The notes under the pieces are model-generated. The model made no database searches, was not told the DNA's origin, and saw only the letters and a program-made list of their open reading frames with translations. Below, in pieces: positions 1-64,000 of a stretch of 64,000 bases of DNA; position 1 is the stretch's first letter, and every line of letters begins with the position of its first letter. This DNA comes from Gemmatimonadota bacterium (GTDB lineage: Bacteria > Gemmatimonadota > Gemmatimonadetes > Longimicrobiales > Gaopeijiaceae): contig JBDHHQ010000027.1 of assembly GCA_039589315.1 (NCBI GenBank), forward strand, positions 1 to 64,000, in the 5' to 3' direction. The position numbers and the translations under genes are program-made.

Positions 1-493
1 ATGACGCAGGCCTTGAGCTTCAGCCCAACCAACCGAGCCACCCGCCCGCTACCGCGGACGGGTAAGGGAGGGCTTCGCCCTCTTGACTTGCTTCCCCTTA
101 TAGATGCTGCGCGAACTAGGAGCTGACCGCGCAGCGACGTGAACACCGTAGGTGTGAACGGAGCAAGCGATCAAGGCTCATCGCTTCGAGAAGCAGCGGG
201 ACGGGACCGACTGGTCAGGAGCGCCTAGCCTTCTGCAGGGGCCACGGCAGGGCCTATCCTGCCACCCTGAGCCCGCCCTCCTTGTAGATGCGCCCACGGG
301 CGAGGGCAGCGGCTACGTCCTCGTGGAAGTGGCCATACGCGGTCTCCGTCGTCTGGATCGAACGATGACCACCCAGCCGCACGCCTCAGAGCACCAGACT
401 CGTCACCTGGAGCACCACCCACGCCCCTGCCAAGTAGGCCAGCGCCCATTGGACGAGCTTGCGCTGGTTCAGGCGGATAGGGAGAGACATCGG

Positions 494-2500
494 TCAGGGC
501 TCGCTTCCGTACTTCTCGAGCAGCGCCTGAAAGCGGGGATAGTCGCGGAGGGGGTCCCAATTCGGATGGAGGCGGAGGAGTGGGACCGAGATTTCACTCG
601 GAACGGCAAGCGCACTTTCCAGTTGGTCGATAGCGGCTTCCGGTTCGTCGAAGATGGTGTAGACGAGGGCGAGATTCAGGACGTACCGCCACGCATTCGT
701 ATGATCGTTCAGAGTCAACCGGACCGTCTCCATCGCCTCCTCGATCGCCGCGGTCTCCCTCCCCATCTGCACGGAGACTTCCGATAGGTCCCAGTGCAGG
801 TGTGGGTTCTCCGGATCTTCCTGGACGGCAGCCCCCAGTATCATCGCCGCGGAGTCACTTTGGATCTGTTTCTCCTGTGCGTCGCCGAGGAGGCCACTCA
901 ACCGGGCACGACTCTGATGGTAGTGCCAGTCCGGCACCGCGGGGCGTTCGAGCTGTAGCAGCCGACGTTCCAGTAGGTCGCGGCACTCTCCGCACACCAA
1001 TGGCCGCAACTCGTTGTAGTAATCCCACCAAAGCACGGCGTCGTCGTAGATATCCGGAGGGACGGTCGCCAGTACCCCGCGGGCTGCCTCTACGTCACCC
1101 TCTTTGAGAATGGGGATCAGTGCCCGCCGGCGGATGGTGGCGGCGCTCACATCTCCCAAAGACACGACGCGGTCGAAGAAACGCTCGGCCAATTCGTACC
1201 GGCGCATGAGCAGATAGGTCTGAGCGACGGCGAGTTGGGCCTCTACGCTTCGAGGATCGTGATCCGCTACCCAGCGCAGGTTCTTCATTGCCGAAGTCCA
1301 CTCGCCACCTGAGCGCTGGCTGAGTCCCAGCCAGAATCGAGTCGCCGGATCGTTCGGATGGCGCTCGAGAGTCCGCTTGAACTGCGCCACGGCCAATTCG
1401 TTCTGACCGAAGCCGAAACGGTAGTAGATGCCCAGCGCGAGGGCTGCCTCTGGCAGGTCTGGAGCAAGCTCAAGAGCCCGATCTACGGCCGCCTTCGCTG
1501 TTGAGATCTCCTCCTCCGAGCGGAGCCCTGCCGCCCCAGTGTTCGCAATGGTCAGCGACTGCGACAAGCCGGCCCAAGCCATCGCAAAGTTGGGGTCGAT
1601 CCTTAGCGCGTTCTGGAAGCGGTGGGCCGCCTCGCTGATTTCAGCGCAGGGAAACCGCAACTCGCACTGACTCATGAGCACAGTGCCTTGGAGGTAGTAC
1701 TCGAATGCCTCCTCGTCGTCCGTGGGCAGAGCCGCGATGCGCGCCTCCTCCTCACTGGTCAGGACGGCACTCAGCGCGGTCACGATCCCCAATGCGATGC
1801 GCCGCTGTATCTCGAACAGGTTCGCGACGCTGTACTCCTCTTCGAAGTCCTCACCCCACACCTGCGTATCGCTGAGCACGTCGGTGAGCTGAAGCGTGAT
1901 GAGGATCCGGTTGCCTGCCCGTTGCACGTCAGCTGTGAGCAAGTAGTCGGCGGTGAGTTCCTCTCCGATGAGCCGCGAGTTCTTTGGCGTGTCTCGGTAC
2001 CCAGCGGCAGACGTGCGCGAGATCACCCTCAGGGCGGCAATGCGGGAGAGCTGGTTCTGAACCTGAGCCCAAACCCCATCGGTGAAGTCAGCATTCTCCG
2101 GTAGCTGGCTGAGGCTCGCAAACGGTAGCACAGCAAGAGACGGGCGGTCGTCCGTGGGTTCGGGCAAGAGGGCCTGAGGCTCCGCCTCAGCCTCAGGCCC
2201 ATCCGTGACCGGCAGGAGTCCCACGGCTCCCGCCCCAATCGTCAGCAGAGCCGCGACCAGGACTAGCTCCATCCCGCTGACGCGCTGCCGACCTTTCTCG
2301 CCGTGGTACCAGGCGAGCACGAGGGTGACGAAGAAGCCGACGACCAGGACCACGGAGAGGCCTTGGAAGAAGACGTTCGGGAGCTGCCAGCGGCCCCCGA
2401 CGGCATCGCTCACCTCGAACAACACCCAAGCCCCCGCGGCGTAGGCCAGAGCCCACTGGAACAGCTTCCGCTCCTTCAGGCGATCGAAAAACGACGCCAT
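494..2500 (-). CDS. Membrane-anchored TolB-like/TPR protein (adenylate-cyclase-associated type)
   Basis: Start MASFFDRLKERKLFQWALAY with 3 N-terminal TM segments. SLAVLPF...LRVISRTS TolB-N-like domain, TPR repeats, C-terminal 'WDPLRDYPRFQALL'. Confidence 0.8.
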   Translation of the reverse strand: MASFFDRLKERKLFQWALAYAAGAWVLFEVSDAVGGRWQLPNVFFQGLSVVLVVGFFVTLVLAWYHGEKGRQRVSGMELVLVAALLTIGAGAVGLLPVTDGPEAEAEPQALLPEPTDDRPSLAVLPFASLSQLPENADFTDGVWAQVQNQLSRIAALRVISRTSAAGYRDTPKNSRLIGEELTADYLLTADVQRAGNRILITLQLTDVLSDTQVWGEDFEEEYSVANLFEIQRRIALGIVTALSAVLTSEEEARIAALPTDDEEAFEYYLQGTVLMSQCELRFPCAEISEAAHRFQNALRIDPNFAMAWAGLSQSLTIANTGAAGLRSEEEISTAKAAVDRALELAPDLPEAALALGIYYRFGFGQNELAVAQFKRTLERHPNDPATRFWLGLSQRSGGEWTSAMKNLRWVADHDPRSVEAQLAVAQTYLLMRRYELAERFFDRVVSLGDVSAATIRRRALIPILKEGDVEAARGVLATVPPDIYDDAVLWWDYYNELRPLVCGECRDLLERRLLQLERPAVPDWHYHQSRARLSGLLGDAQEKQIQSDSAAMILGAAVQEDPENPHLHWDLSEVSVQMGRETAAIEEAMETVRLTLNDHTNAWRYVLNLALVYTIFDEPEAAIDQLESALAVPSEISVPLLRLHPNWDPLRDYPRFQALLEKYGSEP

Positions 2501-2635
2501 GGCGAAGACTCTCGGGTGTTGGGAACCGACAGCTTCACGGTACGGCACGCCGAAGGATCTTCGGGCCACGTCAGGTAGGTGGGTCGTCTCGCTGGGGGGG
2601 AGCGGGAGTCCGTCTGCGTGCCGACAGCAAGATGC
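2501..2635 (-). repeat. Conserved ~135 bp 5' leader, copy 1 (copy 2 at 5912-6050)
   Basis: Shares GCGAAGACTCTCGGG..GGAACCGACAGCTTCACG..CGGCACGCCGAAGGA..TCGGGCCACGTCAGGTAGGTGGGTCGTCTCGCTGGGGG with 5912-6050. Both copies directly precede an ATG on the minus strand. Confidence 0.85.
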
Positions 2636-2973
2636 TGAGGTCCCAGAGTCTTCCGCAACCAATGTGGTCCGGCCGACCGCAGCACTGCCGGGCGGTAGCT
2701 CCAGCGGCAGCCTGATGGCCATGCGGCTCAGCAGGGACGAGCTACGTGCCCAGCGGAGCTAGTGGCCTCCAGGCGGCTCCAGGTCGGCGCCCTCTGGCCC
2801 GGTGACATCCCGCAGCCATTCCAACGCCCGCTCAGCCTCTTCTCGCTCCAGCTCCTTACGAGCCTCACGCACCCTATCGGGGTCGAGTCCTGCAGCCCTC
2901 AGGTCCGCTTCGATCCGATCCAGGGTGAGCGTCTGGCCACCGGAGTGGAATCAGGGGGAGGACTGCCCAGAAC

Positions 2974-3210
2974 TTGACAGTTCGTTGACAGAACGCGGTC
3001 AACCCGGGCAGAGAAGGGCCGAACAGAACCGGAACGCCGAACCGCCAGAATCCACGTCAGACAAGGAAAACCGGAAGGAACAGGACCAGACCGAAGACGG
3101 TTGATAGTCCTCAAAAACCTCTGGGAGTGATCCCGCGCGGGGTCCAAGTCCTGTTCCCCCGTTGCCATCCGGGCGGTAACCTCACGGTGGTACTGTCGGT
3201 TGTACTGTCG
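2974..3210 (+). mobile_element. att-like junction with degenerate tRNA-Leu(CAA) 3' half (3110-3167)
   Basis: CTCAAAA anticodon loop, GGGA-GTGA-TCCC variable arm and a degenerate T arm. Flanked by direct-repeat pairs TTGACAG x2 (2974-2991) and GTACTGTCG x2 (3190-3210). Confidence 0.55.
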
Positions 3211-3406
3211 ATTGGGTTCGGCAAGATGCCGTAGACGGCAATTCTGAAGAACGGCAGATCGTGCGATCCGTCAATGTTTGTGCGGTTTCTTGTCGGAATC
3301 TCGCCCCTATGTTACCCGTCTCCATGGCAGGCGGCCTCCGCGTTCAGGGTCCGGCCGCTCTGCGGTCGGCCGCCCGGGCAAGGGAGAGCCAGGGCCAACT
3401 CTCAAT

Positions 3407-5911
3407 TCAGTTGATATAGCCCAGCGCCCGCAGCGTGCGCAGTTGCTCCGGGGTCAGCACCGCCCCCTCTCCAGAGCGGCTGAATCGCTGTGCCAGGGCC
3501 CTGTGCGCCGCCCATTGAGTCTCGAGGAACTCGGTGTAGTGCTCCACGAGGTCAGGTCGCTCCTCGTGCAGGCTGTGAGAGAGTTGTGGATCGTTCCACA
3601 GGTCGAAGAGCAGCAATGGAGCGGCTCGGCCGTTCTCCTCCGGTGGGGAGGCCTCCCGGTTGACCAGGAGTGACGCGCCCCAGCGCCCGTCGACCACGTC
3701 GATGCGACCGCGGAGCGTGTCTGAAGCGAAGTCACCGTAGAACTCATCGAAGATGACCGGGCGCGGCTCCCAACCTTCCTCCCCCAGGAGCAACGGCGCG
3801 AGCGACTGGCCCTGCGTGATCTCGGGTTCGGGCAGACCGGCGAGGTCAACGATTGTCGGGAGCATGTCGATCATCGATACCGGTTGGGTGAAGCTCTGTC
3901 CGGCAGCGATACGTGCCGGCCAAACCACGATCATCGGGATGCGGGATTCCCACGGGCTGAAGATGGCCTGCTCGGACGTGGAGGGGGCCGCCATTGAGGC
4001 GAAGCTGTGAACGCCGGCGTTGTTATAGCTGTGATCGGCGGCGAGGATGAAGATCGTGTTGTCCCACTCGCCGGCCGCCTTGATCCGGTTCACGAGCCGG
4101 CCGATCTGGTAATCGTTGTGCGCCATCCCCTCGTCGTACAGGGCCATCCTCGCGCTGACGTACTCCATGAGATCGACGCCCGCTCTCTCGAACAGCTCCC
4201 TGAGCCGGGGCAGCGGCACGTTCCAACGGGCCGACCTCGAACGTGGCCAACCAACCTTTTCCAATCGAGAGTCCCAGTCAGCGATGCGCCGTTGCGCGTC
4301 GACGCTGCCGAAAAGGCCGGTGAACGGCGCGACCGGGTGCCATGGAGCGTGCGCATCTACTGACTGAAAATGCACCCAGTAGGGTTGGGCAGGGTACGCC
4401 TCCCGCCATTCCCAGAAGCTCCGATGCATCGACGTCGATGAAGCGGAATGGTTCATGTTGGGCCAGGCCTCGTCCCATAAGGCATCGACGCCTCGATCCA
4501 GGCCGCTCATCCTGCCCGCCCACGAATTCGCAGTGAGGGCTGCTGTTTGGTAGCCACCGCGATGCATGTGCTCCGCCATGGTCACGGCCTGCTCCGGCAG
4601 CGGTTCGGTGTCGTCGGGCCCGCCCAGCACGCTGTGTTGCAGCCCGGTCATGAACGAAGGAGTGGAAACCCTCGTCCAGGTGGAGTTGCTGTACGCGTTC
4701 TCGAACACCGCCCCCTCGGCGGCCAGTCGCTCGAGGTTGGGCGTCGTGCGGCGGTTGTATCCGTAGACACTCATGTGCTCCGCCGAACCTCCGTCGATGA
4801 TGTAGAAGACGACGTTGGGCCGGCCGGCGTCAGGTGAGCCACTGAGGGTGGGTGCACCCCAGAGCGCCACAGTGCCCGGCGCCTCGGCGTCCGCCTGCAG
4901 CGCGAGCGTCACCGTCTGACCCTCGAACGCGGAAAGGTCTACCGAGCGTTGAGCCCAATTCGCTCTGTCGGCGAGGGTCTCCTCGAGCAAGCTCGTCTCT
5001 TCCTGTTGACCGTTGCCGGCGACCGTGACCCTGAAGTCCACCGGTGCCTTGTCCTGAGCCACCCCGAGACCCAGGTCCAGGCGACCGCCGCGGGGCACAC
5101 GGACGGTGAAGGCGACCCGGCCGGGCGTATGAGTGAACAGCGTGCGCCGATGCTCCCCGCTCCCAGCGGCAACGGTCATCACGCCCAGTGGATCACCCGC
5201 GAAGGCCGCCGCTCTCGAGACGACGGTCACCGAGAGGATGTCCACACTGCCTGCCTCGTAGGTCTCGGCTATGACACCGATCCGGCAACATTCATCCCCT
5301 GACGATGGGGGGCCCCAACCCCCCCACAGGGGCAGCAGGTAGCTCTGCACCGACCCATCCGCGATCATCGGGCTGTCCCCGCCCCAGCGCTGAAACAGTC
5401 CGTAGATACCGCGCGGTCCAGACCCCTGGAGGTCGGCGGTGAACACCGCCAATCGGCCGGCGCTCTCTGAGCGGGCGCGGACCAGCAGGCGGGTCGGTTC
5501 CAAAGCCAGCAGGCCCGGGGAATCGGTGTAGATGCCTGCGCCCACCCAGTCTTCCTCAACGGCCACGCGATCTGCGTCGGTCGCGAAGACCCGTAGCGCA
5601 TCGTCCGTGCGGGTCAGCAGCGGCGGGTTACGCGACTCGGCCACGGAAAACGCTCTCCAGTCGGGCTGAGGCTCGTCGAAGTGCCAAACGAGGGACTCGG
5701 GACCCTCCGCAGGCAGCTCGGAGCCATCGATGACCGCGGCGTCGAGATGTTCTTCGAGATGAAGTGGCATGTCGGCCGTGAGGAGCGGCGGGCGCGAACC
5801 AGCGTCGGCACAACCGAGGTTCACGAGAACGCCGATGCCCAGCACCCGCCAGAAGCTCCGGCAGTGGGTCTCGCGGATGCGCTGCCTCAGGGGGTCGAGG
5901 AACCACCACAT
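3407..5911 (-). CDS. Sulfatase-like hydrolase (alkaline phosphatase superfamily) with N-terminal beta domains
   Basis: RPNVVFYIID, YGYNRRTTPNL, ADH and 'LRALGYI' C-terminus. Lacks the canonical C/SxPxR motif (has WTRVSTPS). Confidence 0.8.
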   Translation of the reverse strand: MWWFLDPLRQRIRETHCRSFWRVLGIGVLVNLGCADAGSRPPLLTADMPLHLEEHLDAAVIDGSELPAEGPESLVWHFDEPQPDWRAFSVAESRNPPLLTRTDDALRVFATDADRVAVEEDWVGAGIYTDSPGLLALEPTRLLVRARSESAGRLAVFTADLQGSGPRGIYGLFQRWGGDSPMIADGSVQSYLLPLWGGWGPPSSGDECCRIGVIAETYEAGSVDILSVTVVSRAAAFAGDPLGVMTVAAGSGEHRRTLFTHTPGRVAFTVRVPRGGRLDLGLGVAQDKAPVDFRVTVAGNGQQEETSLLEETLADRANWAQRSVDLSAFEGQTVTLALQADAEAPGTVALWGAPTLSGSPDAGRPNVVFYIIDGGSAEHMSVYGYNRRTTPNLERLAAEGAVFENAYSNSTWTRVSTPSFMTGLQHSVLGGPDDTEPLPEQAVTMAEHMHRGGYQTAALTANSWAGRMSGLDRGVDALWDEAWPNMNHSASSTSMHRSFWEWREAYPAQPYWVHFQSVDAHAPWHPVAPFTGLFGSVDAQRRIADWDSRLEKVGWPRSRSARWNVPLPRLRELFERAGVDLMEYVSARMALYDEGMAHNDYQIGRLVNRIKAAGEWDNTIFILAADHSYNNAGVHSFASMAAPSTSEQAIFSPWESRIPMIVVWPARIAAGQSFTQPVSMIDMLPTIVDLAGLPEPEITQGQSLAPLLLGEEGWEPRPVIFDEFYGDFASDTLRGRIDVVDGRWGASLLVNREASPPEENGRAAPLLLFDLWNDPQLSHSLHEERPDLVEHYTEFLETQWAAHRALAQRFSRSGEGAVLTPEQLRTLRALGYIN

Positions 5912-6050
5912 TGCGAAGACTCTCGGGCGAGAGGAACCGACAGCTTCACGCTGCGGCACGCCGAAGGAGGTCCTCGGGCCACGTCAGGTAGGTGGGTCGT
6001 CTCGCTGGGGGAGCGGGGGCCCGACCGCGTGCCGACGCTGACAAGATGCC
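5912..6050 (-). repeat. Conserved 5' leader, copy 2
   Basis: Aligns by eye with 2501-2635. Confidence 0.85.
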
Positions 6051-6108
6051 GCAACGGCGGACCAGCCGGCAAGAACTCCGGCACCCGCTGAGCCTCGCAT
6101 CAGGCGAA

Positions 6109-6297
6109 GCGGAGGGGGTGGGATTCGAACCCACGTGTCCTTTCGGACGCCGGTTTTCAAGTTCCAACAGGTTTTCTGCGTCTGGTTGCGTGTGGTTGTA
6201 TCTGGCTGCGGGGAAAGGCCGCTTGGCGGTTTGCCACAGTCGGCGTTTTGCGTCTGGTTGCGTCTGTTCGCGGCGGGCGTTGGCAAGACGTTGGCAA
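6109..6297 (-). mobile_element. tRNA-Ser(TGA) 3'-half att-like repeat, copy 1
   Basis: Reverse complement reads TTGCCAACGTCTTGCCAACG...(ACCAGACGCA)n...CTTGAAAACCGGCGTCCGAAAGGACACGTGGGTTCGAATCCCACCCCCTCCGC. No tRNA 5' half upstream. Confidence 0.85.
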
Positions 6298-6390
6298 CGC
6301 TGAGCGGCTCACGTGCCCGGACAAGCAGCGGCGCTTCGAACCCGCACATCGACGGGGTCCTCTAGGGGGCGGTTGGGGCCGGAGTCCCCG

Positions 6391-6746
6391 TCAGTCCGCG
6401 ATCGGTGGCCCCGACTTCAGACGCTCCAGCGCCGCCTCGACCGTCGTGACACGGTCACGCACCGACGGGCTGGCCTGATCCCACAGCTCAAGGAACCGGC
6501 GGTAGTACTCCTCGGCCTTCTCCAGGTTGCCCTCGTCTCCATAGATCTGGCCAAGCCGGATGTACGCGTCGCCGAGGTGGCCCGCGTCAAACCAGATCGA
6601 AGACGACGGCTCCTCCGCGAGATACTCGTAGAACACGCGTGCGGAGTCCGGCTGTTCGAGCGCAGCCCCGCGAGCGCCGTCAACCCCTGTTCGAGGTAGG
6701 CTACCGCTGAGTCGGCCTGCCCTAGAAGGGCGTGGATCTGGGCCAA
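6391..6746 (-). pseudogene. C-terminal fragment of a TPR protein (frameshifted)
   Basis: RLGQIYGDEGNLEKAEEYYRRFLELWDQA resembles the C-terminus of the 48586-50940 protein. The upstream part lies in another frame and there is no N-terminus. Confidence 0.65.
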
Positions 6747-7256
6747 CCTCGTGTAGGCCCATGGTCCGAAGATCGCATCCCGCTCCGGGGGGGGAAGACG
6801 ATCTGAGGCCCTTCAAGTCGAGGGCTACCAAGTATTCTCGGGCCAGGCACTACGCACCCCGGGCCGTGCGTTGAGGCCTTGTCCGCCTTCCTCTGGGAGC
6901 CAATCGGCGGGATCCAGTGACGATGTTAGAGCCCCGTCTTGAGGGTCTTCCCCACAGACAGCGTCGGTTAACTCCCCACAGCGAAGCGACTCGCACACCA
7001 GGCACTTTTCACCATCCCCCCCACCTCGGCAGCCTACCCCCTGGCCCAGCCGAGGATCTTCTGCGTGAACAGTAGGGCACGCCTCGGATTCTATCTCGGG
7101 CTGCCCCCAGAATACTCACCGCTCGGGGTGACTGCTGTCGGCAGTAGACAGCGATGCGGCATGGCCTTCAGCCGCCACTCAGCCTCCGGTCATGGTGACG
7201 GAGTTCGCTTGGGACGCGGTGGCCGGCCAGATGAGCGCAGCTTCGGATAGGACCCT

Positions 7257-8087
7257 ATGGCTGACGTTACCGAGCCTTCCTTCGTCGGTGATTGGCGGAT
7301 CTCTGTCACGAGCAAGAACGCGGGCTGGAGTCAGCGCGTCGTCGTGACGAACACCGAAGCTGGCACGCTGACCCTGAGCGGGGTTCCAGGGGCCTCGCTG
7401 GGCGTGTACCGCAGCGGCCAGACGCAATGGAAGCTGAGAACTGAGCACAACGACGGATCGAGCGGGTGGGAGCCCAGCTGGCTTCAACCGGCCTCATCCA
7501 TCGCCGGTACCCGGTACGAGGTGGGCGTGGCGTCGGAGGACATCACCACCGACCGCAGCGATCGCGACTTCGACGACTTGGTGATTCGCCTGCAGAACCT
7601 GGGTGTGACCGCACAGCCGGTTCCTCCCTTCGCCGTCCGGCCACAGACCCTTCAGGCGATGCCGGAGGGCATCTTCGAGGCCTCCTTCGGTGGGTACTTC
7701 ATGGCCGTGCGGGCGACCAACACGTGGACTCAGACCTGGCCGCCCACGGCGAGCGTCGGACTCACCGACCGCTGCCGCGCCTGGCTGGCAGCCGCCGGGG
7801 TCCAGGTGATCGATCAGTGGCCGGCAAAGGATCAGGACGCTCTGCGCCAGAAGGTCGTGGCTGGCCGGGTCGTGGTCGGAGCTATGCCGGCCTGGGACTC
7901 ACGGCTCATCTACTTCAAGGTCGATGTAGCGAACGCCGCGGTTCGCTGGTCAGTCCAAGCATGCGGTCGTGGCACACCCTCGTCGAGGTTCAAACCACAG
8001 GAGAGTTGCAATGAACCTTCTCCGTGTCCTTCTTGCCCTGCTCATGCTCTCTTGCGGCTCCTGGGCATGCACTCCCGAAGACCTTGA
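7257..8087 (+). CDS. Hypothetical protein, probably 3'-truncated near 7950
   Basis: Coding-like to about YFKVDVANAA, with a DRDFDDLVI Ca-binding-like motif. The tail overlaps the next gene. Confidence 0.5.
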   Translation: MADVTEPSFVGDWRISVTSKNAGWSQRVVVTNTEAGTLTLSGVPGASLGVYRSGQTQWKLRTEHNDGSSGWEPSWLQPASSIAGTRYEVGVASEDITTDRSDRDFDDLVIRLQNLGVTAQPVPPFAVRPQTLQAMPEGIFEASFGGYFMAVRATNTWTQTWPPTASVGLTDRCRAWLAAAGVQVIDQWPAKDQDALRQKVVAGRVVVGAMPAWDSRLIYFKVDVANAAVRWSVQACGRGTPSSRFKPQESCNEPSPCPSCPAHALLRLLGMHSRRP

Positions 8088-8610
8088 GGACTTCATACTG
8101 GCCCTGGCGGAAGCGCTCGACTTGGACCCTGGCGAAGCTGTGACTGTGCTGGCAACTGACACCACGCCGCCCAGCGTGAAGCTTCGTGCTATCTACGACG
8201 GGACCGACGTGAGCGTTGACGGTGCCTTCTCCTCCACGCCCGTCTCGCTCGGACTGCAGACCGGCCAGTATTATTGGCTTGAGGTGATAGCAGAAGACCC
8301 AGAAGGCGTACGGTCCGTTGGCGTGCGGAGTGGCTGCCGTCGAACGAGCTGTCAGAAGGGCGACTTGGGAAGCCTAACCTCGTGCTCCTCCCTCGATCCC
8401 GACAGCGATTGGCCCGAGGATCTAGTCAATCATGCCCAACCGGGCGAGCAGGCGAACACCCGGATGGTTTGGTTTGCACTAGTTGCCAAGGAACCGACGG
8501 AGTGGACTACGTCGTCCGGGTGGCGTTGTACTCGTCCGCCCCCCGTGTGGGGTGGGCGTGCGACCAACTTTTCGGGTATGTCAACCATGGCAGGCTCGAT
8601 ACGTCCCTGA
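8011..8610 (+). CDS. Hypothetical secreted/lipoprotein
   Basis: AGGAGA RBS and signal peptide MNLLRVLLALLMLSC. Confidence 0.55.
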   Translation: MNLLRVLLALLMLSCGSWACTPEDLEDFILALAEALDLDPGEAVTVLATDTTPPSVKLRAIYDGTDVSVDGAFSSTPVSLGLQTGQYYWLEVIAEDPEGVRSVGVRSGCRRTSCQKGDLGSLTSCSSLDPDSDWPEDLVNHAQPGEQANTRMVWFALVAKEPTEWTTSSGWRCTRPPPVWGGRATNFSGMSTMAGSIRP

Positions 8611-8694
8611 CTCCTCCTGCCGCCCGCGAGCTTTCGCGACACTCGGTGGGTACAAGGCCAAGAGCACGCATATGGCGGCCGGTGGGCCAGCTGA

Positions 8695-9175
8695 TCGCGC
8701 CCCCTCGCACCCGGTTCTCCCCGTATGCGCGAGGAGCGAGTCACCGGCCCTCCGAGACGGGGGGCCTCCCGTACCCCTCCGGGACACCCTTTGTAGGTTA
8801 GGCTCCCGGAATCACCGCTGTTTCGCCTCGCACACGGGGAACGAAGCCTGCGGGGTCGCTCTGCCGGTCGTCGGCTCCCTCGAACCCGGGGGGGCCTCCC
8901 GTACCCCTCCGGGACACGCCTCGTGAGCCAAGCCCCCGGAATTACCGCTGTTTCGCCTCGCACACGGGGAAGCAGGGGCGTGAAGGCGCTCCTGGGGGAG
9001 GACTCCCTCGAACCACGCGGCGAGCTACCCACCCGTCCCAGACCGCTAGTTCCGCTAGTTCCACCGCCAGTTTCGCTCGCCTCCACCGGTGTCTTCACCT
9101 GTGTTTTCACCCCTGTCTTCCTTGATCCGCACCTCGCGCATACGGGGAGGGAGCGGTGCAAGGGCGCTTGGAGGG
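8695..9175. repeat. Complex repeat, left end (inverted counterpart at 25590-26180)
   Basis: Internal ~130 bp-period tandem (GGGGGCCTCCCGTACCCCTCCGGGACAC; CCGGAAT.ACCGCTGTTTCGCCTCGCACACGGGGAA, both twice). 9012-9175 is the inverted match of 25590-25753. Confidence 0.8.
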
Positions 9176-9240
9176 TCCAGGAGGCGGTCGGACTAACACA
9201 GTAGGTGGTACCGCAACTGGGGGCTGGTCACCCGGAGCGG

Positions 9241-9744
9241 TCAGGTTTCGATCTCGTTCGTCGAGAACACCTCGCGGCTGCCGTCTCCCCGGAAGGCGAT
9301 GACGTCGTACGTACCCTCTGTGCGCAGGTACCCTTCCTCGTCCAGGTAGTCAGGCGCGCACAGTCCGTTCAGGTACGGCCGTTCGTCGAGCAGGCGCTGG
9401 ATGTCGGCGATGGGGACGTGTCCCTCCATGATGTAGGCCTCGATCACCGCTGTATGGCACGACCAGAGATCCCGAGGAATCTGGAACTCCTGCCGGAGCT
9501 TGTTGGAGTGGATCACCTGCTCCACTTCCACGTTGAAGCCAGCGTCCACCAACTCTGCGGCCCAGGGGCCACAGCACCCCTTGGAGCCCCCGTGCTTCCA
9601 AATGAAGACCTTCGTTCTCTTCGGGGACTGGCTCTGCGTTAGGGCTGAGAGGCGGTCGGGACGCAGGCCGAAGGCCAGCCCCGGAAGTGCAAGTCCGCAG
9701 AGTCGGCGACGTGAAAGCACTGTGCCCTCCTGGTTGGCAGTCAT
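9241..9744 (-). CDS. DUF411/CopG-like periplasmic metal-binding protein
   Basis: Tat-like SRRRL and GCC..W, SCHTA, EGHVP motifs. Confidence 0.8.
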   Translation of the reverse strand: MTANQEGTVLSRRRLCGLALPGLAFGLRPDRLSALTQSQSPKRTKVFIWKHGGSKGCCGPWAAELVDAGFNVEVEQVIHSNKLRQEFQIPRDLWSCHTAVIEAYIMEGHVPIADIQRLLDERPYLNGLCAPDYLDEEGYLRTEGTYDVIAFRGDGSREVFSTNEIET

Positions 9745-9860
9745 GATCGCGGACCGGGGGGCCGACGGCCCGACCGGACAGACGCCACAGCTAGTCGGTG
9801 GCCTGGTAACAGTTGACGGTTGCCGCCTCCTGGCTCGCGGGGGTTCGAAGTTGTCATTAG

Positions 9861-9876
9861 AGCACGTTTCGTGCCG
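9861..9876 (-). promoter_or_regulatory. Candidate sigma54 (-24/-12) promoter for the DUF411 gene
   Basis: Minus strand CGGCACGAAACGTGCT: GG-N10-GC with GGCACG. Confidence 0.6.
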
Positions 9877-9939
9877 AGCTGCTTTCCGAGGAATCACGGG
9901 GAGAGAAGCCGGTTTCTCCCACGGGCGTGGCTTGCGCTC

Positions 9940-9978
9940 TGTGACCTTCGGTGACACACCGTGTCGGGGCGTGTCACA
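9940..9978. promoter_or_regulatory. Tandem degenerate TGTGAC-N7-GTCACA sites (putative activator UAS)
   Basis: TGTGAC-cttcggt-GACACA-c-CGTGTC-ggggcgt-GTCACA, about 65-100 bp upstream of the sigma54 site. Confidence 0.55.
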
Positions 9979-10254
9979 GACGGCGTTGACGAGCGTCAAC
10001 GCCGAAAGAGAGACGCCAACCCCCCCGAACGGAGCCGCCTTTGCCTTTAGCGCCCCCGATCTCTCTGCACAGTAGATTGGCAAGAACACGGAGGGTCCAG
10101 AGAAAGGGCGGCAATGACCCAGAAGACCGAGTCGAAGAACGATCTGGGAGCCGTTCGCGGTGTGCTGGAAAAGTGTGCAAGTTTGGGGGTCGTAGACCCC
10201 ACGAGCGGAGTATGCGCGGAGGAAGGTCCTCTCGGAGTCGGTTCGAAACAGTCC

Positions 10255-10588
10255 GCCGCTACGAGCAGGCCTCGACCGTGCTCACGTCGAACAAGGGCTT
10301 CGAAGACTGGGGCCAGGTCCTGGGCGATGACGTCATGGCCGCCGCGCTGATCGACCGGCTGGTCCACCACTGCCATATCTTCAATATCCGCAGCAACAGC
10401 TTCCGGATGCGCCATCACACCGAGCTGTCGAAGGCCCTACTCGCCGAGCTCGAGGCCGAGAAACCCTCTCCCAGCCGTAGGAGAAGAAGAACAAAGGAGG
10501 CTACGACGAACCGAGGCTCGTCCCCTCAACGGCTGAGGTGGGACAGTTTCAGCCGCCACAAGTAGGACATTTTCAACCGGCGTTGACA
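10255..10588 (+). mobile_element. istB: IS21-family remnant: IstB C-terminus and right terminal repeat
   Basis: RYEQASTVLTSNKGFEDWGQVLGDDVMAAALIDRLVHHCHI. Ends ...GGACAGTTTCAGCCG...GGACATTTTCAACCGGCGTTGACA. Confidence 0.85.
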
Positions 10589-10758
10589 ATGTGCGGGGAG
10601 CGAGGTACATCCGGCCAGTCCGAGATGTTGAGGTGGAGCAACGTCCGGCATGCGCACTTCACCGTACTCACGACCGAAGAAGGCGCGTCTCCACTCAGGT
10701 GAAGCGACTGTTCACAGGCTGGGCATTCAAAGACAACCGAGCGATGTTGATAGCCCAT
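10573..10758 (-). CDS. Small Cys-rich (zinc-ribbon-like) ORF, runs into the IS21 end
   Basis: CPAC...CAC motif, 61 aa. Confidence 0.35.
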   Translation of the reverse strand: MGYQHRSVVFECPACEQSLHLSGDAPSSVVSTVKCACRTLLHLNISDWPDVPRSPHIVNAG

Positions 10759-11006
10759 CGAGTCTCGCCCTCGACAGCGGGTTGCCGCCTTCTTAGCGCT
10801 GCTGACGCGATCGTTGACGTGTCCGGGAGTCCGAATCCTACTTGGTATCGCCTCGTCCTTCGGGGTCCTCCTCCGCCCATCGTCGCTCGAGTTCCTCGAG
10901 CCCGAGCCTCATCCACTTCGCGCGGATCCCCAGGGCACATTGACCTGGGCGGGACCCTGCACGACTCTGGTGGGATGAGCACGCCCGCTCGCTCCAGACG
11001 GATCCG

Positions 11007-12491
11007 ATGAGCACCGGACTCGCCGGCCGCAGCGGAGGCGAGCCGTCTCGTCCTTGCCGGCCCGGGAGTGAGCACTCGCCCCGGCGGGCCGGCGTCGTGT
11101 ACGGCCTTCCACTCGTCGGTGCGGTCTGGTTGGCCGTGACGGCCGCGACGGTAGCGCGACCCGCAGCTGCCCCGACCCCGAGCGCCATCCCGGCATTCGC
11201 GCGGATGTATCGAACGACGTGCTCCACCTGCCACATCGCCGCTCCCAAGCTCAACGTGCTCGGTGAGGCGTTCCGCCTGAACGGGTACCGGATGCCCGAG
11301 AGCCAGCTCCTGATCCGCCGGGACGATCCGCTTCCGCTCGGGGACGACGCGTGGAAGGACGAGTGGCCTCGCTCCATCTGGCCGGGCGAAGTGCCCGGGC
11401 AGGTCCCACTGGCCCTGCGCATTCAGACCGATGCACGCCTGACCCGTGACGAGGAGGCCCGAAACGACCTGACGTTCCGCTTTCCGAACGAGATCTACCT
11501 CCTCGCTGGGGCTCCCCTCGGATCCCTGATCTCGGCCTTCCTCGAGACGGAGTGGAGCCGCGAGAGAGGGATCGAGGTCGTCCAGGCCAAGCTGGGGTTC
11601 AACGACCTCTTCCCGGGCCTGCCGGCAGGAGCGATGAACCTCTGGGTGGGGCAGCAGAACCCCTATCTGTTCACGTTCGTCGACCGACAAATTGACCGGT
11701 CGGCGCGCCAGAAGTTCATGTGGCAGGAGTTCTCTCCGTCCGATATCACGCTGTCGTCACCGTCGGGGGACGAAGTGCGCTCGGACAACACGTTCGCGTT
11801 GGGTGGCACCTATCCTGCGATCGAGGTCAACGGCACTCCGGGCGGTCGTTTCTACTACGGGGTCGGGATCTCGCAGGGTGCGGGGCAGCTGACCACCGAC
11901 AACAACGGTCGAACGGACCTCTACTACAAGGTCCGCTACAAGTTCGGGGGCCTCGACCTGCGGGGAGCGTACGACCCCGGTGGAGCCCCCGTGACCGGAA
12001 CCGGGGGTCAGTTGCTCGACAGGTCGCTGACCCTCGAGCATTTCGGCTACTTCGGTGCCGAGCCGGTCGCTGACGGGAAAGACGACGAGCATCGCTCGTT
12101 CGGTGTGAACGCCCGGGCCCTGATCGGCCGCGCCGACGCCGGAGCCGGATACACGTGGAGTCGCTACGATTCTCCCTGGGCATCGCTCGCGTTCGGCCGG
12201 CTGGATGTGAGAAGCGTATTCGGGAAGTTCGAGTACCTCGTGTACCCGTGGCTCATCGGATCGCTCAAGGTCGAGTCGTTCCGGACCGAGTTTCCTGATG
12301 GTCTCCCGGCGCTCGACCTCGCGGCGGCATCAGGTGACCAGGACCGGATCCTCCCCGGCGCCGTCTTCCTGATTCGTCAAAACGTGCGTGGCGTGGTCGA
12401 GGCCGAACTGTACACCAAACACAGCCAGGCCGACGCCGCCGATGTGCGGTACCCTTCGAGCGTGTGGCTCAGGCTCGACGTAGCGTTCTGA
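11007..12491 (+). CDS. Cyc2-like outer-membrane cytochrome c-porin fusion
   Basis: Signal peptide, then IPAFARMYRTTCSTCH..PKLNVLGEAFRLNGY. Amphipathic beta strands and C-terminal Phe (LRLDVAF). Exact start uncertain. Confidence 0.8.
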   Translation: MSTGLAGRSGGEPSRPCRPGSEHSPRRAGVVYGLPLVGAVWLAVTAATVARPAAAPTPSAIPAFARMYRTTCSTCHIAAPKLNVLGEAFRLNGYRMPESQLLIRRDDPLPLGDDAWKDEWPRSIWPGEVPGQVPLALRIQTDARLTRDEEARNDLTFRFPNEIYLLAGAPLGSLISAFLETEWSRERGIEVVQAKLGFNDLFPGLPAGAMNLWVGQQNPYLFTFVDRQIDRSARQKFMWQEFSPSDITLSSPSGDEVRSDNTFALGGTYPAIEVNGTPGGRFYYGVGISQGAGQLTTDNNGRTDLYYKVRYKFGGLDLRGAYDPGGAPVTGTGGQLLDRSLTLEHFGYFGAEPVADGKDDEHRSFGVNARALIGRADAGAGYTWSRYDSPWASLAFGRLDVRSVFGKFEYLVYPWLIGSLKVESFRTEFPDGLPALDLAAASGDQDRILPGAVFLIRQNVRGVVEAELYTKHSQADAADVRYPSSVWLRLDVAF

Positions 12492-12933
12492 AGGAGGCAG
12501 GTGTTGGCCGCGTTCCTGCAGTAAACGTGACTCGAGCGAGGGACCTCCGCGGCGGCCGTCAGGCCCCGGACTCGCCCGTCGATCCTGCCCCGTGGCGACG
12601 CAATGCGTACGGCGATGAGTCCGTCGGCTGCGACATCCTCCGTCCGGAGTGCGACACGGATGACTCACCCGCGACCGGAAGAAACGAGACCGATCGCGCT
12701 CGACAGTCTCGAGCCGAGACAGCGGCGGGAAGGGGGATTCGGTGGGTCCCCGGGCAGCACGGCGGCCCTCTCGGCCATGACGCTGAGTCCGCCGACCTGG
12801 CCTCCCGCGCGGAGAGCATGTTCGAGGATCTCAACGCCCCCGCCTGGGGGCGGCACTTCCGCCGGCGGGCCCTGCAGGTGGCGGGGCTCGAACCCCTGGC
12901 CCTCGGGCCGCAACCGCTCCACCCAGACGGAGA

Positions 12934-13881
12934 ATGAGCGAGTCGGATGGAAGCCGAGGCCCCAGCCGGCCGAGCGTCTCCACCGAGCATCCCCTCCGAC
13001 AGGCCGCGGATCGGGGCGTTCGGGCCACGGTCGCGGCCCTTCTCACGAGCGTGGTCCTCGGTGCGATCAAGATTGCCGCGGGCGTTCTCGGCAACTCCTA
13101 CGCGCTCGTGGCAGACGGGGTCGAGTCGCTTCTCGACGTCGTGTCTTCGACAGTGGTCTGGGGGGCGCTACGGATAGGCGTCACCGCGCCCACGCACCGC
13201 TATCCGTACGGCCTGGGCAAGGTGGAGCCTCTTGCCGGGATGGTTGTGGCCTTCATGCTGCTCCTCGCGGCCGCCGGCATCGCCGTACAAGCGGTTCGGG
13301 GGATCCTCGAGCCGCACCAGGCCCCGGCCCCGTTCACGCTCGCGGTTCTGGTGGGTGTGGTCGTGACGAAGGAGGCGCTGTTTCGTGCGCTCTCCCGACA
13401 CGGCAGGGAGATCGGCAGTCGAGCCATGGCGGCCGACGCGTGGCACCACCGGTCCGATGCGTTGACGTCCCTTGCCGCGTTCGTCGGGATCTCTGTGGCC
13501 CTGGTGGGGGGGGAGGGATTCGAGAGCGCGGACGACTGGGCGGCGCTCTTCGCGTGTGGCGTGATCGCCTTCAACGGTGTGGGGCTCGTCCGCGGCGGGC
13601 TCGACGAAGTCCTGGACGCCGCCGTTTCCCCCGATGTCGAGCGACGCATCCGAGACGCCGCCCTCTCCGTTGAGGGAACGCGAGGGATCGACACTTGTCG
13701 TGTCCGGCGTAGCGGTCTGGGCCTCCTCGTCGACATCCACGTGGAGGTCGACGGCGAGCTCCCGGTCCGACAAGGACACGAGATCGCCCACCGCGTGAAG
13801 GACGCGCTTCTCGAGGCGGAGCTGGGGATCCTGGACGTCCTCGTCCACGTGGAGCCGTACCCGAGCTCCCGGCACGGTTGA
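12934..13881 (+). CDS. Cation diffusion facilitator (FieF-like) metal transporter
   Basis: SYALVADGVESLLD, YPYGLGKVE, ADAWHHRSD, DVLVHVEP. Confidence 0.9.
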   Translation: MSESDGSRGPSRPSVSTEHPLRQAADRGVRATVAALLTSVVLGAIKIAAGVLGNSYALVADGVESLLDVVSSTVVWGALRIGVTAPTHRYPYGLGKVEPLAGMVVAFMLLLAAAGIAVQAVRGILEPHQAPAPFTLAVLVGVVVTKEALFRALSRHGREIGSRAMAADAWHHRSDALTSLAAFVGISVALVGGEGFESADDWAALFACGVIAFNGVGLVRGGLDEVLDAAVSPDVERRIRDAALSVEGTRGIDTCRVRRSGLGLLVDIHVEVDGELPVRQGHEIAHRVKDALLEAELGILDVLVHVEPYPSSRHG

Positions 13882-13893
13882 GGCGGCCGTCCG

Positions 13894-14286
13894 ATGAATC
13901 AATCCGGAGCCGGAGGCAGGATCGAGTTCACGGACAACGGCGGGGAGTCGCACGATGGGGTTGCGTCGGGGCTGGATGGGAGTGCCGATCGTGGGACCTA
14001 CGTCTCGCTGGTTTATGACAACCGTGCGTCGGGAGGGCAAGATGCGGGGCCGAACAAAGAGGCGGCGTGCGAACCCGTGGTCGATGGACCAGGGATGTTC
14101 CTGCGCGTCTGGGTCGTCGATGCGGACGGTCACGGCACCCTGGTGGGGTCCATTGATCGGATGTCGATCAGCACCTTCAGGACGGTATCCATCCGTGACA
14201 CCGGGATAGACGGGCCCTTTGGCCCGGCCACTGGTCCGGCGGCGGTCGTGGCCTGCGGGAACGTGGCGACTCACGGCCAGAACTGA
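13894..14286 (+). CDS. Hypothetical protein (possibly N-terminally truncated)
   Basis: Follows the CDF gene by 12 bp. Ends VVACGNV, weakly like a Cu/Zn-SOD fold. Confidence 0.45.
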   Translation: MNQSGAGGRIEFTDNGGESHDGVASGLDGSADRGTYVSLVYDNRASGGQDAGPNKEAACEPVVDGPGMFLRVWVVDADGHGTLVGSIDRMSISTFRTVSIRDTGIDGPFGPATGPAAVVACGNVATHGQN

Positions 14287-14383
14287 GGGACTACTTGGGC
14301 GCTCGAATCCCAGCTGAGAGACGGCCCTCAGTCAGGGCTCCGTAGAGGGTGTCGGGCCCGGGGGTTTCCTCCGTCTCCGCAAG

Positions 14384-14989
14384 TCATGCCTCACCCGAGG
14401 GGTCGAGCGAGACCACGACTTCGGTCACGGTGCTCGGCGACAGCCTGACCGTTCGCTGCGATGGGGGAAGGCGGTGATGCCAGACGTTCAGCTGGTAGGC
14501 GCCCGCCGGCACGTCGCGAAGCTCGAATCGACCTTCCTCGTCCACGGTCGCGTGGTGCTTCGTCGGCACCACCACGACGTAGGCGACCATCTCGGGGTGG
14601 ACATGGCAGAGGATCACGTGCTCCCCAAGCTCCCGGAAGGTGTGTTCCCGACGGTCCCCCTGCTCGTAGGTGCCGAGGTCGAAGCCGACCCCCGCGGCCC
14701 CGGGACTGAAGACGTTGTGCATCACGGGGTCGCTGTTGAGGAACTCAACGGTGGACCCGACTGCCGCTACCAGAACCACTGGGCGGAAGCGCAGGTGGCG
14801 CTGATCGATGACCGCCCGCTCCGGGCCGGACTCGAGCGGGCTCCCGTCAGCGGACAGCAGGTAGACTACGGGTTTGGGTCCGGAGGCTGGGCCCCACTGA
14901 ACGACCCCCTGTAGCGTGGCACCCTCCTGGGCTCCCGACGGGGGCACCCAAAGGGACGTGGTGACGAGGACCACGAAGACAGGTCTCAT
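14384..14989 (-). CDS. Secreted cupredoxin-like/carboxypeptidase-regulatory-like protein
   Basis: Signal peptide, IDQ..F.P, NSDPVMHNVFS, CHVHPEM (H...CxxHxxM). Confidence 0.8.
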   Translation of the reverse strand: MRPVFVVLVTTSLWVPPSGAQEGATLQGVVQWGPASGPKPVVYLLSADGSPLESGPERAVIDQRHLRFRPVVLVAAVGSTVEFLNSDPVMHNVFSPGAAGVGFDLGTYEQGDRREHTFRELGEHVILCHVHPEMVAYVVVVPTKHHATVDEEGRFELRDVPAGAYQLNVWHHRLPPSQRTVRLSPSTVTEVVVSLDPSGEA

Positions 14990-15102
14990 GCACGTACGGA
15001 GGGTGACGGGCTTGCCTCTCCATTAAGAGCCGCTGCGTGCGCCGGGCGGAGCGAAGAGTATAGTAAATATGCGGAGCGGCATGAACAGAATCCACCCACC
15101 GG

Positions 15103-15143
15103 TCTGTCACTGAAAGTCACACTATGTGACATTCACGGTCACA
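15103..15143. promoter_or_regulatory. TGTGAC-N7-GTCACA palindrome plus adjacent degenerate copy
   Basis: TCTGTC-actgaaa-GTCACA-cta-TGTGAC-attcacg-GTCACA in the divergent intergenic region. Confidence 0.65.
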
Positions 15144-15411
15144 CTTGCACGCATGGCAGGTCGGGTCAAACGATCCTAACCTCAAGGTCTGCTGTTACTT
15201 ACCGCATGCTGCCCCTTTGGTCCGATCTTTGCAATTCGGTACGCCTAACGAGGCATTCACGAGGCCCGCGTGCGGCGGTCGGCCCGCCGCGCGGAGCCGT
15301 CCGAGCGCCCTCGTGCGAGTCCTCGCCCGGGCGCAAGGATGGCAGGTCTCGTCGGGCCCAAGAGCTTCGTCCAGTGCGGCCGGCGCGACTCTGCGGGAGC
15401 GTGGATGCGTC

Positions 15412-17730
15412 ATGAACGTCAACAAGCTGTTCCCTCGCCTCACAATCCGGCTGAAGCTGACGATCGCGTTCGCGCTCCTGTCGATGGTCCCCTTGCTCGC
15501 CGTCGCAGGGCTTGCCACCCGGGTCACGCTGCGAAATGTCCGGACTCTTACCGAGAGCACGCTCCGTCATGACCTGGACATGGCACGCGCACGGACCGAG
15601 CGCGCGCTCCAGGAAGTCGAGCAGGACCTGGCATTCGTCGCGGGCACCGTCTTGGGCCCGCGTTTGATGCAGGACAGCGAGACCGGGGCTGAGCCACTGG
15701 AGAGCGTAGCTACGGACTTCCTCGCCCTGAGTCCGACCCTCTTCAGGCTCCTGGCGGTGCGGGCCGACGGCGAGATCATCTTCGCAACCTCGTCCGATCT
15801 GGTGGACTCACTGCCGCGTGAGAGTTCGGGCGCTCGGGCCGCGTTCCTCTACTCCTATCTGGCCGCGTCGATCGAGCCGGGGAAGCGGATGGCGATTCCG
15901 GTCGAACTGAGAAGCGGGACCGACGAGGCCGGCCCGTTCGTCACGACCCCTGCCATCGCGGTCCTGGAACCCATCCGCAACGAGGGTGGCGAGCTCTTGG
16001 GCGTGATCGTCGGTGAAGCATACGCGTCGCGGCTCTTCGCAGGCGTGGACCAGGGGTCCCCGTCTCTCCTGGCCACGACGGGCGTGGTCGCCGGCAACGG
16101 CCTCCTTCTCCACCACTCCGAGCGTAAGCAGGACTGGACCAGCCTCCTCGCCTCCCGTTCGGACGCGAACCTCGAAGACGACCTTTCGGCCTCCGGAGCG
16201 GCAGCGGTTCTATCCGGTGAGGCCGGGACGCTCAGAATCCCGGATGACAGGGTCGTCAGCTACGTCCCCCTTCGCCTCGCCGGTAGCGGTATCGGACCGC
16301 TGACGCTCTACCGGGTCGTGCGCGCGTCGGCTCTCGGGGCATCGGTGCGGCGCCTCCGGACGGTAGCGCTCGGGGGAGGGGCCGTGTTGTTCTTGATGGT
16401 GCTGGGCCTCGCGATGCTGGCGGCCCGTCAGTTCACGGGTCCGATCTACACACTGCGGCAAGGCGTCCGCCGCCTCGCCAGCGGGGAGTCCGATGTCGGC
16501 GTCGACGTGGAAACGAACGACGAGCTGGAGGACTTGGCGCACGATTTCTCGGCGATGGCCGTCCTACTCTCCGATCACCGCAATCGTCTCGAGGAGCTGG
16601 TGGAGGAACGCACCCGGGCGCTGCAGGAGGCCCACTCCAAGCTGGCGGATATCCTGGAGTACTCCGCCGACGCGATCGTCGGGCTCGACCTCGAAGGACG
16701 GGTCCGCCTGTGGAACAGGGGGGCCGAGTCTCTCTTCGGATACTCGGTGCCCGAGGCAACCGGGCAACGTGTGGATGGTCTCCTTACGCCCGAAAGCGCG
16801 GACAGCGCCGTCGAGCGGGCCGTGATCCAGCGCGAGATGAAGCGACACGGAGCCGTCGTGAACCTCCAGACTCACCGGACACCAAAGGACGGGCCCGCCT
16901 TTCCGGTCAGCCTGACGCAGGCGCCGATTCGGGACTCGGACGGGAACCCGGTCGGCTACTCGCTCATCATTCGCGACACGCGCACGCAGGCGAGGCTCGA
17001 GGAGCAAATGCGGCGTTCGGAGAGGTTGGCCACTGTGAGCGTGATGGCCGCCGGACTAGCGCACGAGCTCAAGAATCCACTGGCCATCATCGGCAACCGG
17101 GTGGAGTGGATGCTCAGGGAATCCAACGAAAGCTGTCACGAATGCGGCCTGGGCCAAGATCTAGAGGTGGTGAGCGAGCACACGAGCCGCCTGGTCGACC
17201 TCACGCGTGACCTCCTGTCCTTTGGCCGAGAAGCGGACGACGCCCGTGGGCCTGTGCTCCTCAGCGACGTGTGCAGCCGTGTGGCCGGACTCCTGGATCG
17301 AACGTTCGCGGCACGGCAGTTGACGTTGGAGACCGACCTTGCCTCAGATCTTCAGGTGCTGGAGGGCAGCGAGCCCGAGATCGAGACCATCTGCATGAAC
17401 CTCCTCATGAACGCCGCCGATGCCACACCGTCGGGTGGGACCGTCACTATGGAGGTCCGCCGTTCCCAGTTCGGCGACTCGCTGGAACTGGAGGTGCGGG
17501 ACACCGGACCGGGCGTCCCGGTCGAGCTCCGTCGTCGCATCTTCGAACCCTTCTTCACGACCAAAGGCAAGCTCGGCGGCACCGGACTCGGGCTCCCATT
17601 GTGCCGGAGCATCGCCGAGAGACACGGAGGCACGATCGCAATGGAGAGCGGCGAGGGGTACGGGAGTCGGTTCGTAGTTTCGTTCCCCCTTCCCGCGATG
17701 GCCGACGAATGGAACGGGCAAGGATACTGA
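15412..17730 (+). CDS. Sensor histidine kinase (periplasmic sensor-HAMP-PAS-HisKA-HATPase)
   Basis: Two TM segments, DELEDLAHDF HAMP, PAS (WNRGAESLFGY), AHELKNPL, NAADA, DTGPG, FFTTK, GTGLGL. Confidence 0.92.
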   Translation: MNVNKLFPRLTIRLKLTIAFALLSMVPLLAVAGLATRVTLRNVRTLTESTLRHDLDMARARTERALQEVEQDLAFVAGTVLGPRLMQDSETGAEPLESVATDFLALSPTLFRLLAVRADGEIIFATSSDLVDSLPRESSGARAAFLYSYLAASIEPGKRMAIPVELRSGTDEAGPFVTTPAIAVLEPIRNEGGELLGVIVGEAYASRLFAGVDQGSPSLLATTGVVAGNGLLLHHSERKQDWTSLLASRSDANLEDDLSASGAAAVLSGEAGTLRIPDDRVVSYVPLRLAGSGIGPLTLYRVVRASALGASVRRLRTVALGGGAVLFLMVLGLAMLAARQFTGPIYTLRQGVRRLASGESDVGVDVETNDELEDLAHDFSAMAVLLSDHRNRLEELVEERTRALQEAHSKLADILEYSADAIVGLDLEGRVRLWNRGAESLFGYSVPEATGQRVDGLLTPESADSAVERAVIQREMKRHGAVVNLQTHRTPKDGPAFPVSLTQAPIRDSDGNPVGYSLIIRDTRTQARLEEQMRRSERLATVSVMAAGLAHELKNPLAIIGNRVEWMLRESNESCHECGLGQDLEVVSEHTSRLVDLTRDLLSFGREADDARGPVLLSDVCSRVAGLLDRTFAARQLTLETDLASDLQVLEGSEPEIETICMNLLMNAADATPSGGTVTMEVRRSQFGDSLELEVRDTGPGVPVELRRRIFEPFFTTKGKLGGTGLGLPLCRSIAERHGGTIAMESGEGYGSRFVVSFPLPAMADEWNGQGY

Positions 17731-19100
17731 TCGTCGACGACGAGCCGGCGATGCTCGTGAACTGCGAGAGGTTCCTCTCGCGGGAGGGGTACGACTGCGT
17801 CACGCTGCGGGATCCGACCCGGGTGCGCGCCGTACTGGACGAGGTGCGGCCCGACGTACTTCTCTTGGACCTCCGGATGCCGGGGGTCGACGGAATGACC
17901 GTCCTCACGGTCGCGTTGGCGGACGATCCCGCGCTCCCCGTCGTCATCATGACCGCACACGCCTCGGTAAACTCGGCGGTGGAAGCCATCCGCGAGGGCG
18001 CCTTCGACTACCTGGAGAAGCCTTTCTCCGCGGATCAGTTGGTCGTGTCTGTGAATCGCGCGGTTCGGCACCGGGGTCTCGCTGTCGAGAATCGCACCCT
18101 TCGGGAACAGGTGGACCGAGGCCTTTCGAACACGATCATCGGTTCGAGCAAGGCAATCACGCAGTTGCTCCACATGGCCCTCAAGGTCGCCGCTGCGGAC
18201 TCCAACGTCCTGATTTCCGGGGAGAGCGGCACGGGCAAGGAGTTGATCGCGCGCTGCATCCACGCCAACAGCTCGAGGAAGGACCGACCGTTCACGCCCG
18301 TGGACTGTGCGGCAATGCCCGAGGGGCTGCTCGAGAGCGAACTCTTTGGTTACGAGCCCGGTGCCTTTACCGGCGCGGTCCGCCGAAGGCGAGGGCTCCT
18401 CGATGAAGCCGCGGGCGGGACCGTGTTCCTCGACGAGTTCACCGAGTTAAGCGCGGCCCTCCAGTCCAAGCTCCTGCGCGTGCTGGAGGAGCGGAAGGTC
18501 AGGAGGCTGGGAGGCTCCGCACTGATCGACATCGACATTCGGGTGTTGGCTGCCACCAACGTGGACCTCGATGAGGCGGTCGCGCTCGGATCGTTCCGCG
18601 AAGATCTTTATTACCGACTCAACGTCGTGCCGCTCCACCTTCCTCCGCTGCGGGAGCGCGAGGGAGACGTTATTCTGCTCGCCCAACAGTTTCTGGCACG
18701 CTACTCCGCCGCCCAGGAGTGGGATCCGCCGAAGGTGTCTCCGGACGTGTGGGAAGCACTCGAGCGGTACCCATGGCCAGGCAACGTAAGAGAGCTGAAA
18801 AACCTGGCCGAGCGGCTGGTGGTCCTTCACGAGGGCGATAGCATCACCCTCTCCGACCTCCCCGAGGCATTCCGGACAGACTGGGCGACGTTGACACGGG
18901 TGGACGACGGGGAGCTCCTTCCCTATCCGGAGGCCCGGCTGCAGGCACTCCAGGAATTCCGGAAGCGCTATGCGCGCACGCTCCTGGGCCGGTGCGGTGG
19001 GAACGTGTCGCGGGCCGCTCGCACCGCCGGAGTCTCGCGCCGGACCGTCTATCGGTGGCTCGACGAGCTCGAAGCCGAACCTCCTGCCAACCAGACCTGA
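17709..19100 (+). CDS. NtrC-family sigma54-dependent response regulator
   Basis: ILIVDDE receiver, GESGTGKE, GAFTGA, FREDLYYRLNV, WPGNVREL, Fis-type HTH. Confidence 0.95.
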   Translation: MERARILIVDDEPAMLVNCERFLSREGYDCVTLRDPTRVRAVLDEVRPDVLLLDLRMPGVDGMTVLTVALADDPALPVVIMTAHASVNSAVEAIREGAFDYLEKPFSADQLVVSVNRAVRHRGLAVENRTLREQVDRGLSNTIIGSSKAITQLLHMALKVAAADSNVLISGESGTGKELIARCIHANSSRKDRPFTPVDCAAMPEGLLESELFGYEPGAFTGAVRRRRGLLDEAAGGTVFLDEFTELSAALQSKLLRVLEERKVRRLGGSALIDIDIRVLAATNVDLDEAVALGSFREDLYYRLNVVPLHLPPLREREGDVILLAQQFLARYSAAQEWDPPKVSPDVWEALERYPWPGNVRELKNLAERLVVLHEGDSITLSDLPEAFRTDWATLTRVDDGELLPYPEARLQALQEFRKRYARTLLGRCGGNVSRAARTAGVSRRTVYRWLDELEAEPPANQT

Positions 19101-19196
19101 GGCCCAGGCGGAGGGTTGCCTGTCCACCGATCCCGCAGTGCCGCCTCGACTTCGGTTCCAAGTTCGCCACTCACCGGCTGTGGCGACCAACGACCG

Positions 19197-19215
19197 TGTG
19201 ACACCCAGCGTCACA
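19197..19215. promoter_or_regulatory. Perfect TGTGAC-N7-GTCACA palindrome (putative UAS)
   Basis: TGTGAC-acccagc-GTCACA upstream of the cupredoxin operon. Confidence 0.65.
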
Positions 19216-19571
19216 GAGTAGGCTCGGGACGGAGGCCAGACCGGCGTGAGTAGGTTTGTAGGTGTCCGTATGATAACGACTTAGCCTCTCTCGATCCGAA
19301 CCCGGCTCGGAAAGCCGCGCTCCGCCTCCGTCGGTACTGGGCTCCGCTCACACTCGCCTCTCCCAAGAGTCGCCACGCTCGCACGAAGGCCCTGGGATCG
19401 CGTACTCGCGCCCCGTCGGCCGCCTTGGGCCCGCCACTGCCGGTCAGATGCACAGTTCGACGGTCAGAGTCACACTCCGCAGAGCGTATCGCCTTCCTCA
19501 CATCGTGATAGAGACGTGTAAGCTATTGTATAACCACAAGATAAGTGATTGGAGTGTTCCTGGCCCCTCCC

Positions 19572-19587
19572 GGGCTCGGCGCTTGCT
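19572..19587 (+). promoter_or_regulatory. Candidate sigma54 promoter of the cupredoxin-cytochrome operon
   Basis: GGGCTCGGCGCTTGCT (GG-N10-GC, TTGCT), preceded by an AT-rich tract at about 19520-19550. Confidence 0.6.
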
Positions 19588-19713
19588 ACACCCACCGTAG
19601 AGACAGTCGGATCAGCGACTGACCTGATCGGCCTCGCCCCCAGCACCGATCGACGGCTCCGCTGCGGACGCAGGCCTTCGGAAGATAATTGTCGCGTGCA
19701 AAGGAGGTGTCGC

Positions 19714-21594
19714 ATGAGCTCGCCATCCGTTCGGACCCTGACACTGAGCTTCGTCGCCGCTGCGTTACTCCTCCTCGCCTGTGATGAGGGCGCGGTGACC
19801 CCTCCAGTGGTCTCCCCTCCCGACGACACGCTTCCTCCGCCGATCGTAACACCGGTGACCGCCGCGAGCTGGGTCGACTGGGTGGATTGGGACCAGCGGA
19901 CCGTCGTGGAGGTGAGCATGGTGGAGAGCGGCGCCGCCCTGTCGTACTCGCCTGCCGAGCTCACGTTCGAGGCGGGCAAGCCCTACGTGCTCCGGATCGT
20001 GAATTCCGTCGATAACGACAGCAAACACTACTGGTCCCCCGAGGGGACGAGCTTCTTCAAGGCCATCGCCACTCGAAAAATCCAGACGGCGGAGGCCGAG
20101 TACAAGGCTCCCTACTTCGACGCGGTAGAGCTACAGATCGGGGGTGCCCTGGAGATCTTCTTCGTCCCGGTGCTGGCCGGCACGTACGACATCGTGTGCA
20201 CCATCACCGGCCACAAGGCCGCTGGTATGTTCGGCACGGCCACCATCACTGGTGGAGAAGGCTACCAGCTCGACCTGGAGGTAGCGCCGGACTACAACCC
20301 GGCCCTGAGCAGCGATCCCCGACGCTCTGGATCGCACGACGTCTGGAGCAACGCCGTCGACAAGACGGTGGAGATGTTCGAGTCCGCCGACTTCAGCCAA
20401 TTGGGTTACGAGCCGCCGAACCTCGAACTGACTCAGGGCCTGGGCTACAAGCTCCGCTTGGAGAACGACGAGGGCCACGCGTCGAAGCACTACTACACGG
20501 CGACCGAGTTCTACAAGACCGTCGTGATGCGCAAAGTCGAAGACTCGCAGGCCGAGATCAAGGCGCCCTACCTGAACGCTGTCGAGCTCCTGATCGGAGG
20601 CGAGACGACACTCTTCGTCGTTCCCACGCAGCTGGGCACCTTCGAGACCATATGCACGATCACCGGCCACGTCCAAGCCGGCATGGAGGGCACGATCACC
20701 GTGTCGCCACTCGTCGCTACACCGGTCACGAGCTCGGACTGGGTGTCGTTCGTGGACTGGGATCAGCGGACCGTGGTCGAGGTCACGATGGTCGAGTCGG
20801 CCGGTGGCGCCCTCTCGTACTCGCCGAGCGACCTCACGTTAGAGGCGGGCAAGCCGTACGTGCTGCGCATCATCAATCCCGCCGACAACGACAGCAAGCA
20901 CTACTGGTCCCCGGAGGGTTCCAGCTTTTACCAGGCCATCGCGACGAGGAAGATCGAAACCGCCGACGCTGAGTACAAGGCGCCCTACTTCGATGCGGTC
21001 GAGCTTCTGGTCGGAGGTACGCTCGACATCTACTTCGTGCCGGTGTTGGCAGGCACCTACGACATCATCTGCACGATCACGGGGCATCAGGAAGCCGGGA
21101 TGGTCGGCACAGCGACCATCACGGGGGGAGATGGCTACCAGCTCGATCTCGAGGTAGCCGCCGACTTCGATCCTGCCCTGATGACGGACGCGAGACGATC
21201 TGGGTCGCACGCCGTATGGGCCACCGCCGTTGACGTCACCGTCGATATGTTCGAGTCGGCCGACTTCACTACGCTCGGCTACGTCCCGCCGGACCTCGAC
21301 CTGACCCAGGGCGTAGGCTACAAACTTCGCCTCCAGAACGCCCCTGGCCACCAGTCCAAGCACTACTACACGGCGTCGGAGCTGTACAAGACGCTCGTGC
21401 TCCGAAAGGCCGAGGACTCCCAGGCCGAGATCAAGGCACCGTACCTGAAGGCCGTTGAGCTGCTGATCGGCGGTGCCACTACCCTCTTCAACGTACCCAC
21501 GAAGACTGGGACCTACGAGGTGATCTGCACGATCACTGGCCACGTCGCCAGCGGGATGAAGGGTACCATCTCGGTGGCTGCCGACGGAGGCTAG
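19714..21594 (+). CDS. Lipoprotein with four tandem type-1 copper (cupredoxin) domains
   Basis: AAGGAGGT RBS and lipobox LLAC. Four repeats of KHY...CTITGHxxxGM arranged as (AB)2. Confidence 0.88.
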   Translation: MSSPSVRTLTLSFVAAALLLLACDEGAVTPPVVSPPDDTLPPPIVTPVTAASWVDWVDWDQRTVVEVSMVESGAALSYSPAELTFEAGKPYVLRIVNSVDNDSKHYWSPEGTSFFKAIATRKIQTAEAEYKAPYFDAVELQIGGALEIFFVPVLAGTYDIVCTITGHKAAGMFGTATITGGEGYQLDLEVAPDYNPALSSDPRRSGSHDVWSNAVDKTVEMFESADFSQLGYEPPNLELTQGLGYKLRLENDEGHASKHYYTATEFYKTVVMRKVEDSQAEIKAPYLNAVELLIGGETTLFVVPTQLGTFETICTITGHVQAGMEGTITVSPLVATPVTSSDWVSFVDWDQRTVVEVTMVESAGGALSYSPSDLTLEAGKPYVLRIINPADNDSKHYWSPEGSSFYQAIATRKIETADAEYKAPYFDAVELLVGGTLDIYFVPVLAGTYDIICTITGHQEAGMVGTATITGGDGYQLDLEVAADFDPALMTDARRSGSHAVWATAVDVTVDMFESADFTTLGYVPPDLDLTQGVGYKLRLQNAPGHQSKHYYTASELYKTLVLRKAEDSQAEIKAPYLKAVELLIGGATTLFNVPTKTGTYEVICTITGHVASGMKGTISVAADGG

Positions 21595-21596
21595 TC

Positions 21597-22556
21597 GTGC
21601 CTCAGATCGTCAGGGCGTCAATCTGCGGCATCGCGGCGGTCCTGCTGCCCTCGTCGCCGATGGGGGCCCAGGATCCCGCGCCGGGGGCCCAGGTGTCAGC
21701 CGTAGCCGCCGCGGAGCTCTACGCCGACGCCTGCGCCCCATGTCACGGTCGGCTCGGTGAAGGCAACGGGCGCGGTGCGGCACGTCTGGGATCGCCCGAG
21801 CCGCGGGATTTCACAGTCGGTGTCTTCAAGTTTCGGACGACGCCGACGGGATCGCTTCCCACGGATGCGGACATCTTTCGGACGATTGCGCGAGGGGTGC
21901 CCGGCACCTGGATGCCCGCCTGGAAAGATCTGCTCAGCGAAGACGAGACGTGGGCGATTGTCCACTATATCAAGGGATTCTCGGAGTTCTTCGCCATCGA
22001 GGATCCAGATCCTCCCGTCCCGCTTCCCACCCCACTGGAGGTTACCCCGGAGCTGCTTTCCGAGGGTCGGCTCGTCTACACCGTACTTGGATGCGCCCGA
22101 TGCCACGGGACCAGCGGCCGGGGAGACGGCCCCTCGGCCGCCGAGCTCACGGACGACTGGGACCGCGAGATCGTTCCCTACGACTTCACGCGTGGTGGCT
22201 ACAAGAACGGGTCCACGCCATCGGACATCTACAGGACGCTGGTGACGGGCCTCGACGGCACGCCCATGCCGGCCTTCGAACCAGACGCGGTTGTCTTTCC
22301 CGGAGATCCCGAGGGCGACGTCACCTCGCTGAGCACTGGGCTCGACGCCAGGACGGCAGAGGAGCTCGAAGCCTACCTGCGCCATCAGCCGACGGCCGAG
22401 CAGATCTCGGCCATGGACTCCGACGAGCGCGAACGTCTCGCGCAGCATCGACTGTGGGCACTTGTGTTCTACCTCGATGCCCTCCAGCGGCCACGTCGTT
22501 GGTGGTACCGGCTCCTCGTTGAGCAACCCGAACTGACCAGGGAGAAGGGGCGATGA
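21597..22556 (+). CDS. Diheme cytochrome c
   Basis: CAPCH and CARCH, each followed by a P.DFT motif and an MP axial-ligand motif. Confidence 0.88.
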   Translation: MPQIVRASICGIAAVLLPSSPMGAQDPAPGAQVSAVAAAELYADACAPCHGRLGEGNGRGAARLGSPEPRDFTVGVFKFRTTPTGSLPTDADIFRTIARGVPGTWMPAWKDLLSEDETWAIVHYIKGFSEFFAIEDPDPPVPLPTPLEVTPELLSEGRLVYTVLGCARCHGTSGRGDGPSAAELTDDWDREIVPYDFTRGGYKNGSTPSDIYRTLVTGLDGTPMPAFEPDAVVFPGDPEGDVTSLSTGLDARTAEELEAYLRHQPTAEQISAMDSDERERLAQHRLWALVFYLDALQRPRRWWYRLLVEQPELTREKGR

Positions 22557-22996
22557 AGGGCCTTTGTTCTTCCGCGGCTGTGACGCTCTTGGCGCTCGGA
22601 TCTTCGTGGGGTTGTGCCGGGGACGGGACCGGCCTCGACGAGTTCGGCAACCCGATCACCGGCTCCCTGGCTGCGCTCGGCCCGACGCTGTCCGGTGTGC
22701 AGGACAACATCTTCACTCCGATCTGCACTCAATGCCACACGGGAGCCTCGGCGCCCCTGGGTCTGGCACTCGACGAAGGCGTGGCACGCGCGAACCTGGT
22801 CGGAGTGGAGAGCACGGAGACGCCCGGCTTACTACGGGTCGATCCGGGCAGTCCCGACTCCAGCTACATCATCTGGAAGGTCGAGGGTCGGCCCGACATC
22901 GTTGGGGGTCGAATGCCCCTGGGGATGGCACCGCTTTCGATCGAGCAACTGGACGCGCTGCGGGGTTGGATCGCCGCCGGCGCGGGGGCGAACTAG
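22553..22996 (+). CDS. Monoheme cytochrome c lipoprotein
   Basis: Lipobox-like WGC, IFTPICTQCH, RMP, 'WIAAGA' end. ATGA overlap with the upstream gene. Confidence 0.82.
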   Translation: MKGLCSSAAVTLLALGSSWGCAGDGTGLDEFGNPITGSLAALGPTLSGVQDNIFTPICTQCHTGASAPLGLALDEGVARANLVGVESTETPGLLRVDPGSPDSSYIIWKVEGRPDIVGGRMPLGMAPLSIEQLDALRGWIAAGAGAN

Positions 22997-23008
22997 GAGG
23001 CAGATGAA

Positions 23009-24115
23009 ATGCACGCGAGACGAAGCGGTCTTTGCGCCTTGGGGGTGCTCGGAGCACTCGTCGCGGGCTCCACACCAGTTGCCGCCTACGGGCCGGAGGA
23101 CGGGGCCAGCCGGGAGCCCTACCTGTCTGTCAGGACCGGCCTGCACTGCTCCCAGTGCCACACCAACCGAACCGGTGGTGGCGGACGTAACCAGTTCGGC
23201 AGCGTCTACGCGCAGGCGTTCCTGCCGTGGCAGAAGCGCTCCTTCCAAGGTCGCTCGCTGAACAGCTTCATCTCTGTCGGAGGCAATCTCCGATTGGCGG
23301 CGTCCGGAACGGTCTCCGGATCCACGCCGCGAACATCCCTCGCGGTCACCGAGGCCAACATCCAGGTGGAGGCACGCCTGGTTCCCGACGCGTTAGCGGT
23401 CTACGTAGACCAGACCATCGGGCCTGGCAGCGCCGCCTCGCGGGAGATCTTCGGCCTTCTCGAAGGCCTGCCGCTGGACGGATACGTGAAGGCGGGGAAG
23501 TTCCTCCTCCCGTTTGGCGTGAGACTGCTGGACGACCAGGAGTTCATAAGGGAACGAACGGGGTTCAGCTACAAGACGCCGGATACGGGCTGGGAGGTGG
23601 GCATCGAACCCGGGCCGCTCTCCTTCTTCCTCGCCGTGACCAACGGGACCCAGGGCGGCGACGAGAACAACAGCGGCAAGCAGGTTACCGCCACGGGCGC
23701 GTTGATCTTCCGCCACTGGAGGCTTGGCGCTTCGGCGTCGCGCAACGATGCGCCGGACGCGCGCCGGGACGTCCTGGGTGGCTTTGGAGGGCTGAATCTG
23801 GGTCGCCTGACCTTTCTCGGTGAGCTGGACGTCATCGTGGACTCGCCCGAGGACGGGAACGAGCTCGAACAGTTGGCGGCCTATGTCGAAGCGAACTTCC
23901 TGGCCGCCCCGGGTCTGAACGCCAAGGTCACGTACGGATTCCTGGACCCGAGCGCGGACATCGGTGAGAACGCACGGACCCGGATGAGATTCGGTCTCGA
24001 GTGGTTCCCGATTCCCTTCCTGCAGCTGTCGAGCTTCTACACGGTGCTGGAGGACATCCCCCAATCCACCACCGACCTCGATCAGCTGAGTCTCGAGCTC
24101 CATGCCTACTTCTGA
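23009..24115 (+). CDS. Outer-membrane beta-barrel with N-terminal c-type heme motif
   Basis: EPYLSVRTGLHCSQCHTNRTGGGGRN, beta-strand pattern, C-terminal LELHAYF. Confidence 0.78.
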   Translation: MHARRSGLCALGVLGALVAGSTPVAAYGPEDGASREPYLSVRTGLHCSQCHTNRTGGGGRNQFGSVYAQAFLPWQKRSFQGRSLNSFISVGGNLRLAASGTVSGSTPRTSLAVTEANIQVEARLVPDALAVYVDQTIGPGSAASREIFGLLEGLPLDGYVKAGKFLLPFGVRLLDDQEFIRERTGFSYKTPDTGWEVGIEPGPLSFFLAVTNGTQGGDENNSGKQVTATGALIFRHWRLGASASRNDAPDARRDVLGGFGGLNLGRLTFLGELDVIVDSPEDGNELEQLAAYVEANFLAAPGLNAKVTYGFLDPSADIGENARTRMRFGLEWFPIPFLQLSSFYTVLEDIPQSTTDLDQLSLELHAYF

Positions 24116-24249
24116 CGCTGTGTCCGCCGAACGCCCGTTGCGGCGATTTCGGGTGTGCGGAGGTCGTTCGCCATCGGTGATGTCGACCATATCGAGCTCT
24201 GGCCGCCAGCCGTGAACCACACGCGACACCTGACCCTGGAGGTTGTCTC

Positions 24250-25014
24250 ATGTCCGCCAAGAAATCGGCTCGAAGACGGATCCTACCGGTGACGCTGATG
24301 GCTCCGGTGCTCGCAGGAACTCTTCTGGACGTCGAGTCAAACCATGCACGGCCTTCCGTGGGAGACATCCGCGGAGCCGTGAGCCTCAGCGGCACGGTTA
24401 CGTACGTCGGTCCCGCGCCTGAGGCTGAGGTTCTTCCCATGGATTCCGACCCCTACTGCGGCGAGGTACACTTCGGCACGACGTCTGAACGAATGCCGTT
24501 CAACGTCGATCTGAACGGCGGTCTCCGTGACGTAGTCGTCTACATCCGTGAAGGGGCTCAAGAGAGCGAGTATCCGGTCCCGGAAGAGGACGTGCTCCTG
24601 GACCAGGAGGGTTGTCTCTACGAGCCCCACGTGGTCGCCTTGCGTAACGGGCAGACGCTCACGATCCGAAATAGCGACGGCACCTCGCACAACGTGCACG
24701 TCAGCGCAAGGAAGAACCGAGGATTCAACATCGGCCAGCCAATCAAGGGCATCCAATCCCGGAGATCGTTCCGTCTGGCTGAGCTGCCGATCCACGTGAC
24801 CTGCGATATCCATGGATGGATGCACAGCATCATCGCGGTCTTCGATCACCCCTTCTTCGCCGTCACTCGTGACAACGGGACCTTCCGTCTGGACCACCTT
24901 CCCCCGGGGGACTACGTCGTGGAGGCGTGGCATGAGGTGCTGGGAAGCCAGACGCGACAGGTGACCGTGAACGAGGGAGCTGCCACGGAGGTTACCTTTG
25001 TCTTCGAGAATTGA
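24250..25014 (+). CDS. Cupredoxin-like/carboxypeptidase-regulatory-like protein
   Basis: LDQEGCLYEPHV, NSDGTSHNVH, CDIHGWM, HPFFAVT. Confidence 0.82.
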   Translation: MSAKKSARRRILPVTLMAPVLAGTLLDVESNHARPSVGDIRGAVSLSGTVTYVGPAPEAEVLPMDSDPYCGEVHFGTTSERMPFNVDLNGGLRDVVVYIREGAQESEYPVPEEDVLLDQEGCLYEPHVVALRNGQTLTIRNSDGTSHNVHVSARKNRGFNIGQPIKGIQSRRSFRLAELPIHVTCDIHGWMHSIIAVFDHPFFAVTRDNGTFRLDHLPPGDYVVEAWHEVLGSQTRQVTVNEGAATEVTFVFEN

Positions 25015-25113
25015 GGTCTCTGCGCAGCGGGGGCGGGGGACTACCGGTCCCGGTATCTCGATGCAGATGAGCGAGCCGGCCCTGCAACTCACCACCGGCA
25101 CCCGACGGACGGC

Positions 25114-25438
25114 GATGACGTCGGCCGGATGTCGGAGAGTGATTACGCGCATCGTGATAGCCATCTGTGCGTATGGGCTGCTCGCCGCAGCGTGCGTCGA
25201 TGCCGATGCCAACAGCGACATCGGGCTGCTTGCACCGCCGGTGAGCCGCGAGGATGACTGTGGAAGGGAGCCGGGTGGGTGCGAGACGCAGGCACGGGAA
25301 AGTCATCAGGACTGCATCGCCGCGGCTCGGTTGCTCAAGGGTGACGCGTTCCGCGACGCCGTCCGGGCGTGCCATCCGGAGTTCCACGCCCGGCGCCCGT
25401 CGGTCTTGGCCGGCCGTGGGCGCGGGGCAGGCTCCTGA
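25114..25438 (+). CDS. Hypothetical Cys-containing lipoprotein-like ORF
   Basis: Hydrophobic stretch ending AAAC. Start uncertain. Confidence 0.35.
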
Positions 25439-25589
25439 TTGCCCGCGACAGTGCGAACAGAGAAAGATGCGAGCGCTTACCTTTCCTCCAGGCTGGACCA
25501 GGCCCAGCCATCCTCCTTGGGGGTTTCGCCAGCTGTCAACGCCGGCTGAGAGCGATCCATCCGATAGTAGAGACCCGTTTCGGTTCCGA

Positions 25590-26180
25590 CCCCACAAGCG
25601 CCCTCGCACCCTTTCTTCCCCGTATGCGCGAGGGTCTGCGCTGCGGAAACAGCGGTGGAGACTCCGGTGAAAATCGGCGGTGAAAAGGCCGGTTGGGGAG
25701 CGAAACTAGCGGTGGAATTAGCGGTTGCACTTGTGAGTAGCTCGCCGCGTGGTCAGACCGCCGGACGGAAGCCACGCCAGGACGACGGGATTCCTGGTTA
25801 GCCGGTCAAGCTACGGTGAGTCTCCGGCGGGTCGCGGACGTCGGACCAGTGGTCCTCCATCAGATCGAGTCCGGGAGGGGTACGGGAAGCCCTCGTCATC
25901 GAGGGACGGAGGGACTCGCACCCTCGCGCCCCTCCGTCCCCGTACGCGCGACGGGCGGATCACAGAAAAGGGCGGTGAAGACACCGGTTGGGAGTTGTCG
26001 GCGGTTGGACGTTCAGATGAACTTGCCTGGCAGCGGACGGATCCCGGCCGGGAGGACGGAATTCCGCTTGCCCGAGAGACGCCCCGGGCATACCGGGACA
26101 TCTTGAGCCGCCGGACCGACGGTCCGCACCAAGAAGGGCGCCCCGGATGGGTACGGGAGGCCCCCGCCATCGAGGGACCG
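25590..26180. repeat. Complex repeat, right end: two diverged ~300 bp units, inverted relative to 8745-9175
   Basis: CAAGCGCCCTCGCACC..CCCCGTATGCGCGAGG, GCGAAACTAGCGGTGGAATTAGCGG, GTAGCTCGCCGCGTGGT and GGGTACGGGA(A/G)GCCC are reverse complements of left-end blocks. Confidence 0.8.
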
Positions 26181-26205
26181 CCCCCGGCCGGAAAGGCAGA
26201 GACCC

Positions 26206-27150
26206 TCAGATCCTGTGTGAGAGCCAACCCAAGAGGTACACAGCAGCGAAGGCGACCCACAGAAACAACAGTGCGCCGACGTTACTTCTGTGCCACGGTA
26301 CCGGAGCTGGTTCGGCGCCTAGCTCCTGGAGCTTTGGCCCGAGATGGTATCTCAAGAGTGCCTTAGTCGGCCGTAACGGACTCGAATGCGCCAAGTTCTT
26401 CAGACTCTCTTTCGCTCCTTTGCGCCTGAAGGAAGGCTCCCAATCATGAGAGAAGGTGACCGTGACTTCAGGCGCGCCATCCGGCAGCGGCCTTCCGAAG
26501 GTGTCCTTCATCGTGTCGCTGACGACTCTTCGTTCGCTCCTGCCCAGTCGCCAAACCAACAGAACCAACCGCTCGGGAGTCAGTAGGCGCCGAGCCTCCC
26601 GTAGCTCCCAAGCAATGCCTTCGCCCCGTCCGGGTCGCAACACAACCAACTTGGCTCTTTCCAGCATACCACGAATCTCGCCTTGCCAGGCATCGTGACT
26701 CAGGTACGTGCGCTCGGCGCCTAACGGCGGATCGCGCTCATCGGGATACCCCACGGCGACCAGCCTGCCCAAGGGTCGCACGGCCTCGGCCAGTTCTTCC
26801 TCGAGCGAATACAGACTCGGGGAACCAAGGCTCCATCCAAGGCTAGCAAGTGTGTTGGACCGAATAAGACGGCGAGGGGTGGTGTCCTTCCGAAACGCCC
26901 GCAGGTAGAGCACCAAATCGCTTTCTTCATCCAGCGTGGTCGAAGAAAGCGAGCGCATTGCGGTCCGACGCCCGCGGTATAACAACCAGGACCCTATTAG
27001 AGCGCCAGCTACGGTGAACGGCAGACTGATGAAGGGTATTCCCGCCTCACCGACTTGGATGACGAAGGCAGTCGTCGCAGATCCCACAAGCAGGCTAGGT
27101 AGAAGCAGGCCCGCACCGATTCTCGCCAACCTCTGTCCCGGGATGCGCAC
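26206..27150 (-). CDS. Hypothetical membrane protein (start uncertain)
   Basis: TM segments, VLYLRAFRKD, VAVGYPDE..PPLGAER..WQ. Lies in an AT-richer segment. Confidence 0.6.
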   Translation of the reverse strand: MRIPGQRLARIGAGLLLPSLLVGSATTAFVIQVGEAGIPFISLPFTVAGALIGSWLLYRGRRTAMRSLSSTTLDEESDLVLYLRAFRKDTTPRRLIRSNTLASLGWSLGSPSLYSLEEELAEAVRPLGRLVAVGYPDERDPPLGAERTYLSHDAWQGEIRGMLERAKLVVLRPGRGEGIAWELREARRLLTPERLVLLVWRLGRSERRVVSDTMKDTFGRPLPDGAPEVTVTFSHDWEPSFRRKGAKESLKNLAHSSPLRPTKALLRYHLGPKLQELGAEPAPVPWHRSNVGALLFLWVAFAAVYLLGWLSHRI

Positions 27151-27903
27151 ATCCTGCCTAGGTGGCTCCCTCTTGCCGAGTAGCTTGTAGGGTGTCACAC
27201 AGTCTATGCGGCACGGCTCCGCGCACGCCGAGTATTCTGTTCGCAGAAGCGATGCGTAACACGTCTGTCCCGTCACTGCATCTCCGCGCCAGCGTCCCGG
27301 CGCCATCGTTGGGCAGGGGTTCCTGCGCCACCTGCGCGGGATGAGCGACGCCGAGCTCGAAACGTTCGGCGTGGACGTGTGGATCGCGGCGGGACTAGGG
27401 CCGGGGGGTCGGCTACGGCCGCAGCGGATAGAGACGCCGAAAGTCAGGGCCCTCGGAGCGAGGAGCCTTGATTGCTTGCTCCGTTCGCACGCTGTAAGAG
27501 ACACCCCCAAGATCCAGCTCCGAAGACACCCAGTTATACGCACCGAGTGAGTTGACGGGACCGCAGTGAAGGGTCCCGCTCCGGATCGACACGCGATCTG
27601 GAGGCCGGTTCAGAATGGTGCCAGGCACTGCAATGGGGGAGCGCATCGTTGCGGCTGTGGGGGTCACTTCGTCGTGAAGTCCCTCTCCTCTCCTTTCGTC
27701 TCGACTACGGCGACGGTCCTCCTCGACCCACCTCCTCTCCACCTCATCCACCTCTCGGGTCCACTGCGCCGCTTCTTGCCAGGTCTGGGCGGGGAACTAG
27801 CTGGAACGACGTGTCTTCCGCCGCTCGGTGCCATTACTTGGAGCTTGCCTTGGACAGCATCACTACCCATCCTGTGTCTGCGCGCACTCTGAAGGAGGCG
27901 GCC

Positions 27904-28812
27904 ATGCAGGAGCGGAGCTGGTTTCGGGCCACCGGAGCACCTTGGGCTCATCCGAACATAGTTGCCCAGGTCTTCTTCCCGTTCGACCGCTCTAACCTAG
28001 ATGCCTCGGATCACCTCGTTCTCGACAGAATGGTACGTGCCTACCATCCGTTGGTCGTCCGCGGCACTCGCATAGAATTGAAGTTTGTCGGTCATGCTGA
28101 CCAGCGCGGTAATGTCCTCTATAATCAGAAGCTTGGTCAGACGCGTGCCACAGTTGTAAAAGGCTACCTCGACAGATACTTGAACTGGCATCGTAACTAT
28201 AGTTCTGTGCAGACTACGTCACCGGGTGAATTGCTTGCGGCTCAGGGCCGCGCAACTCGCCAACGCATGGCGGAGGATCGACGGGTTGACATATATAGCA
28301 GCCACGTTGCCCAGCGTCACGTCATTGGTCAGCCCATTGCTATTACTGACAACACGCAGCGCATACCGCGCATAGTCTTCCGCAGCTTCTCCCGCCGTGC
28401 TGTGACTCCTCTTGCCGGACCACCGGGGGCTAGTCCTAGCGACAGAGCAGACGAAAGGGCTTTTGGCCGACAGATCCTAGATGCCATTGTCGGTGGCGAA
28501 CGTGAGGATTTCATCGCGGGCCCAGAAGGTGGCCGTCCGAGCATAGAGTACTACCCTGTCACTTTTGCAGTTAACGACGTCATCAAAGAAATACATGAAG
28601 AGGTCACGTGGGAGCGTGATACTGTGGAGAGACGGTCAACGACAACGACGGTCCGTTATACGTGGGGCCCTCCGCGCCCTATCGTGAGGCTCAGAACGCA
28701 TATCGTACGAGACGTGTTTGGCAGACGAACCCAAGACGAGTGGCGGACGCGGTACTATACGCGGGCAGAAGCCGACTCCATCCCCTTCATCTTCCCTCCA
28801 AACCCCGATTGA
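27904..28812 (+). CDS. OmpA-like domain protein with unknown C-terminal domain
   Basis: GAAGGAGG RBS. VFFPFDRSNL, GHADQRG..YNQKLGQTRA..V, DRRVDI. Confidence 0.75.
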   Translation: MQERSWFRATGAPWAHPNIVAQVFFPFDRSNLDASDHLVLDRMVRAYHPLVVRGTRIELKFVGHADQRGNVLYNQKLGQTRATVVKGYLDRYLNWHRNYSSVQTTSPGELLAAQGRATRQRMAEDRRVDIYSSHVAQRHVIGQPIAITDNTQRIPRIVFRSFSRRAVTPLAGPPGASPSDRADERAFGRQILDAIVGGEREDFIAGPEGGRPSIEYYPVTFAVNDVIKEIHEEVTWERDTVERRSTTTTVRYTWGPPRPIVRLRTHIVRDVFGRRTQDEWRTRYYTRAEADSIPFIFPPNPD

Positions 28813-28898
28813 CGTTCTGAGCCCTGCTGGATGACTCCAATCGACGCTGCGCCTGCTGACGCTCTGGCTCACCCTGTGCACCTCGGACAGGACTGTGA

Positions 28899-29459
28899 AT
28901 GATGTCACTACGTCCAATGAGCCCGGATAAGCTAGCCGACCTACTCCTGCGGGAATCGGTCGCCGATGCCATGGAGCTCGACGACTGTGTCGACAATCGC
29001 CTGAAGCAGTTCTATCGACCTCTGATGACGATCGGGTTCGATACGAACTGGAGGTGATTCTTTACTCTATGTTCCCAGCAGAGGTCGTGGCGACCTCTCA
29101 CTTCCCCCAAGTGGCAGCACAGATCCAGGCAGCGCTTCGCAGAAGGCTTCGTGAGACTCGCTTTTGGTATACTACGGGAGGCTTTCTGTCACCCTGGGCC
29201 ACCGTGGAGGCCGGCTATCGGCTTCCCTCGCTACGACCTCTTCCCTTCCTTTGTTGACGATAGGTTTGCGGAGTATACCCGCGCCTACATGACCCGAGAA
29301 GCGCAGCCGGGCATCGAGCAACTCGGACGGCTAGCCTGCCAGCGGATCACTGGAAGGGAGAAGTGGGATCCGGCGATCACGGGACTTCTGGCGATTCATT
29401 TTCAGTTCAGGCTACAAGGACTCGCGTCGGCGATGCCAAAGTACTCAGTCCGGGCTTAG
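28899..29459 (+). pseudogene. Disrupted hypothetical gene
   Basis: Coding-like sequence split over several frames (ORFs 29054-29257 and 29151-29459). Confidence 0.35.
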
Positions 29460-29799
29460 AACGGTCGCTGAACAACATGTCCCAGGCGTCCATCCTGTCC
29501 ACACGGCCGCTGGATCATGCTTGCTTCCGCGCCGCCCGTGACCCTACGAAGCTGGAGCGACGTTACAGCCTCTGGCCCATCGAAGTGGCGACCTTCAGCA
29601 GCTTGAACGGTTCATCCTAGAGAATATCGCAGGTCTGGATTGAGTCCGTCTGCCACACGCGGAACGAGAGGTCCCCGATGTGGCCGGGATCGGCGGACTA
29701 TGCTGCAGCTATGCCGGAACCCAGCGGTGACGAGGGGGAAAGGGGAGGAGAGAGCGAGGCCGCTGAGGTATCGGAGTAGCCCGAATCACAAGGCGATTC

Positions 29800-29890
29800 T
29801 ACCGCTGAGTACCGCTCGGTACACAGCCAGAAAAGGTCTTGAAAACCGGCGTCCTAAAGGACACGTGGGTTCGAATCCCACTCCCTCCGC
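29800..29890 (+). mobile_element. tRNA-Ser(TGA) 3'-half att-like repeat, copy 2 (different upstream arm)
   Basis: GGTCTTGAAAACCGGCGTCCTAAAGGACACGTGGGTTCGAATCCCACTCCCTCCGC, preceded by TACCGCT x2. Confidence 0.85.
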
Positions 29891-30172
29891 TTGGCGTAGA
29901 CCTAATACCGCTTGGGTCCATGGCGAGTCGGGCCGCTCGACTTGATTTGAGCGCCTACTTTATCCATGCCATTGAAGTCGCGTTGACCAGCCGAATGAAT
30001 GCCCCTTCGGCCAAGATGCTCGAGAACCGCCTCTGAACCCGAGCGGTCGGGGGTCCTCGCTTGAAAGGGCTGGCCCAAATGATGCACCGTGACGAGTTTG
30101 CCATCGAGTGGACTCGATCAGCGCAGGATCTTCGCCTCACATCTCGATGGCCGAGAGGCAGGGGCCCCGGAG

Positions 30173-30778
30173 ATGTCCGACGGAACGATCACCGGTCTCC
30201 TCGAGCGGTTTCACGAGGGGGACCGAACAGCGTTCAACGAGATGGTGCCGCTCGTCTATGCCGAACTTCGCCGAATCGCCCACGCACGAAGGGGTGAGTG
30301 GCGAGGGGACGAGACCATGGGCACGACGGCCCTCTGCCACGAGGCATACCTGAAGCTCGTAGACCACCAGGGCGACGCCTGGAGTAATCGCTCCCACTTT
30401 CTCCGGGTCGCGTCTCGCGCAATGCGGCAGATCCTGGTGGATTACGCCAGGGCACGGCGGGCGCAGCGCCGGGGTGGTGGACTCGAGCACGTCCCAGTCG
30501 ATCAGGTGGAGGAGCTCGTGCCGGCCGCTTCCGCTCTCACGCCCGCCCGCATCGACACCCTGCTCGACATCGAGGAGGCGCTTCCCAGGCTCTCGGAGCA
30601 GCATGGATCCCGGGTCTGCGACGTCGTCGAGTGCCGGTTCTTCGGGGGGATGACGATCCAGGAGACAGCAGAGGCCCTGTCCGTATCGCCCGCCACCGTG
30701 AAGCGTGACTGGCTTCTCGCCCAGGCCTGGCTCTATCGGCTCGTCGCCGAGCGGGACGACTCCGAAACCGCTGGATGA
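30173..30778 (+). CDS. ECF-type sigma factor (kinase-associated type)
   Basis: ITGLL..LVYAELRRIA, TTALCHEAYLKL, AMRQILVDYAR, FFGGMTIQETA, TVKRDW. Confidence 0.92.
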   Translation: MSDGTITGLLERFHEGDRTAFNEMVPLVYAELRRIAHARRGEWRGDETMGTTALCHEAYLKLVDHQGDAWSNRSHFLRVASRAMRQILVDYARARRAQRRGGGLEHVPVDQVEELVPAASALTPARIDTLLDIEEALPRLSEQHGSRVCDVVECRFFGGMTIQETAEALSVSPATVKRDWLLAQAWLYRLVAERDDSETAG

Positions 30779-30779
30779 A

Positions 30780-33446
30780 TCAGGGGCAGTCGTACGCTCC
30801 GGCCCCAGGCACGTCCCCGCCGGGATCCAGCGCGGCCCGGCGGGCCTCCACCCGCTCCGCCTCGGAACGGCGGCCCGTGCGACGATAGATCTCGGCCTGG
30901 TCTTCGAGCGCGGCGAGGAGGTGCCCGAGTCGCTGCGCCGGCTCGCGTTCATCTTCCTCCACCATCTCCTGGATGATCGGCGTGGCTTCGTCCAAGAGAC
31001 GCTCGGCCTCCGCGAATCGTCCCTGTTCGATCAGGACATGCGCGATCCAGCGCTGGTTCAGGGCGACGAGCGAGCGATACCGATCTCCGCGCGCTGCGTA
31101 GGAGCGTATGGAGCGGCGGAAGTAGTGCTCAGCATCCGACCAACGCCGCCACTCCGCGTAGATCCGGGCCAGCGATCCCATCGCCGTCGTGTTGATGTGC
31201 TCGGGTCCCAACGCTGCATCCCAAAGGGCGAGCGCGCGTCGGAACCGCCCCTCGGCTTCGTCAAGTCGGCATTGTCTAGCTGATAAGCTTCCGAGGTTAT
31301 TCCACATCCGCGCGACATTCTCGTGCTCCGGCCCGTACACCTGCTCCAGCTGCTCGAGGATTCGGCGGTAGGTGGAGTCAGCAGCCTCGTACTCTCCCTT
31401 CCTCGCGAGCATGGCTGCTACGTTGCTGGCGTAGCCGACGGTCTCGGGATGCTCCTCGCCGAGAACCTCCAACCGAATCCCGTGGGCTTCGCGAAACAGC
31501 CGCTCTGCTTCGTCCAAGTTGCCCGCTCGGTACTCTTCGAGCGCCATCACATTGACCAATCGGGCGCTAAAGAGCCGGGGTGAGTCGCCGAACACGAGGG
31601 CCTCCGTGCGAAGGTCCTGATCGGGAAGCGATCTTACCAGCTCCAACGTCTCCCGGACGTCGTCCTGCGCGAACCACCTGCCGGAGACCAGGAACGGCTC
31701 AGCCCCTGCCCGGCCGTCCGCCCAAGCCTTGAGCCGATCCCCGACCGCGTTCATCTCATCGACCTGTTGTGTCTCCGCGTAGGCGGCACCCAGTGAAACG
31801 AGCGCCACAGCCACGTCCCGGTGATTCGAACCAAGCTCACGCTCTCGGATTCTCACTTGGTCCTCCAGGAACGTCACGGCGGATCCGTAGAGGCCTAGCT
31901 TGGTGTACACCGAGCCGATGGCGCCCAGGAGACGGGCCTGCACCAGCGGTTCGTCAGAGAGCTCTTCCTGGATCCGGTCCGCTCCTCGGTCCAGGATTTC
32001 CCTGGCGGTGACAGAGTTGCCTCGGGCCTCACTCGGGTCGCTCACCTCGAACAGGTCGACCATGAAGTCCAGCGACCTCTGAGCGGTGAGGGCCTCAGCC
32101 GCCGCGGCGCGTTCGGCTCGCCGGGCACGCACGAGTCCTACCGACGTGCCGACCACGCTGCTGACCAGCAAGATCACCGCTACCCCCGACCACGCCACGG
32201 ACGCCCGGTTGCGCTGGATGAACTTTGCCACACGGTAGGTGGCGCTCGGGGGCCGGGCGACGAGCGGTTCGTCCGCCAGGTACCTCTCCAGCTCTGTGGC
32301 CAGGTCGTTAGCCGTGGCGTAGCGTCGCGTCCTGTCGTGATCGATGGCCTTCATGACCACCCAATCGAGGTCGCCTCGGAGCTCGCGCCGCAGGGTGGGA
32401 GGATCGGTTCTCCGAAGTTCGGCGATCGTGTCCCAGGACTCCTCCATGCTGGAGAAGCGTTCCGAAGGACGCACCGGTGCCTTCTCCCGGATCAGCGGAC
32501 CCAGCGCAGCGGGCGCTACACGGTCGAGATCGAAGGGGACGTCCCCCACCAGCAGCTCGTAAAAGACCACGCCCAGCGAATAGACGTCGGCCCGGGTATC
32601 CACGTCGAAGCCCGACCCCTCGGCCTGTTCGGGACTCATGTACTTGGGCGTCCCCACGAACTGGCCGACACGCGTGAGCGAGGTGTGCTCGGTGAGGGCC
32701 GAGCCCGTGGCTTTGGCGATCCCGAAGTCGATGACCCTCGGGATCGCGTCCCCGTCCTTGGAGGTCACGAGGATGTTGGAGGGCTTCAGGTCACGGTGGA
32801 TGACGCCCTTCTGGTGTGCGTGTTGAACCGCCCGGCACACCTGGATGAACAGGGCGATCCGTTCGTCATTGGAGAGGCGGTGCCCATCGCAATAGTCGGT
32901 GATCGGCTCGCCCTCCACCAACTCCATGACGAAATAGGGCCTACCGAGCTCCGTGGCCCCTGCGTCGAAGACCGTGGCGATGCTGGGGTGGTCCATCATC
33001 GCCAGCGCCTGCCGCTCTGCCTCGAAACGGGCCACGACCCGGGCCGTGTCCATTCCGAGCTTGATGATCTTCAGGGCGACGCGTCTGCGTACCGGTTGGA
33101 GCTGCTCTGCCAGGTAGACGGTTCCCATCCCGCCTTCACCCAGGACGTCGAGGATGCGGTACGGGCCTATTGCATCGGGAAGGGAGCGGGCGCTGGCCGC
33201 AGCGCGCGCTTGACCCTCTGCGGGATCCAGGGCGTCGGCGAGTTCACGAAACATGGCGCGTCCCGGATCTGCGGCTGCCAGGAGTGACTCGAGCTCCCGT
33301 CGGAACTCCTCGTCTCCGTCTGCCACTTCCTCGACGAAGCTGGCTCGGGCCTCCGCCGGGAGCGAGAGGGCCTTCTCGAGCAGAGCGCCGAGACGCTCGG
33401 ACTCTCCCGAGAGATCGGTCGTACCGTTGGGAGGATCGCGCTTCAC
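30780..33446 (-). CDS. Ser/Thr protein kinase with TPR repeats
   Basis: LGEGGMGTVY, VALK, HRDLKPSN, DFGIAK, GTPKYMSPEQ, a TM segment and kinesin-light-chain-like TPRs. Confidence 0.95.
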   Translation of the reverse strand: MKRDPPNGTTDLSGESERLGALLEKALSLPAEARASFVEEVADGDEEFRRELESLLAAADPGRAMFRELADALDPAEGQARAAASARSLPDAIGPYRILDVLGEGGMGTVYLAEQLQPVRRRVALKIIKLGMDTARVVARFEAERQALAMMDHPSIATVFDAGATELGRPYFVMELVEGEPITDYCDGHRLSNDERIALFIQVCRAVQHAHQKGVIHRDLKPSNILVTSKDGDAIPRVIDFGIAKATGSALTEHTSLTRVGQFVGTPKYMSPEQAEGSGFDVDTRADVYSLGVVFYELLVGDVPFDLDRVAPAALGPLIREKAPVRPSERFSSMEESWDTIAELRRTDPPTLRRELRGDLDWVVMKAIDHDRTRRYATANDLATELERYLADEPLVARPPSATYRVAKFIQRNRASVAWSGVAVILLVSSVVGTSVGLVRARRAERAAAAEALTAQRSLDFMVDLFEVSDPSEARGNSVTAREILDRGADRIQEELSDEPLVQARLLGAIGSVYTKLGLYGSAVTFLEDQVRIRERELGSNHRDVAVALVSLGAAYAETQQVDEMNAVGDRLKAWADGRAGAEPFLVSGRWFAQDDVRETLELVRSLPDQDLRTEALVFGDSPRLFSARLVNVMALEEYRAGNLDEAERLFREAHGIRLEVLGEEHPETVGYASNVAAMLARKGEYEAADSTYRRILEQLEQVYGPEHENVARMWNNLGSLSARQCRLDEAEGRFRRALALWDAALGPEHINTTAMGSLARIYAEWRRWSDAEHYFRRSIRSYAARGDRYRSLVALNQRWIAHVLIEQGRFAEAERLLDEATPIIQEMVEEDEREPAQRLGHLLAALEDQAEIYRRTGRRSEAERVEARRAALDPGGDVPGAGAYDCP

Positions 33447-33551
33447 GGCGTATGCTCCTGCGACGTGCCCTGCCGCCGGGTTCTGATGTCGAACGACTCG
33501 AAGGTCCGCCCCCTGCTCTCGGGAAATACTACGGCTCGGTCGTTGCCATCT

Positions 33552-34492
33552 CTAGAACGGCGTCCAGTTCGGGTTCTGCGCGAGCTCTTTGAGCCGTGTC
33601 ACCGGAGCCAAATCGGATCCGTCGCTGCGAATGACGTAGACGTCCAGCGCTCCGCCGTGCCAGCGGTGAAACGTGAGCCAACCACCGTCCGATGACCACG
33701 ACGGCTGGAACGCGAAGCCGTTGGAGTAGATCCGATGCGCGCCTCTGCCATCGGCGTTCATGACGTAGAGGCCGGGATTCCGGTTGCCGAATTGGCCGAA
33801 CGCGATCCGCCGCCCATCGGACGACCAGTCTGGGCACAGCTCCGTGCCCTTCGCGAAGGTCAGCCGGGTAACATCGGACCCGTCGGCGTGCATCACGTAT
33901 GCGTCCTGGCCCGTCTCGCCGGCTCGATCCGATGAGAGGAGGATCCTGTCGTCGACCGGGGACCAGCGCGGGCAGCCATCCTCCGCCGGGTGGTTGGTGA
34001 TGTTGACCTCGCTCGACCCATCGGCGTCGGCGACGAAGATATCAGCCGTCGATGAGAAGTCGGGGAACCTCATGAAGACGATCCTGGAGTCGTCGGGCGA
34101 GAAGCATGGTGCGATTCGGAACCCCGGGGCCGTTGGTCAGCTGCGTTTGACCGGTGCCGTCCGCGTTCATGACCCAAACCTGGGCGACCTGGGTGGCTGG
34201 GTCACCCCGCGTGAACAGGATCTTGCTCCCGTCGGACGACCACCCGCCCATCAGCTCCTCCATCGGCGTGTTGGTGAGCTTGGTGAGTCCTGTCCCGTCT
34301 GGGTTGATCACCGCAATGTCGGAGAGTTCCATCGGGAGTCCCCAGCGTGAATCCGATGACCTCGCCCGGGCGGCCGGTCGAGGGTTTCACGTCGTTGACC
34401 TCGACCACCGATGGGTCGTGACAAGCGGCCGAGGTGGCCACCAGCACAAGGGTCGCGCCGAGGTGTTGGATCACCAGCAGGTGCCGCTGCAT
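33552..34492 (-). pseudogene. TolB-like (PD40) lipoprotein, two frameshifts
   Basis: WS.DG repeats continue across three overlapping ORFs (34202-34492, 34042-34332, 33552-34073). Confidence 0.75.
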
Positions 34493-34659
34493 GTCATCCT
34501 CCTTTGCATGGGCAATAGAGGGTCTTCCGCTTCAGGCGGACGCTGAAGAGCTCCACTTGGTAGACGACAAAGCCACGCGCGACTGGCTCATCAGGCCTCG
34601 GGAGGTGCGGCAGAGCCGCAAGGAAATTGGGCCAAGGGACGGTCGGCGTGCTCATGGAC

Positions 34660-34841
34660 TCGCGCTCGCATTTCCCGCCACTCGGACGATGTCCAGCCTT
34701 CTGGTCGGCGTGAGTCCCACCGCCCCCACGGTGTTCGTGAGCGTCACGGCGCTGCTGCTCGGTGTTGCGTTCCTGGGGTCTTGGCTCTCGGCGATCCGGG
34801 CTTCCGCGGTCGAGCCCATGAGGGCCCTCTCGCAGGAGTGA
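34660..34841 (+). pseudogene. ABC/FtsX (ADOP-type) permease C-terminal fragment
   Basis: SSLLVGVSPTAP...AIRASAVEPMRALSQE. Confidence 0.7.
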
Positions 34842-34934
34842 CCCCGACCGTCGCCCCGTGGCTCAGCGCCGCACGACTGGCGCCGAACCCCGTCCAGGCC
34901 GAACTTGCTCGCCCTCGAACCCGAGGGAGGGGCT

Positions 34935-35273
34935 ATGGAGCGCATCGGTTGGGACGACTTCGCCCGCGTCGAGATCCGCGTCGGCACGGTGACCAGGGTG
35001 GAGGCTTTTCCCGAGGCGCGCCGGCCCGCCTACAAAGTCTGGGCTGATTTCGGGGACGGTCTGGGCGAGCTCAGGTCCAGCGCCCAGATTACGGATCTCT
35101 ACTCCCTCGACGACATCCTCGGTCGCCAGATCGTCGGTGTGGTCAACTTTCCACCGAAGCAAATCGGGCCCTTCATGTCGGAGTTTCTTCTGACCGGATT
35201 CTATCAGCCCGACGGCACCGTCGTGCTCGCCGTGCCGGAGCGTCCGGTCGCGAACGGAGCCAGGTTTGGCTGA
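34935..35273 (+). CDS. csaA: CsaA tRNA-binding/chaperone protein
   Basis: [43 protein letters not shown]. Confidence 0.93.
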
Positions 35274-36894
35274 GGTCGCTCGTGGCATGGTGCCGCCGCC
35301 TGGCACGTGGCCGAGGACGGCCGCTTGCATCGCCCTGGGGCTCCTCGGAGGGCGGGTGCCCCTTGCCGGGCAGGTCTCCGCAACGAGGGTCGATCTCGGG
35401 TCCTGCGAGCTGGAAGGCGTCGAGGAAACCCGCACGGGTGAGTGCGGTCAGGTCTCCCTGCCCCTGGACCACGACGATCCGGATGGTGCCCGGATCCCGA
35501 TCGCGGTGACCCGGATTCTCCCCGACGGGCCGGTACGGCAACAACTCTGGTTCCTCGACGGCGGCCCCGGTGACGCGGGTCGGGCCTCGCTCGCCCGTGT
35601 CGCAGACGCTCTGACGGCGGTCGAGGGCCTCGCCCTCTACACGCTCGATCACCGGGGCGTGGGCGGATCCGCATTGCTCGAGTGTCCGGATCAACAGGAT
35701 CGCGAAAGTGCCGATGGTCGCGAGCTCGTCAGCGAGGAATGGGGCGACTGCATCGAGTGGCTCGAGCGGAATCGCGACGATCTGGATCACCTATCCACGA
35801 CGGCCAGCGCTCACGACCTGAGCTCGCTCATCGAGATCTTTCGACTCGACGATGTGCCCGTCTTCGTGATGGGAGCCTCGTACGGCTCGTTCTGGGCCAA
35901 CCGCTATCTCCAGCACCATGCGGATCAACCGGACGCAGTGATCCTCGACGGGATCGCGCCTGGGGACTGGACGTTCGCCGAGTTCGACGCATCGCTGGAC
36001 GCCATGGGAAGACGGCTGCTGCACATCTGCTCGCTCGACCCTACCTGCGGTGACAGGATGGGCGGCGACGCCCTGGCGTTCACCTCCAGTGTCATGGAGC
36101 GCATGGCCGCCGGCCATTGTCGGGCCTTGGGCCTGGATGTGCCCACCTACCGCCTCGTGCTGGGAAATCTGTTGATGGGGGGACGGGACCTCTGGCCCTA
36201 CATACCGGTCCTGACCTATCGCTTGGATCGCTGTGCGATCCGAGACATCCTGGTCATCGCACACTTCTTCGAAGCGGTTTTCGAAAGTGGCGAGGTCGGC
36301 GAGCCGGAGTCGCACTCTCCGGTCCTGCAACGTCACGTGAGCATGTCGGAGCTGTGGCCTCCGGCCGGCCCGTCAGTAGACGCCCTCGAACGTGCCCTGG
36401 ACGGCACTGTCATGACCACCGGCGTCAGCGCGAGCTTCGCAGCGACCTACGAGGGCTGGCCACGTTATCCGCGGCCTGAAGCCTGGAACGAGCTCGCAGC
36501 GTACGCCGGGCCGATGCTGCTGCTTCACGGAGGGTTGGACCCGACGTTGTCGATGGATCGTTTGGCCGCGGTGCGGCGGCAGTTCTCGGGCCCCGCTTAG
36601 ACGTTCGTAGCGTTCCCCATGGCCGGGCACGTCGTTCTGGGAGAGAGCGGTTGCGCCTCGGCGATCTACGCCGCGTTTCTGGCGGCCCCCCGCTCAGCCC
36701 CAGACGTGTCTTGTGCTGAGGACGGTGAGCCCGTGTCCTTCGAGCCCACCGACGCCGACCGCATTCTGGGGACGACGGACGCATGGGGAGACGTGCCGCT
36801 GGAGGCGTTGATCCTCGGTGGGATCGCGCTCGTGCTGATCTTGCTGAGCTGGTTGGTGCTACGGTGGTGGCGGAAGCGTCGCCGCGCGGCGTGA
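35266..36894 (+). pseudogene. Secreted alpha/beta hydrolase (tripeptidyl-aminopeptidase-like) with in-frame TAG at 36598-36600
   Basis: GGPG, DHRGVG, GASYG. The reading frame continues after TAG into AGH (catalytic His) and a C-terminal TM anchor. Confidence 0.75.
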
Positions 36895-36973
36895 GCTCCT
36901 GGAGACCCGAGCGTCACCCCTCCTGAGCCCGCAGGCGCGCGCGCCTCACCCCCGTACGCGGTCCTACCACGGT

Positions 36974-37185
36974 TCACGCCTCCCTGAGGACAATGGCGGG
37001 GTCGATGCGCGTGGCGCGGCGAGCGGGTACATAGGTCGCGACCATGGCGACGCCAACCAGCATCACAGACACGCCACCCAACACGATCGGGCTGGTCGGA
37101 TCCACCTCGAACAGCGCGCTCGTCATCAGTCGCGTCAGGCCGAGGGCGGCCACCAATCCCACCCCGAGGGGGAGAGCGTGGCGCA
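36974..37185 (-). pseudogene. ABC/FtsX permease C-terminal fragment
   Basis: LTRLMTSALFEVDPTSP...YVPARRATRIDPAIVLRE. Confidence 0.75.
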
Positions 37186-37284
37186 GGCACGTACCGGAGC
37201 TTCGTCCTACCGCCGAGATGCCCGTCTGCTGGGGGGGCACGCCTTTCACTCACATCCCGAGGTGTGCGCAAGCGAACGAGCTCG

Positions 37285-37471
37285 CGCAGCCAGATACAAC
37301 CAGACGCAGCCACACGCAGAAGACCTGGCGGAACTTGAAAACCGGCGTCCGAAGGGACACGTGGGTCCGAGCCGAGCGGCCGATGTGGTGTGCGCGATGC
37401 GGCCGGTCCGCTGGCCCGCGAGACCACTGAGGATCGCCGCAGGCGACCGCAGGTGAATCCCACCCCCTCCG
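37285..37471 (+). mobile_element. tRNA-Ser 3'-half repeat, copy 3, with 86-nt T-loop insertion (37371-37456)
   Basis: CAGATACAACCAGACGCA arm, then CTTGAAAACCGG...GTGGGTCCGA[insert]ATCCCACCCCCTCCG. Confidence 0.85.
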
Positions 37472-37679
37472 TTTAGGGATCACGGCAACGCTGGTTGGCC
37501 AAAGCAACGTCGATGAGTCCGAACCCACGGCGCGATCTGCGGAGCAGATCGCGGAGTTGGTGAGCCGAGCGGCCGAAACGGTGGGCCGCGGGGCGGACCG
37601 AAGGCGGCGGTCCGCGAGACGAGCGAGGACGGCGTGAAGCTCCCCCGGCTCGCTTACGTCCCGCCGCCCAGGGTGCAGC

Positions 37680-37805
37680 AGGGGTGCATCTCCCGGGCCG
37701 GATTCCGGCTCAGGTTGGTGGCGCCGGACCCGGCGGCGGCCATGACGTAGATCTCGCCGTTCCCGCGACGGAACGATTCGAACGCGATCCGGCTTCCAAC
37801 GGGGA
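37680..37805 (-). pseudogene. TolB/PD40 repeat fragment
   Basis: GSRIAFESFRRGNGEIYVMAAAGSGATNLSRNP. Confidence 0.6.
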
Positions 37806-37934
37806 GCACTCGGGATGCCCGCCCTGGGGCGTGAAGCAAGGTGGGCAGCCCCAGGGTCGCCAACCCGCAGAGCGAATGCGCCAGGACCGTGGCAAGCGTC
37901 CCGGACCGACTCCACGGTGTGGTCCGGGCCGGAC

Positions 37935-38531
37935 TCACTGGCTCATGACGCAAGCCGGAGCGACCGGCTCCCGGACCCACCGGACCGTGTCCTGGGGGAC
38001 CCATGCCCCGTCCTCCCACACCTTGGCCACGGTCACCAGCGTGTCTCCCCGGCTCAGATCGGTGAGATCGCGGGAGCGCCCGGCGGTGCCATCGGGAAGG
38101 GACGCCGTGAACTCGACCAGGCGCGTGTCTTCACCCGGGGCGGTGAGCGTCCCTTCGGCCACCACCCCGATCCCCGCGAAGACCGTGACCCGGACGCCTC
38201 CGTTCTTCGGATCCGGGTGGAACACGATGTGGCTGAGGGCCTCGCAACGTCCGTCGGCGTAGACCGAAAGGGCGTCCGACGTGACCACGTTGCGTGCCGG
38301 TCCCCAGCGTGAGATCCGCGCCCAGTGGAACGGTTCCTCCTCGGCGCCCGGGCCCCACTCCGGATTATCGCGCCGCCACACGCCGGAACCGTTGACCTCG
38401 TGCTTCAAGAGCGCCGCAACGGGGCTCGCCTGCTGATCTGCATGCTGCGCGCCCACAGGGGCGAGCACGGCCCCCACAAGTGCGGTACTCACCAGTCCCG
38501 CCTTCCACCATCCGCCTCGACTCATCTCCAC
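37935..38531 (-). CDS. Hypothetical secreted protein (paralog of 39244-39839)
   Basis: Signal peptide ..VLAPVGAQ. Diverged duplicate downstream. Confidence 0.7.
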   Translation of the reverse strand: MEMSRGGWWKAGLVSTALVGAVLAPVGAQHADQQASPVAALLKHEVNGSGVWRRDNPEWGPGAEEEPFHWARISRWGPARNVVTSDALSVYADGRCEALSHIVFHPDPKNGGVRVTVFAGIGVVAEGTLTAPGEDTRLVEFTASLPDGTAGRSRDLTDLSRGDTLVTVAKVWEDGAWVPQDTVRWVREPVAPACVMSQ

Positions 38532-38626
38532 CCCACACGTGAAAGGAAAATTTCAGAGGTGAGAAACCATGGCAAGATCGGCCGCCGGAGGCAAGGCAGG
38601 GAGGGGGGCGGATTGCCGGACTTGAA

Positions 38627-38723
38627 CGTCGAAGGGTCCGGATACGGTGGTCTCCCCAGGCCGCGGTCTCGTACCATCACCGAACGCGCCGGTGCTGTAC
38701 CCGTTGAGCCGAAGCATCTCGGC
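38627..38723 (-). pseudogene. Arylsulfatase internal fragment (second copy at about 39935-40033)
   Basis: AEMLRLNGYSTGAFG...ETTVSGPFD. Confidence 0.6.
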
Positions 38724-38765
38724 CCAAGGGCCTACCCGTGATCGAGTTCCGCGCAATCCTGCCCC

Positions 38766-39040
38766 TTGCCAACGTTTTGCCAACGCCACCCGCGAACAGA
38801 CGCAGTCAGACGCAAGACGCCGACTCTGGAAGACGGCTTAATCGCCTTTCCCCGCAGCCAGATACAACCAGACGCAACCAGACGCAGAAAACCTGTGGGA
38901 ACTTGAAAACCGGCGGGCTAACGCCCACGTGGGTTCGAGCCGAGCGGCCGAGATGGTGGTCCGCGATGCGGCCGGTCCGCTGGCCCGCGAGACCACTGAG
39001 GATCGCCGCAGGCGACCGCAGGTGAATCCCACCCCCTCCG
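38766..39040 (+). mobile_element. tRNA-Ser 3'-half repeat, copy 4 (full arm), 87-nt insertion at 38939-39025
   Basis: TTGCCAACGTTTTGCCAACG, CAGACGCA repeats, CTTGAAAACCGGCGGGCTAACGCCCACGTGGGTTCGA[insert]ATCCCACCCCCTCCG. Confidence 0.9.
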
Positions 39041-39243
39041 TTAGAATGGACTGCGCAGTTAAGGCGGCTGGCCTGCCACGGGGCGAACCTCGCCGCCGCC
39101 TCCCCGCGCCTCCCGACGCCGACTGCCGGTCCTGGGCGTGAACCAAGGTGGGCAGCCCCAAGGTCCCCAACCCGCAGAGCGAATGGACCAGGACCGTGGC
39201 AAGCGTCCCGGACCCCACTCTACGGTGTCGGTCCGGGCCGGAC

Positions 39244-39839
39244 TCAATGGCTCATGACGCAAGCCGGAGCGACCGGCTCCCGGACCCAACGGACCGTGTC
39301 CTGGGGGACCCATGCCCCGTGCTCCCACACCTTGGCCACGTCACCAGCGTGTCCCCCTGACTCACATGGGTGAGATCGCGGGAGCGCCGAGTCGTGCCGT
39401 CGGGAAGGGACGCTGTGAACTCGACGAGGCGCGTGTCGTCACCCGGGGCGGTGAGCGTCCCTTCGGCCACGACCCCGATTCCCGCGAACACCGTAACCCG
39501 GACACCTCCGTTCTTCGGATCCAGGTGGAACACGATGTGGCTGAGGGCCTGGCAACGTCCGTCGGCGTAGACCGAAAGGGCGTCCGAGGTAATCACTTTG
39601 CGTGCCGGTCCCCAGCGTGAGATCCGCACCCAATGGGACGGCTCGTCCTCCGCGCCGGGGGTCCACTCCGGGTTATCGCGCCGCCACACGCCGGAACCGC
39701 TGACTTCGTGCTCGAGAAGCGCCGCAACAGGGCTCGCCTGTTGGTCCGCATGCTGCGCGCCCACAGGGGCGAGCGCGGCCCCCACGAGTGCGGCACTCAC
39801 CAGTCCCGCCTTCCACCATCCGCCTCGCCTCATCTCCAC
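39244..39839 (-). pseudogene. Paralog of 37935-38531 with a 1-nt deletion near 39340
   Basis: GGCCACGTCACC here versus GGCCACGGTCACC in the intact copy. Confidence 0.7.
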
Positions 39840-40075
39840 CCCGTGTGTGAAAGGAAAATTTCAGACGTGTAAAACCATGGGGAGATCGGGCGCCGGAGGC
39901 AAGGCCGGGACGGGGGCAGATTGCCGGACCTGGACGTTGAAGGGCCCGGATACGCTGGTCTTCCCAGGCCGCGGTCTCGTACCAACCTACCGAACGCGCC
40001 GGTGCTGTACCCGTTGAGCCGAAGCATCTCGGCCCAAGGGCCTACTCGTGACCGAGTTCGGCGCCATCCTGTCCT

Positions 40076-40360
40076 TTGCCAACGTTTCGCCAACGCCACC
40101 CGAGAACAGACGCAACCAGACGCAACCAGACGCAAAGCCCTAGCCGCGACCAGCGCCGAAGACCCCCTGCACCGCAGCCAGATCGAACCACACGCAACCA
40201 GACGCAGAAGACCTGACGGACCTTGAAAGCCGGCGGGCTAACGCTCACGTGGGTTCGAGCCGAGCGGCCGATGTGGTGGTCCGCGATGCGGCCGGTCCGC
40301 TGGCCCGCGAGACCACTGAGGATCGCCGCAGGCGACCGCAGGTGAATCCCACCCCCTCCG
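40076..40360 (+). mobile_element. tRNA-Ser 3'-half repeat, copy 5, 87-nt insertion at 40259-40345
   Basis: Same architecture as copy 4. Followed by TGTTACC x2 (40423-40441) and the integrase 3' end. Confidence 0.9.
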
Positions 40361-40444
40361 TTGTGTGGTAAAACCACTTACGCATCTACGGCCACACCCT
40401 CCTCTCGCTCGGTCGCAGCGGGTGTTACCCGTTCTGTTACCGGC

Positions 40445-41225
40445 GAGTCGTCGCTCTCGTCGCCCAGCCCAAAACGGGCAGCCATCCGGTCCAATACTCG
40501 CCACATCCGAGTAGTCCGAGTGGAAGCGGGCGTACTTCATCGTCATCGTGATGTGCTTGTGCCCCAGCTGCTGCTGGAGCAGGTGAAGGGGCAGCCCGGC
40601 CCTCGGGAGCGCCACTGCGGCGGTGTGCCGGGGGTCGTGGATCCAGGAATCGTGGAGCCCCACCAGCCCGCAAGCTCTCTTGTGTTCGGCCTGGACCACG
40701 CGCCGAGGGGTGGTGAAGACGGGTTCCGTTCCGGACGACCCGGTGCCGTCGACATGAGCCTTGACCGCCGCTGCACCCCAGGGCGGCACGAAGACTGACC
40801 GCACGCCCGACTGGGTCTTGGAGCTTCTGACCGAGACGCGATTCTCCGTGGACCCGAACCGATGGTCGCACATCCGGAGTGCCTCGCCTTCCCCAATCCG
40901 CATCCCAGTTCCCACGAGGAGTTGCATGATCGGCCGGAACAGTCGTCGCAGTGCCGCCATGTACGCGGCGAGCTCGTCCGGCTCCAGGTACCGGATCCGG
41001 TCCTTCGACCCGAACCGCTTGATGCGCGGTCGCTCGTCGATCCAGCTCTGTCCGAGGGCGAACGTCGCGAGTACCGATACCGCTCCGAGGTCGTTGTTCA
41101 CCGTCTCCTTCGCGGCACCGGACGCGAGTCGGGCTGCCTTGAACTCCTGGATCCTGTCTGTGGTCAGGACATCGGCGACGGCCGCGTCATCGCCTCGCCC
41201 GGGCGGCCTTCCACTCCGCTCAGCC
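40445..41225 (-). pseudogene. Tyrosine recombinase/integrase, N-terminally truncated, C-terminal frameshift
   Basis: TGMRIGE, SKT, HDPRHT, LGH..ITMTMKY. N-terminus replaced by an IS3 fragment. Confidence 0.85.
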
Positions 41226-41231
41226 TGTGCC

Positions 41232-41302
41232 AGCCGAAGAAGCCGCACCACGTCGCGATGTACGTGAGATCGGAGACCCAGAGCCGGTTGGGGCAGACGG
41301 CC
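41232..41302 (-). mobile_element. IS3-family transposase fragment
   Basis: Minus strand translates PNRLWVSDLTYIATWCGF. Confidence 0.7.
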
Positions 41303-41358
41303 AGCCGAGGCATCGGTGATCGATCGACCGTGGGGCCGCGTGCAGGTGTTGGACTTCG

Positions 41359-42366
41359 CTACTGCTGAGCCGTCGGCGACCTCTTCAACGTGTCCGACGG
41401 CCGCTCATCGAAGACCTCTCTGTAGAGGCGAGAGAAATCGCCGAAGTGCCAGAAGCCCCAGGCCACCGCCTCCGCCGTGACCGTCGTGGATCCGTATCTA
41501 GCGGCGCGCAACGCCTGACGGACCCGATGCAGCTTGAGGCGGGTCAGGTAGGCCATAGGCGTCATGCCGAGGATCTCACGGAAGGCGTATTGTAGCGTTC
41601 GCTCGCTGACGTGCGCGGCTCTACACAGGTCGGTCACGTACAGACGCTCTCCCAAGTGCGCGATCGCGTGGGCTTCTGCAGCCTTGATGACCTTGCTGTA
41701 CCCTCGCCGGGTCCGGTCTCTGCGTGTGAGGTCGAGGAAAGAGCCCGCGCTGAGGGTCTCCAGGAGCATTTCCAGAATCTGGGCGTGCGCCGTTTCCCGT
41801 GATCGTTCGCTGCCGTTGAACACGGCCGGCCGGCGTCGCGCCATGTCGGTGATCTGCTTGCCGAGCTCGTAGTAGGGACGAGCACCCAACTCACTGGGGA
41901 GTCGCATCTCGATCTTGCTCGGAAACGTGAGCTCATCGCTGCGCTGCCGCACTCGCAGGTGCTCGGCCAAATCACTCGTCGAGATCAGGAAGGTGACGCT
42001 GCTGTATCCCGGCTCGACCACCAGTTCCCCCTCCGCGCCGGGCGGCACTGCCAGCACGACGTCGGGGCGCATCGTCAACCCCTCGATGCTGCCCTTGGCT
42101 CTGGCACCGATGGCAAGGAACGCCATCAAGTCATCCTGCACCTTGGTGCGGGTGCGGAGGCGACGGTTGGTCGAGTGGAAGACCACCACGCCGCCCGTCA
42201 ACCGGACGACCACGCGCAGGGCCTGAAAAGGCTTGTCCTCGAGGTGGACTACGTCTTGGTCAAGGACTTCGATGCCCTCACGAGCGGCCGTCGGGTCCCT
42301 GATGTCAGCGACGGTCACCGCGGGCGGTGACTCGGGCTGGAGCGCTTCGGCACGGCTTTCGAGCAA
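41359..42366 (-). CDS. AraC-family (EutR-like) transcriptional regulator
   Basis: DLCRAAHVSERTLQYAF, WGFWHFGDFSRLYREVFDERPS. Confidence 0.9.
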   Translation of the reverse strand: MLESRAEALQPESPPAVTVADIRDPTAAREGIEVLDQDVVHLEDKPFQALRVVVRLTGGVVVFHSTNRRLRTRTKVQDDLMAFLAIGARAKGSIEGLTMRPDVVLAVPPGAEGELVVEPGYSSVTFLISTSDLAEHLRVRQRSDELTFPSKIEMRLPSELGARPYYELGKQITDMARRRPAVFNGSERSRETAHAQILEMLLETLSAGSFLDLTRRDRTRRGYSKVIKAAEAHAIAHLGERLYVTDLCRAAHVSERTLQYAFREILGMTPMAYLTRLKLHRVRQALRAARYGSTTVTAEAVAWGFWHFGDFSRLYREVFDERPSDTLKRSPTAQQ

Positions 42367-42538
42367 GCGTCACATCCTGCGGAATTCCGATAGAGGAGGC
42401 CGAAAATCCACACTAACCTTTGGGACACGCACTGGAAACGGTCCACTTCGACGCCACCTGGGTCGCCTGATGATCGTGGGTCATCTATGGCTCGATGCGC
42501 TGGGCAGTTCCGCGACATGACGCCGTCAGGAGGATCCT

Positions 42539-43111
42539 ATGACCGGCCGTGTACCTGCTGCACTGTTCTGTTCAACCCTCCTTTTCACGACACCCATCCA
42601 AGCGCAGCTGCGGGGTGGCAGCACCTCGTTTGGGCTGTCCGGCGGAGCCTCCTCAAGCCAGCTAAGCGGGGGCAGCATCAACACGGACTTCCGATGGGGG
42701 GTTATGGCGGGCGCCTACGCGAGCTTCCGACCCAGCCGCAACACCGTGACGGCGCTCGAGGCGAATTGGGTCCAGAAGGGCGGCGGCGATACGCGACTCG
42801 ACTACATCGAAGTCCCCTTCACCGTCGGAGCCGCCGGTCCGCTGGGTGGCAGTGAATGGGCGGGCCGCCTCTACACCGGCATCGGCATCGGCTTCAAGGT
42901 GTCGTGTAGCTCGGACGCGACCCTACTCGACTGCGACAACGCGAATAGCACCGAGTGGGCCTGGCCCTTCGGCCTCATGGTCAGCCGGTTCGGCAGCTCC
43001 GGTCGCCCGGTTGGCTTCGACCTCCGCTACTCCGTGGGACTGTCTGACGTTTCCGCGGCGTTCGCTCAGAACCGCGCCTGGCAGATGCGAGTCTTCTTAG
43101 GCGTCGGATGA
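42539..43111 (+). CDS. Outer-membrane beta-barrel protein (PorT-like)
   Basis: Signal peptide, EANWVQKGG, LDYIEVP, DLRYSVGL. Confidence 0.75.
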   Translation: MTGRVPAALFCSTLLFTTPIQAQLRGGSTSFGLSGGASSSQLSGGSINTDFRWGVMAGAYASFRPSRNTVTALEANWVQKGGGDTRLDYIEVPFTVGAAGPLGGSEWAGRLYTGIGIGFKVSCSSDATLLDCDNANSTEWAWPFGLMVSRFGSSGRPVGFDLRYSVGLSDVSAAFAQNRAWQMRVFLGVG

Positions 43112-44361
43112 CGATGTCGATGGAGCCATTCGTGGGGCTGTGTCCGGCGGAGCGGTCCCGACCGACTGGCGAGGCGACTCGCGTCGTAGGGTCTCTGATC
43201 CTCGCGTTCGCCCTGTCAGGGTCGGAGGCGCGAGCTCAGGACACGGAGCGGCGACCGGACGAAGCGGCTCGGCAGGAGCCGACCGTGGAAGACGTACTCG
43301 GCGGAATCGACGTGTATGGTCGCTTCCTGGCACACCTGGCCGCCTACAACGAACAGGCGGAGATGCAAGGCAACGGGTCGCGGTTGGGTGCCAGCGTGTC
43401 GATCGGTGACGATATCCACTTCATCGCGGGCATCGAGCTTGGAGTCAGCTTGATTCAGGCGACCCAGTTCAACGCGGGTGCCGCGACGAGCGGAAGCGCC
43501 TTCAGCCTCAGGGAGGAATCCGAAGAGACCTTCGGGACCCGGCTGGGTTTCCTGGGCACAGACTTCGGCAGTGCTGGAACGTTGACGCTGGGCAAGCAGC
43601 GAGCGGTCCACTACGACATCGCACGGTACACGACCGACCAGTTCAACGTCTTCGGCGGTCAAGGCAGCCAAACGTATACCGCCGGAACCGACGGCGGGAC
43701 TTTGGGCACGGGTCGCGTCGATTCCGCCCTGCAGTACCGGGTTCAGCTCGACCGCATTCGACTCGGAGGACAGCTGCAGTTTCGTACCGCTTCAGGTGAC
43801 AACTTCCTGGATGGCTTTGGTCTCGCCGCTACGGTTGACGTCACGGAGGGTCTTTCACTCGGCGGCGCCTACACACGAGCGATCATCGAGGAAGCGCTCA
43901 TCGAAGAGTCTCCCGGGCTGGACGGGGATGCCGAGTTCGGCATCCTGGGCGCCCGGTACGACTCGGATTCGTTCGAAGCCGGCGTCGTGGTTTCGACGCA
44001 ATCGAACGGCGACGTGGCCCGCCTTCCTGATGACGACGAGGACCCCGAAAGTTTTCTGCCGGTCTTCTTCGGAGCCAGTGGCTTCGAGGTCTTCGGGAAG
44101 GTGAAGCCCGGACAGTTCGCACTGCTCGGCGGCTTCGTCTACAACGAGCCAAGAGACCCGCTGGACCCGGTGCTGTCCCAGGACTTCGTTACGCGATACG
44201 CCATCCTGGGCGGTGAGTACTGGTTCCGCCCCAACACGGCCGTCTACGCCGAATGGCGTCTCGATGACAGCGTGAACGTCGATGACACCGAAGGCTTCGA
44301 CGTCCTCACCGTGGGGTTTCTTTACGGCTTCAGCTTTCGCGGCACAACGAAGGTCTACTGA
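43108..44361 (+). CDS. Porin
   Basis: GSRLG, RLGFLG..GTLTLGKQ, GTGRVDSALQYR. Confidence 0.8.
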   Translation: MTMSMEPFVGLCPAERSRPTGEATRVVGSLILAFALSGSEARAQDTERRPDEAARQEPTVEDVLGGIDVYGRFLAHLAAYNEQAEMQGNGSRLGASVSIGDDIHFIAGIELGVSLIQATQFNAGAATSGSAFSLREESEETFGTRLGFLGTDFGSAGTLTLGKQRAVHYDIARYTTDQFNVFGGQGSQTYTAGTDGGTLGTGRVDSALQYRVQLDRIRLGGQLQFRTASGDNFLDGFGLAATVDVTEGLSLGGAYTRAIIEEALIEESPGLDGDAEFGILGARYDSDSFEAGVVVSTQSNGDVARLPDDDEDPESFLPVFFGASGFEVFGKVKPGQFALLGGFVYNEPRDPLDPVLSQDFVTRYAILGGEYWFRPNTAVYAEWRLDDSVNVDDTEGFDVLTVGFLYGFSFRGTTKVY

Positions 44362-44409
44362 CACTAGGCAGCGTCCGCCTTTGCGGGAGATCTGCCTGGA
44401 GAGTTGCTC

Positions 44410-46263
44410 ATGAACAGCGTCCACGACTCGGCCAGGATCCGGACGATCACCGACTGGCCCAAGATCGCCCATCTGTTGCCGATCTTCTGGCCCCTCCTGA
44501 CGCTGGGCACGGGGATCGATGCTCAGCAGGTCCCCGGCGCCGCCGGCCGCCCGAACGTCGTCATCATCCTCGCCGACGACATGGGGTTCGCCGACTTGGG
44601 TTCCTTCGGCAGCGAGATCCCTACTCCGAACCTCGACGCCTTGGCGGAAGAGGGCATGCGGTTCACGCAGTTCTACACACACGGGAGCTGCTCTCCAACG
44701 AGATCCATGTTGCTATCGGGTGTCGACAATCACCTGAACGGGTTGGGGAACATGGACGAGTGGACCGCGCCGAACCAAATGGGACAGCCGGGCTACGAGG
44801 GATATCTCAACCGTGGGGTGGTAACCTTGCCGGAGCTTCTCGCGGAAGCCGGATACCACACCTACATGACCGGCAAGTGGCACATGGGGAAGGCGCCGCA
44901 CCTGATTCCGGCCGCTCGTGGCTTCGAACGGGATTTCAGCCTGCTCGACGGTGCGGGAAGCTACTGGGACATGACCAACTTCACGGCTTTCACGCCCCGC
45001 TCCGTCTTCACCGAGGACGGACGCTATTTGACCCAGCTGCCCGACGACTACTTCGCGACGCGGACCTACACGGACAAGATGATCGACTTCATCGAGTCTA
45101 ATCGTGGGGACGGCAAGCCCTTCTTCGCATATCTGGCTCATCAGGCCCCGCACGATCCCTACCACCTGCCTGCGTCGTGGCGAGAGCGTCACGTGGGTGA
45201 GTACGACAGGGGGTGGGACGCAACGCGTGACGCCCGCCTCGAGCGCCAGGTGGAGCTCGGCATTATGCCTTCGGGCACCGAGCTCGCCGAGCGCATGTGG
45301 TTCGTTCCAGACCCGATCGCGCTCGCCCCCGCTGCGCGGGCGCTCCTGGGCATGAAGATGGAGCTTTACGCGGGCATGATGGAGAATCTGGATCATCACG
45401 TGGGCCGGCTGGTGGACTTCCTGAAGGGAATCGGGCAGTACGAGAACACCGTCTTTCTGGTGTTCGGCGACAACGGTGCCGAGGGTGCCGACCTATTCGA
45501 GATGATCGCCGGCACACCAGGTACGCTCAACTATCTCTTCGCGGCGGCGAACTGGTCCCAGACCCATCCTAACGCCTGGGGCGATCCGGGTTCCTACGTC
45601 GGCTACGGACCCATGTGGGCCCAGGTCTCGATGACCCCGTTTAGCCAATACAAGGGATGGCTCGCGGAGGGCGGCATCCGAAACGCGCTGATCGTCAGCG
45701 GACCGGTCGTCGGACGACCGCCAGGAAGCATCAACGACGCCGTCATGCACGTCGCCGACATCATGCCCACCCTCCTGGACGTCGCGGGCACGAGCTACCC
45801 GGACTCGCGAGACGGGACCGAGCTGCCTGCTCTCATGGGTCACTCGTGGGTCGGCCTGCTGTCGGGTGCCGAGGAAGCCATACGGAGCGACGAGGACTAT
45901 GTGGGATGGGAGCTCTTCGGGAATCGTGCCCTGCGGCAGGGCGACTGGAAGATCCGTTGGCAGTACAGGTCGTACGGCACGGAGGATTGGGAGCTCTTCA
46001 ACCTCAGGAACGACCCCGCGGAGCGCCACGACCTCTCCGAGGAACAGCCGGACAAGGTCCAGGCCATGTTGGCCCTTTGGGACGAGTACGTCCTGGCGAA
46101 CAACGTCGTTCTGCCAACCCGGTCGGTCTACGAGGGGCTGGAGGACCAACTGCCCGAGCGGTTCCCAGTCGAAGCGGGCTTTCCGCCGCTCCTCTACAAG
46201 AGGCAGTTTGTGCCCCCTCCGGAGATGACCGGTCCGCCACGGTCGGGCGGAGAGGGTCGATGA
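44410..46263 (+). CDS. Arylsulfatase (Cys-type)
   Basis: PNVVIILADDMGF, CSPTR, GKWHMG, APHDP, GDNG, EGGIR. Confidence 0.93.
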   Translation: MNSVHDSARIRTITDWPKIAHLLPIFWPLLTLGTGIDAQQVPGAAGRPNVVIILADDMGFADLGSFGSEIPTPNLDALAEEGMRFTQFYTHGSCSPTRSMLLSGVDNHLNGLGNMDEWTAPNQMGQPGYEGYLNRGVVTLPELLAEAGYHTYMTGKWHMGKAPHLIPAARGFERDFSLLDGAGSYWDMTNFTAFTPRSVFTEDGRYLTQLPDDYFATRTYTDKMIDFIESNRGDGKPFFAYLAHQAPHDPYHLPASWRERHVGEYDRGWDATRDARLERQVELGIMPSGTELAERMWFVPDPIALAPAARALLGMKMELYAGMMENLDHHVGRLVDFLKGIGQYENTVFLVFGDNGAEGADLFEMIAGTPGTLNYLFAAANWSQTHPNAWGDPGSYVGYGPMWAQVSMTPFSQYKGWLAEGGIRNALIVSGPVVGRPPGSINDAVMHVADIMPTLLDVAGTSYPDSRDGTELPALMGHSWVGLLSGAEEAIRSDEDYVGWELFGNRALRQGDWKIRWQYRSYGTEDWELFNLRNDPAERHDLSEEQPDKVQAMLALWDEYVLANNVVLPTRSVYEGLEDQLPERFPVEAGFPPLLYKRQFVPPPEMTGPPRSGGEGR

Positions 46264-47261
46264 GTGCGGACGTCCGGCTCATGGGAGTTTCGTCTCGCCG
46301 GTGGCTGTCTGTTTCACTCGCGGCGCTCTTCGTGACTCTGCTGGCCTCGTCCGTTTCTGCCCAACTGCCGGCGCGCTTCTACTGGAAGACCCTCGTAGGC
46401 ACCAACGCAGTCCCGGTCTTGGGCATGTCGCTGAGCGGTAACGCGAGTCCGCTTGATCCGGCGCACACCGTGTTACCGGACGCCTCCGTCAGCGCGACGA
46501 TGGTGGTTGCCGGATATGGCAAAGTGCTCCCCGTGGTCGGGCGCTCGGGTCTCCTTGCCGTGCTGGTTCCGATGGGGAGAGTGTCCGGCGACGTGACCCT
46601 CGGCGCGCTGGAATCCAACCAGGACGCCAGCGGCTTCGGGGATCCACTCGTGGAGCTCGCTGTGAACGTGATCGGCCCCAAGCCGATCCGAAACATCCCC
46701 GACTTGCTGCGATACGAACCCGGGTTCTCCCTGGATCTGATCGCCGATGTCGCGATACCACTCGGCGAGTACGACAACGAACAGCCTCTCAACATTGGTC
46801 AGAACCGTTGGTATGGTCGGGTCGGGGCACCCATCGTCTGGCAGCTGGGTGCATGGGTGCCCGGCCGTCGCACCACTCTGGAGTTCCTCCCCTCACTCTG
46901 GCTGTTCGGGAGCAACGACGACTTCGTCGGTCGCGAGCTCGAGACCGATCCCATGTTCCAGGTCGAGGGCCATGTGACGCGAGATCTCACGAGTGGCCTG
47001 TGGGCCGCCTTCGACGCGACCTGGATCACCGGTGGGAAGTCCACGATCGACGGGGTCGAGGGCGAGGAGCTCAACAACATCGGGGTCGGGTTCACGCTCG
47101 GGTACCAAATCAACGAACACCTGCAGCTCACGACGGGCTATCTGGCGACGGTGAACGCCAGTGCCTCTGACGATCTCCGGTTGGACAACTTTCGGCTCTC
47201 GCTCGTATATGGCTGGCACTCGCTGATCGAGGGGATTGAGCGACTCGGAGAAGGGCAGTGA
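46260..47261 (+). CDS. Outer-membrane channel, phenol-MetA-degradation-like
   Basis: SGFGDP, PLGEYD...NIGQNRW, EGHVTRD. ATGA overlap with the sulfatase. Confidence 0.78.
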   Translation: MSADVRLMGVSSRRWLSVSLAALFVTLLASSVSAQLPARFYWKTLVGTNAVPVLGMSLSGNASPLDPAHTVLPDASVSATMVVAGYGKVLPVVGRSGLLAVLVPMGRVSGDVTLGALESNQDASGFGDPLVELAVNVIGPKPIRNIPDLLRYEPGFSLDLIADVAIPLGEYDNEQPLNIGQNRWYGRVGAPIVWQLGAWVPGRRTTLEFLPSLWLFGSNDDFVGRELETDPMFQVEGHVTRDLTSGLWAAFDATWITGGKSTIDGVEGEELNNIGVGFTLGYQINEHLQLTTGYLATVNASASDDLRLDNFRLSLVYGWHSLIEGIERLGEGQ

Positions 47262-47510
47262 TCGCCCGGGGAGAGGAGACGCTAATCGGTGCCGTAGCGC
47301 GGCAGGAGGGTCAAACGATCCTCTCCGGCGCCGAAGCGGGAAGAGGTTGGAGCATGGTCATCTCAGACGATCACATGGCTTTGTCCCTGACCATGACGGA
47401 GGACGGAACGGGGTTCGTTGTTTTTGGAGCCTGCATTCCGACCGACCAAACGTCGCCGTCGGGGCTGTCATCCCGAAAGGGTTCATGGCCTGAAGGCGAT
47501 AGCACGACTC

Positions 47511-47540
47511 TTGACCTATGACGGGGGGCGTGCTATCCAT
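47511..47540 (+). promoter_or_regulatory. Candidate sigma70 promoter for higBA (possibly leaderless)
   Basis: TTGACC-N17-TATCCA, 5 nt before the ATG. Confidence 0.45.
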
Positions 47541-47544
47541 TTCC

Positions 47545-47829
47545 ATGGAGATCAAGGGCCGTGGGACCCGGGACATCTATGAAGGCGCCGACACGAAGAC
47601 GGCACGCAAGACGCTGCCTCGGGAGCTATGGAGCAACGCTCGTCGCAAGCTGGACCGGTTGTACCACGCTAAGAGCCTGAACGATCTCCGGTGGCCCGGC
47701 GGGAAGCTGGAGGCCTTGAAAGGAGAACGGAAGGGGCAGCATTCGATCAGGATCAACGACCAATACCGGATCTGTTTCGTGTGGACGCGTGAAGGAGCGA
47801 AGGAGGTCGAAATGACGGACTACCACTAA
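47545..47829 (+). CDS. higB: HigB-family toxin
   Basis: ARRKL, LEALKGERKGQHSIRINDQYRICF..DYH. Confidence 0.92.
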   Translation: MEIKGRGTRDIYEGADTKTARKTLPRELWSNARRKLDRLYHAKSLNDLRWPGGKLEALKGERKGQHSIRINDQYRICFVWTREGAKEVEMTDYH

Positions 47830-47888
47830 TCGAACGGGACATGGAGGAACACACCTAGGGACCCCAACCTAGGACAAGGGAGCAAGCG

Positions 47889-48209
47889 ATGAAGACGACC
47901 GAAGCCGGTCTACCCCAGCACCGTCCACCCACTCATCCGGGTGAGATGCTACTCGAGGAGTTCTTGAAGCCAGCAGGAATCAGCCAGTCCGAGCTCGCGC
48001 GAGAGATCGGAGTGTCGTTCCAGCGGGTAAACGCGCTATGCAACCAGCGTCGCGAGATGACGCCCGACACGGCGCTTCGTTTGGCGAAGGTGTTCGGCAC
48101 GTCGCCGGAGTTCTGGATGGGCCTACAGGCGAGCTGGGACCTATGGCACGCGATGCGCGCACCGGAAGCGAAGGACCATGAACGAATTAGGCAGCTACGG
48201 CCAGCCTGA
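47889..48209 (+). CDS. higA: HigA-family antitoxin
   Basis: PTHPGEMLLEEFL, TPDTALRLAKVFGTSPEFWMGLQ. Confidence 0.93.
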   Translation: MKTTEAGLPQHRPPTHPGEMLLEEFLKPAGISQSELAREIGVSFQRVNALCNQRREMTPDTALRLAKVFGTSPEFWMGLQASWDLWHAMRAPEAKDHERIRQLRPA

Positions 48210-48254
48210 ACGGGAGCGTTCAATGGCTACGCAGGTTCATCATGTCGTTTGCTG

Positions 48255-48366
48255 TTGCCAACGTTTTGCCAACGCTCCGTGAGAACAGACGCAACCAGAC
48301 GCAATAAGCCTGAGGGAACTTGAAACCGGCGGGCGCAAGCCCACGTGGGTTCGAGCCGAGCGGCCG
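48255..48366 (+). mobile_element. tRNA-Ser 3'-half repeat, copy 6 (shortened arm; breaks off 12 nt into the T-loop insertion)
   Basis: TTGCCAACGTTTTGCCAACG..CAGACGCA x2..CTTGAAACCGGCGGGCGCAAGCCCACGTGGGTTCGAGCCGAGCGGCCG. Confidence 0.85.
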
Positions 48367-48585
48367 GGTAGGTATCGGATGCGGGAATGGGCGCCGGATC
48401 CCGAACCCCCGGAGCCGTGCATTGGGGCGAATGGGGGAAGGGCAGATTGGCCGGGGACGCTGCTCAGTCGTGCAGGGACTGCTCGGACACGGGGCCCCGC
48501 GGGAAGTGTGGTCCCGGGATCGGGTCGATCTCCGAGTGAATGGACCTGGCCCTGGCCTCGCGCTCGGACGTGCCGAGCAGGCGCG

Positions 48586-50940
48586 TCAGTTGATGCGCTG
48601 ACGAAGCTCGATCGCTTTACTGCGCGCCGCCTCGACGCCCGGCTGGAACTCCGGATCGGCGTCCTTCCACAGCTCGGCAAAACGCTCGTACCAGCCGGCG
48701 GAGCCCTCGAGATTCCCGAGCTGCTCGTTGATCTCGGCGAGTCGGAGGAGGGCCGGCGGAAACCGGTAGCCGTCGCCCCGCAGCCGATCAATCTCGGTGC
48801 GGGTCACGTATTCCTCGTACTCCCGGGCGGCGGACTCGAGGTCACCCTGTGCCTCGTACAGCTGGCCGAGGGCGTATCGCACCCGCATCCGGCACAGGCC
48901 CGAACAGTCCAGCTTGAGAGGCCGAAGCTCGTCGATTCCCCTTTCGGTGTCTCCCCCCGTGGCAGCCAGCAAGGCAGCGACCTCCCTGGGGTCCTCCTGC
49001 TCGAGGCCGCCCCAGTATTGCTCCGGGACCTCTTCCAGAAACTCCGCGTAGAGGGAGTCCGCCATGTCCGGCAGCCCGAGGTCCAAGAGGGCACGGGCCA
49101 TGAACAGGTAGGAGCGGTCGAGTGGGTCCATCTCGTGGAGGGGGAACTCCTCCATGGCCTGCGCGAGGTGGGCGTGGGCACGCGCCGTGTCCTGGTAATA
49201 CGTGGCGATCGAAATGGCCCTTATGGCTTCGCCGTTCAGGGCCCAGCGATCCAGACCCACGGCTTCGCTGGAGCGAACGAACTCGCGTCCGAAGACGTCC
49301 GCATCGGTGAGTCGTCCGTTGATCATGCCGATGATCCAATGCCCCGCGTTGCCGTAGAAGCGGGCCAACGGATTGCGGGGGAATTCCTCGACGAGGACCT
49401 CGAACAGGGAGTCCGCAGCTTCGTACGCGCCGGCAGCGAATGCCACCCAGCCCGGATACATCCAGGCCGAGTACGACTCCGGAAAGACCCCCTTCCACTC
49501 GGCCAACGTGGCCTCGACCTCCTCTCGCTTCTCCAGCAGGAAGAGCGTACCAGCCAGATTGCTGTAGTTGGTGCTGCTCGCGTCCGTCTCGATCGCCAGC
49601 CGGTACGCCCGCTCGGCATCGGCGTACTTGCCCGAACGGTTGTAGACGTTGCCCAGATTGTTGAGCGCCACGTGGTTGGTGGGATCGAGCTCCAATACGT
49701 TCTCGTAGCCGCGCGAGGCCGCGTCCAGATCTCCCACCACGAGATGGAAGTACGTGGCGTCCGCTACGAAGCGCTCTACAGGCGGTAGGCGGTCACGCAG
49801 CTCGTACGCGCGTGTGTAGGCCTCGACCTGCTCGCTACGGCTTCCAAAGGTGTTGCCGAGCTGGACGCCCAGCTTCCGATGGGCCATGGCAAAATCCGGG
49901 TCGACGCGCGTCGCCTCCCGGTACAGGTCCACCGCACGGATGGCGTCCCCGCGTCGCTCCACGTCGTATGCCTGTGTGTACAGGCGCAGCGCCTCGAGTG
50001 ACGAGGTCGTGACCTGGCTCAGCGGCGGGTCGGCGGCGATCGACCCGAGGGGCTCTCCAGCCTTGTCACGGATGGCGCGCCCAAGCCGGTCGATGGCCTC
50101 CACAAGGCGGGTCGTGTCGGGCACGGTCTCGCGGAACGACGCCAGCACTTGGCCCGTCGACGCGTCGACCAGTCGAGCAGTCATGACGGACCGTCCGCCC
50201 AGCGGAGCCACGTCCCCGGTGAGCACAGCCTTCAATCCCTCCCGGACCGCCAGCTCGGTGGCGAGCTCTTCGTCGAGACCACCCGAAGGGTCTCGCTCCA
50301 TGCGCTCGAGCGCGCTTCTCAGTGGTGTCGGCTGCATCAACCGGATCATGGGTGACCGGTCCAGGCTCAACCGCAGCGCCTCGGTGACGAGCTCGGAGGG
50401 CACACTCGGCTGGCTGCTCGCGAAGTCGGCGAGGACGACGAGCTCGCCCTCCTCGAACACACCCTGTGCGACGAGCGTCCCCGGATCCCCGATTCCCAGG
50501 GCGCGCATGCTCAGGTAACTGGTCCCGATCACCCCAAGGAGAGCGAAGGCGAGCACGCCGCCCAGCATGGCGCGGTTCCACGTGAGGAGCCGTGCGAGTC
50601 GCTCGTAGGAAGGGTGGCCTTCGAAGCTCGCGAACGCCCTCGGGGAGGACTCTATCGCGGGCGCTGTTTCCTCCTCGGGGACTTCGGGTTCGCCATCGTC
50701 GAGCGGTTCGGCTGCGGCAGCCCCCGGCCCCTCCTGAACGAACGCCGTGGCAACTACCAGCGGGAGGCCGAGCAGCAGCACGAGCATGGCTCCGGTGAAC
50801 GTCCAATCGGGCAGCAGACCGCGCTCGATGAACGTGTCGATGACCTCGAGGACCGCCCAGCCGGCGCCGAGGAAGATCAACGTGACCTGCCAGATCGAGC
50901 GTCGGTGGAACTCTTGGATGATGGCTCGAATCTGATTCAT
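48586..50940 (-). CDS. Membrane-anchored TPR protein
   Basis: N-terminal EFHRRSIWQV TM hairpin, VTTSSLEALRLY, TPRs, 'LWKDADPEFQP' C-terminus. Confidence 0.82.
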   Translation of the reverse strand: MNQIRAIIQEFHRRSIWQVTLIFLGAGWAVLEVIDTFIERGLLPDWTFTGAMLVLLLGLPLVVATAFVQEGPGAAAAEPLDDGEPEVPEEETAPAIESSPRAFASFEGHPSYERLARLLTWNRAMLGGVLAFALLGVIGTSYLSMRALGIGDPGTLVAQGVFEEGELVVLADFASSQPSVPSELVTEALRLSLDRSPMIRLMQPTPLRSALERMERDPSGGLDEELATELAVREGLKAVLTGDVAPLGGRSVMTARLVDASTGQVLASFRETVPDTTRLVEAIDRLGRAIRDKAGEPLGSIAADPPLSQVTTSSLEALRLYTQAYDVERRGDAIRAVDLYREATRVDPDFAMAHRKLGVQLGNTFGSRSEQVEAYTRAYELRDRLPPVERFVADATYFHLVVGDLDAASRGYENVLELDPTNHVALNNLGNVYNRSGKYADAERAYRLAIETDASSTNYSNLAGTLFLLEKREEVEATLAEWKGVFPESYSAWMYPGWVAFAAGAYEAADSLFEVLVEEFPRNPLARFYGNAGHWIIGMINGRLTDADVFGREFVRSSEAVGLDRWALNGEAIRAISIATYYQDTARAHAHLAQAMEEFPLHEMDPLDRSYLFMARALLDLGLPDMADSLYAEFLEEVPEQYWGGLEQEDPREVAALLAATGGDTERGIDELRPLKLDCSGLCRMRVRYALGQLYEAQGDLESAAREYEEYVTRTEIDRLRGDGYRFPPALLRLAEINEQLGNLEGSAGWYERFAELWKDADPEFQPGVEAARSKAIELRQRIN

Positions 50941-51290
50941 GCAGCGCGGAACGCGTGGGGGAGAAAGCTATCCGGGCATGGGCGCCGTGGGGATGACGGG
51001 TCACCTTGAATGTCCGACCCCGACCGCGCCGCGTCAACGGATTCGTCACGGAGGCACGACGATTTCGTCGCGTAACGGGCCACCGGTGCGGGACGGAGCT
51101 TCCCTCTTCGGGTCCGCTCGAACTGAGGCGGCTCGACCACCAGCTTTCCGCGACACTTCAGGTGGCGGAGCAGGCCGTTCGCCTGCGCGGTCGGGTCGAC
51201 CGCCGAGGGAATGTTGCGAGGGGGCGGTCTCCCTCCCGAGTTTGACTCCCGTATCGGAGTTCCCCGCGCCCTCCCGATCAGGAGCCAGCG

Positions 51291-51734
51291 ATGACCGAAG
51301 CCACCGCAGCACCCGTACCCAGGCCCAGACACCTGCTGGTGATCGGAATCCTCGCCGTGCTCTGGGACAGCATGGGGGCCTTCGACTACGTCATGACCCA
51401 GACGCGGAACGAGGCGTACATGAGCAACTTCACCCCTGAGCAGCTCGAGTTCTTCTACAACTTCCCGAGCTGGCTGGTGTTCTTCTGGGCCATCGCCGTC
51501 TGGGGTGGTCTGGCCGGTGCAGTGCTGCTGCTCATGAGAAAGCGGCTGGCCGTGCCAGTTCTGCTCACGTCGTTCGTGTGCATGGTCGTGACGGCCATCC
51601 ACAACTTCTTCATCGCCAACGGGCTGGAGATCATGGGCACGGGAGGCGCGATCTTCTCGGCAGCCATCTTCCTGATCGCACTGGGGTTGTGGTTGTATGC
51701 CCGGGCCATGGCGGAGAAGGGGGTGCTGGTCTAG
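51291..51734 (+). CDS. Hypothetical 4-TM membrane protein
   Basis: AGGAG RBS. LW..MGAFDY, PSW...WAIAVWGG. Confidence 0.75.
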   Translation: MTEATAAPVPRPRHLLVIGILAVLWDSMGAFDYVMTQTRNEAYMSNFTPEQLEFFYNFPSWLVFFWAIAVWGGLAGAVLLLMRKRLAVPVLLTSFVCMVVTAIHNFFIANGLEIMGTGGAIFSAAIFLIALGLWLYARAMAEKGVLV

Positions 51735-51784
51735 CCGACAGCAGGATGCCGCCTGGGTCGCCTGACAACAGCGCCAACCTGCGG

Positions 51785-53167
51785 CTACCGCTCCACGATC
51801 GCCACTCCGTAGGGATCGTTGCCGACGCCGGTGACGGTGGCGACCACGCTGCGTGACCGAAGGTCGATCACGTACAGGTAGCCGATCTCCTGCGAGAGGG
51901 GCCTGGCAGAGGGTCCGCCGCTGATCACCGCGTACCTCCCGTCGGGCGTGACCGCCGAGCCCTTCGGGCGCGCGGTCCGTCCATCCGCCCGGACGAGCGG
52001 AATGCGCGCGAGCTCCGCGTCGGGCTCACCGGCGAGCGCCGCCTCGAGGTCTACGATCGAGACGTTGTTCGCGCGCACGTTCGGAACGATCACGTGCCGT
52101 CCGTCGGGCGTGACGGTGGCGATCAGCGGATGGGTCTGCTCGGCCGGATCGTCGGTGCCGACGAGGACGCGGGCGACCTCGGCGGCATCGGCACCGGCGG
52201 CCGCCCGGTCGACATCGATGACCGAGAGCGTGTTTCCGGCCGACCCGTCCCGCTGGCTTCCCCCGTTGCTCACGATGATGTGGCGCCCGTCGGGCGTGGC
52301 CGTGATTCCCCACGGGCCGAGCTGGGTCGGGACGCGAGCGATCTCCGCGCTGGGATCGCCTCGCAGCGCACGGGCGACGTCGATGACCGATACGTCATTC
52401 GTTCCGCCGTTGGCGGAGAAGAGATAGGGGTTACCGCTCCCGTCACGACCCAGCGCCAGCCCGTTCGGGTCCGGGAAGCAGCCCCAGCCGGGATCCGGGG
52501 AGAGTACCGACAGATCCCGGGGTGGCCCGTACGGCGGGACGTACGGTACAGGGTAGTCGGGACAGTCGAAGCCGGGGGAGCCGAGGGCCAGCTCCACGGT
52601 GGCGCGCAGGCTGCCGGTCCGTCGGTCGACGAAGGTGATGCGATTGCCGCCGTCTTCGGTCAGGTGGTTCTCGGCGTTGGCGATGGCGAGCAGCTCGGGC
52701 AGGAGCACGATGCCGAGGGCTCCGAAGCCCCCTGAATCCAAATGGCGCCGAAGCGCGTTGGCGGTCCGGTCATTCCGCGGATCGAGCAGGTCGCCCATGT
52801 CGAGGACCGCGATCGCGCCGCGGCCGCCGTGCTGACCGAACTCCGCGTTGTCGATGGCGCCATGGTGATTCACCACGTAGACCGTGCGGCCGTCCTCGCT
52901 CACGACCAGGTTGGCCGGGTCGCCCAGCAGCTGCCCGTCCATCCGGTCCAGCGCCACCTTGCTGCGGCCGACGATCGCGTTCGGCGTGTGGTCGTTGGCC
53001 GGATCGAGCGCGGCCTCGAACGAGATGGCGTACAGGTAGGGGAGTCGCCGCCCCGCCACGAGGACGTGACGACTCTGGCCCACCGCCTCCTGTGCCGAGA
53101 AGGCCGCCGAGAGCACGGCCGCCGCGGCGAGCGTCAGACGTCCGAGCCACGACTGCGGGGAAGCCAT
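51785..53167 (-). CDS. YncE-like beta-propeller protein
   Basis: Signal peptide, repeated TPDGR and VSVID blades, GVGNDPYGV. Confidence 0.8.
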   Translation of the reverse strand: MASPQSWLGRLTLAAAAVLSAAFSAQEAVGQSRHVLVAGRRLPYLYAISFEAALDPANDHTPNAIVGRSKVALDRMDGQLLGDPANLVVSEDGRTVYVVNHHGAIDNAEFGQHGGRGAIAVLDMGDLLDPRNDRTANALRRHLDSGGFGALGIVLLPELLAIANAENHLTEDGGNRITFVDRRTGSLRATVELALGSPGFDCPDYPVPYVPPYGPPRDLSVLSPDPGWGCFPDPNGLALGRDGSGNPYLFSANGGTNDVSVIDVARALRGDPSAEIARVPTQLGPWGITATPDGRHIIVSNGGSQRDGSAGNTLSVIDVDRAAAGADAAEVARVLVGTDDPAEQTHPLIATVTPDGRHVIVPNVRANNVSIVDLEAALAGEPDAELARIPLVRADGRTARPKGSAVTPDGRYAVISGGPSARPLSQEIGYLYVIDLRSRSVVATVTGVGNDPYGVAIVER

Positions 53168-53245
53168 CGGATCACTCCTTCGAGGGGATGGGCGCTAGGG
53201 CAAGTCAGAGCGGACTCAGGTGGTGTAGCCGATCCGGTGCCCGGA

Positions 53246-53331
53246 AGCCAGATACAACCAAACGCAACCAAACGCAGAAGACCTGTGGAAACTCCAAGAC
53301 CGGCGTCCGAAAGCCGACGGTACCCACCCCG
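53246..53331 (+). mobile_element. tRNA-Ser 3'-half repeat, copy 7 (degenerate)
   Basis: AGCCAGATACAACCAAACGCAACCAAACGCAGAAGACCTGTGGAAACTCCAAGACCGGCGTCCGAAAG...CCCACCCC. Confidence 0.75.
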
Positions 53332-53364
53332 CGTTGCTCGGCCCGTTGACCAACGACGCAGTCC

Positions 53365-55938
53365 TCAAATCCACGCAGCCGGAAACACCTCATTGTAGCG
53401 CTGGATCGCGTCGGCGGTGCCGCAGATGTAGACGCTGTCGTCCGAGGTGAGCCGGAAGGAAGCGGGGAAGGACATGATCACGTCGCCGTCCCGCTCGACC
53501 GCTACGACCGTGCAGCCCGTGCGCTCCCGGATCCGCTCGGACAGCGGGTGCTTGCCGACCAGGCGGCCCGCTTCCACCCGGGTCAGCTTGATGCGGGGCT
53601 GTAGCGAGACGGTCTCGTCCAAGACGTGGTGGGCGAGGAGCTGGCCCGCGACCTGGCTCACCGACACGGCGAAGTCTGCGCCCGCACGTTGGATCTGGGC
53701 GACGTTGTCCGGCACCGCGGCGCCGGCAATGATCGGCAGGTCGGGTGAATGCTGGCGCAGGACCGTCGCCGCCACGACGGTCGCGCCGACCGTCTCCAGT
53801 GCCAAGATCGCGACGCGCGCCTCGGCAAGGGGAATCTGAGCGAGCACCTCCGGATCGGACAGGTCGCCGACTACATCGACGTTCGGCCCCTCTTGTGCGT
53901 CCACCACGCACAGGTGCTCGTCCACGGCCGACAGGATCTCCACGAGCTTCTGACCTAGCTCACCCGTCCCGATCACGACGATCACGCCCTCGTCCCTGAT
54001 CGGTCGGGCCATCTCGTTGAGACGCTCGATGCTCTCCGGCGTGCCGGCCGCGACGAGGATCGTGCCCGCTGCGATGGTCTCGCCGGGCCCCGGGGGCAGG
54101 TGGAGCTGACCCTCGCGCCACCGCCCGACGACGTTGGCACCGGTGCGCGTGCGCAGCTCGACCTCGGCGAGGGACCTGTCGGCCAGGGGGCTTCCGTCGT
54201 GTACACGCAGCTCCGCCACTTCGAGCTGACGACTGAGTGGCCGGAAGCCCGTGACCCGGGGACTGATCCTCGCGCTGGCGCGGGAGCTCAAGACCGCCGC
54301 CAGGACGTGGTACGGTGCGAACGTCACGTTCGCGCCCGCCGAGCGCAGTGGGGAGCGGAGGCGGGGGTCCGTGATCATCGCGACGATCGGCCCCTCGAAG
54401 CCGGCCTCACGTGCCCCCAGCGTCACCAGGACGTTGCTGTCGTCGTTGCCGTTGAGGACCAGAGCACGGGCGTGGGCAAGCGGAGCCAGGTCGACTTCCT
54501 GCTCGGAGAGCCGCGCGTGGACGACGTGATGTCCGCGCTCATATAGGCGACGCGCGACCGCCTCGTCCTCCTCGATCAGCAGGTACCGCATGCCCCGGCG
54601 CTCCAGCTCTTCCAGGAGCGAATCGACCGCCGGCCCGTGGCCATACAGAACGACCGCGTCGCTGACCTTCGGCAGCGTGAAGGGACCTCGCGCCTCTTGT
54701 AGCCCGCTGGGCAGGCCGTCCTCGCCGAACTTGTTGGGGAGGAGAACTCCCACGCGCGCGCCGGCTTCCAGAGGCGTCGCTCGACCCTCGAGCAGTATCG
54801 CGCAGCCCTTCAGGCCAAGTGGCGTGAACAGGTTGAGGAGGAAGGCCGTGAAGATGAGGACGGAGAAGACGGCGGGCTCGATCGAGCCCTGGGCGAGCGC
54901 CAAAGAAGCGAGGATGAACGCCAGCTCGGCGCGTCCACACATGCCCACGCCCACGGTCAGAGCCTCGAACCCGGGCAGCCCCATGCGAAGCGCCATGCTC
55001 CCCGCGCTCACGATCTGACCCACGATCACGGCCGTGGTCAGGATCAAGAGGAAGGCGACGCCGGACCCGCTGATGTCGAACGTGATCGAGAAGCCGAGCG
55101 AGATGAAGAAGATGGGCCCCAGGAACGAGTACGCGATTCCGTACGAGCGATCCGCAACCACCCTCACGAGATTCGGGTGCGCCACCTTCTCTTCGAAGAA
55201 CAGGCCGGCCATGTAGGCGCCCAGGATCACGTGCAGCCCGATCGCCTCGGCGAAGAGGCCCGCCGCCAAGGCGACCAGAAGCACGAAGGTGAATCCCTTT
55301 CCACCCTCTGAGCGGAAGGGCAGGGTCAGGCTCGGATACACATAGCGGCCGAGCACGAACGCGAGGCCGAAGAACATCGTCACCTTGAGCAGGGTGACCA
55401 CGATGTTGAGCGGCTCGAAGGAGCCGCCCGAGAGCACGCCCACGATCAGCCCGAAGAAGACCAGCGTCAGCAGGTCGTCGATCACGCAGGACGCCACGAC
55501 CACTCTGGCCACGCGCGTGTCGGCCAGCCCGAGATCTTTGAGCGTCTTGAGGGTGATCACCACGGCCGTTGCCGTCATGGTCAGGCCCACGAACGTTGCG
55601 CCGACCGGGTCGAGGCCGAACGCGGTGGCGACACCGAAGCTGACGCTGAACGGCACGATCGCACCAACCACCGCCACGCCGAGCGAGCGCTTCAGCGCGT
55701 CGAAGAACTCTCCGGGCTGCGTCTCCACGCCGGCGTGGAACATCAGGAAGAAGATCCCGATCTCGGCCAGGAGCGTCACCGCCTCGGAGGGCTCGATCCA
55801 ACCGAGCACGGCCGGGCCCACCAACACGCCGACGATGAGCTCGCCCATGATCGTGGGTAGCCCGAGCGGCCGGAGAGTGACCGCGACGATCCAGATGCCG
55901 GCCAGGAGGATCAGCAGGTCGACGGCGATTTCGTGCAT
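53365..55938 (-). CDS. CPA2 cation:proton antiporter with two TrkA-N/TrkA-C (RCK) pairs
   Basis: GELIVGVLVGP, VIDD, PIFF..LG, GMCGRAE, two Rossmann-like and two TrkA-C domains. Confidence 0.88.
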   Translation of the reverse strand: MHEIAVDLLILLAGIWIVAVTLRPLGLPTIMGELIVGVLVGPAVLGWIEPSEAVTLLAEIGIFFLMFHAGVETQPGEFFDALKRSLGVAVVGAIVPFSVSFGVATAFGLDPVGATFVGLTMTATAVVITLKTLKDLGLADTRVARVVVASCVIDDLLTLVFFGLIVGVLSGGSFEPLNIVVTLLKVTMFFGLAFVLGRYVYPSLTLPFRSEGGKGFTFVLLVALAAGLFAEAIGLHVILGAYMAGLFFEEKVAHPNLVRVVADRSYGIAYSFLGPIFFISLGFSITFDISGSGVAFLLILTTAVIVGQIVSAGSMALRMGLPGFEALTVGVGMCGRAELAFILASLALAQGSIEPAVFSVLIFTAFLLNLFTPLGLKGCAILLEGRATPLEAGARVGVLLPNKFGEDGLPSGLQEARGPFTLPKVSDAVVLYGHGPAVDSLLEELERRGMRYLLIEEDEAVARRLYERGHHVVHARLSEQEVDLAPLAHARALVLNGNDDSNVLVTLGAREAGFEGPIVAMITDPRLRSPLRSAGANVTFAPYHVLAAVLSSRASARISPRVTGFRPLSRQLEVAELRVHDGSPLADRSLAEVELRTRTGANVVGRWREGQLHLPPGPGETIAAGTILVAAGTPESIERLNEMARPIRDEGVIVVIGTGELGQKLVEILSAVDEHLCVVDAQEGPNVDVVGDLSDPEVLAQIPLAEARVAILALETVGATVVAATVLRQHSPDLPIIAGAAVPDNVAQIQRAGADFAVSVSQVAGQLLAHHVLDETVSLQPRIKLTRVEAGRLVGKHPLSERIRERTGCTVVAVERDGDVIMSFPASFRLTSDDSVYICGTADAIQRYNEVFPAAWI

Positions 55939-56022
55939 GGGCACAACCTAGCTTGGGCCAGGCCGGAGATCGATCGGCGGCCGCCGACTTTCGGGCGCCT
56001 GCGAGCGTGAGAGGGTCCGGGC

Positions 56023-58056
56023 CTACACGTCCATCGTCTTCGAGTAGTCCGCCCCTACGACGCCCTTCCTGCACGCGGCGCCCGCCAGGAACTCGGCGGC
56101 CATCCTGGCCTGGACACCGAGGGCTTCGTCCAGTGGCACACCGCCGGCTGCGTGCACGCAGTCCATGATGGCCGCACGGGCGACCTCCATGGCCGGGCTG
56201 TCCGCTTCGGGCAGGTCGGCGACGTCACTGGGGATATCCGAGAGCGGGCCTTCCTCGAGGGGGCGGCGCGCGAGCCTCTGCCCTCCGTTCGAGGCAACGC
56301 TCCACGCCATCTGGATCGCCTCCTGCAGGGGCGCTGCGTCATCGATGAGCCAACCCACCGCCTGGGTGGCCCTGACCGGCGAGCCGGTGAGGAGCAGTCT
56401 CAGCACCTTCGGCCAATCGTCCTGCGCGGCCTTGCGGAGCGCCCAATGGCACCCCTCCATCCCGGGAACCACGGGCAGCGTGACCTCGGGGAAGCCGAAG
56501 CGGGTGTCGTCTGCCGCCACGACGTAATGGCAGTGGAGGAGCAGCTCCAGCATGCCCCCGAGGCAGCGTTTCCCGTTCACCAACGCCACCGACACCCGGA
56601 AGTCGTCGTTCAAGCGGCGGGCGGTGCGTGACCACCCGTTCGTGATGGCCAGACCGGCCTCGACGTCCTCCAGCGCCTCGATGCCCTCGGCTTTCAGCCA
56701 GTCCAAGGCGCGGTTGAGCTCGGCGTCCACGTCCCAGTTGTAGCTCTCACGGCCGAGCGTCAAGACGCTCACATCACCGTCGTGCTCCGCGTTGACGTAA
56801 AGCTGCATCCAATCCACGCTGTCCATGGTCCCCATGGCATCAGGGGTCCAGGCGGCCTCCGCCGCGGCCGGATGGAGCGCGTGGTAGGCCTCGACGGTGG
56901 CTACGACCCCGTCCGGACCCCTCTCGCGCATCATGGCCAGGATGCCTCGCCGGAACTGCGCGCACAGCTCGCCGATCGCGTTCATGTGCGCCAGGTGCCC
57001 ACGTTCCTGGTCGAGCATGAGGCTCGTCATCTGGAAGAGGGGGCCGAGGATCCACGCCTCGAACTCTTCCCACTCGTCCTCACTGAGCCTCCAATCGACC
57101 AGCGGACGGAAGTGGTTCGGCGGATACCAGTCCTGTCCAGTGTCCTTCCGCTCTACCAGGTCCGGCGTCGGCGTGAACAGCTCGCCGTGCATTCCGGCGA
57201 GGTGGTGTAGGCAGGACCAGGTCAGGAAGTCGGCTCCCTTGGCGCCGATGGCGTCGTGGGCCCGGAAGGGGTTCGGTCCCACCAGCTTCCGTATGAGCTT
57301 GTCGATCTTCCAGTAGGGCATGTTGCTGGCTCGGTGATACCGGAGGCCTGCCAGCGTCACGCCGCAGAACAGCACGTCGAGGATGAACGACCAGTTGTCG
57401 CTGACGGGGAGGGGAATGAGCCCCAGCGACCACAGGAGCTTGGTGATGTCGGACGGCTCCTCCTCCACGATCTCCCAGATCTTGTTGATCTCGTGGGGGA
57501 ACGCGGGGTGCGCGATCCCGACGCCCAACTCCGAGCTGGGGAAGCCCGACGTCACCGACCGGATCTCGATGTCGGGGAAGCGCGCCCGGAAGATCTCGTA
57601 GTGGGCCTTCTTGACTTCCAGGATCTCCGGAATCGCCTCCAGAAGGAAGCGCGGACGGAGGGCATCCAGCTCCGACGGAAGCGTCCGGCCGTCATACGTC
57701 AAGCGCACGATGTTGGCCATGATCCGGTCCGCGCCGTCCTTGCCGAAGGCGCGAACGAGTCCGGAATACTGGCGGCCGATGCCGTCCGGCGCTCCGGGGA
57801 AGTCCAGCGCCACGATGGGGACGCCGTACTCCGCCAGCCGGGACCCGAGCTGCATGGTCTTGCCCGCGCCTACGATGCCGTTGGCCCCGGAGATGACCAG
57901 GCAGCCCCTGGAGCCCTCGGGCCCGAAGACGCGATCTACGAGGGTGCCGGCATCGACCGGAAACGCCCCGTTCTTGAAGATGTCCAGGACGCTGCCCAGG
58001 CCCATCGTGTCGAGGGTGGGGCGCCTCAGGGACTTCACTGCCGTCGCGATTGCCAT
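56023..58056 (-). CDS. 3-hydroxyacyl-CoA dehydrogenase / enoyl-CoA hydratase-like fusion
   Basis: SGANGIVG, LLEAIPEILEVKK, TSG, HP. C-terminal crotonase motifs CLGGMLEL and FGFPEV..PG. Confidence 0.78.
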   Translation of the reverse strand: MAIATAVKSLRRPTLDTMGLGSVLDIFKNGAFPVDAGTLVDRVFGPEGSRGCLVISGANGIVGAGKTMQLGSRLAEYGVPIVALDFPGAPDGIGRQYSGLVRAFGKDGADRIMANIVRLTYDGRTLPSELDALRPRFLLEAIPEILEVKKAHYEIFRARFPDIEIRSVTSGFPSSELGVGIAHPAFPHEINKIWEIVEEEPSDITKLLWSLGLIPLPVSDNWSFILDVLFCGVTLAGLRYHRASNMPYWKIDKLIRKLVGPNPFRAHDAIGAKGADFLTWSCLHHLAGMHGELFTPTPDLVERKDTGQDWYPPNHFRPLVDWRLSEDEWEEFEAWILGPLFQMTSLMLDQERGHLAHMNAIGELCAQFRRGILAMMRERGPDGVVATVEAYHALHPAAAEAAWTPDAMGTMDSVDWMQLYVNAEHDGDVSVLTLGRESYNWDVDAELNRALDWLKAEGIEALEDVEAGLAITNGWSRTARRLNDDFRVSVALVNGKRCLGGMLELLLHCHYVVAADDTRFGFPEVTLPVVPGMEGCHWALRKAAQDDWPKVLRLLLTGSPVRATQAVGWLIDDAAPLQEAIQMAWSVASNGGQRLARRPLEEGPLSDIPSDVADLPEADSPAMEVARAAIMDCVHAAGGVPLDEALGVQARMAAEFLAGAACRKGVVGADYSKTMDV

Positions 58057-58070
58057 GTATCAGAGACTCT

Positions 58071-59270
58071 CTACGTGACCTGGAACAGGGCTGCGATACC
58101 GATGTCACCGGCGGCACACCCGAAGATGAGCACATAGCCGCCGCCCAGATCGACGGCTTCTTCCAGGGCCTCGATGAGGCTCCGGGTGAGGGTCGGGCCC
58201 TGCGGGTGACCCCACACCAGCGAGCAGCCGGTGTTGTTCATCTTCCGCCAGTCATATCCGGTCTGCTTGGCGAACACGACGTCGTTCACGGCGAAGGGAT
58301 TGTGGTTCTTCACCACCGCGACGTCGTCCAAAGACATGCCCAGACGGCTCATCAGCTTTTTCACGGCGAGGCCGGGCGCCTCGGGCATGAAGCTCGGCTC
58401 CGCGCGTGTCTCGGCTTTGCCCACGAAGCGGATGTCGATCTCGGGCCGGGGGCTGAGCTCCCTCGCCTTCTCGGCGGTGGTCACCAGCAGCGTCGCCATG
58501 CCGTCCGAGGCATGGGTCTGGGTACCGCTGGTGACGCAGGTGTCGAGCTCGCGTTGGGCGGCGAGGGACGCTCGGCTGATCTGCCGCACGCCCTTGTCTT
58601 CGTCGATGCGGCCCAGAGGCCGGCCCTGCACGTTGAGGATGTCCAGCGGGACCACCACTCGGTCCAGGAATCCCGAGTCCTTGGCCTCGAAGTACTGCTG
58701 GTACCGGAGGTAAGCCACGTCGTCGGTCTCCGTGCGATCGGCCCCGAACTTCCGGGCGGTCATGCCAGCCGCGGTGATCATCGCCCTACCGGTGGCCGGG
58801 TCGAAGCCGAAGTTGTCCCACACGTCGGCGATGGCCTGGGTGCGCTCGTGGGCACGGCGCTCCGGAAAGACGCCCACCGGCGAGTCGCTGGTCCGATCGA
58901 AAGTGAGCACCCCCACCACGTCGTTGGCGCCGGAGTGGACCTCCGCACCGGCCACCAGCGTGGCCTGGAGTCCCGTAGCGCACGCCTGCTCGACGTGGAA
59001 TCCCGGGATCCGGTGCCCCATGCAGCTCGCCACGAGCGGCGCCGTCCAGAACTTCCAGTGCCACGGGATCGTGGAGCCCAGGACGAGGTACTCCAACTCG
59101 CTCAGGGGGACCGACCGAAGGCCCATGATTCGGGCCATGGACTCACCGGCGAACTGACCGATGTTCACTTCGGCCAGCACCGAAGTCTGCCAGGCTGGGA
59201 AGTAGCTGGTTCCCCACGTCCCGTACGGGATGCGGGCATCGGGGAAGAGGCTACGGTCGCGCGTGTTCAT
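58071..59270 (-). CDS. Thiolase-family protein
   Basis: EQACATG, SDGMA, NHNPFA, GHPQG, GCAAG. Confidence 0.85.
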   Translation of the reverse strand: MNTRDRSLFPDARIPYGTWGTSYFPAWQTSVLAEVNIGQFAGESMARIMGLRSVPLSELEYLVLGSTIPWHWKFWTAPLVASCMGHRIPGFHVEQACATGLQATLVAGAEVHSGANDVVGVLTFDRTSDSPVGVFPERRAHERTQAIADVWDNFGFDPATGRAMITAAGMTARKFGADRTETDDVAYLRYQQYFEAKDSGFLDRVVVPLDILNVQGRPLGRIDEDKGVRQISRASLAAQRELDTCVTSGTQTHASDGMATLLVTTAEKARELSPRPEIDIRFVGKAETRAEPSFMPEAPGLAVKKLMSRLGMSLDDVAVVKNHNPFAVNDVVFAKQTGYDWRKMNNTGCSLVWGHPQGPTLTRSLIEALEEAVDLGGGYVLIFGCAAGDIGIAALFQVT

Positions 59271-59564
59271 ACGTGGAGAGGCTCTCTCGCTCGTGGAACC
59301 CGGGGGCGGGAAACGCGCCGCGACGGGAGGATGAATGAAAGCTATCTCAGGCGTAGCGGCCAGCAAGACCCGTGGGCGTCCACCGAGTACGCGCAGGGGC
59401 GGCTGGAGCCCGGCGTCTGGGAGCTCGTCCATGCGGCCCCCTGTCTTCGAACCTTGAGGCAGCCCTGCTGGCTCAGACGTCGGGTCCGATTACTGGTCGC
59501 GCACACAGAATCGTGAGAGGTTGGGCCGATTCGAGCATCGCGGCAGAATGAAGAACCGCAGAAC

Positions 59565-59642
59565 CGCGACCAGACGCAGAAGACCTGAGGGAACTTGAAA
59601 GCCGGCGTCCGAAAGGTCACGTGGGTTCGAATCCCACCCCCT
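59565..59642 (+). mobile_element. tRNA-Ser 3'-half repeat, copy 8
   Basis: ACCAGACGCAGAAGACCTGAGGGAACTTGAAAGCCGGCGTCCGAAAGGTCACGTGGGTTCGAATCCCACCCCCT. Confidence 0.85.
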
Positions 59643-60028
59643 AGGCATGCCATTCAAGACAACGATTCCCGGGGGATGGCCGGGTGATCGTGGACATGGT
59701 CCTCGGTACCCTTGCCAACGGATCTCCCGCCGCTCAGCCATATCCTAGCTTTGGTACGTCATCACCTCGCAGCTCCTCCGCTCCGGGGGTCGTCAACCGT
59801 GGGGGGGTAGGGCCGACATCGTAGCAATGCGGACCTCGTGATCCCGTTGGGTCCTTCGGACGAGGAATGATCCGTGGATCTTCGGACCCGGCGTCGGGTA
59901 GTGTCTCTTCCAGGTTGACAATGCCTCAAGAGAACCTGGACCGTCCCCCACCGACTACGTCGTGTCCTTCCGAGCGACGTTCCGGTGCCCGCCGGGGTCG
60001 GACACATCCACTGAAACGCCCGGATCAC

Positions 60029-60385
60029 GTGAGCCCGATCTCCACAGGCAAGCCCCGACCCGACGAGACGACCTGGGACGTGGACGAGGTGTCCGTCCTG
60101 GCCCGGGCGTTGACCGATCCCACCCGGTTGCGAGTCCTGGGTATGCTGGCGGGAGGCGAGCGATGCGTGCGTCAGCTCACCGAGGCGCTGTCCGTCGCGC
60201 AATCCCGTCTCTCGTATCACCTGCAGATCCTGAAGGACCTCGGAGTCATCGCGGACCAGCCGGAAGGGCGCTGCGTCTACTACGCCCTGGTCCCGGAAGC
60301 TCTTTCCCCGCTCAGCGACATGATCGGACGCGTCGCGCACCGATGGGACAACGTCGGGCAGAATCGGCCGCCTGGAAGGTGCTGA
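60029..60385 (+). CDS. ArsR/SmtB-family repressor (start uncertain)
   Basis: ALTDPTRLRVL, GERCV, QSRLSYHLQIL, GRCVYY. Confidence 0.85.
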   Translation: MSPISTGKPRPDETTWDVDEVSVLARALTDPTRLRVLGMLAGGERCVRQLTEALSVAQSRLSYHLQILKDLGVIADQPEGRCVYYALVPEALSPLSDMIGRVAHRWDNVGQNRPPGRC

Positions 60386-60652
60386 GTCCGCGCATGGGGC
60401 TACACCCTTCACCTATCTCACGCCCCGTACCCGACCCGCTCCACTGAGCCACCCACTCGGCTGATCCGCCGAACCGATCCCGGCAATGTCTCGCGTCAGC
60501 CTGCCAGGGCCACACCCCGAGATGGGGGACACCGTGCCATTGTCGGTGGGCCCGACGCCCGATCCCCCGATCCCTTGTTCCTTAGGGTCGATCCCTACAC
60601 GCCAACGCGGAGACTCCCCGACAGACGTCCCGCGGCACTCCCGACGGCCGCC

Positions 60653-60670
60653 TATCAAGACAACTTGATA
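60653..60670. promoter_or_regulatory. ArsR-type operator palindrome
   Basis: TATCAAG-acaa-CTTGATA (ATCAA-N6-TTGAT), 56 bp upstream of the Fe-S subunit gene. Confidence 0.65.
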
Positions 60671-60726
60671 GGTTAGGCATAACCGTTTCCTGACATTCAC
60701 CCGCTCGGAGTCAGGGGGACGAGGAC

Positions 60727-61680
60727 ATGGCCACAAGGGATGGCCCCGCACCTGCACCCGTGGTGCCTCAGCAGGCCAATAACCCGCAGGAAGAGGCTCT
60801 TCGATCTGATCGGAGGGCCTTTCTCACGAAGGCGCTCGCCGCCGCCGGCGGATCGGTGGCGCTCACGGCGGGGCTCACGTCCGCGACCGGCGCCATTCCT
60901 CGCTCGCAGGCTGCCACCGTGCTGGAGCGCGTAGGCGCCCGTCCGGACGGCAACATTCTGGAACGCATGCTGGACGACCTGGACCGGGCCCTGGCGAAGC
61001 CCATCCACGAGCGCCAGTGGGTCATGGTCATCGACCTCCAGAAGTGCATCGGGTGCAAAGCGTGCACGGTTTCTTGCGTCGCCGAGAACAACCTGCCGCC
61101 AGGCGTGGTTTACCGACCGGTCCTGGAGGAAGAGATCGGGGAGTTCCCCAACGTGCGGATGCGCTTCACTCCACGGCCCTGCATGCAGTGCGAAACCCCG
61201 CCCTGCGTCCCGGTTTGCCCCGTGTCGGCAACGTACATCCGTCCAGACGGCATCGTGGCCATCGACTACGACGCCTGCATCGGCTGCCGGTATTGTGTGG
61301 CCGCCTGCCCCTACAACGCCCGCACCGCCGACTTCGGGGAGTTCTACGGCGACGGCCTCGCCGAGGAGGTTCCGGCACTGGCCGGCGCCATCGCGATGGC
61401 GTATGAAACGCGGCCCAACTTCGAGTACGGTCGCGAGTGGGCGCGCGAGCCGGGCCGTCACCGTTCTCCGATGGGCAACGCCCGAAAGTGCCAGTTCTGT
61501 GCCCACCGACTGGACAACGGGCTGCTCCCGGCGTGCGTCACCACTTGCCTCGGGGGCGCCACCTACTTCGGTGATTATTCCGACAGCAGGAGCCTGGTGC
61601 ATGAGCTCGTGGGCTCCTCCCGGATGATCCGCCTCCGGGAAGAGCTCGGCACCGAGCCCCGTGTCTTCTACCTCGTGTAG
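60727..61680 (+). CDS. Four-cluster Fe-S subunit (TtrB/NrfC/DmsB family)
   Basis: Tat-like [55 protein letters not shown]. Confidence 0.92.
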
Positions 61681-61691
61681 CGGAGGAAACC

Positions 61692-62936
61692 GTGAACGCC
61701 AAGCGAGTTCATCCCGTGGTCATCGGGGCGATCGTCCTACTGTTCATGTGGGGGCTCTGGGGCGTGGTACTCCGATTCACCCAGGGCCACGATTTGGCGA
61801 ACTACGGCAGCTACGTCCCCTGGGGGCTGTGGGTCTCCGGATACATCTACTTCGTGGGCTTGTCGGCGGGGGCCTTCCTCCTGTCGTCCCTGGTCTACCT
61901 GTTCAGGATCGAGAAGCTCAGGCCCATCGCACGGACGGCGCTGCTGGTATCGCTGATTACGCTGGTCGTTTCGCTCGTGTGCATCTGGTTCGACCTGGGC
62001 CAGATGTGGCGCTCGTGGGAGATCCTCATCCGGCCGAACTTCACGTCTCTGATGGCGTGGATGGTCTGGCTGTACATCGGGTACGCTCTCGTGCTCCTCG
62101 TGGAGCTCTGGCTGGAGTTGCGTACCGACCTCGCGATGCTCGCCAGGGAAGGCGGCAAGCGCGCACGGCTCTACAGGGTCCTCAGTCTCGGACGGCAGGT
62201 ACCCGACGACCCGCAGGCCGTGGAACGGGACCGGGAAGTCAGCGAGCGCTGGCTCCGTATCCTGTCCGGGTTCGGCATCCCCGTGGCGCTGATGTTCCAC
62301 GGCGGCGTCGGCGCGCTCTTCGCAGGTCTGATGGCCCGCCCGTACTGGCACACATCCCTCTACCCGATCTTCTTCCTCACGGGGGCCCTCGTCTCCGGTG
62401 GCGCGTTGCTGTTGGCGGTGGTGGCGTTTACCGGGCTCGGTGACGGCGAACGGGGGAAGGCGATGATGTCCCTGCTGGCCAAGGCCACGCTGGGTCTCCT
62501 GCTCTTCGACCTTCTCCTGGAGTGGGCGGAGATCTCCATTCCGGCCTGGTACCGGGTGGGCGAAGGATACGAAATCCTCAAGGTCGTGCTCTTCGGAGAT
62601 TACTGGTACGTGTTCTGGATCTTCCATCTGCTGCTGGGGGCGCTCATCCCCATCGCCCTCCTGACCGCAAAGCCGGCGTCCAGATGGATGGCCGGGACCG
62701 CCGGCGCATTGATCGCCGCCACGTTCATGGCGGTCCGGCTGAACGTGGTGATTCCCGGGCAGATCATGCCTTCGCTCCAGGGCATCGAGGCGGCGTACGT
62801 GGATCCACGCCTCCTCTTCTCCTACGCGCCCTCGATGTTCGAGTGGTCCGTGATCGCGTTCGTCATCGCCCTCGCAGCAACGCTCTTCCTGGTGGCGCGC
62901 AGGGTGCTTCCGCTCGTCGAACAGCCAACGCGCTGA
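61692..62936 (+). CDS. NrfD/PsrC-family membrane anchor
   Basis: VPWGLWV..YIYF.GLSAG, DLG..R, TSLM, multiple TM segments. Confidence 0.92.
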   Translation: MNAKRVHPVVIGAIVLLFMWGLWGVVLRFTQGHDLANYGSYVPWGLWVSGYIYFVGLSAGAFLLSSLVYLFRIEKLRPIARTALLVSLITLVVSLVCIWFDLGQMWRSWEILIRPNFTSLMAWMVWLYIGYALVLLVELWLELRTDLAMLAREGGKRARLYRVLSLGRQVPDDPQAVERDREVSERWLRILSGFGIPVALMFHGGVGALFAGLMARPYWHTSLYPIFFLTGALVSGGALLLAVVAFTGLGDGERGKAMMSLLAKATLGLLLFDLLLEWAEISIPAWYRVGEGYEILKVVLFGDYWYVFWIFHLLLGALIPIALLTAKPASRWMAGTAGALIAATFMAVRLNVVIPGQIMPSLQGIEAAYVDPRLLFSYAPSMFEWSVIAFVIALAATLFLVARRVLPLVEQPTR

Positions 62937-62949
62937 ACCGGAGCCGACC

Positions 62950-64000
62950 ATGAAGACCAAGTCCGAAGGGTCAATAGAGACGCTCGCTGGAGGGAACGGC
63001 GACGGTCGGACGATCGACCGGAGGCGGTTCATCCAGACTTCCGCTTTGGTGGGGGGGTCCGGTGTGCTCGCGGGTTGCGGCTCCCTCGTGCGCCACGACG
63101 TCGAGCCGATCGGCGACTACGTCCTGGCGCAGCCAGAGAACGTGCTGTACTCGACTTGTCTCCAGTGCCACGTGGCGTGCCAGATCAAGGCGAAGATCTG
63201 GGACGGCACGCTGGCCAAGCTCACTGGCAACCCGTACAGCCCTCAAAACTACCTGCCGCACCTGGACTACGCGACGGACCTGGGAAGAGCGGCCCGAACC
63301 GACGGGAAGCTCTGCGCCAAGGGGCAGTCCGGGGTCCAAACCTACAGCGACCCATACCGCATCCGACGGGTGCTCAAACGGGCGGGCCCCAGGGGCTCCG
63401 GTCAGTGGACTGCCATCGACTTCGATCAGTTCATCGACGAGGTCGTGGAGGGAGGACAGCTCTTCTCGTCCATAGGGGACACGCGGACCTACCCCGGCTT
63501 CGATGAGGTGTACGCTCTTCGGGACCGTGATCTGGCGAACCGCTTGGCGGCGGACGCGTCGGCCTTCTCGGCGGGCGACATGAACCTAGAGGAGTTCCGC
63601 TCGGCGCACCGCGAACACCTCGACCTCCTCATCGACCCCGAGCACCCGGACCTCGGGCCGAAGAACAACGGCTTCGTGTTCGACGCCGGCCGCATCGAGC
63701 ACGGTCGCAAGGAGCTCATGGCGTGGTTCACGAAGGACTCACTGGGGTCGGTGAACTACTTCGAGCACACGACGATCTGCGAGCAGTCCCACCACATCGC
63801 CTACAACGAGATGACGGGCGGCGACAACAACCACATGAAGCCCGATCTCATGAACGCCGAGTTCGTGATCTTCTGGGGCACCGGTGCCTTCACGGCGAAC
63901 TTCGGGCTCACTCCGATGGCCGAGAAGGTGACCAGCGGCAAGGTGGGTCGCGGCATGAAGACGGCCGTGGTCGACCCACGTCTCTCCAACGACGCGGCCA
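62950..64000 (+). CDS. Molybdopterin oxidoreductase catalytic subunit, TtrA/SrdA-like (partial, runs off the window)
   Basis: Translated by hand: IDRRRFIQ Tat signal, YSTCLQCHVAC, GNPYSP, KLCAKGQSG, DPYRI..LKRAGPRGSG.W, EVVEGGQLF, HTTIC. Confidence 0.88.
   Translation, partial: MKTKSEGSIETLAGGNGDGRTIDRRRFIQTSALVGGSGVLAGCGSLVRHDVEPIGDYVLAQPENVLYSTCLQCHVACQIKAKIWDGTLAKLTGNPYSPQNYLPHLDYATDLGRAARTDGKLCAKGQSGVQTYSDPYRIRRVLKRAGPRGSGQWTAIDFDQFIDEVVEGGQLFSSIGDTRTYPGFDEVYALRDRDLANRLAADASAFSAGDMNLEEFRSAHREHLDLLIDPEHPDLGPKNNGFVFDAGRIEHGRKELMAWFTKDSLGSVNYFEHTTICEQSHHIAYNEMTGGDNNHMKPDLMNAEFVIFWGTGAFTANFGLTPMAEKVTSGKVGRGMKTAVVDPRLSNDAA

Follow-up and report, generated by a model that had tools for sequence, protein, structure and literature searches.

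The window, a 64,000-nucleotide stretch at the start of contig C27 in a metagenome-type Gemmatimonadota assembly (6.67 Mb, 288 contigs, 95% complete), contains eight 3' halves of tRNA-Ser(TGA) (Table 1). Their anticodon-loop starts lie at 6161 (minus strand), 29838, 37334, 38902, 40222, 48319, 53292 (degenerate) and 59594, which refines the first two positions given in the initial annotation and otherwise confirms its count. Seven of the eight are co-oriented, the copy at 6161 being inverted. Core-to-core distances between the plus-strand copies are 7496, 1568, 1320, 8097, 4973 and 6302 bp, so that the earlier estimate of blocks of about 1–8 kb corresponds to a spacing of 1320–8097 bp. The 14-nt core, with at most one mismatch, occurs six times in the window and is absent from 30 of 30 triplet shuffles. 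No tRNA is found in the window by ARAGORN, and an Rfam scan of the window returns no match at E values up to 0.1. All of the window halves have the form of an Islander-type displaced tRNA fragment that starts at the anticodon-loop crossover subsite.

Table 1 Junctions, arms, cargo blocks and associated elements in the window.
Feature	Position	Strand	Details
attR-type junction, full	6110..6297	-	TGCCAACG doublet; CAGACGCA repeats in two clusters with a 10-bp period; crossover; intact tRNA-Ser(TGA) 3' half
tRNA-Ser 3' half (29838-29889) without TGCCAACG arm	29800..29889	+	repeat pair TACCGCT at 29800 and 29810 before the half
Shortened arm (core-proximal repeats only) and 3' half with T-loop insertion 37371-37456	37285..37471	+	
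T-loop element, second, partial copy	37561..37633	+	within the tail of the 37334 junction
Cargo block, 198-aa gene 37935-38531	37816..38765	-	no Pfam/NCBIfam family; paralogous to the next block
Full arm and 3' half with T-loop insertion 38939-39025	38766..39040	+	
Second version of the cargo block, 195-aa gene 39252-39839	39124..40075	-	
Full arm (one extra repeat) and 3' half with T-loop insertion 40259-40345	40076..40360	+	
Left-hand arm, second integrase family	40361..40442	+	TGTTACC pair at 40423 and 40435
Tyrosine integrase fragment, second family	40421..41182	-	PF00589, E 2.7e-16; about 125 N-terminal residues missing
Arm with internal deletion (doublet fused to one repeat cluster)	48255..48365	+	3' half stops at the left end of the T-loop element
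Core-proximal repeats and degenerate 3' half	53240..53319	+	
Short arm remnant and 3' half, acceptor end damaged	59565..59642	+	
Single TTGCCAACG site	59712..59720	+	119 bp past the 59594 core; left-hand doublet of the complete element at +120

An arm with CAGACGCA-type repeats is present at seven window copies and absent from that at 29838, whose junction is probably the scar of another integrase. The TGCCAACG doublet is seen at four copies (6278–6297, 38766–38785, 40076–40095 and 48255–48274) and is missing from three of the seven arms; the arms and doublets are as originally counted. The junction at 6110–6297 shares 92.9% identity over 340 bp with a copy on contig C93. Among seven full arm copies, the doublet has a pairwise identity of 96% and the first and second repeat clusters of 94% and 97%, with a spacer of near-fixed length that is 61% identical and a 5' flank that is 35% identical. 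Retention of the motifs beside a diverged spacer is the pattern of a protein-binding array and, based on their positions, the doublets are predicted to bind the integrase and the CAGACGCA repeats the excisionase. Paired changes distinguish the variable arms of the halves from one another (GTCC/GGAC versus GGGC/GCCC), and none of these arms equals the host version in genome G041. This result may suggest that the units came from several donor hosts.

An element of approximately 87 bp, missed in the initial annotation, is located in the T-loop of four window halves; it is complete in three and represented at 48355 by its left end only. A profile of this element gives 18 hits in the genome, positioned within or just behind the T-loops of several tRNA types. 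A stable structure for the element was considered and is unsupported, with z-scores of −0.3 to −1.4. As the left arm of each following unit includes the 3' half, insertion into the T-loop would be expected to disturb that arm.

The cargo of the blocks had been described as unrelated throughout, which does not hold for the two smallest: these neighbours (37816–38765 and 39124–40075) are 88.5% identical over 1159 bp. The single integrase of the window had been called broken, and it is indeed shortened, but it belongs to a family other than the one that fits this arm. It is 56–61% identical to related integrases in G010 and L099, beside which stands the same motif, TGT(C/T)ACCC, as in the arm at 40361–40442. 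Its similarity to the integrase of the complete element L169, described below, is limited to a 36-aa match at 33% identity. Because both the family and the arm motif differ, this fragment does not represent the enzyme that acts on the TGCCAACG arm and is ruled out as the mobilising enzyme. The presence of an IS3-type remnant at the 5' break of the integrase is supported neither by Pfam and NCBIfam nor by a genome search. In a Pfam scan of the 55 window proteins, no relaxase, conjugation gene or intact integrase is detected.

A complete counterpart of the arm is present in genome G502, where the 15.7-kb element L169 stands at tRNA-Ser(TGA). Its order is tRNA-Ser(TGA), TGCCAACG at +120 and +132, integrase, cargo, DUF3987, excisionase, TGCCAACG at −136 and −125, and a displaced 3' half. 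The genes comprise an intact 398-aa tyrosine integrase (PF00589), an excisionase (PF12728) and a DUF3987 protein (PF13148). This element is not known to have a helper phage. The right-hand doublet and the crossover are equally far apart in L169 and in the window copies, and the sequences align. Judged from this alignment, the arm of the window is the predicted right-hand attachment arm of the L169-type tyrosine integrase family. The match to the right end of L169 bears out the original view of the arm as an attachment arm used by an integrase and of the copies as scars of repeated integration into the anticodon loop. The putative link between the integrase and TGCCAACG is drawn from one complete element, and three further integrases of the family also have doublets resembling it nearby. 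Within the class, 21 of 401 genomes have a member of the family, often close to tRNAs and to doublets of this kind. No member is detected in this genome (G000) or in G001, G041, G263, G557, G149, G185 and G196, all incomplete assemblies, in which the best hits are weak (at most 35% identity). Since the present assembly is 95% complete, an integrase of this family could be unassembled.

The tRNA-Ser(TGA) of the genome is found on contig C1, with one co-oriented arm copy 3 kb downstream of it, at the contig end. Of the intact tRNA with an adjacent integrase for which a search had been proposed, the tRNA is present, and no tyrosine recombinase hit is obtained on C1. The C1 tRNA is without a variable arm relative to the copy in G041. 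The gene before it, read by eye, is an HNH-like frame that follows nqr-apbE genes. No overlap of contig ends links C27 or C93 to C1, and the C93 arm copy lies downstream of a tRNA-Ile island; with C27 unjoined to the tRNA and the C93 copy beyond that island, the arm copies are not all shown to belong to one locus.

The left-hand side of the units is poorly represented in this genome. The left-hand doublet is found in none of the 14 junction tails, each searched over 600 bp or as far as its contig extends. A perfect single left site is present in one of the 11 tails measured, at +119 (background, 13 of 3000 windows); this site, at 59712–59720, is the sole trace of a left arm seen. In 10 of the 11 tails measured, the best 9-mer matches are at background level. 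Comparison of block order, also suggested at the outset, shows an unchanged order in G041 (for C184, C142 and the end of C1) and a permuted one in the congener G001 for genes of the 53.4–59.4 kb block. The G001 thiolase, enoyl-CoA hydratase and antiporter genes are 86–91% identical to those of the block, a value that resembles other shared genes on that contig. They have no bounding arms, stand in another order and adjoin genes from 91–106 kb of C27, and G001 has only a weak arm remnant, 10 kb from them. Armless and permuted cargo of this kind indicates an old region at 53.4–59.4 kb, which the congener shares and in which genes have been reshuffled across the junctions. The permuted order is not taken as the sign of a circular intermediate, since gene-by-gene shuffling against several contigs affects the G001 contig as a whole.

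Relatives retain more complete units. A sequence-only arm model, built from 24 arms, gives hits in 12 of 150 genomes from the bacterium's own family and in 18 of 151 from another family, where the arms join 3' halves of tRNA-Ser(TGA), tRNA-Ser(CGA), tRNA-Cys(GCA) and tRNA-Trp(CCA). These profile searches supersede a DNA search run on 401 genomes from the phylum, which scored two candidates per genome and found four. Most titled records with the same arm are from Gemmatimonadota. A pattern search matched 30 loci, from which those of other phyla were dropped as coding sequence or unrelated, except for one Vicinamibacteria locus. Exact-pattern scans of metagenome contigs gave no match, and the two matches to the repeat motif in viral contigs lack the full arm with a tRNA half. 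Within the fetched loci of relatives, a hand-picked set of 17 core-to-core units was delimited, 16 of which have no integrase inside, L169 alone having one; most units of the L169-type family in relatives consist of cargo and ends only. Sites of the same type are kept at both ends in 11 of the 16 integrase-free units: on the left, the pattern finds a full doublet in six of these, and the other five have one or three sites. The remaining five units have no left-side site. One unit of 3.0 kb, including its two junctions, is shared by L060 and L074 at 92.9% identity, but its neighbours differ. Arrays of five to six arm hits are found in G263, G557 and G149, none of them with an L169-family integrase. 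The existence of units made of ends plus cargo, and their change of position between lineages, supports at the level of the family the earlier idea that integrase-less units are mobilised in trans. For the array of the window this idea is not supported, given that no matching integrase is detected in the assembly, that the left doublet is missing from all 14 tails, and that the genes in G001 are armless and reordered.

The repeats are probably the right-hand junctions of repeated tandem integration at tRNA-Ser(TGA), and the blocks CIME-like units that are largely fossilised in this genome. Each junction would consist of an element arm, the anticodon-loop crossover and a displaced tRNA 3' half. 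Non-autonomous units are proposed to integrate when a visiting satellite-like element supplies integrase and excisionase, with each arrival pushing older units further from the tRNA. In this genome, the left-hand arms would have been lost or displaced, partly through small elements entering the T-loop, and as a consequence the window blocks would no longer be excisable by an L169-type integrase. The window itself would be an older part of the stack, decaying and reshuffled by other recombination. Plain decay does not predict right arms that are very well kept beside missing left arms.

Right arms conserved motif by motif are also in agreement with a live, integron-like system, in which the window blocks are excised and re-stacked in trans and either the right arm suffices or the left arm is unrecognised. 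The matching ends of 11 of the 16 integrase-free units in relatives, the 3.0-kb unit shared by L060 and L074 at 92.9% identity with differing neighbours, and the arrays in G263, G557 and G149, though without an L169-family integrase, point in the same direction. Such a system is nonetheless unlikely for the window, as the left doublet is absent from 14 of 14 tails, 10 of the 11 tails measured are at background for 9-mers, this genome has no detected L169-family integrase, and G041 preserves the block order of C184, C142 and the C1 end with neither gain nor loss.

The other two readings concern the nature of the repeats themselves. The alternative raised in the initial annotation makes the arm and tRNA half a dispersed repeat through which genes are shuffled; in the form of a repeat that spreads by itself, it is very improbable and, as an account of their origin, largely refuted. 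Searching with the arm profile yields 14 hits at 13 sites in the genome, against zero in its reversed sequence, and these sites are confined to C27, C1, C93, C142 and C184 (5 of 288 contigs), with seven of the eight on C27 co-oriented, in contrast to the genome-wide scatter in both orientations of a dispersed repeat or MITE. In addition, the same arm forms the end of an integrase-bearing element, and the spacers diverge while the motifs are kept. One copy is inverted and another stands beside the tRNA-Ile island on C93, which would suit a dispersed repeat, and copies may act as recombination substrates, as the tandem arrangement of the two 88.5% identical blocks suggests. There is likewise very little likelihood that the array is an assembly chimera across the repeats, even though this metagenome-type assembly of 288 contigs breaks at them and the variable arm of the C1 tRNA has been lost relative to the G041 copy. 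Contigs of G041 are 99.2–99.98% identical to C184, C142 and the end of C1, in consistent order, and reproduce their four arm junctions and the tRNA without gain or loss of a block. These contigs appear to be a second assembly of the same array; G041 also has another tRNA-Ser(TGA) of its own. The cargo of the window is not covered in G041 at 99.2–99.98% identity. That the window's own junctions are not seen there is in favour of a chimera. Against it, arrays of like build occur in other genomes, and most arm copies differ by 7–23%, enough for an assembler to resolve them.

Tandem accretion and integrase-free islands are already known. Here, an arm is connected with a fitting integrase family and with non-autonomous units that have both ends, across a phylum that has received little study, which opens mobilisation in trans to a direct test with a single cloned integrase and excisionase. 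The outcome for the window is less far-reaching, namely a mostly fixed, decaying stack. As a tentative and rather doubtful generalisation, Gemmatimonadota may possess a two-tier, tRNA-anchored cassette system, in which minimal units of 1–10 kb, made of ends and cargo, travel between species by means of the integrase and excisionase that visiting phage-satellite-like elements supply, are stacked into arrays at tRNA-Ser, tRNA-Cys and tRNA-Trp, and become locked by loss of the left arm with the help of a T-loop-targeting mini-element. If true, such a system would collect genes in an integron-like way but have no resident recombinase, and island finders that require an integrase would not see it. 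The findings also point to a class of islands that such tools skip.

No account of such arrays in Gemmatimonadota was encountered in the literature searched, which lay largely outside subscription journals. The window array is not an integron: an integron has a resident integrase gene beside its insertion site, and on C1 no tyrosine recombinase is hit. Integron cassettes are bounded by attC hairpins; the boundaries seen here are direct tRNA halves with an arm. The PICMI search model uses four genes, among them a PF00589 integrase, a PF12728 regulator and a DUF3987 putative primase (PMC10803314). L169 has three of these four (PF00589 integrase, PF12728/AlpA regulator and DUF3987) and differs in its length of 15.7 kb and in its location in tRNA-Ser(TGA), not fis (PMC10803314). 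The tDNA islands of Islander share the anticodon-centred crossover and displaced 3' fragment; Islander sets an integrase requirement for each island and lists four tandems of three or more among 3919 islands (PMC4383910). With one shortened integrase of another family in the window, arrays such as this one would, by that requirement, be filtered out. In Prochlorococcus tycheposons, newcomers similarly displace older elements and leave partial tRNAs and broken integrases, but tycheposons carry their own integrase, whereas most units here are ends and cargo with no detected backbone remnant (bioRxiv 10.1101/2020.12.28.424599).

In the Dehalococcoides ssrA islands, many target-gene fragments follow a single RNA gene over approximately 100 kb on its downstream side; an integration module is missing from 15 islands and kept in 16, and older parts are chromosomally fixed (PMC3146451). 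The many target fragments, module-free islands and fixed older parts are shared with the present array. In contrast, Dehalococcoides uses a serine recombinase at the 3' end of tmRNA, and here a tyrosine integrase at the tRNA anticodon loop is involved; the array also has a 135-bp conserved arm, and no unit of this genome keeps a module (PMC3146451). CIMEs have lost their integration and transfer genes and kept attL and attR (PMC5704250). Likewise, no relaxase, conjugation gene or intact integrase is detected among the window proteins, and the family profile finds no member in the genome; the two ends, attL and attR, are not both seen on units of this genome. As with CIMEs, module-less units are stacked by site-specific integration of newcomers, although the helper here resembles a phage satellite and not an ICE or IME, and none is present in the array (PMC5704250). 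The units of the window differ from CIMEs in keeping the right arm only, whereas units of relatives keep both ends (PMC5704250).

In the source assembly (GCA_039589315.1), the tRNA-Ser(TGA) gene on contig C1 (positions 164791-164868) is missing most of its variable arm, which is present in the near-identical contig of G041, read as part of a second assembly of the same array; this loss is probably due to assembly collapse. The first unit behind this tRNA (L018:10046-11444) is a paralogue (69-78%) of the sulfatase unit at window positions 3407-6048, behind the inverted copy, and the likeness takes in the upstream region. Beyond the window on contig C27, the array contig, a full-length attachment arm is followed by unrelated sequence in place of the tRNA half, starting exactly at the crossover, the point in the anticodon loop where arm and displaced 3' half meet. 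This arm is 96.8% identical to the one that follows the tRNA on G041's version of the C1 end, and possibly marks integration at a secondary site. Contig C93, which also carries a Ser-type arm copy, holds a second accretion system, whose tRNA-Ile 3' half sits 11 kb upstream of that copy.

Features of the array contig (window and beyond) and of contig C93
Feature	Coordinates	Position
Copper and cytochrome cluster (multicopper/cupredoxin, di-heme cytochrome c, unassigned genes)	window 19714-25014	behind two-component system
Isolated gene tails (TPR, FtsX-like permease, PD40)	window 6391-6636, 36974-37249, 37654-37809, 33552-34332	adjoining or near junctions
Toxin-antitoxin pair (HigB-like and HTH genes)	window 47518-48209	immediately before 48255 arm
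T-loop element, about 87 bp	window 37371-37456, 38939-39025, 40259-40345, 48355-48365, 37561-37633	inserted in tRNA T-loop
Full-length arm, tRNA half replaced	C27:67820-67952 (L022:3820-3952)	beyond the window
tRNA-Ile 3' half, own doublet-and-repeat arm, frameshifted integrase	C93:17378-19100 (L021)	

Within the window, the copper and cytochrome cluster lies in the interval bounded by repeated sequences (8699-9167 and 25588-26180), with an IstB fragment nearby at 10041-10565, and may represent an IS21-type composite unit. The isolated gene tails suggest that large paralogue families have undergone deletion or recombination. The 27000-30000 stretch is low in GC (57-58%, compared with about 65%) and includes an OmpA-like frame, which is closely followed by the copy without an arm at 29838.

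A profile search of the source genome with the T-loop element gave 18 matches, located within or behind the T-loops of several tRNA types, where the 3' end of the tRNA itself is often duplicated. The element has no match in Rfam, and its folding energy is not unusual. T-loop inserts also occur in arm arrays from another bacterial family, with sequence unrelated to that of the window's element.

Ser/Thr-kinase genes are not enriched on the array contig (1 of 95 genes vs 58 of 5871). In the other-family arrays (L166, L163, L060, L074, L084), many units contain one such gene apiece, as do three successive units in L166; because of this one-per-unit cargo, these arrays may feed expansion of the Ser/Thr-kinase gene family.
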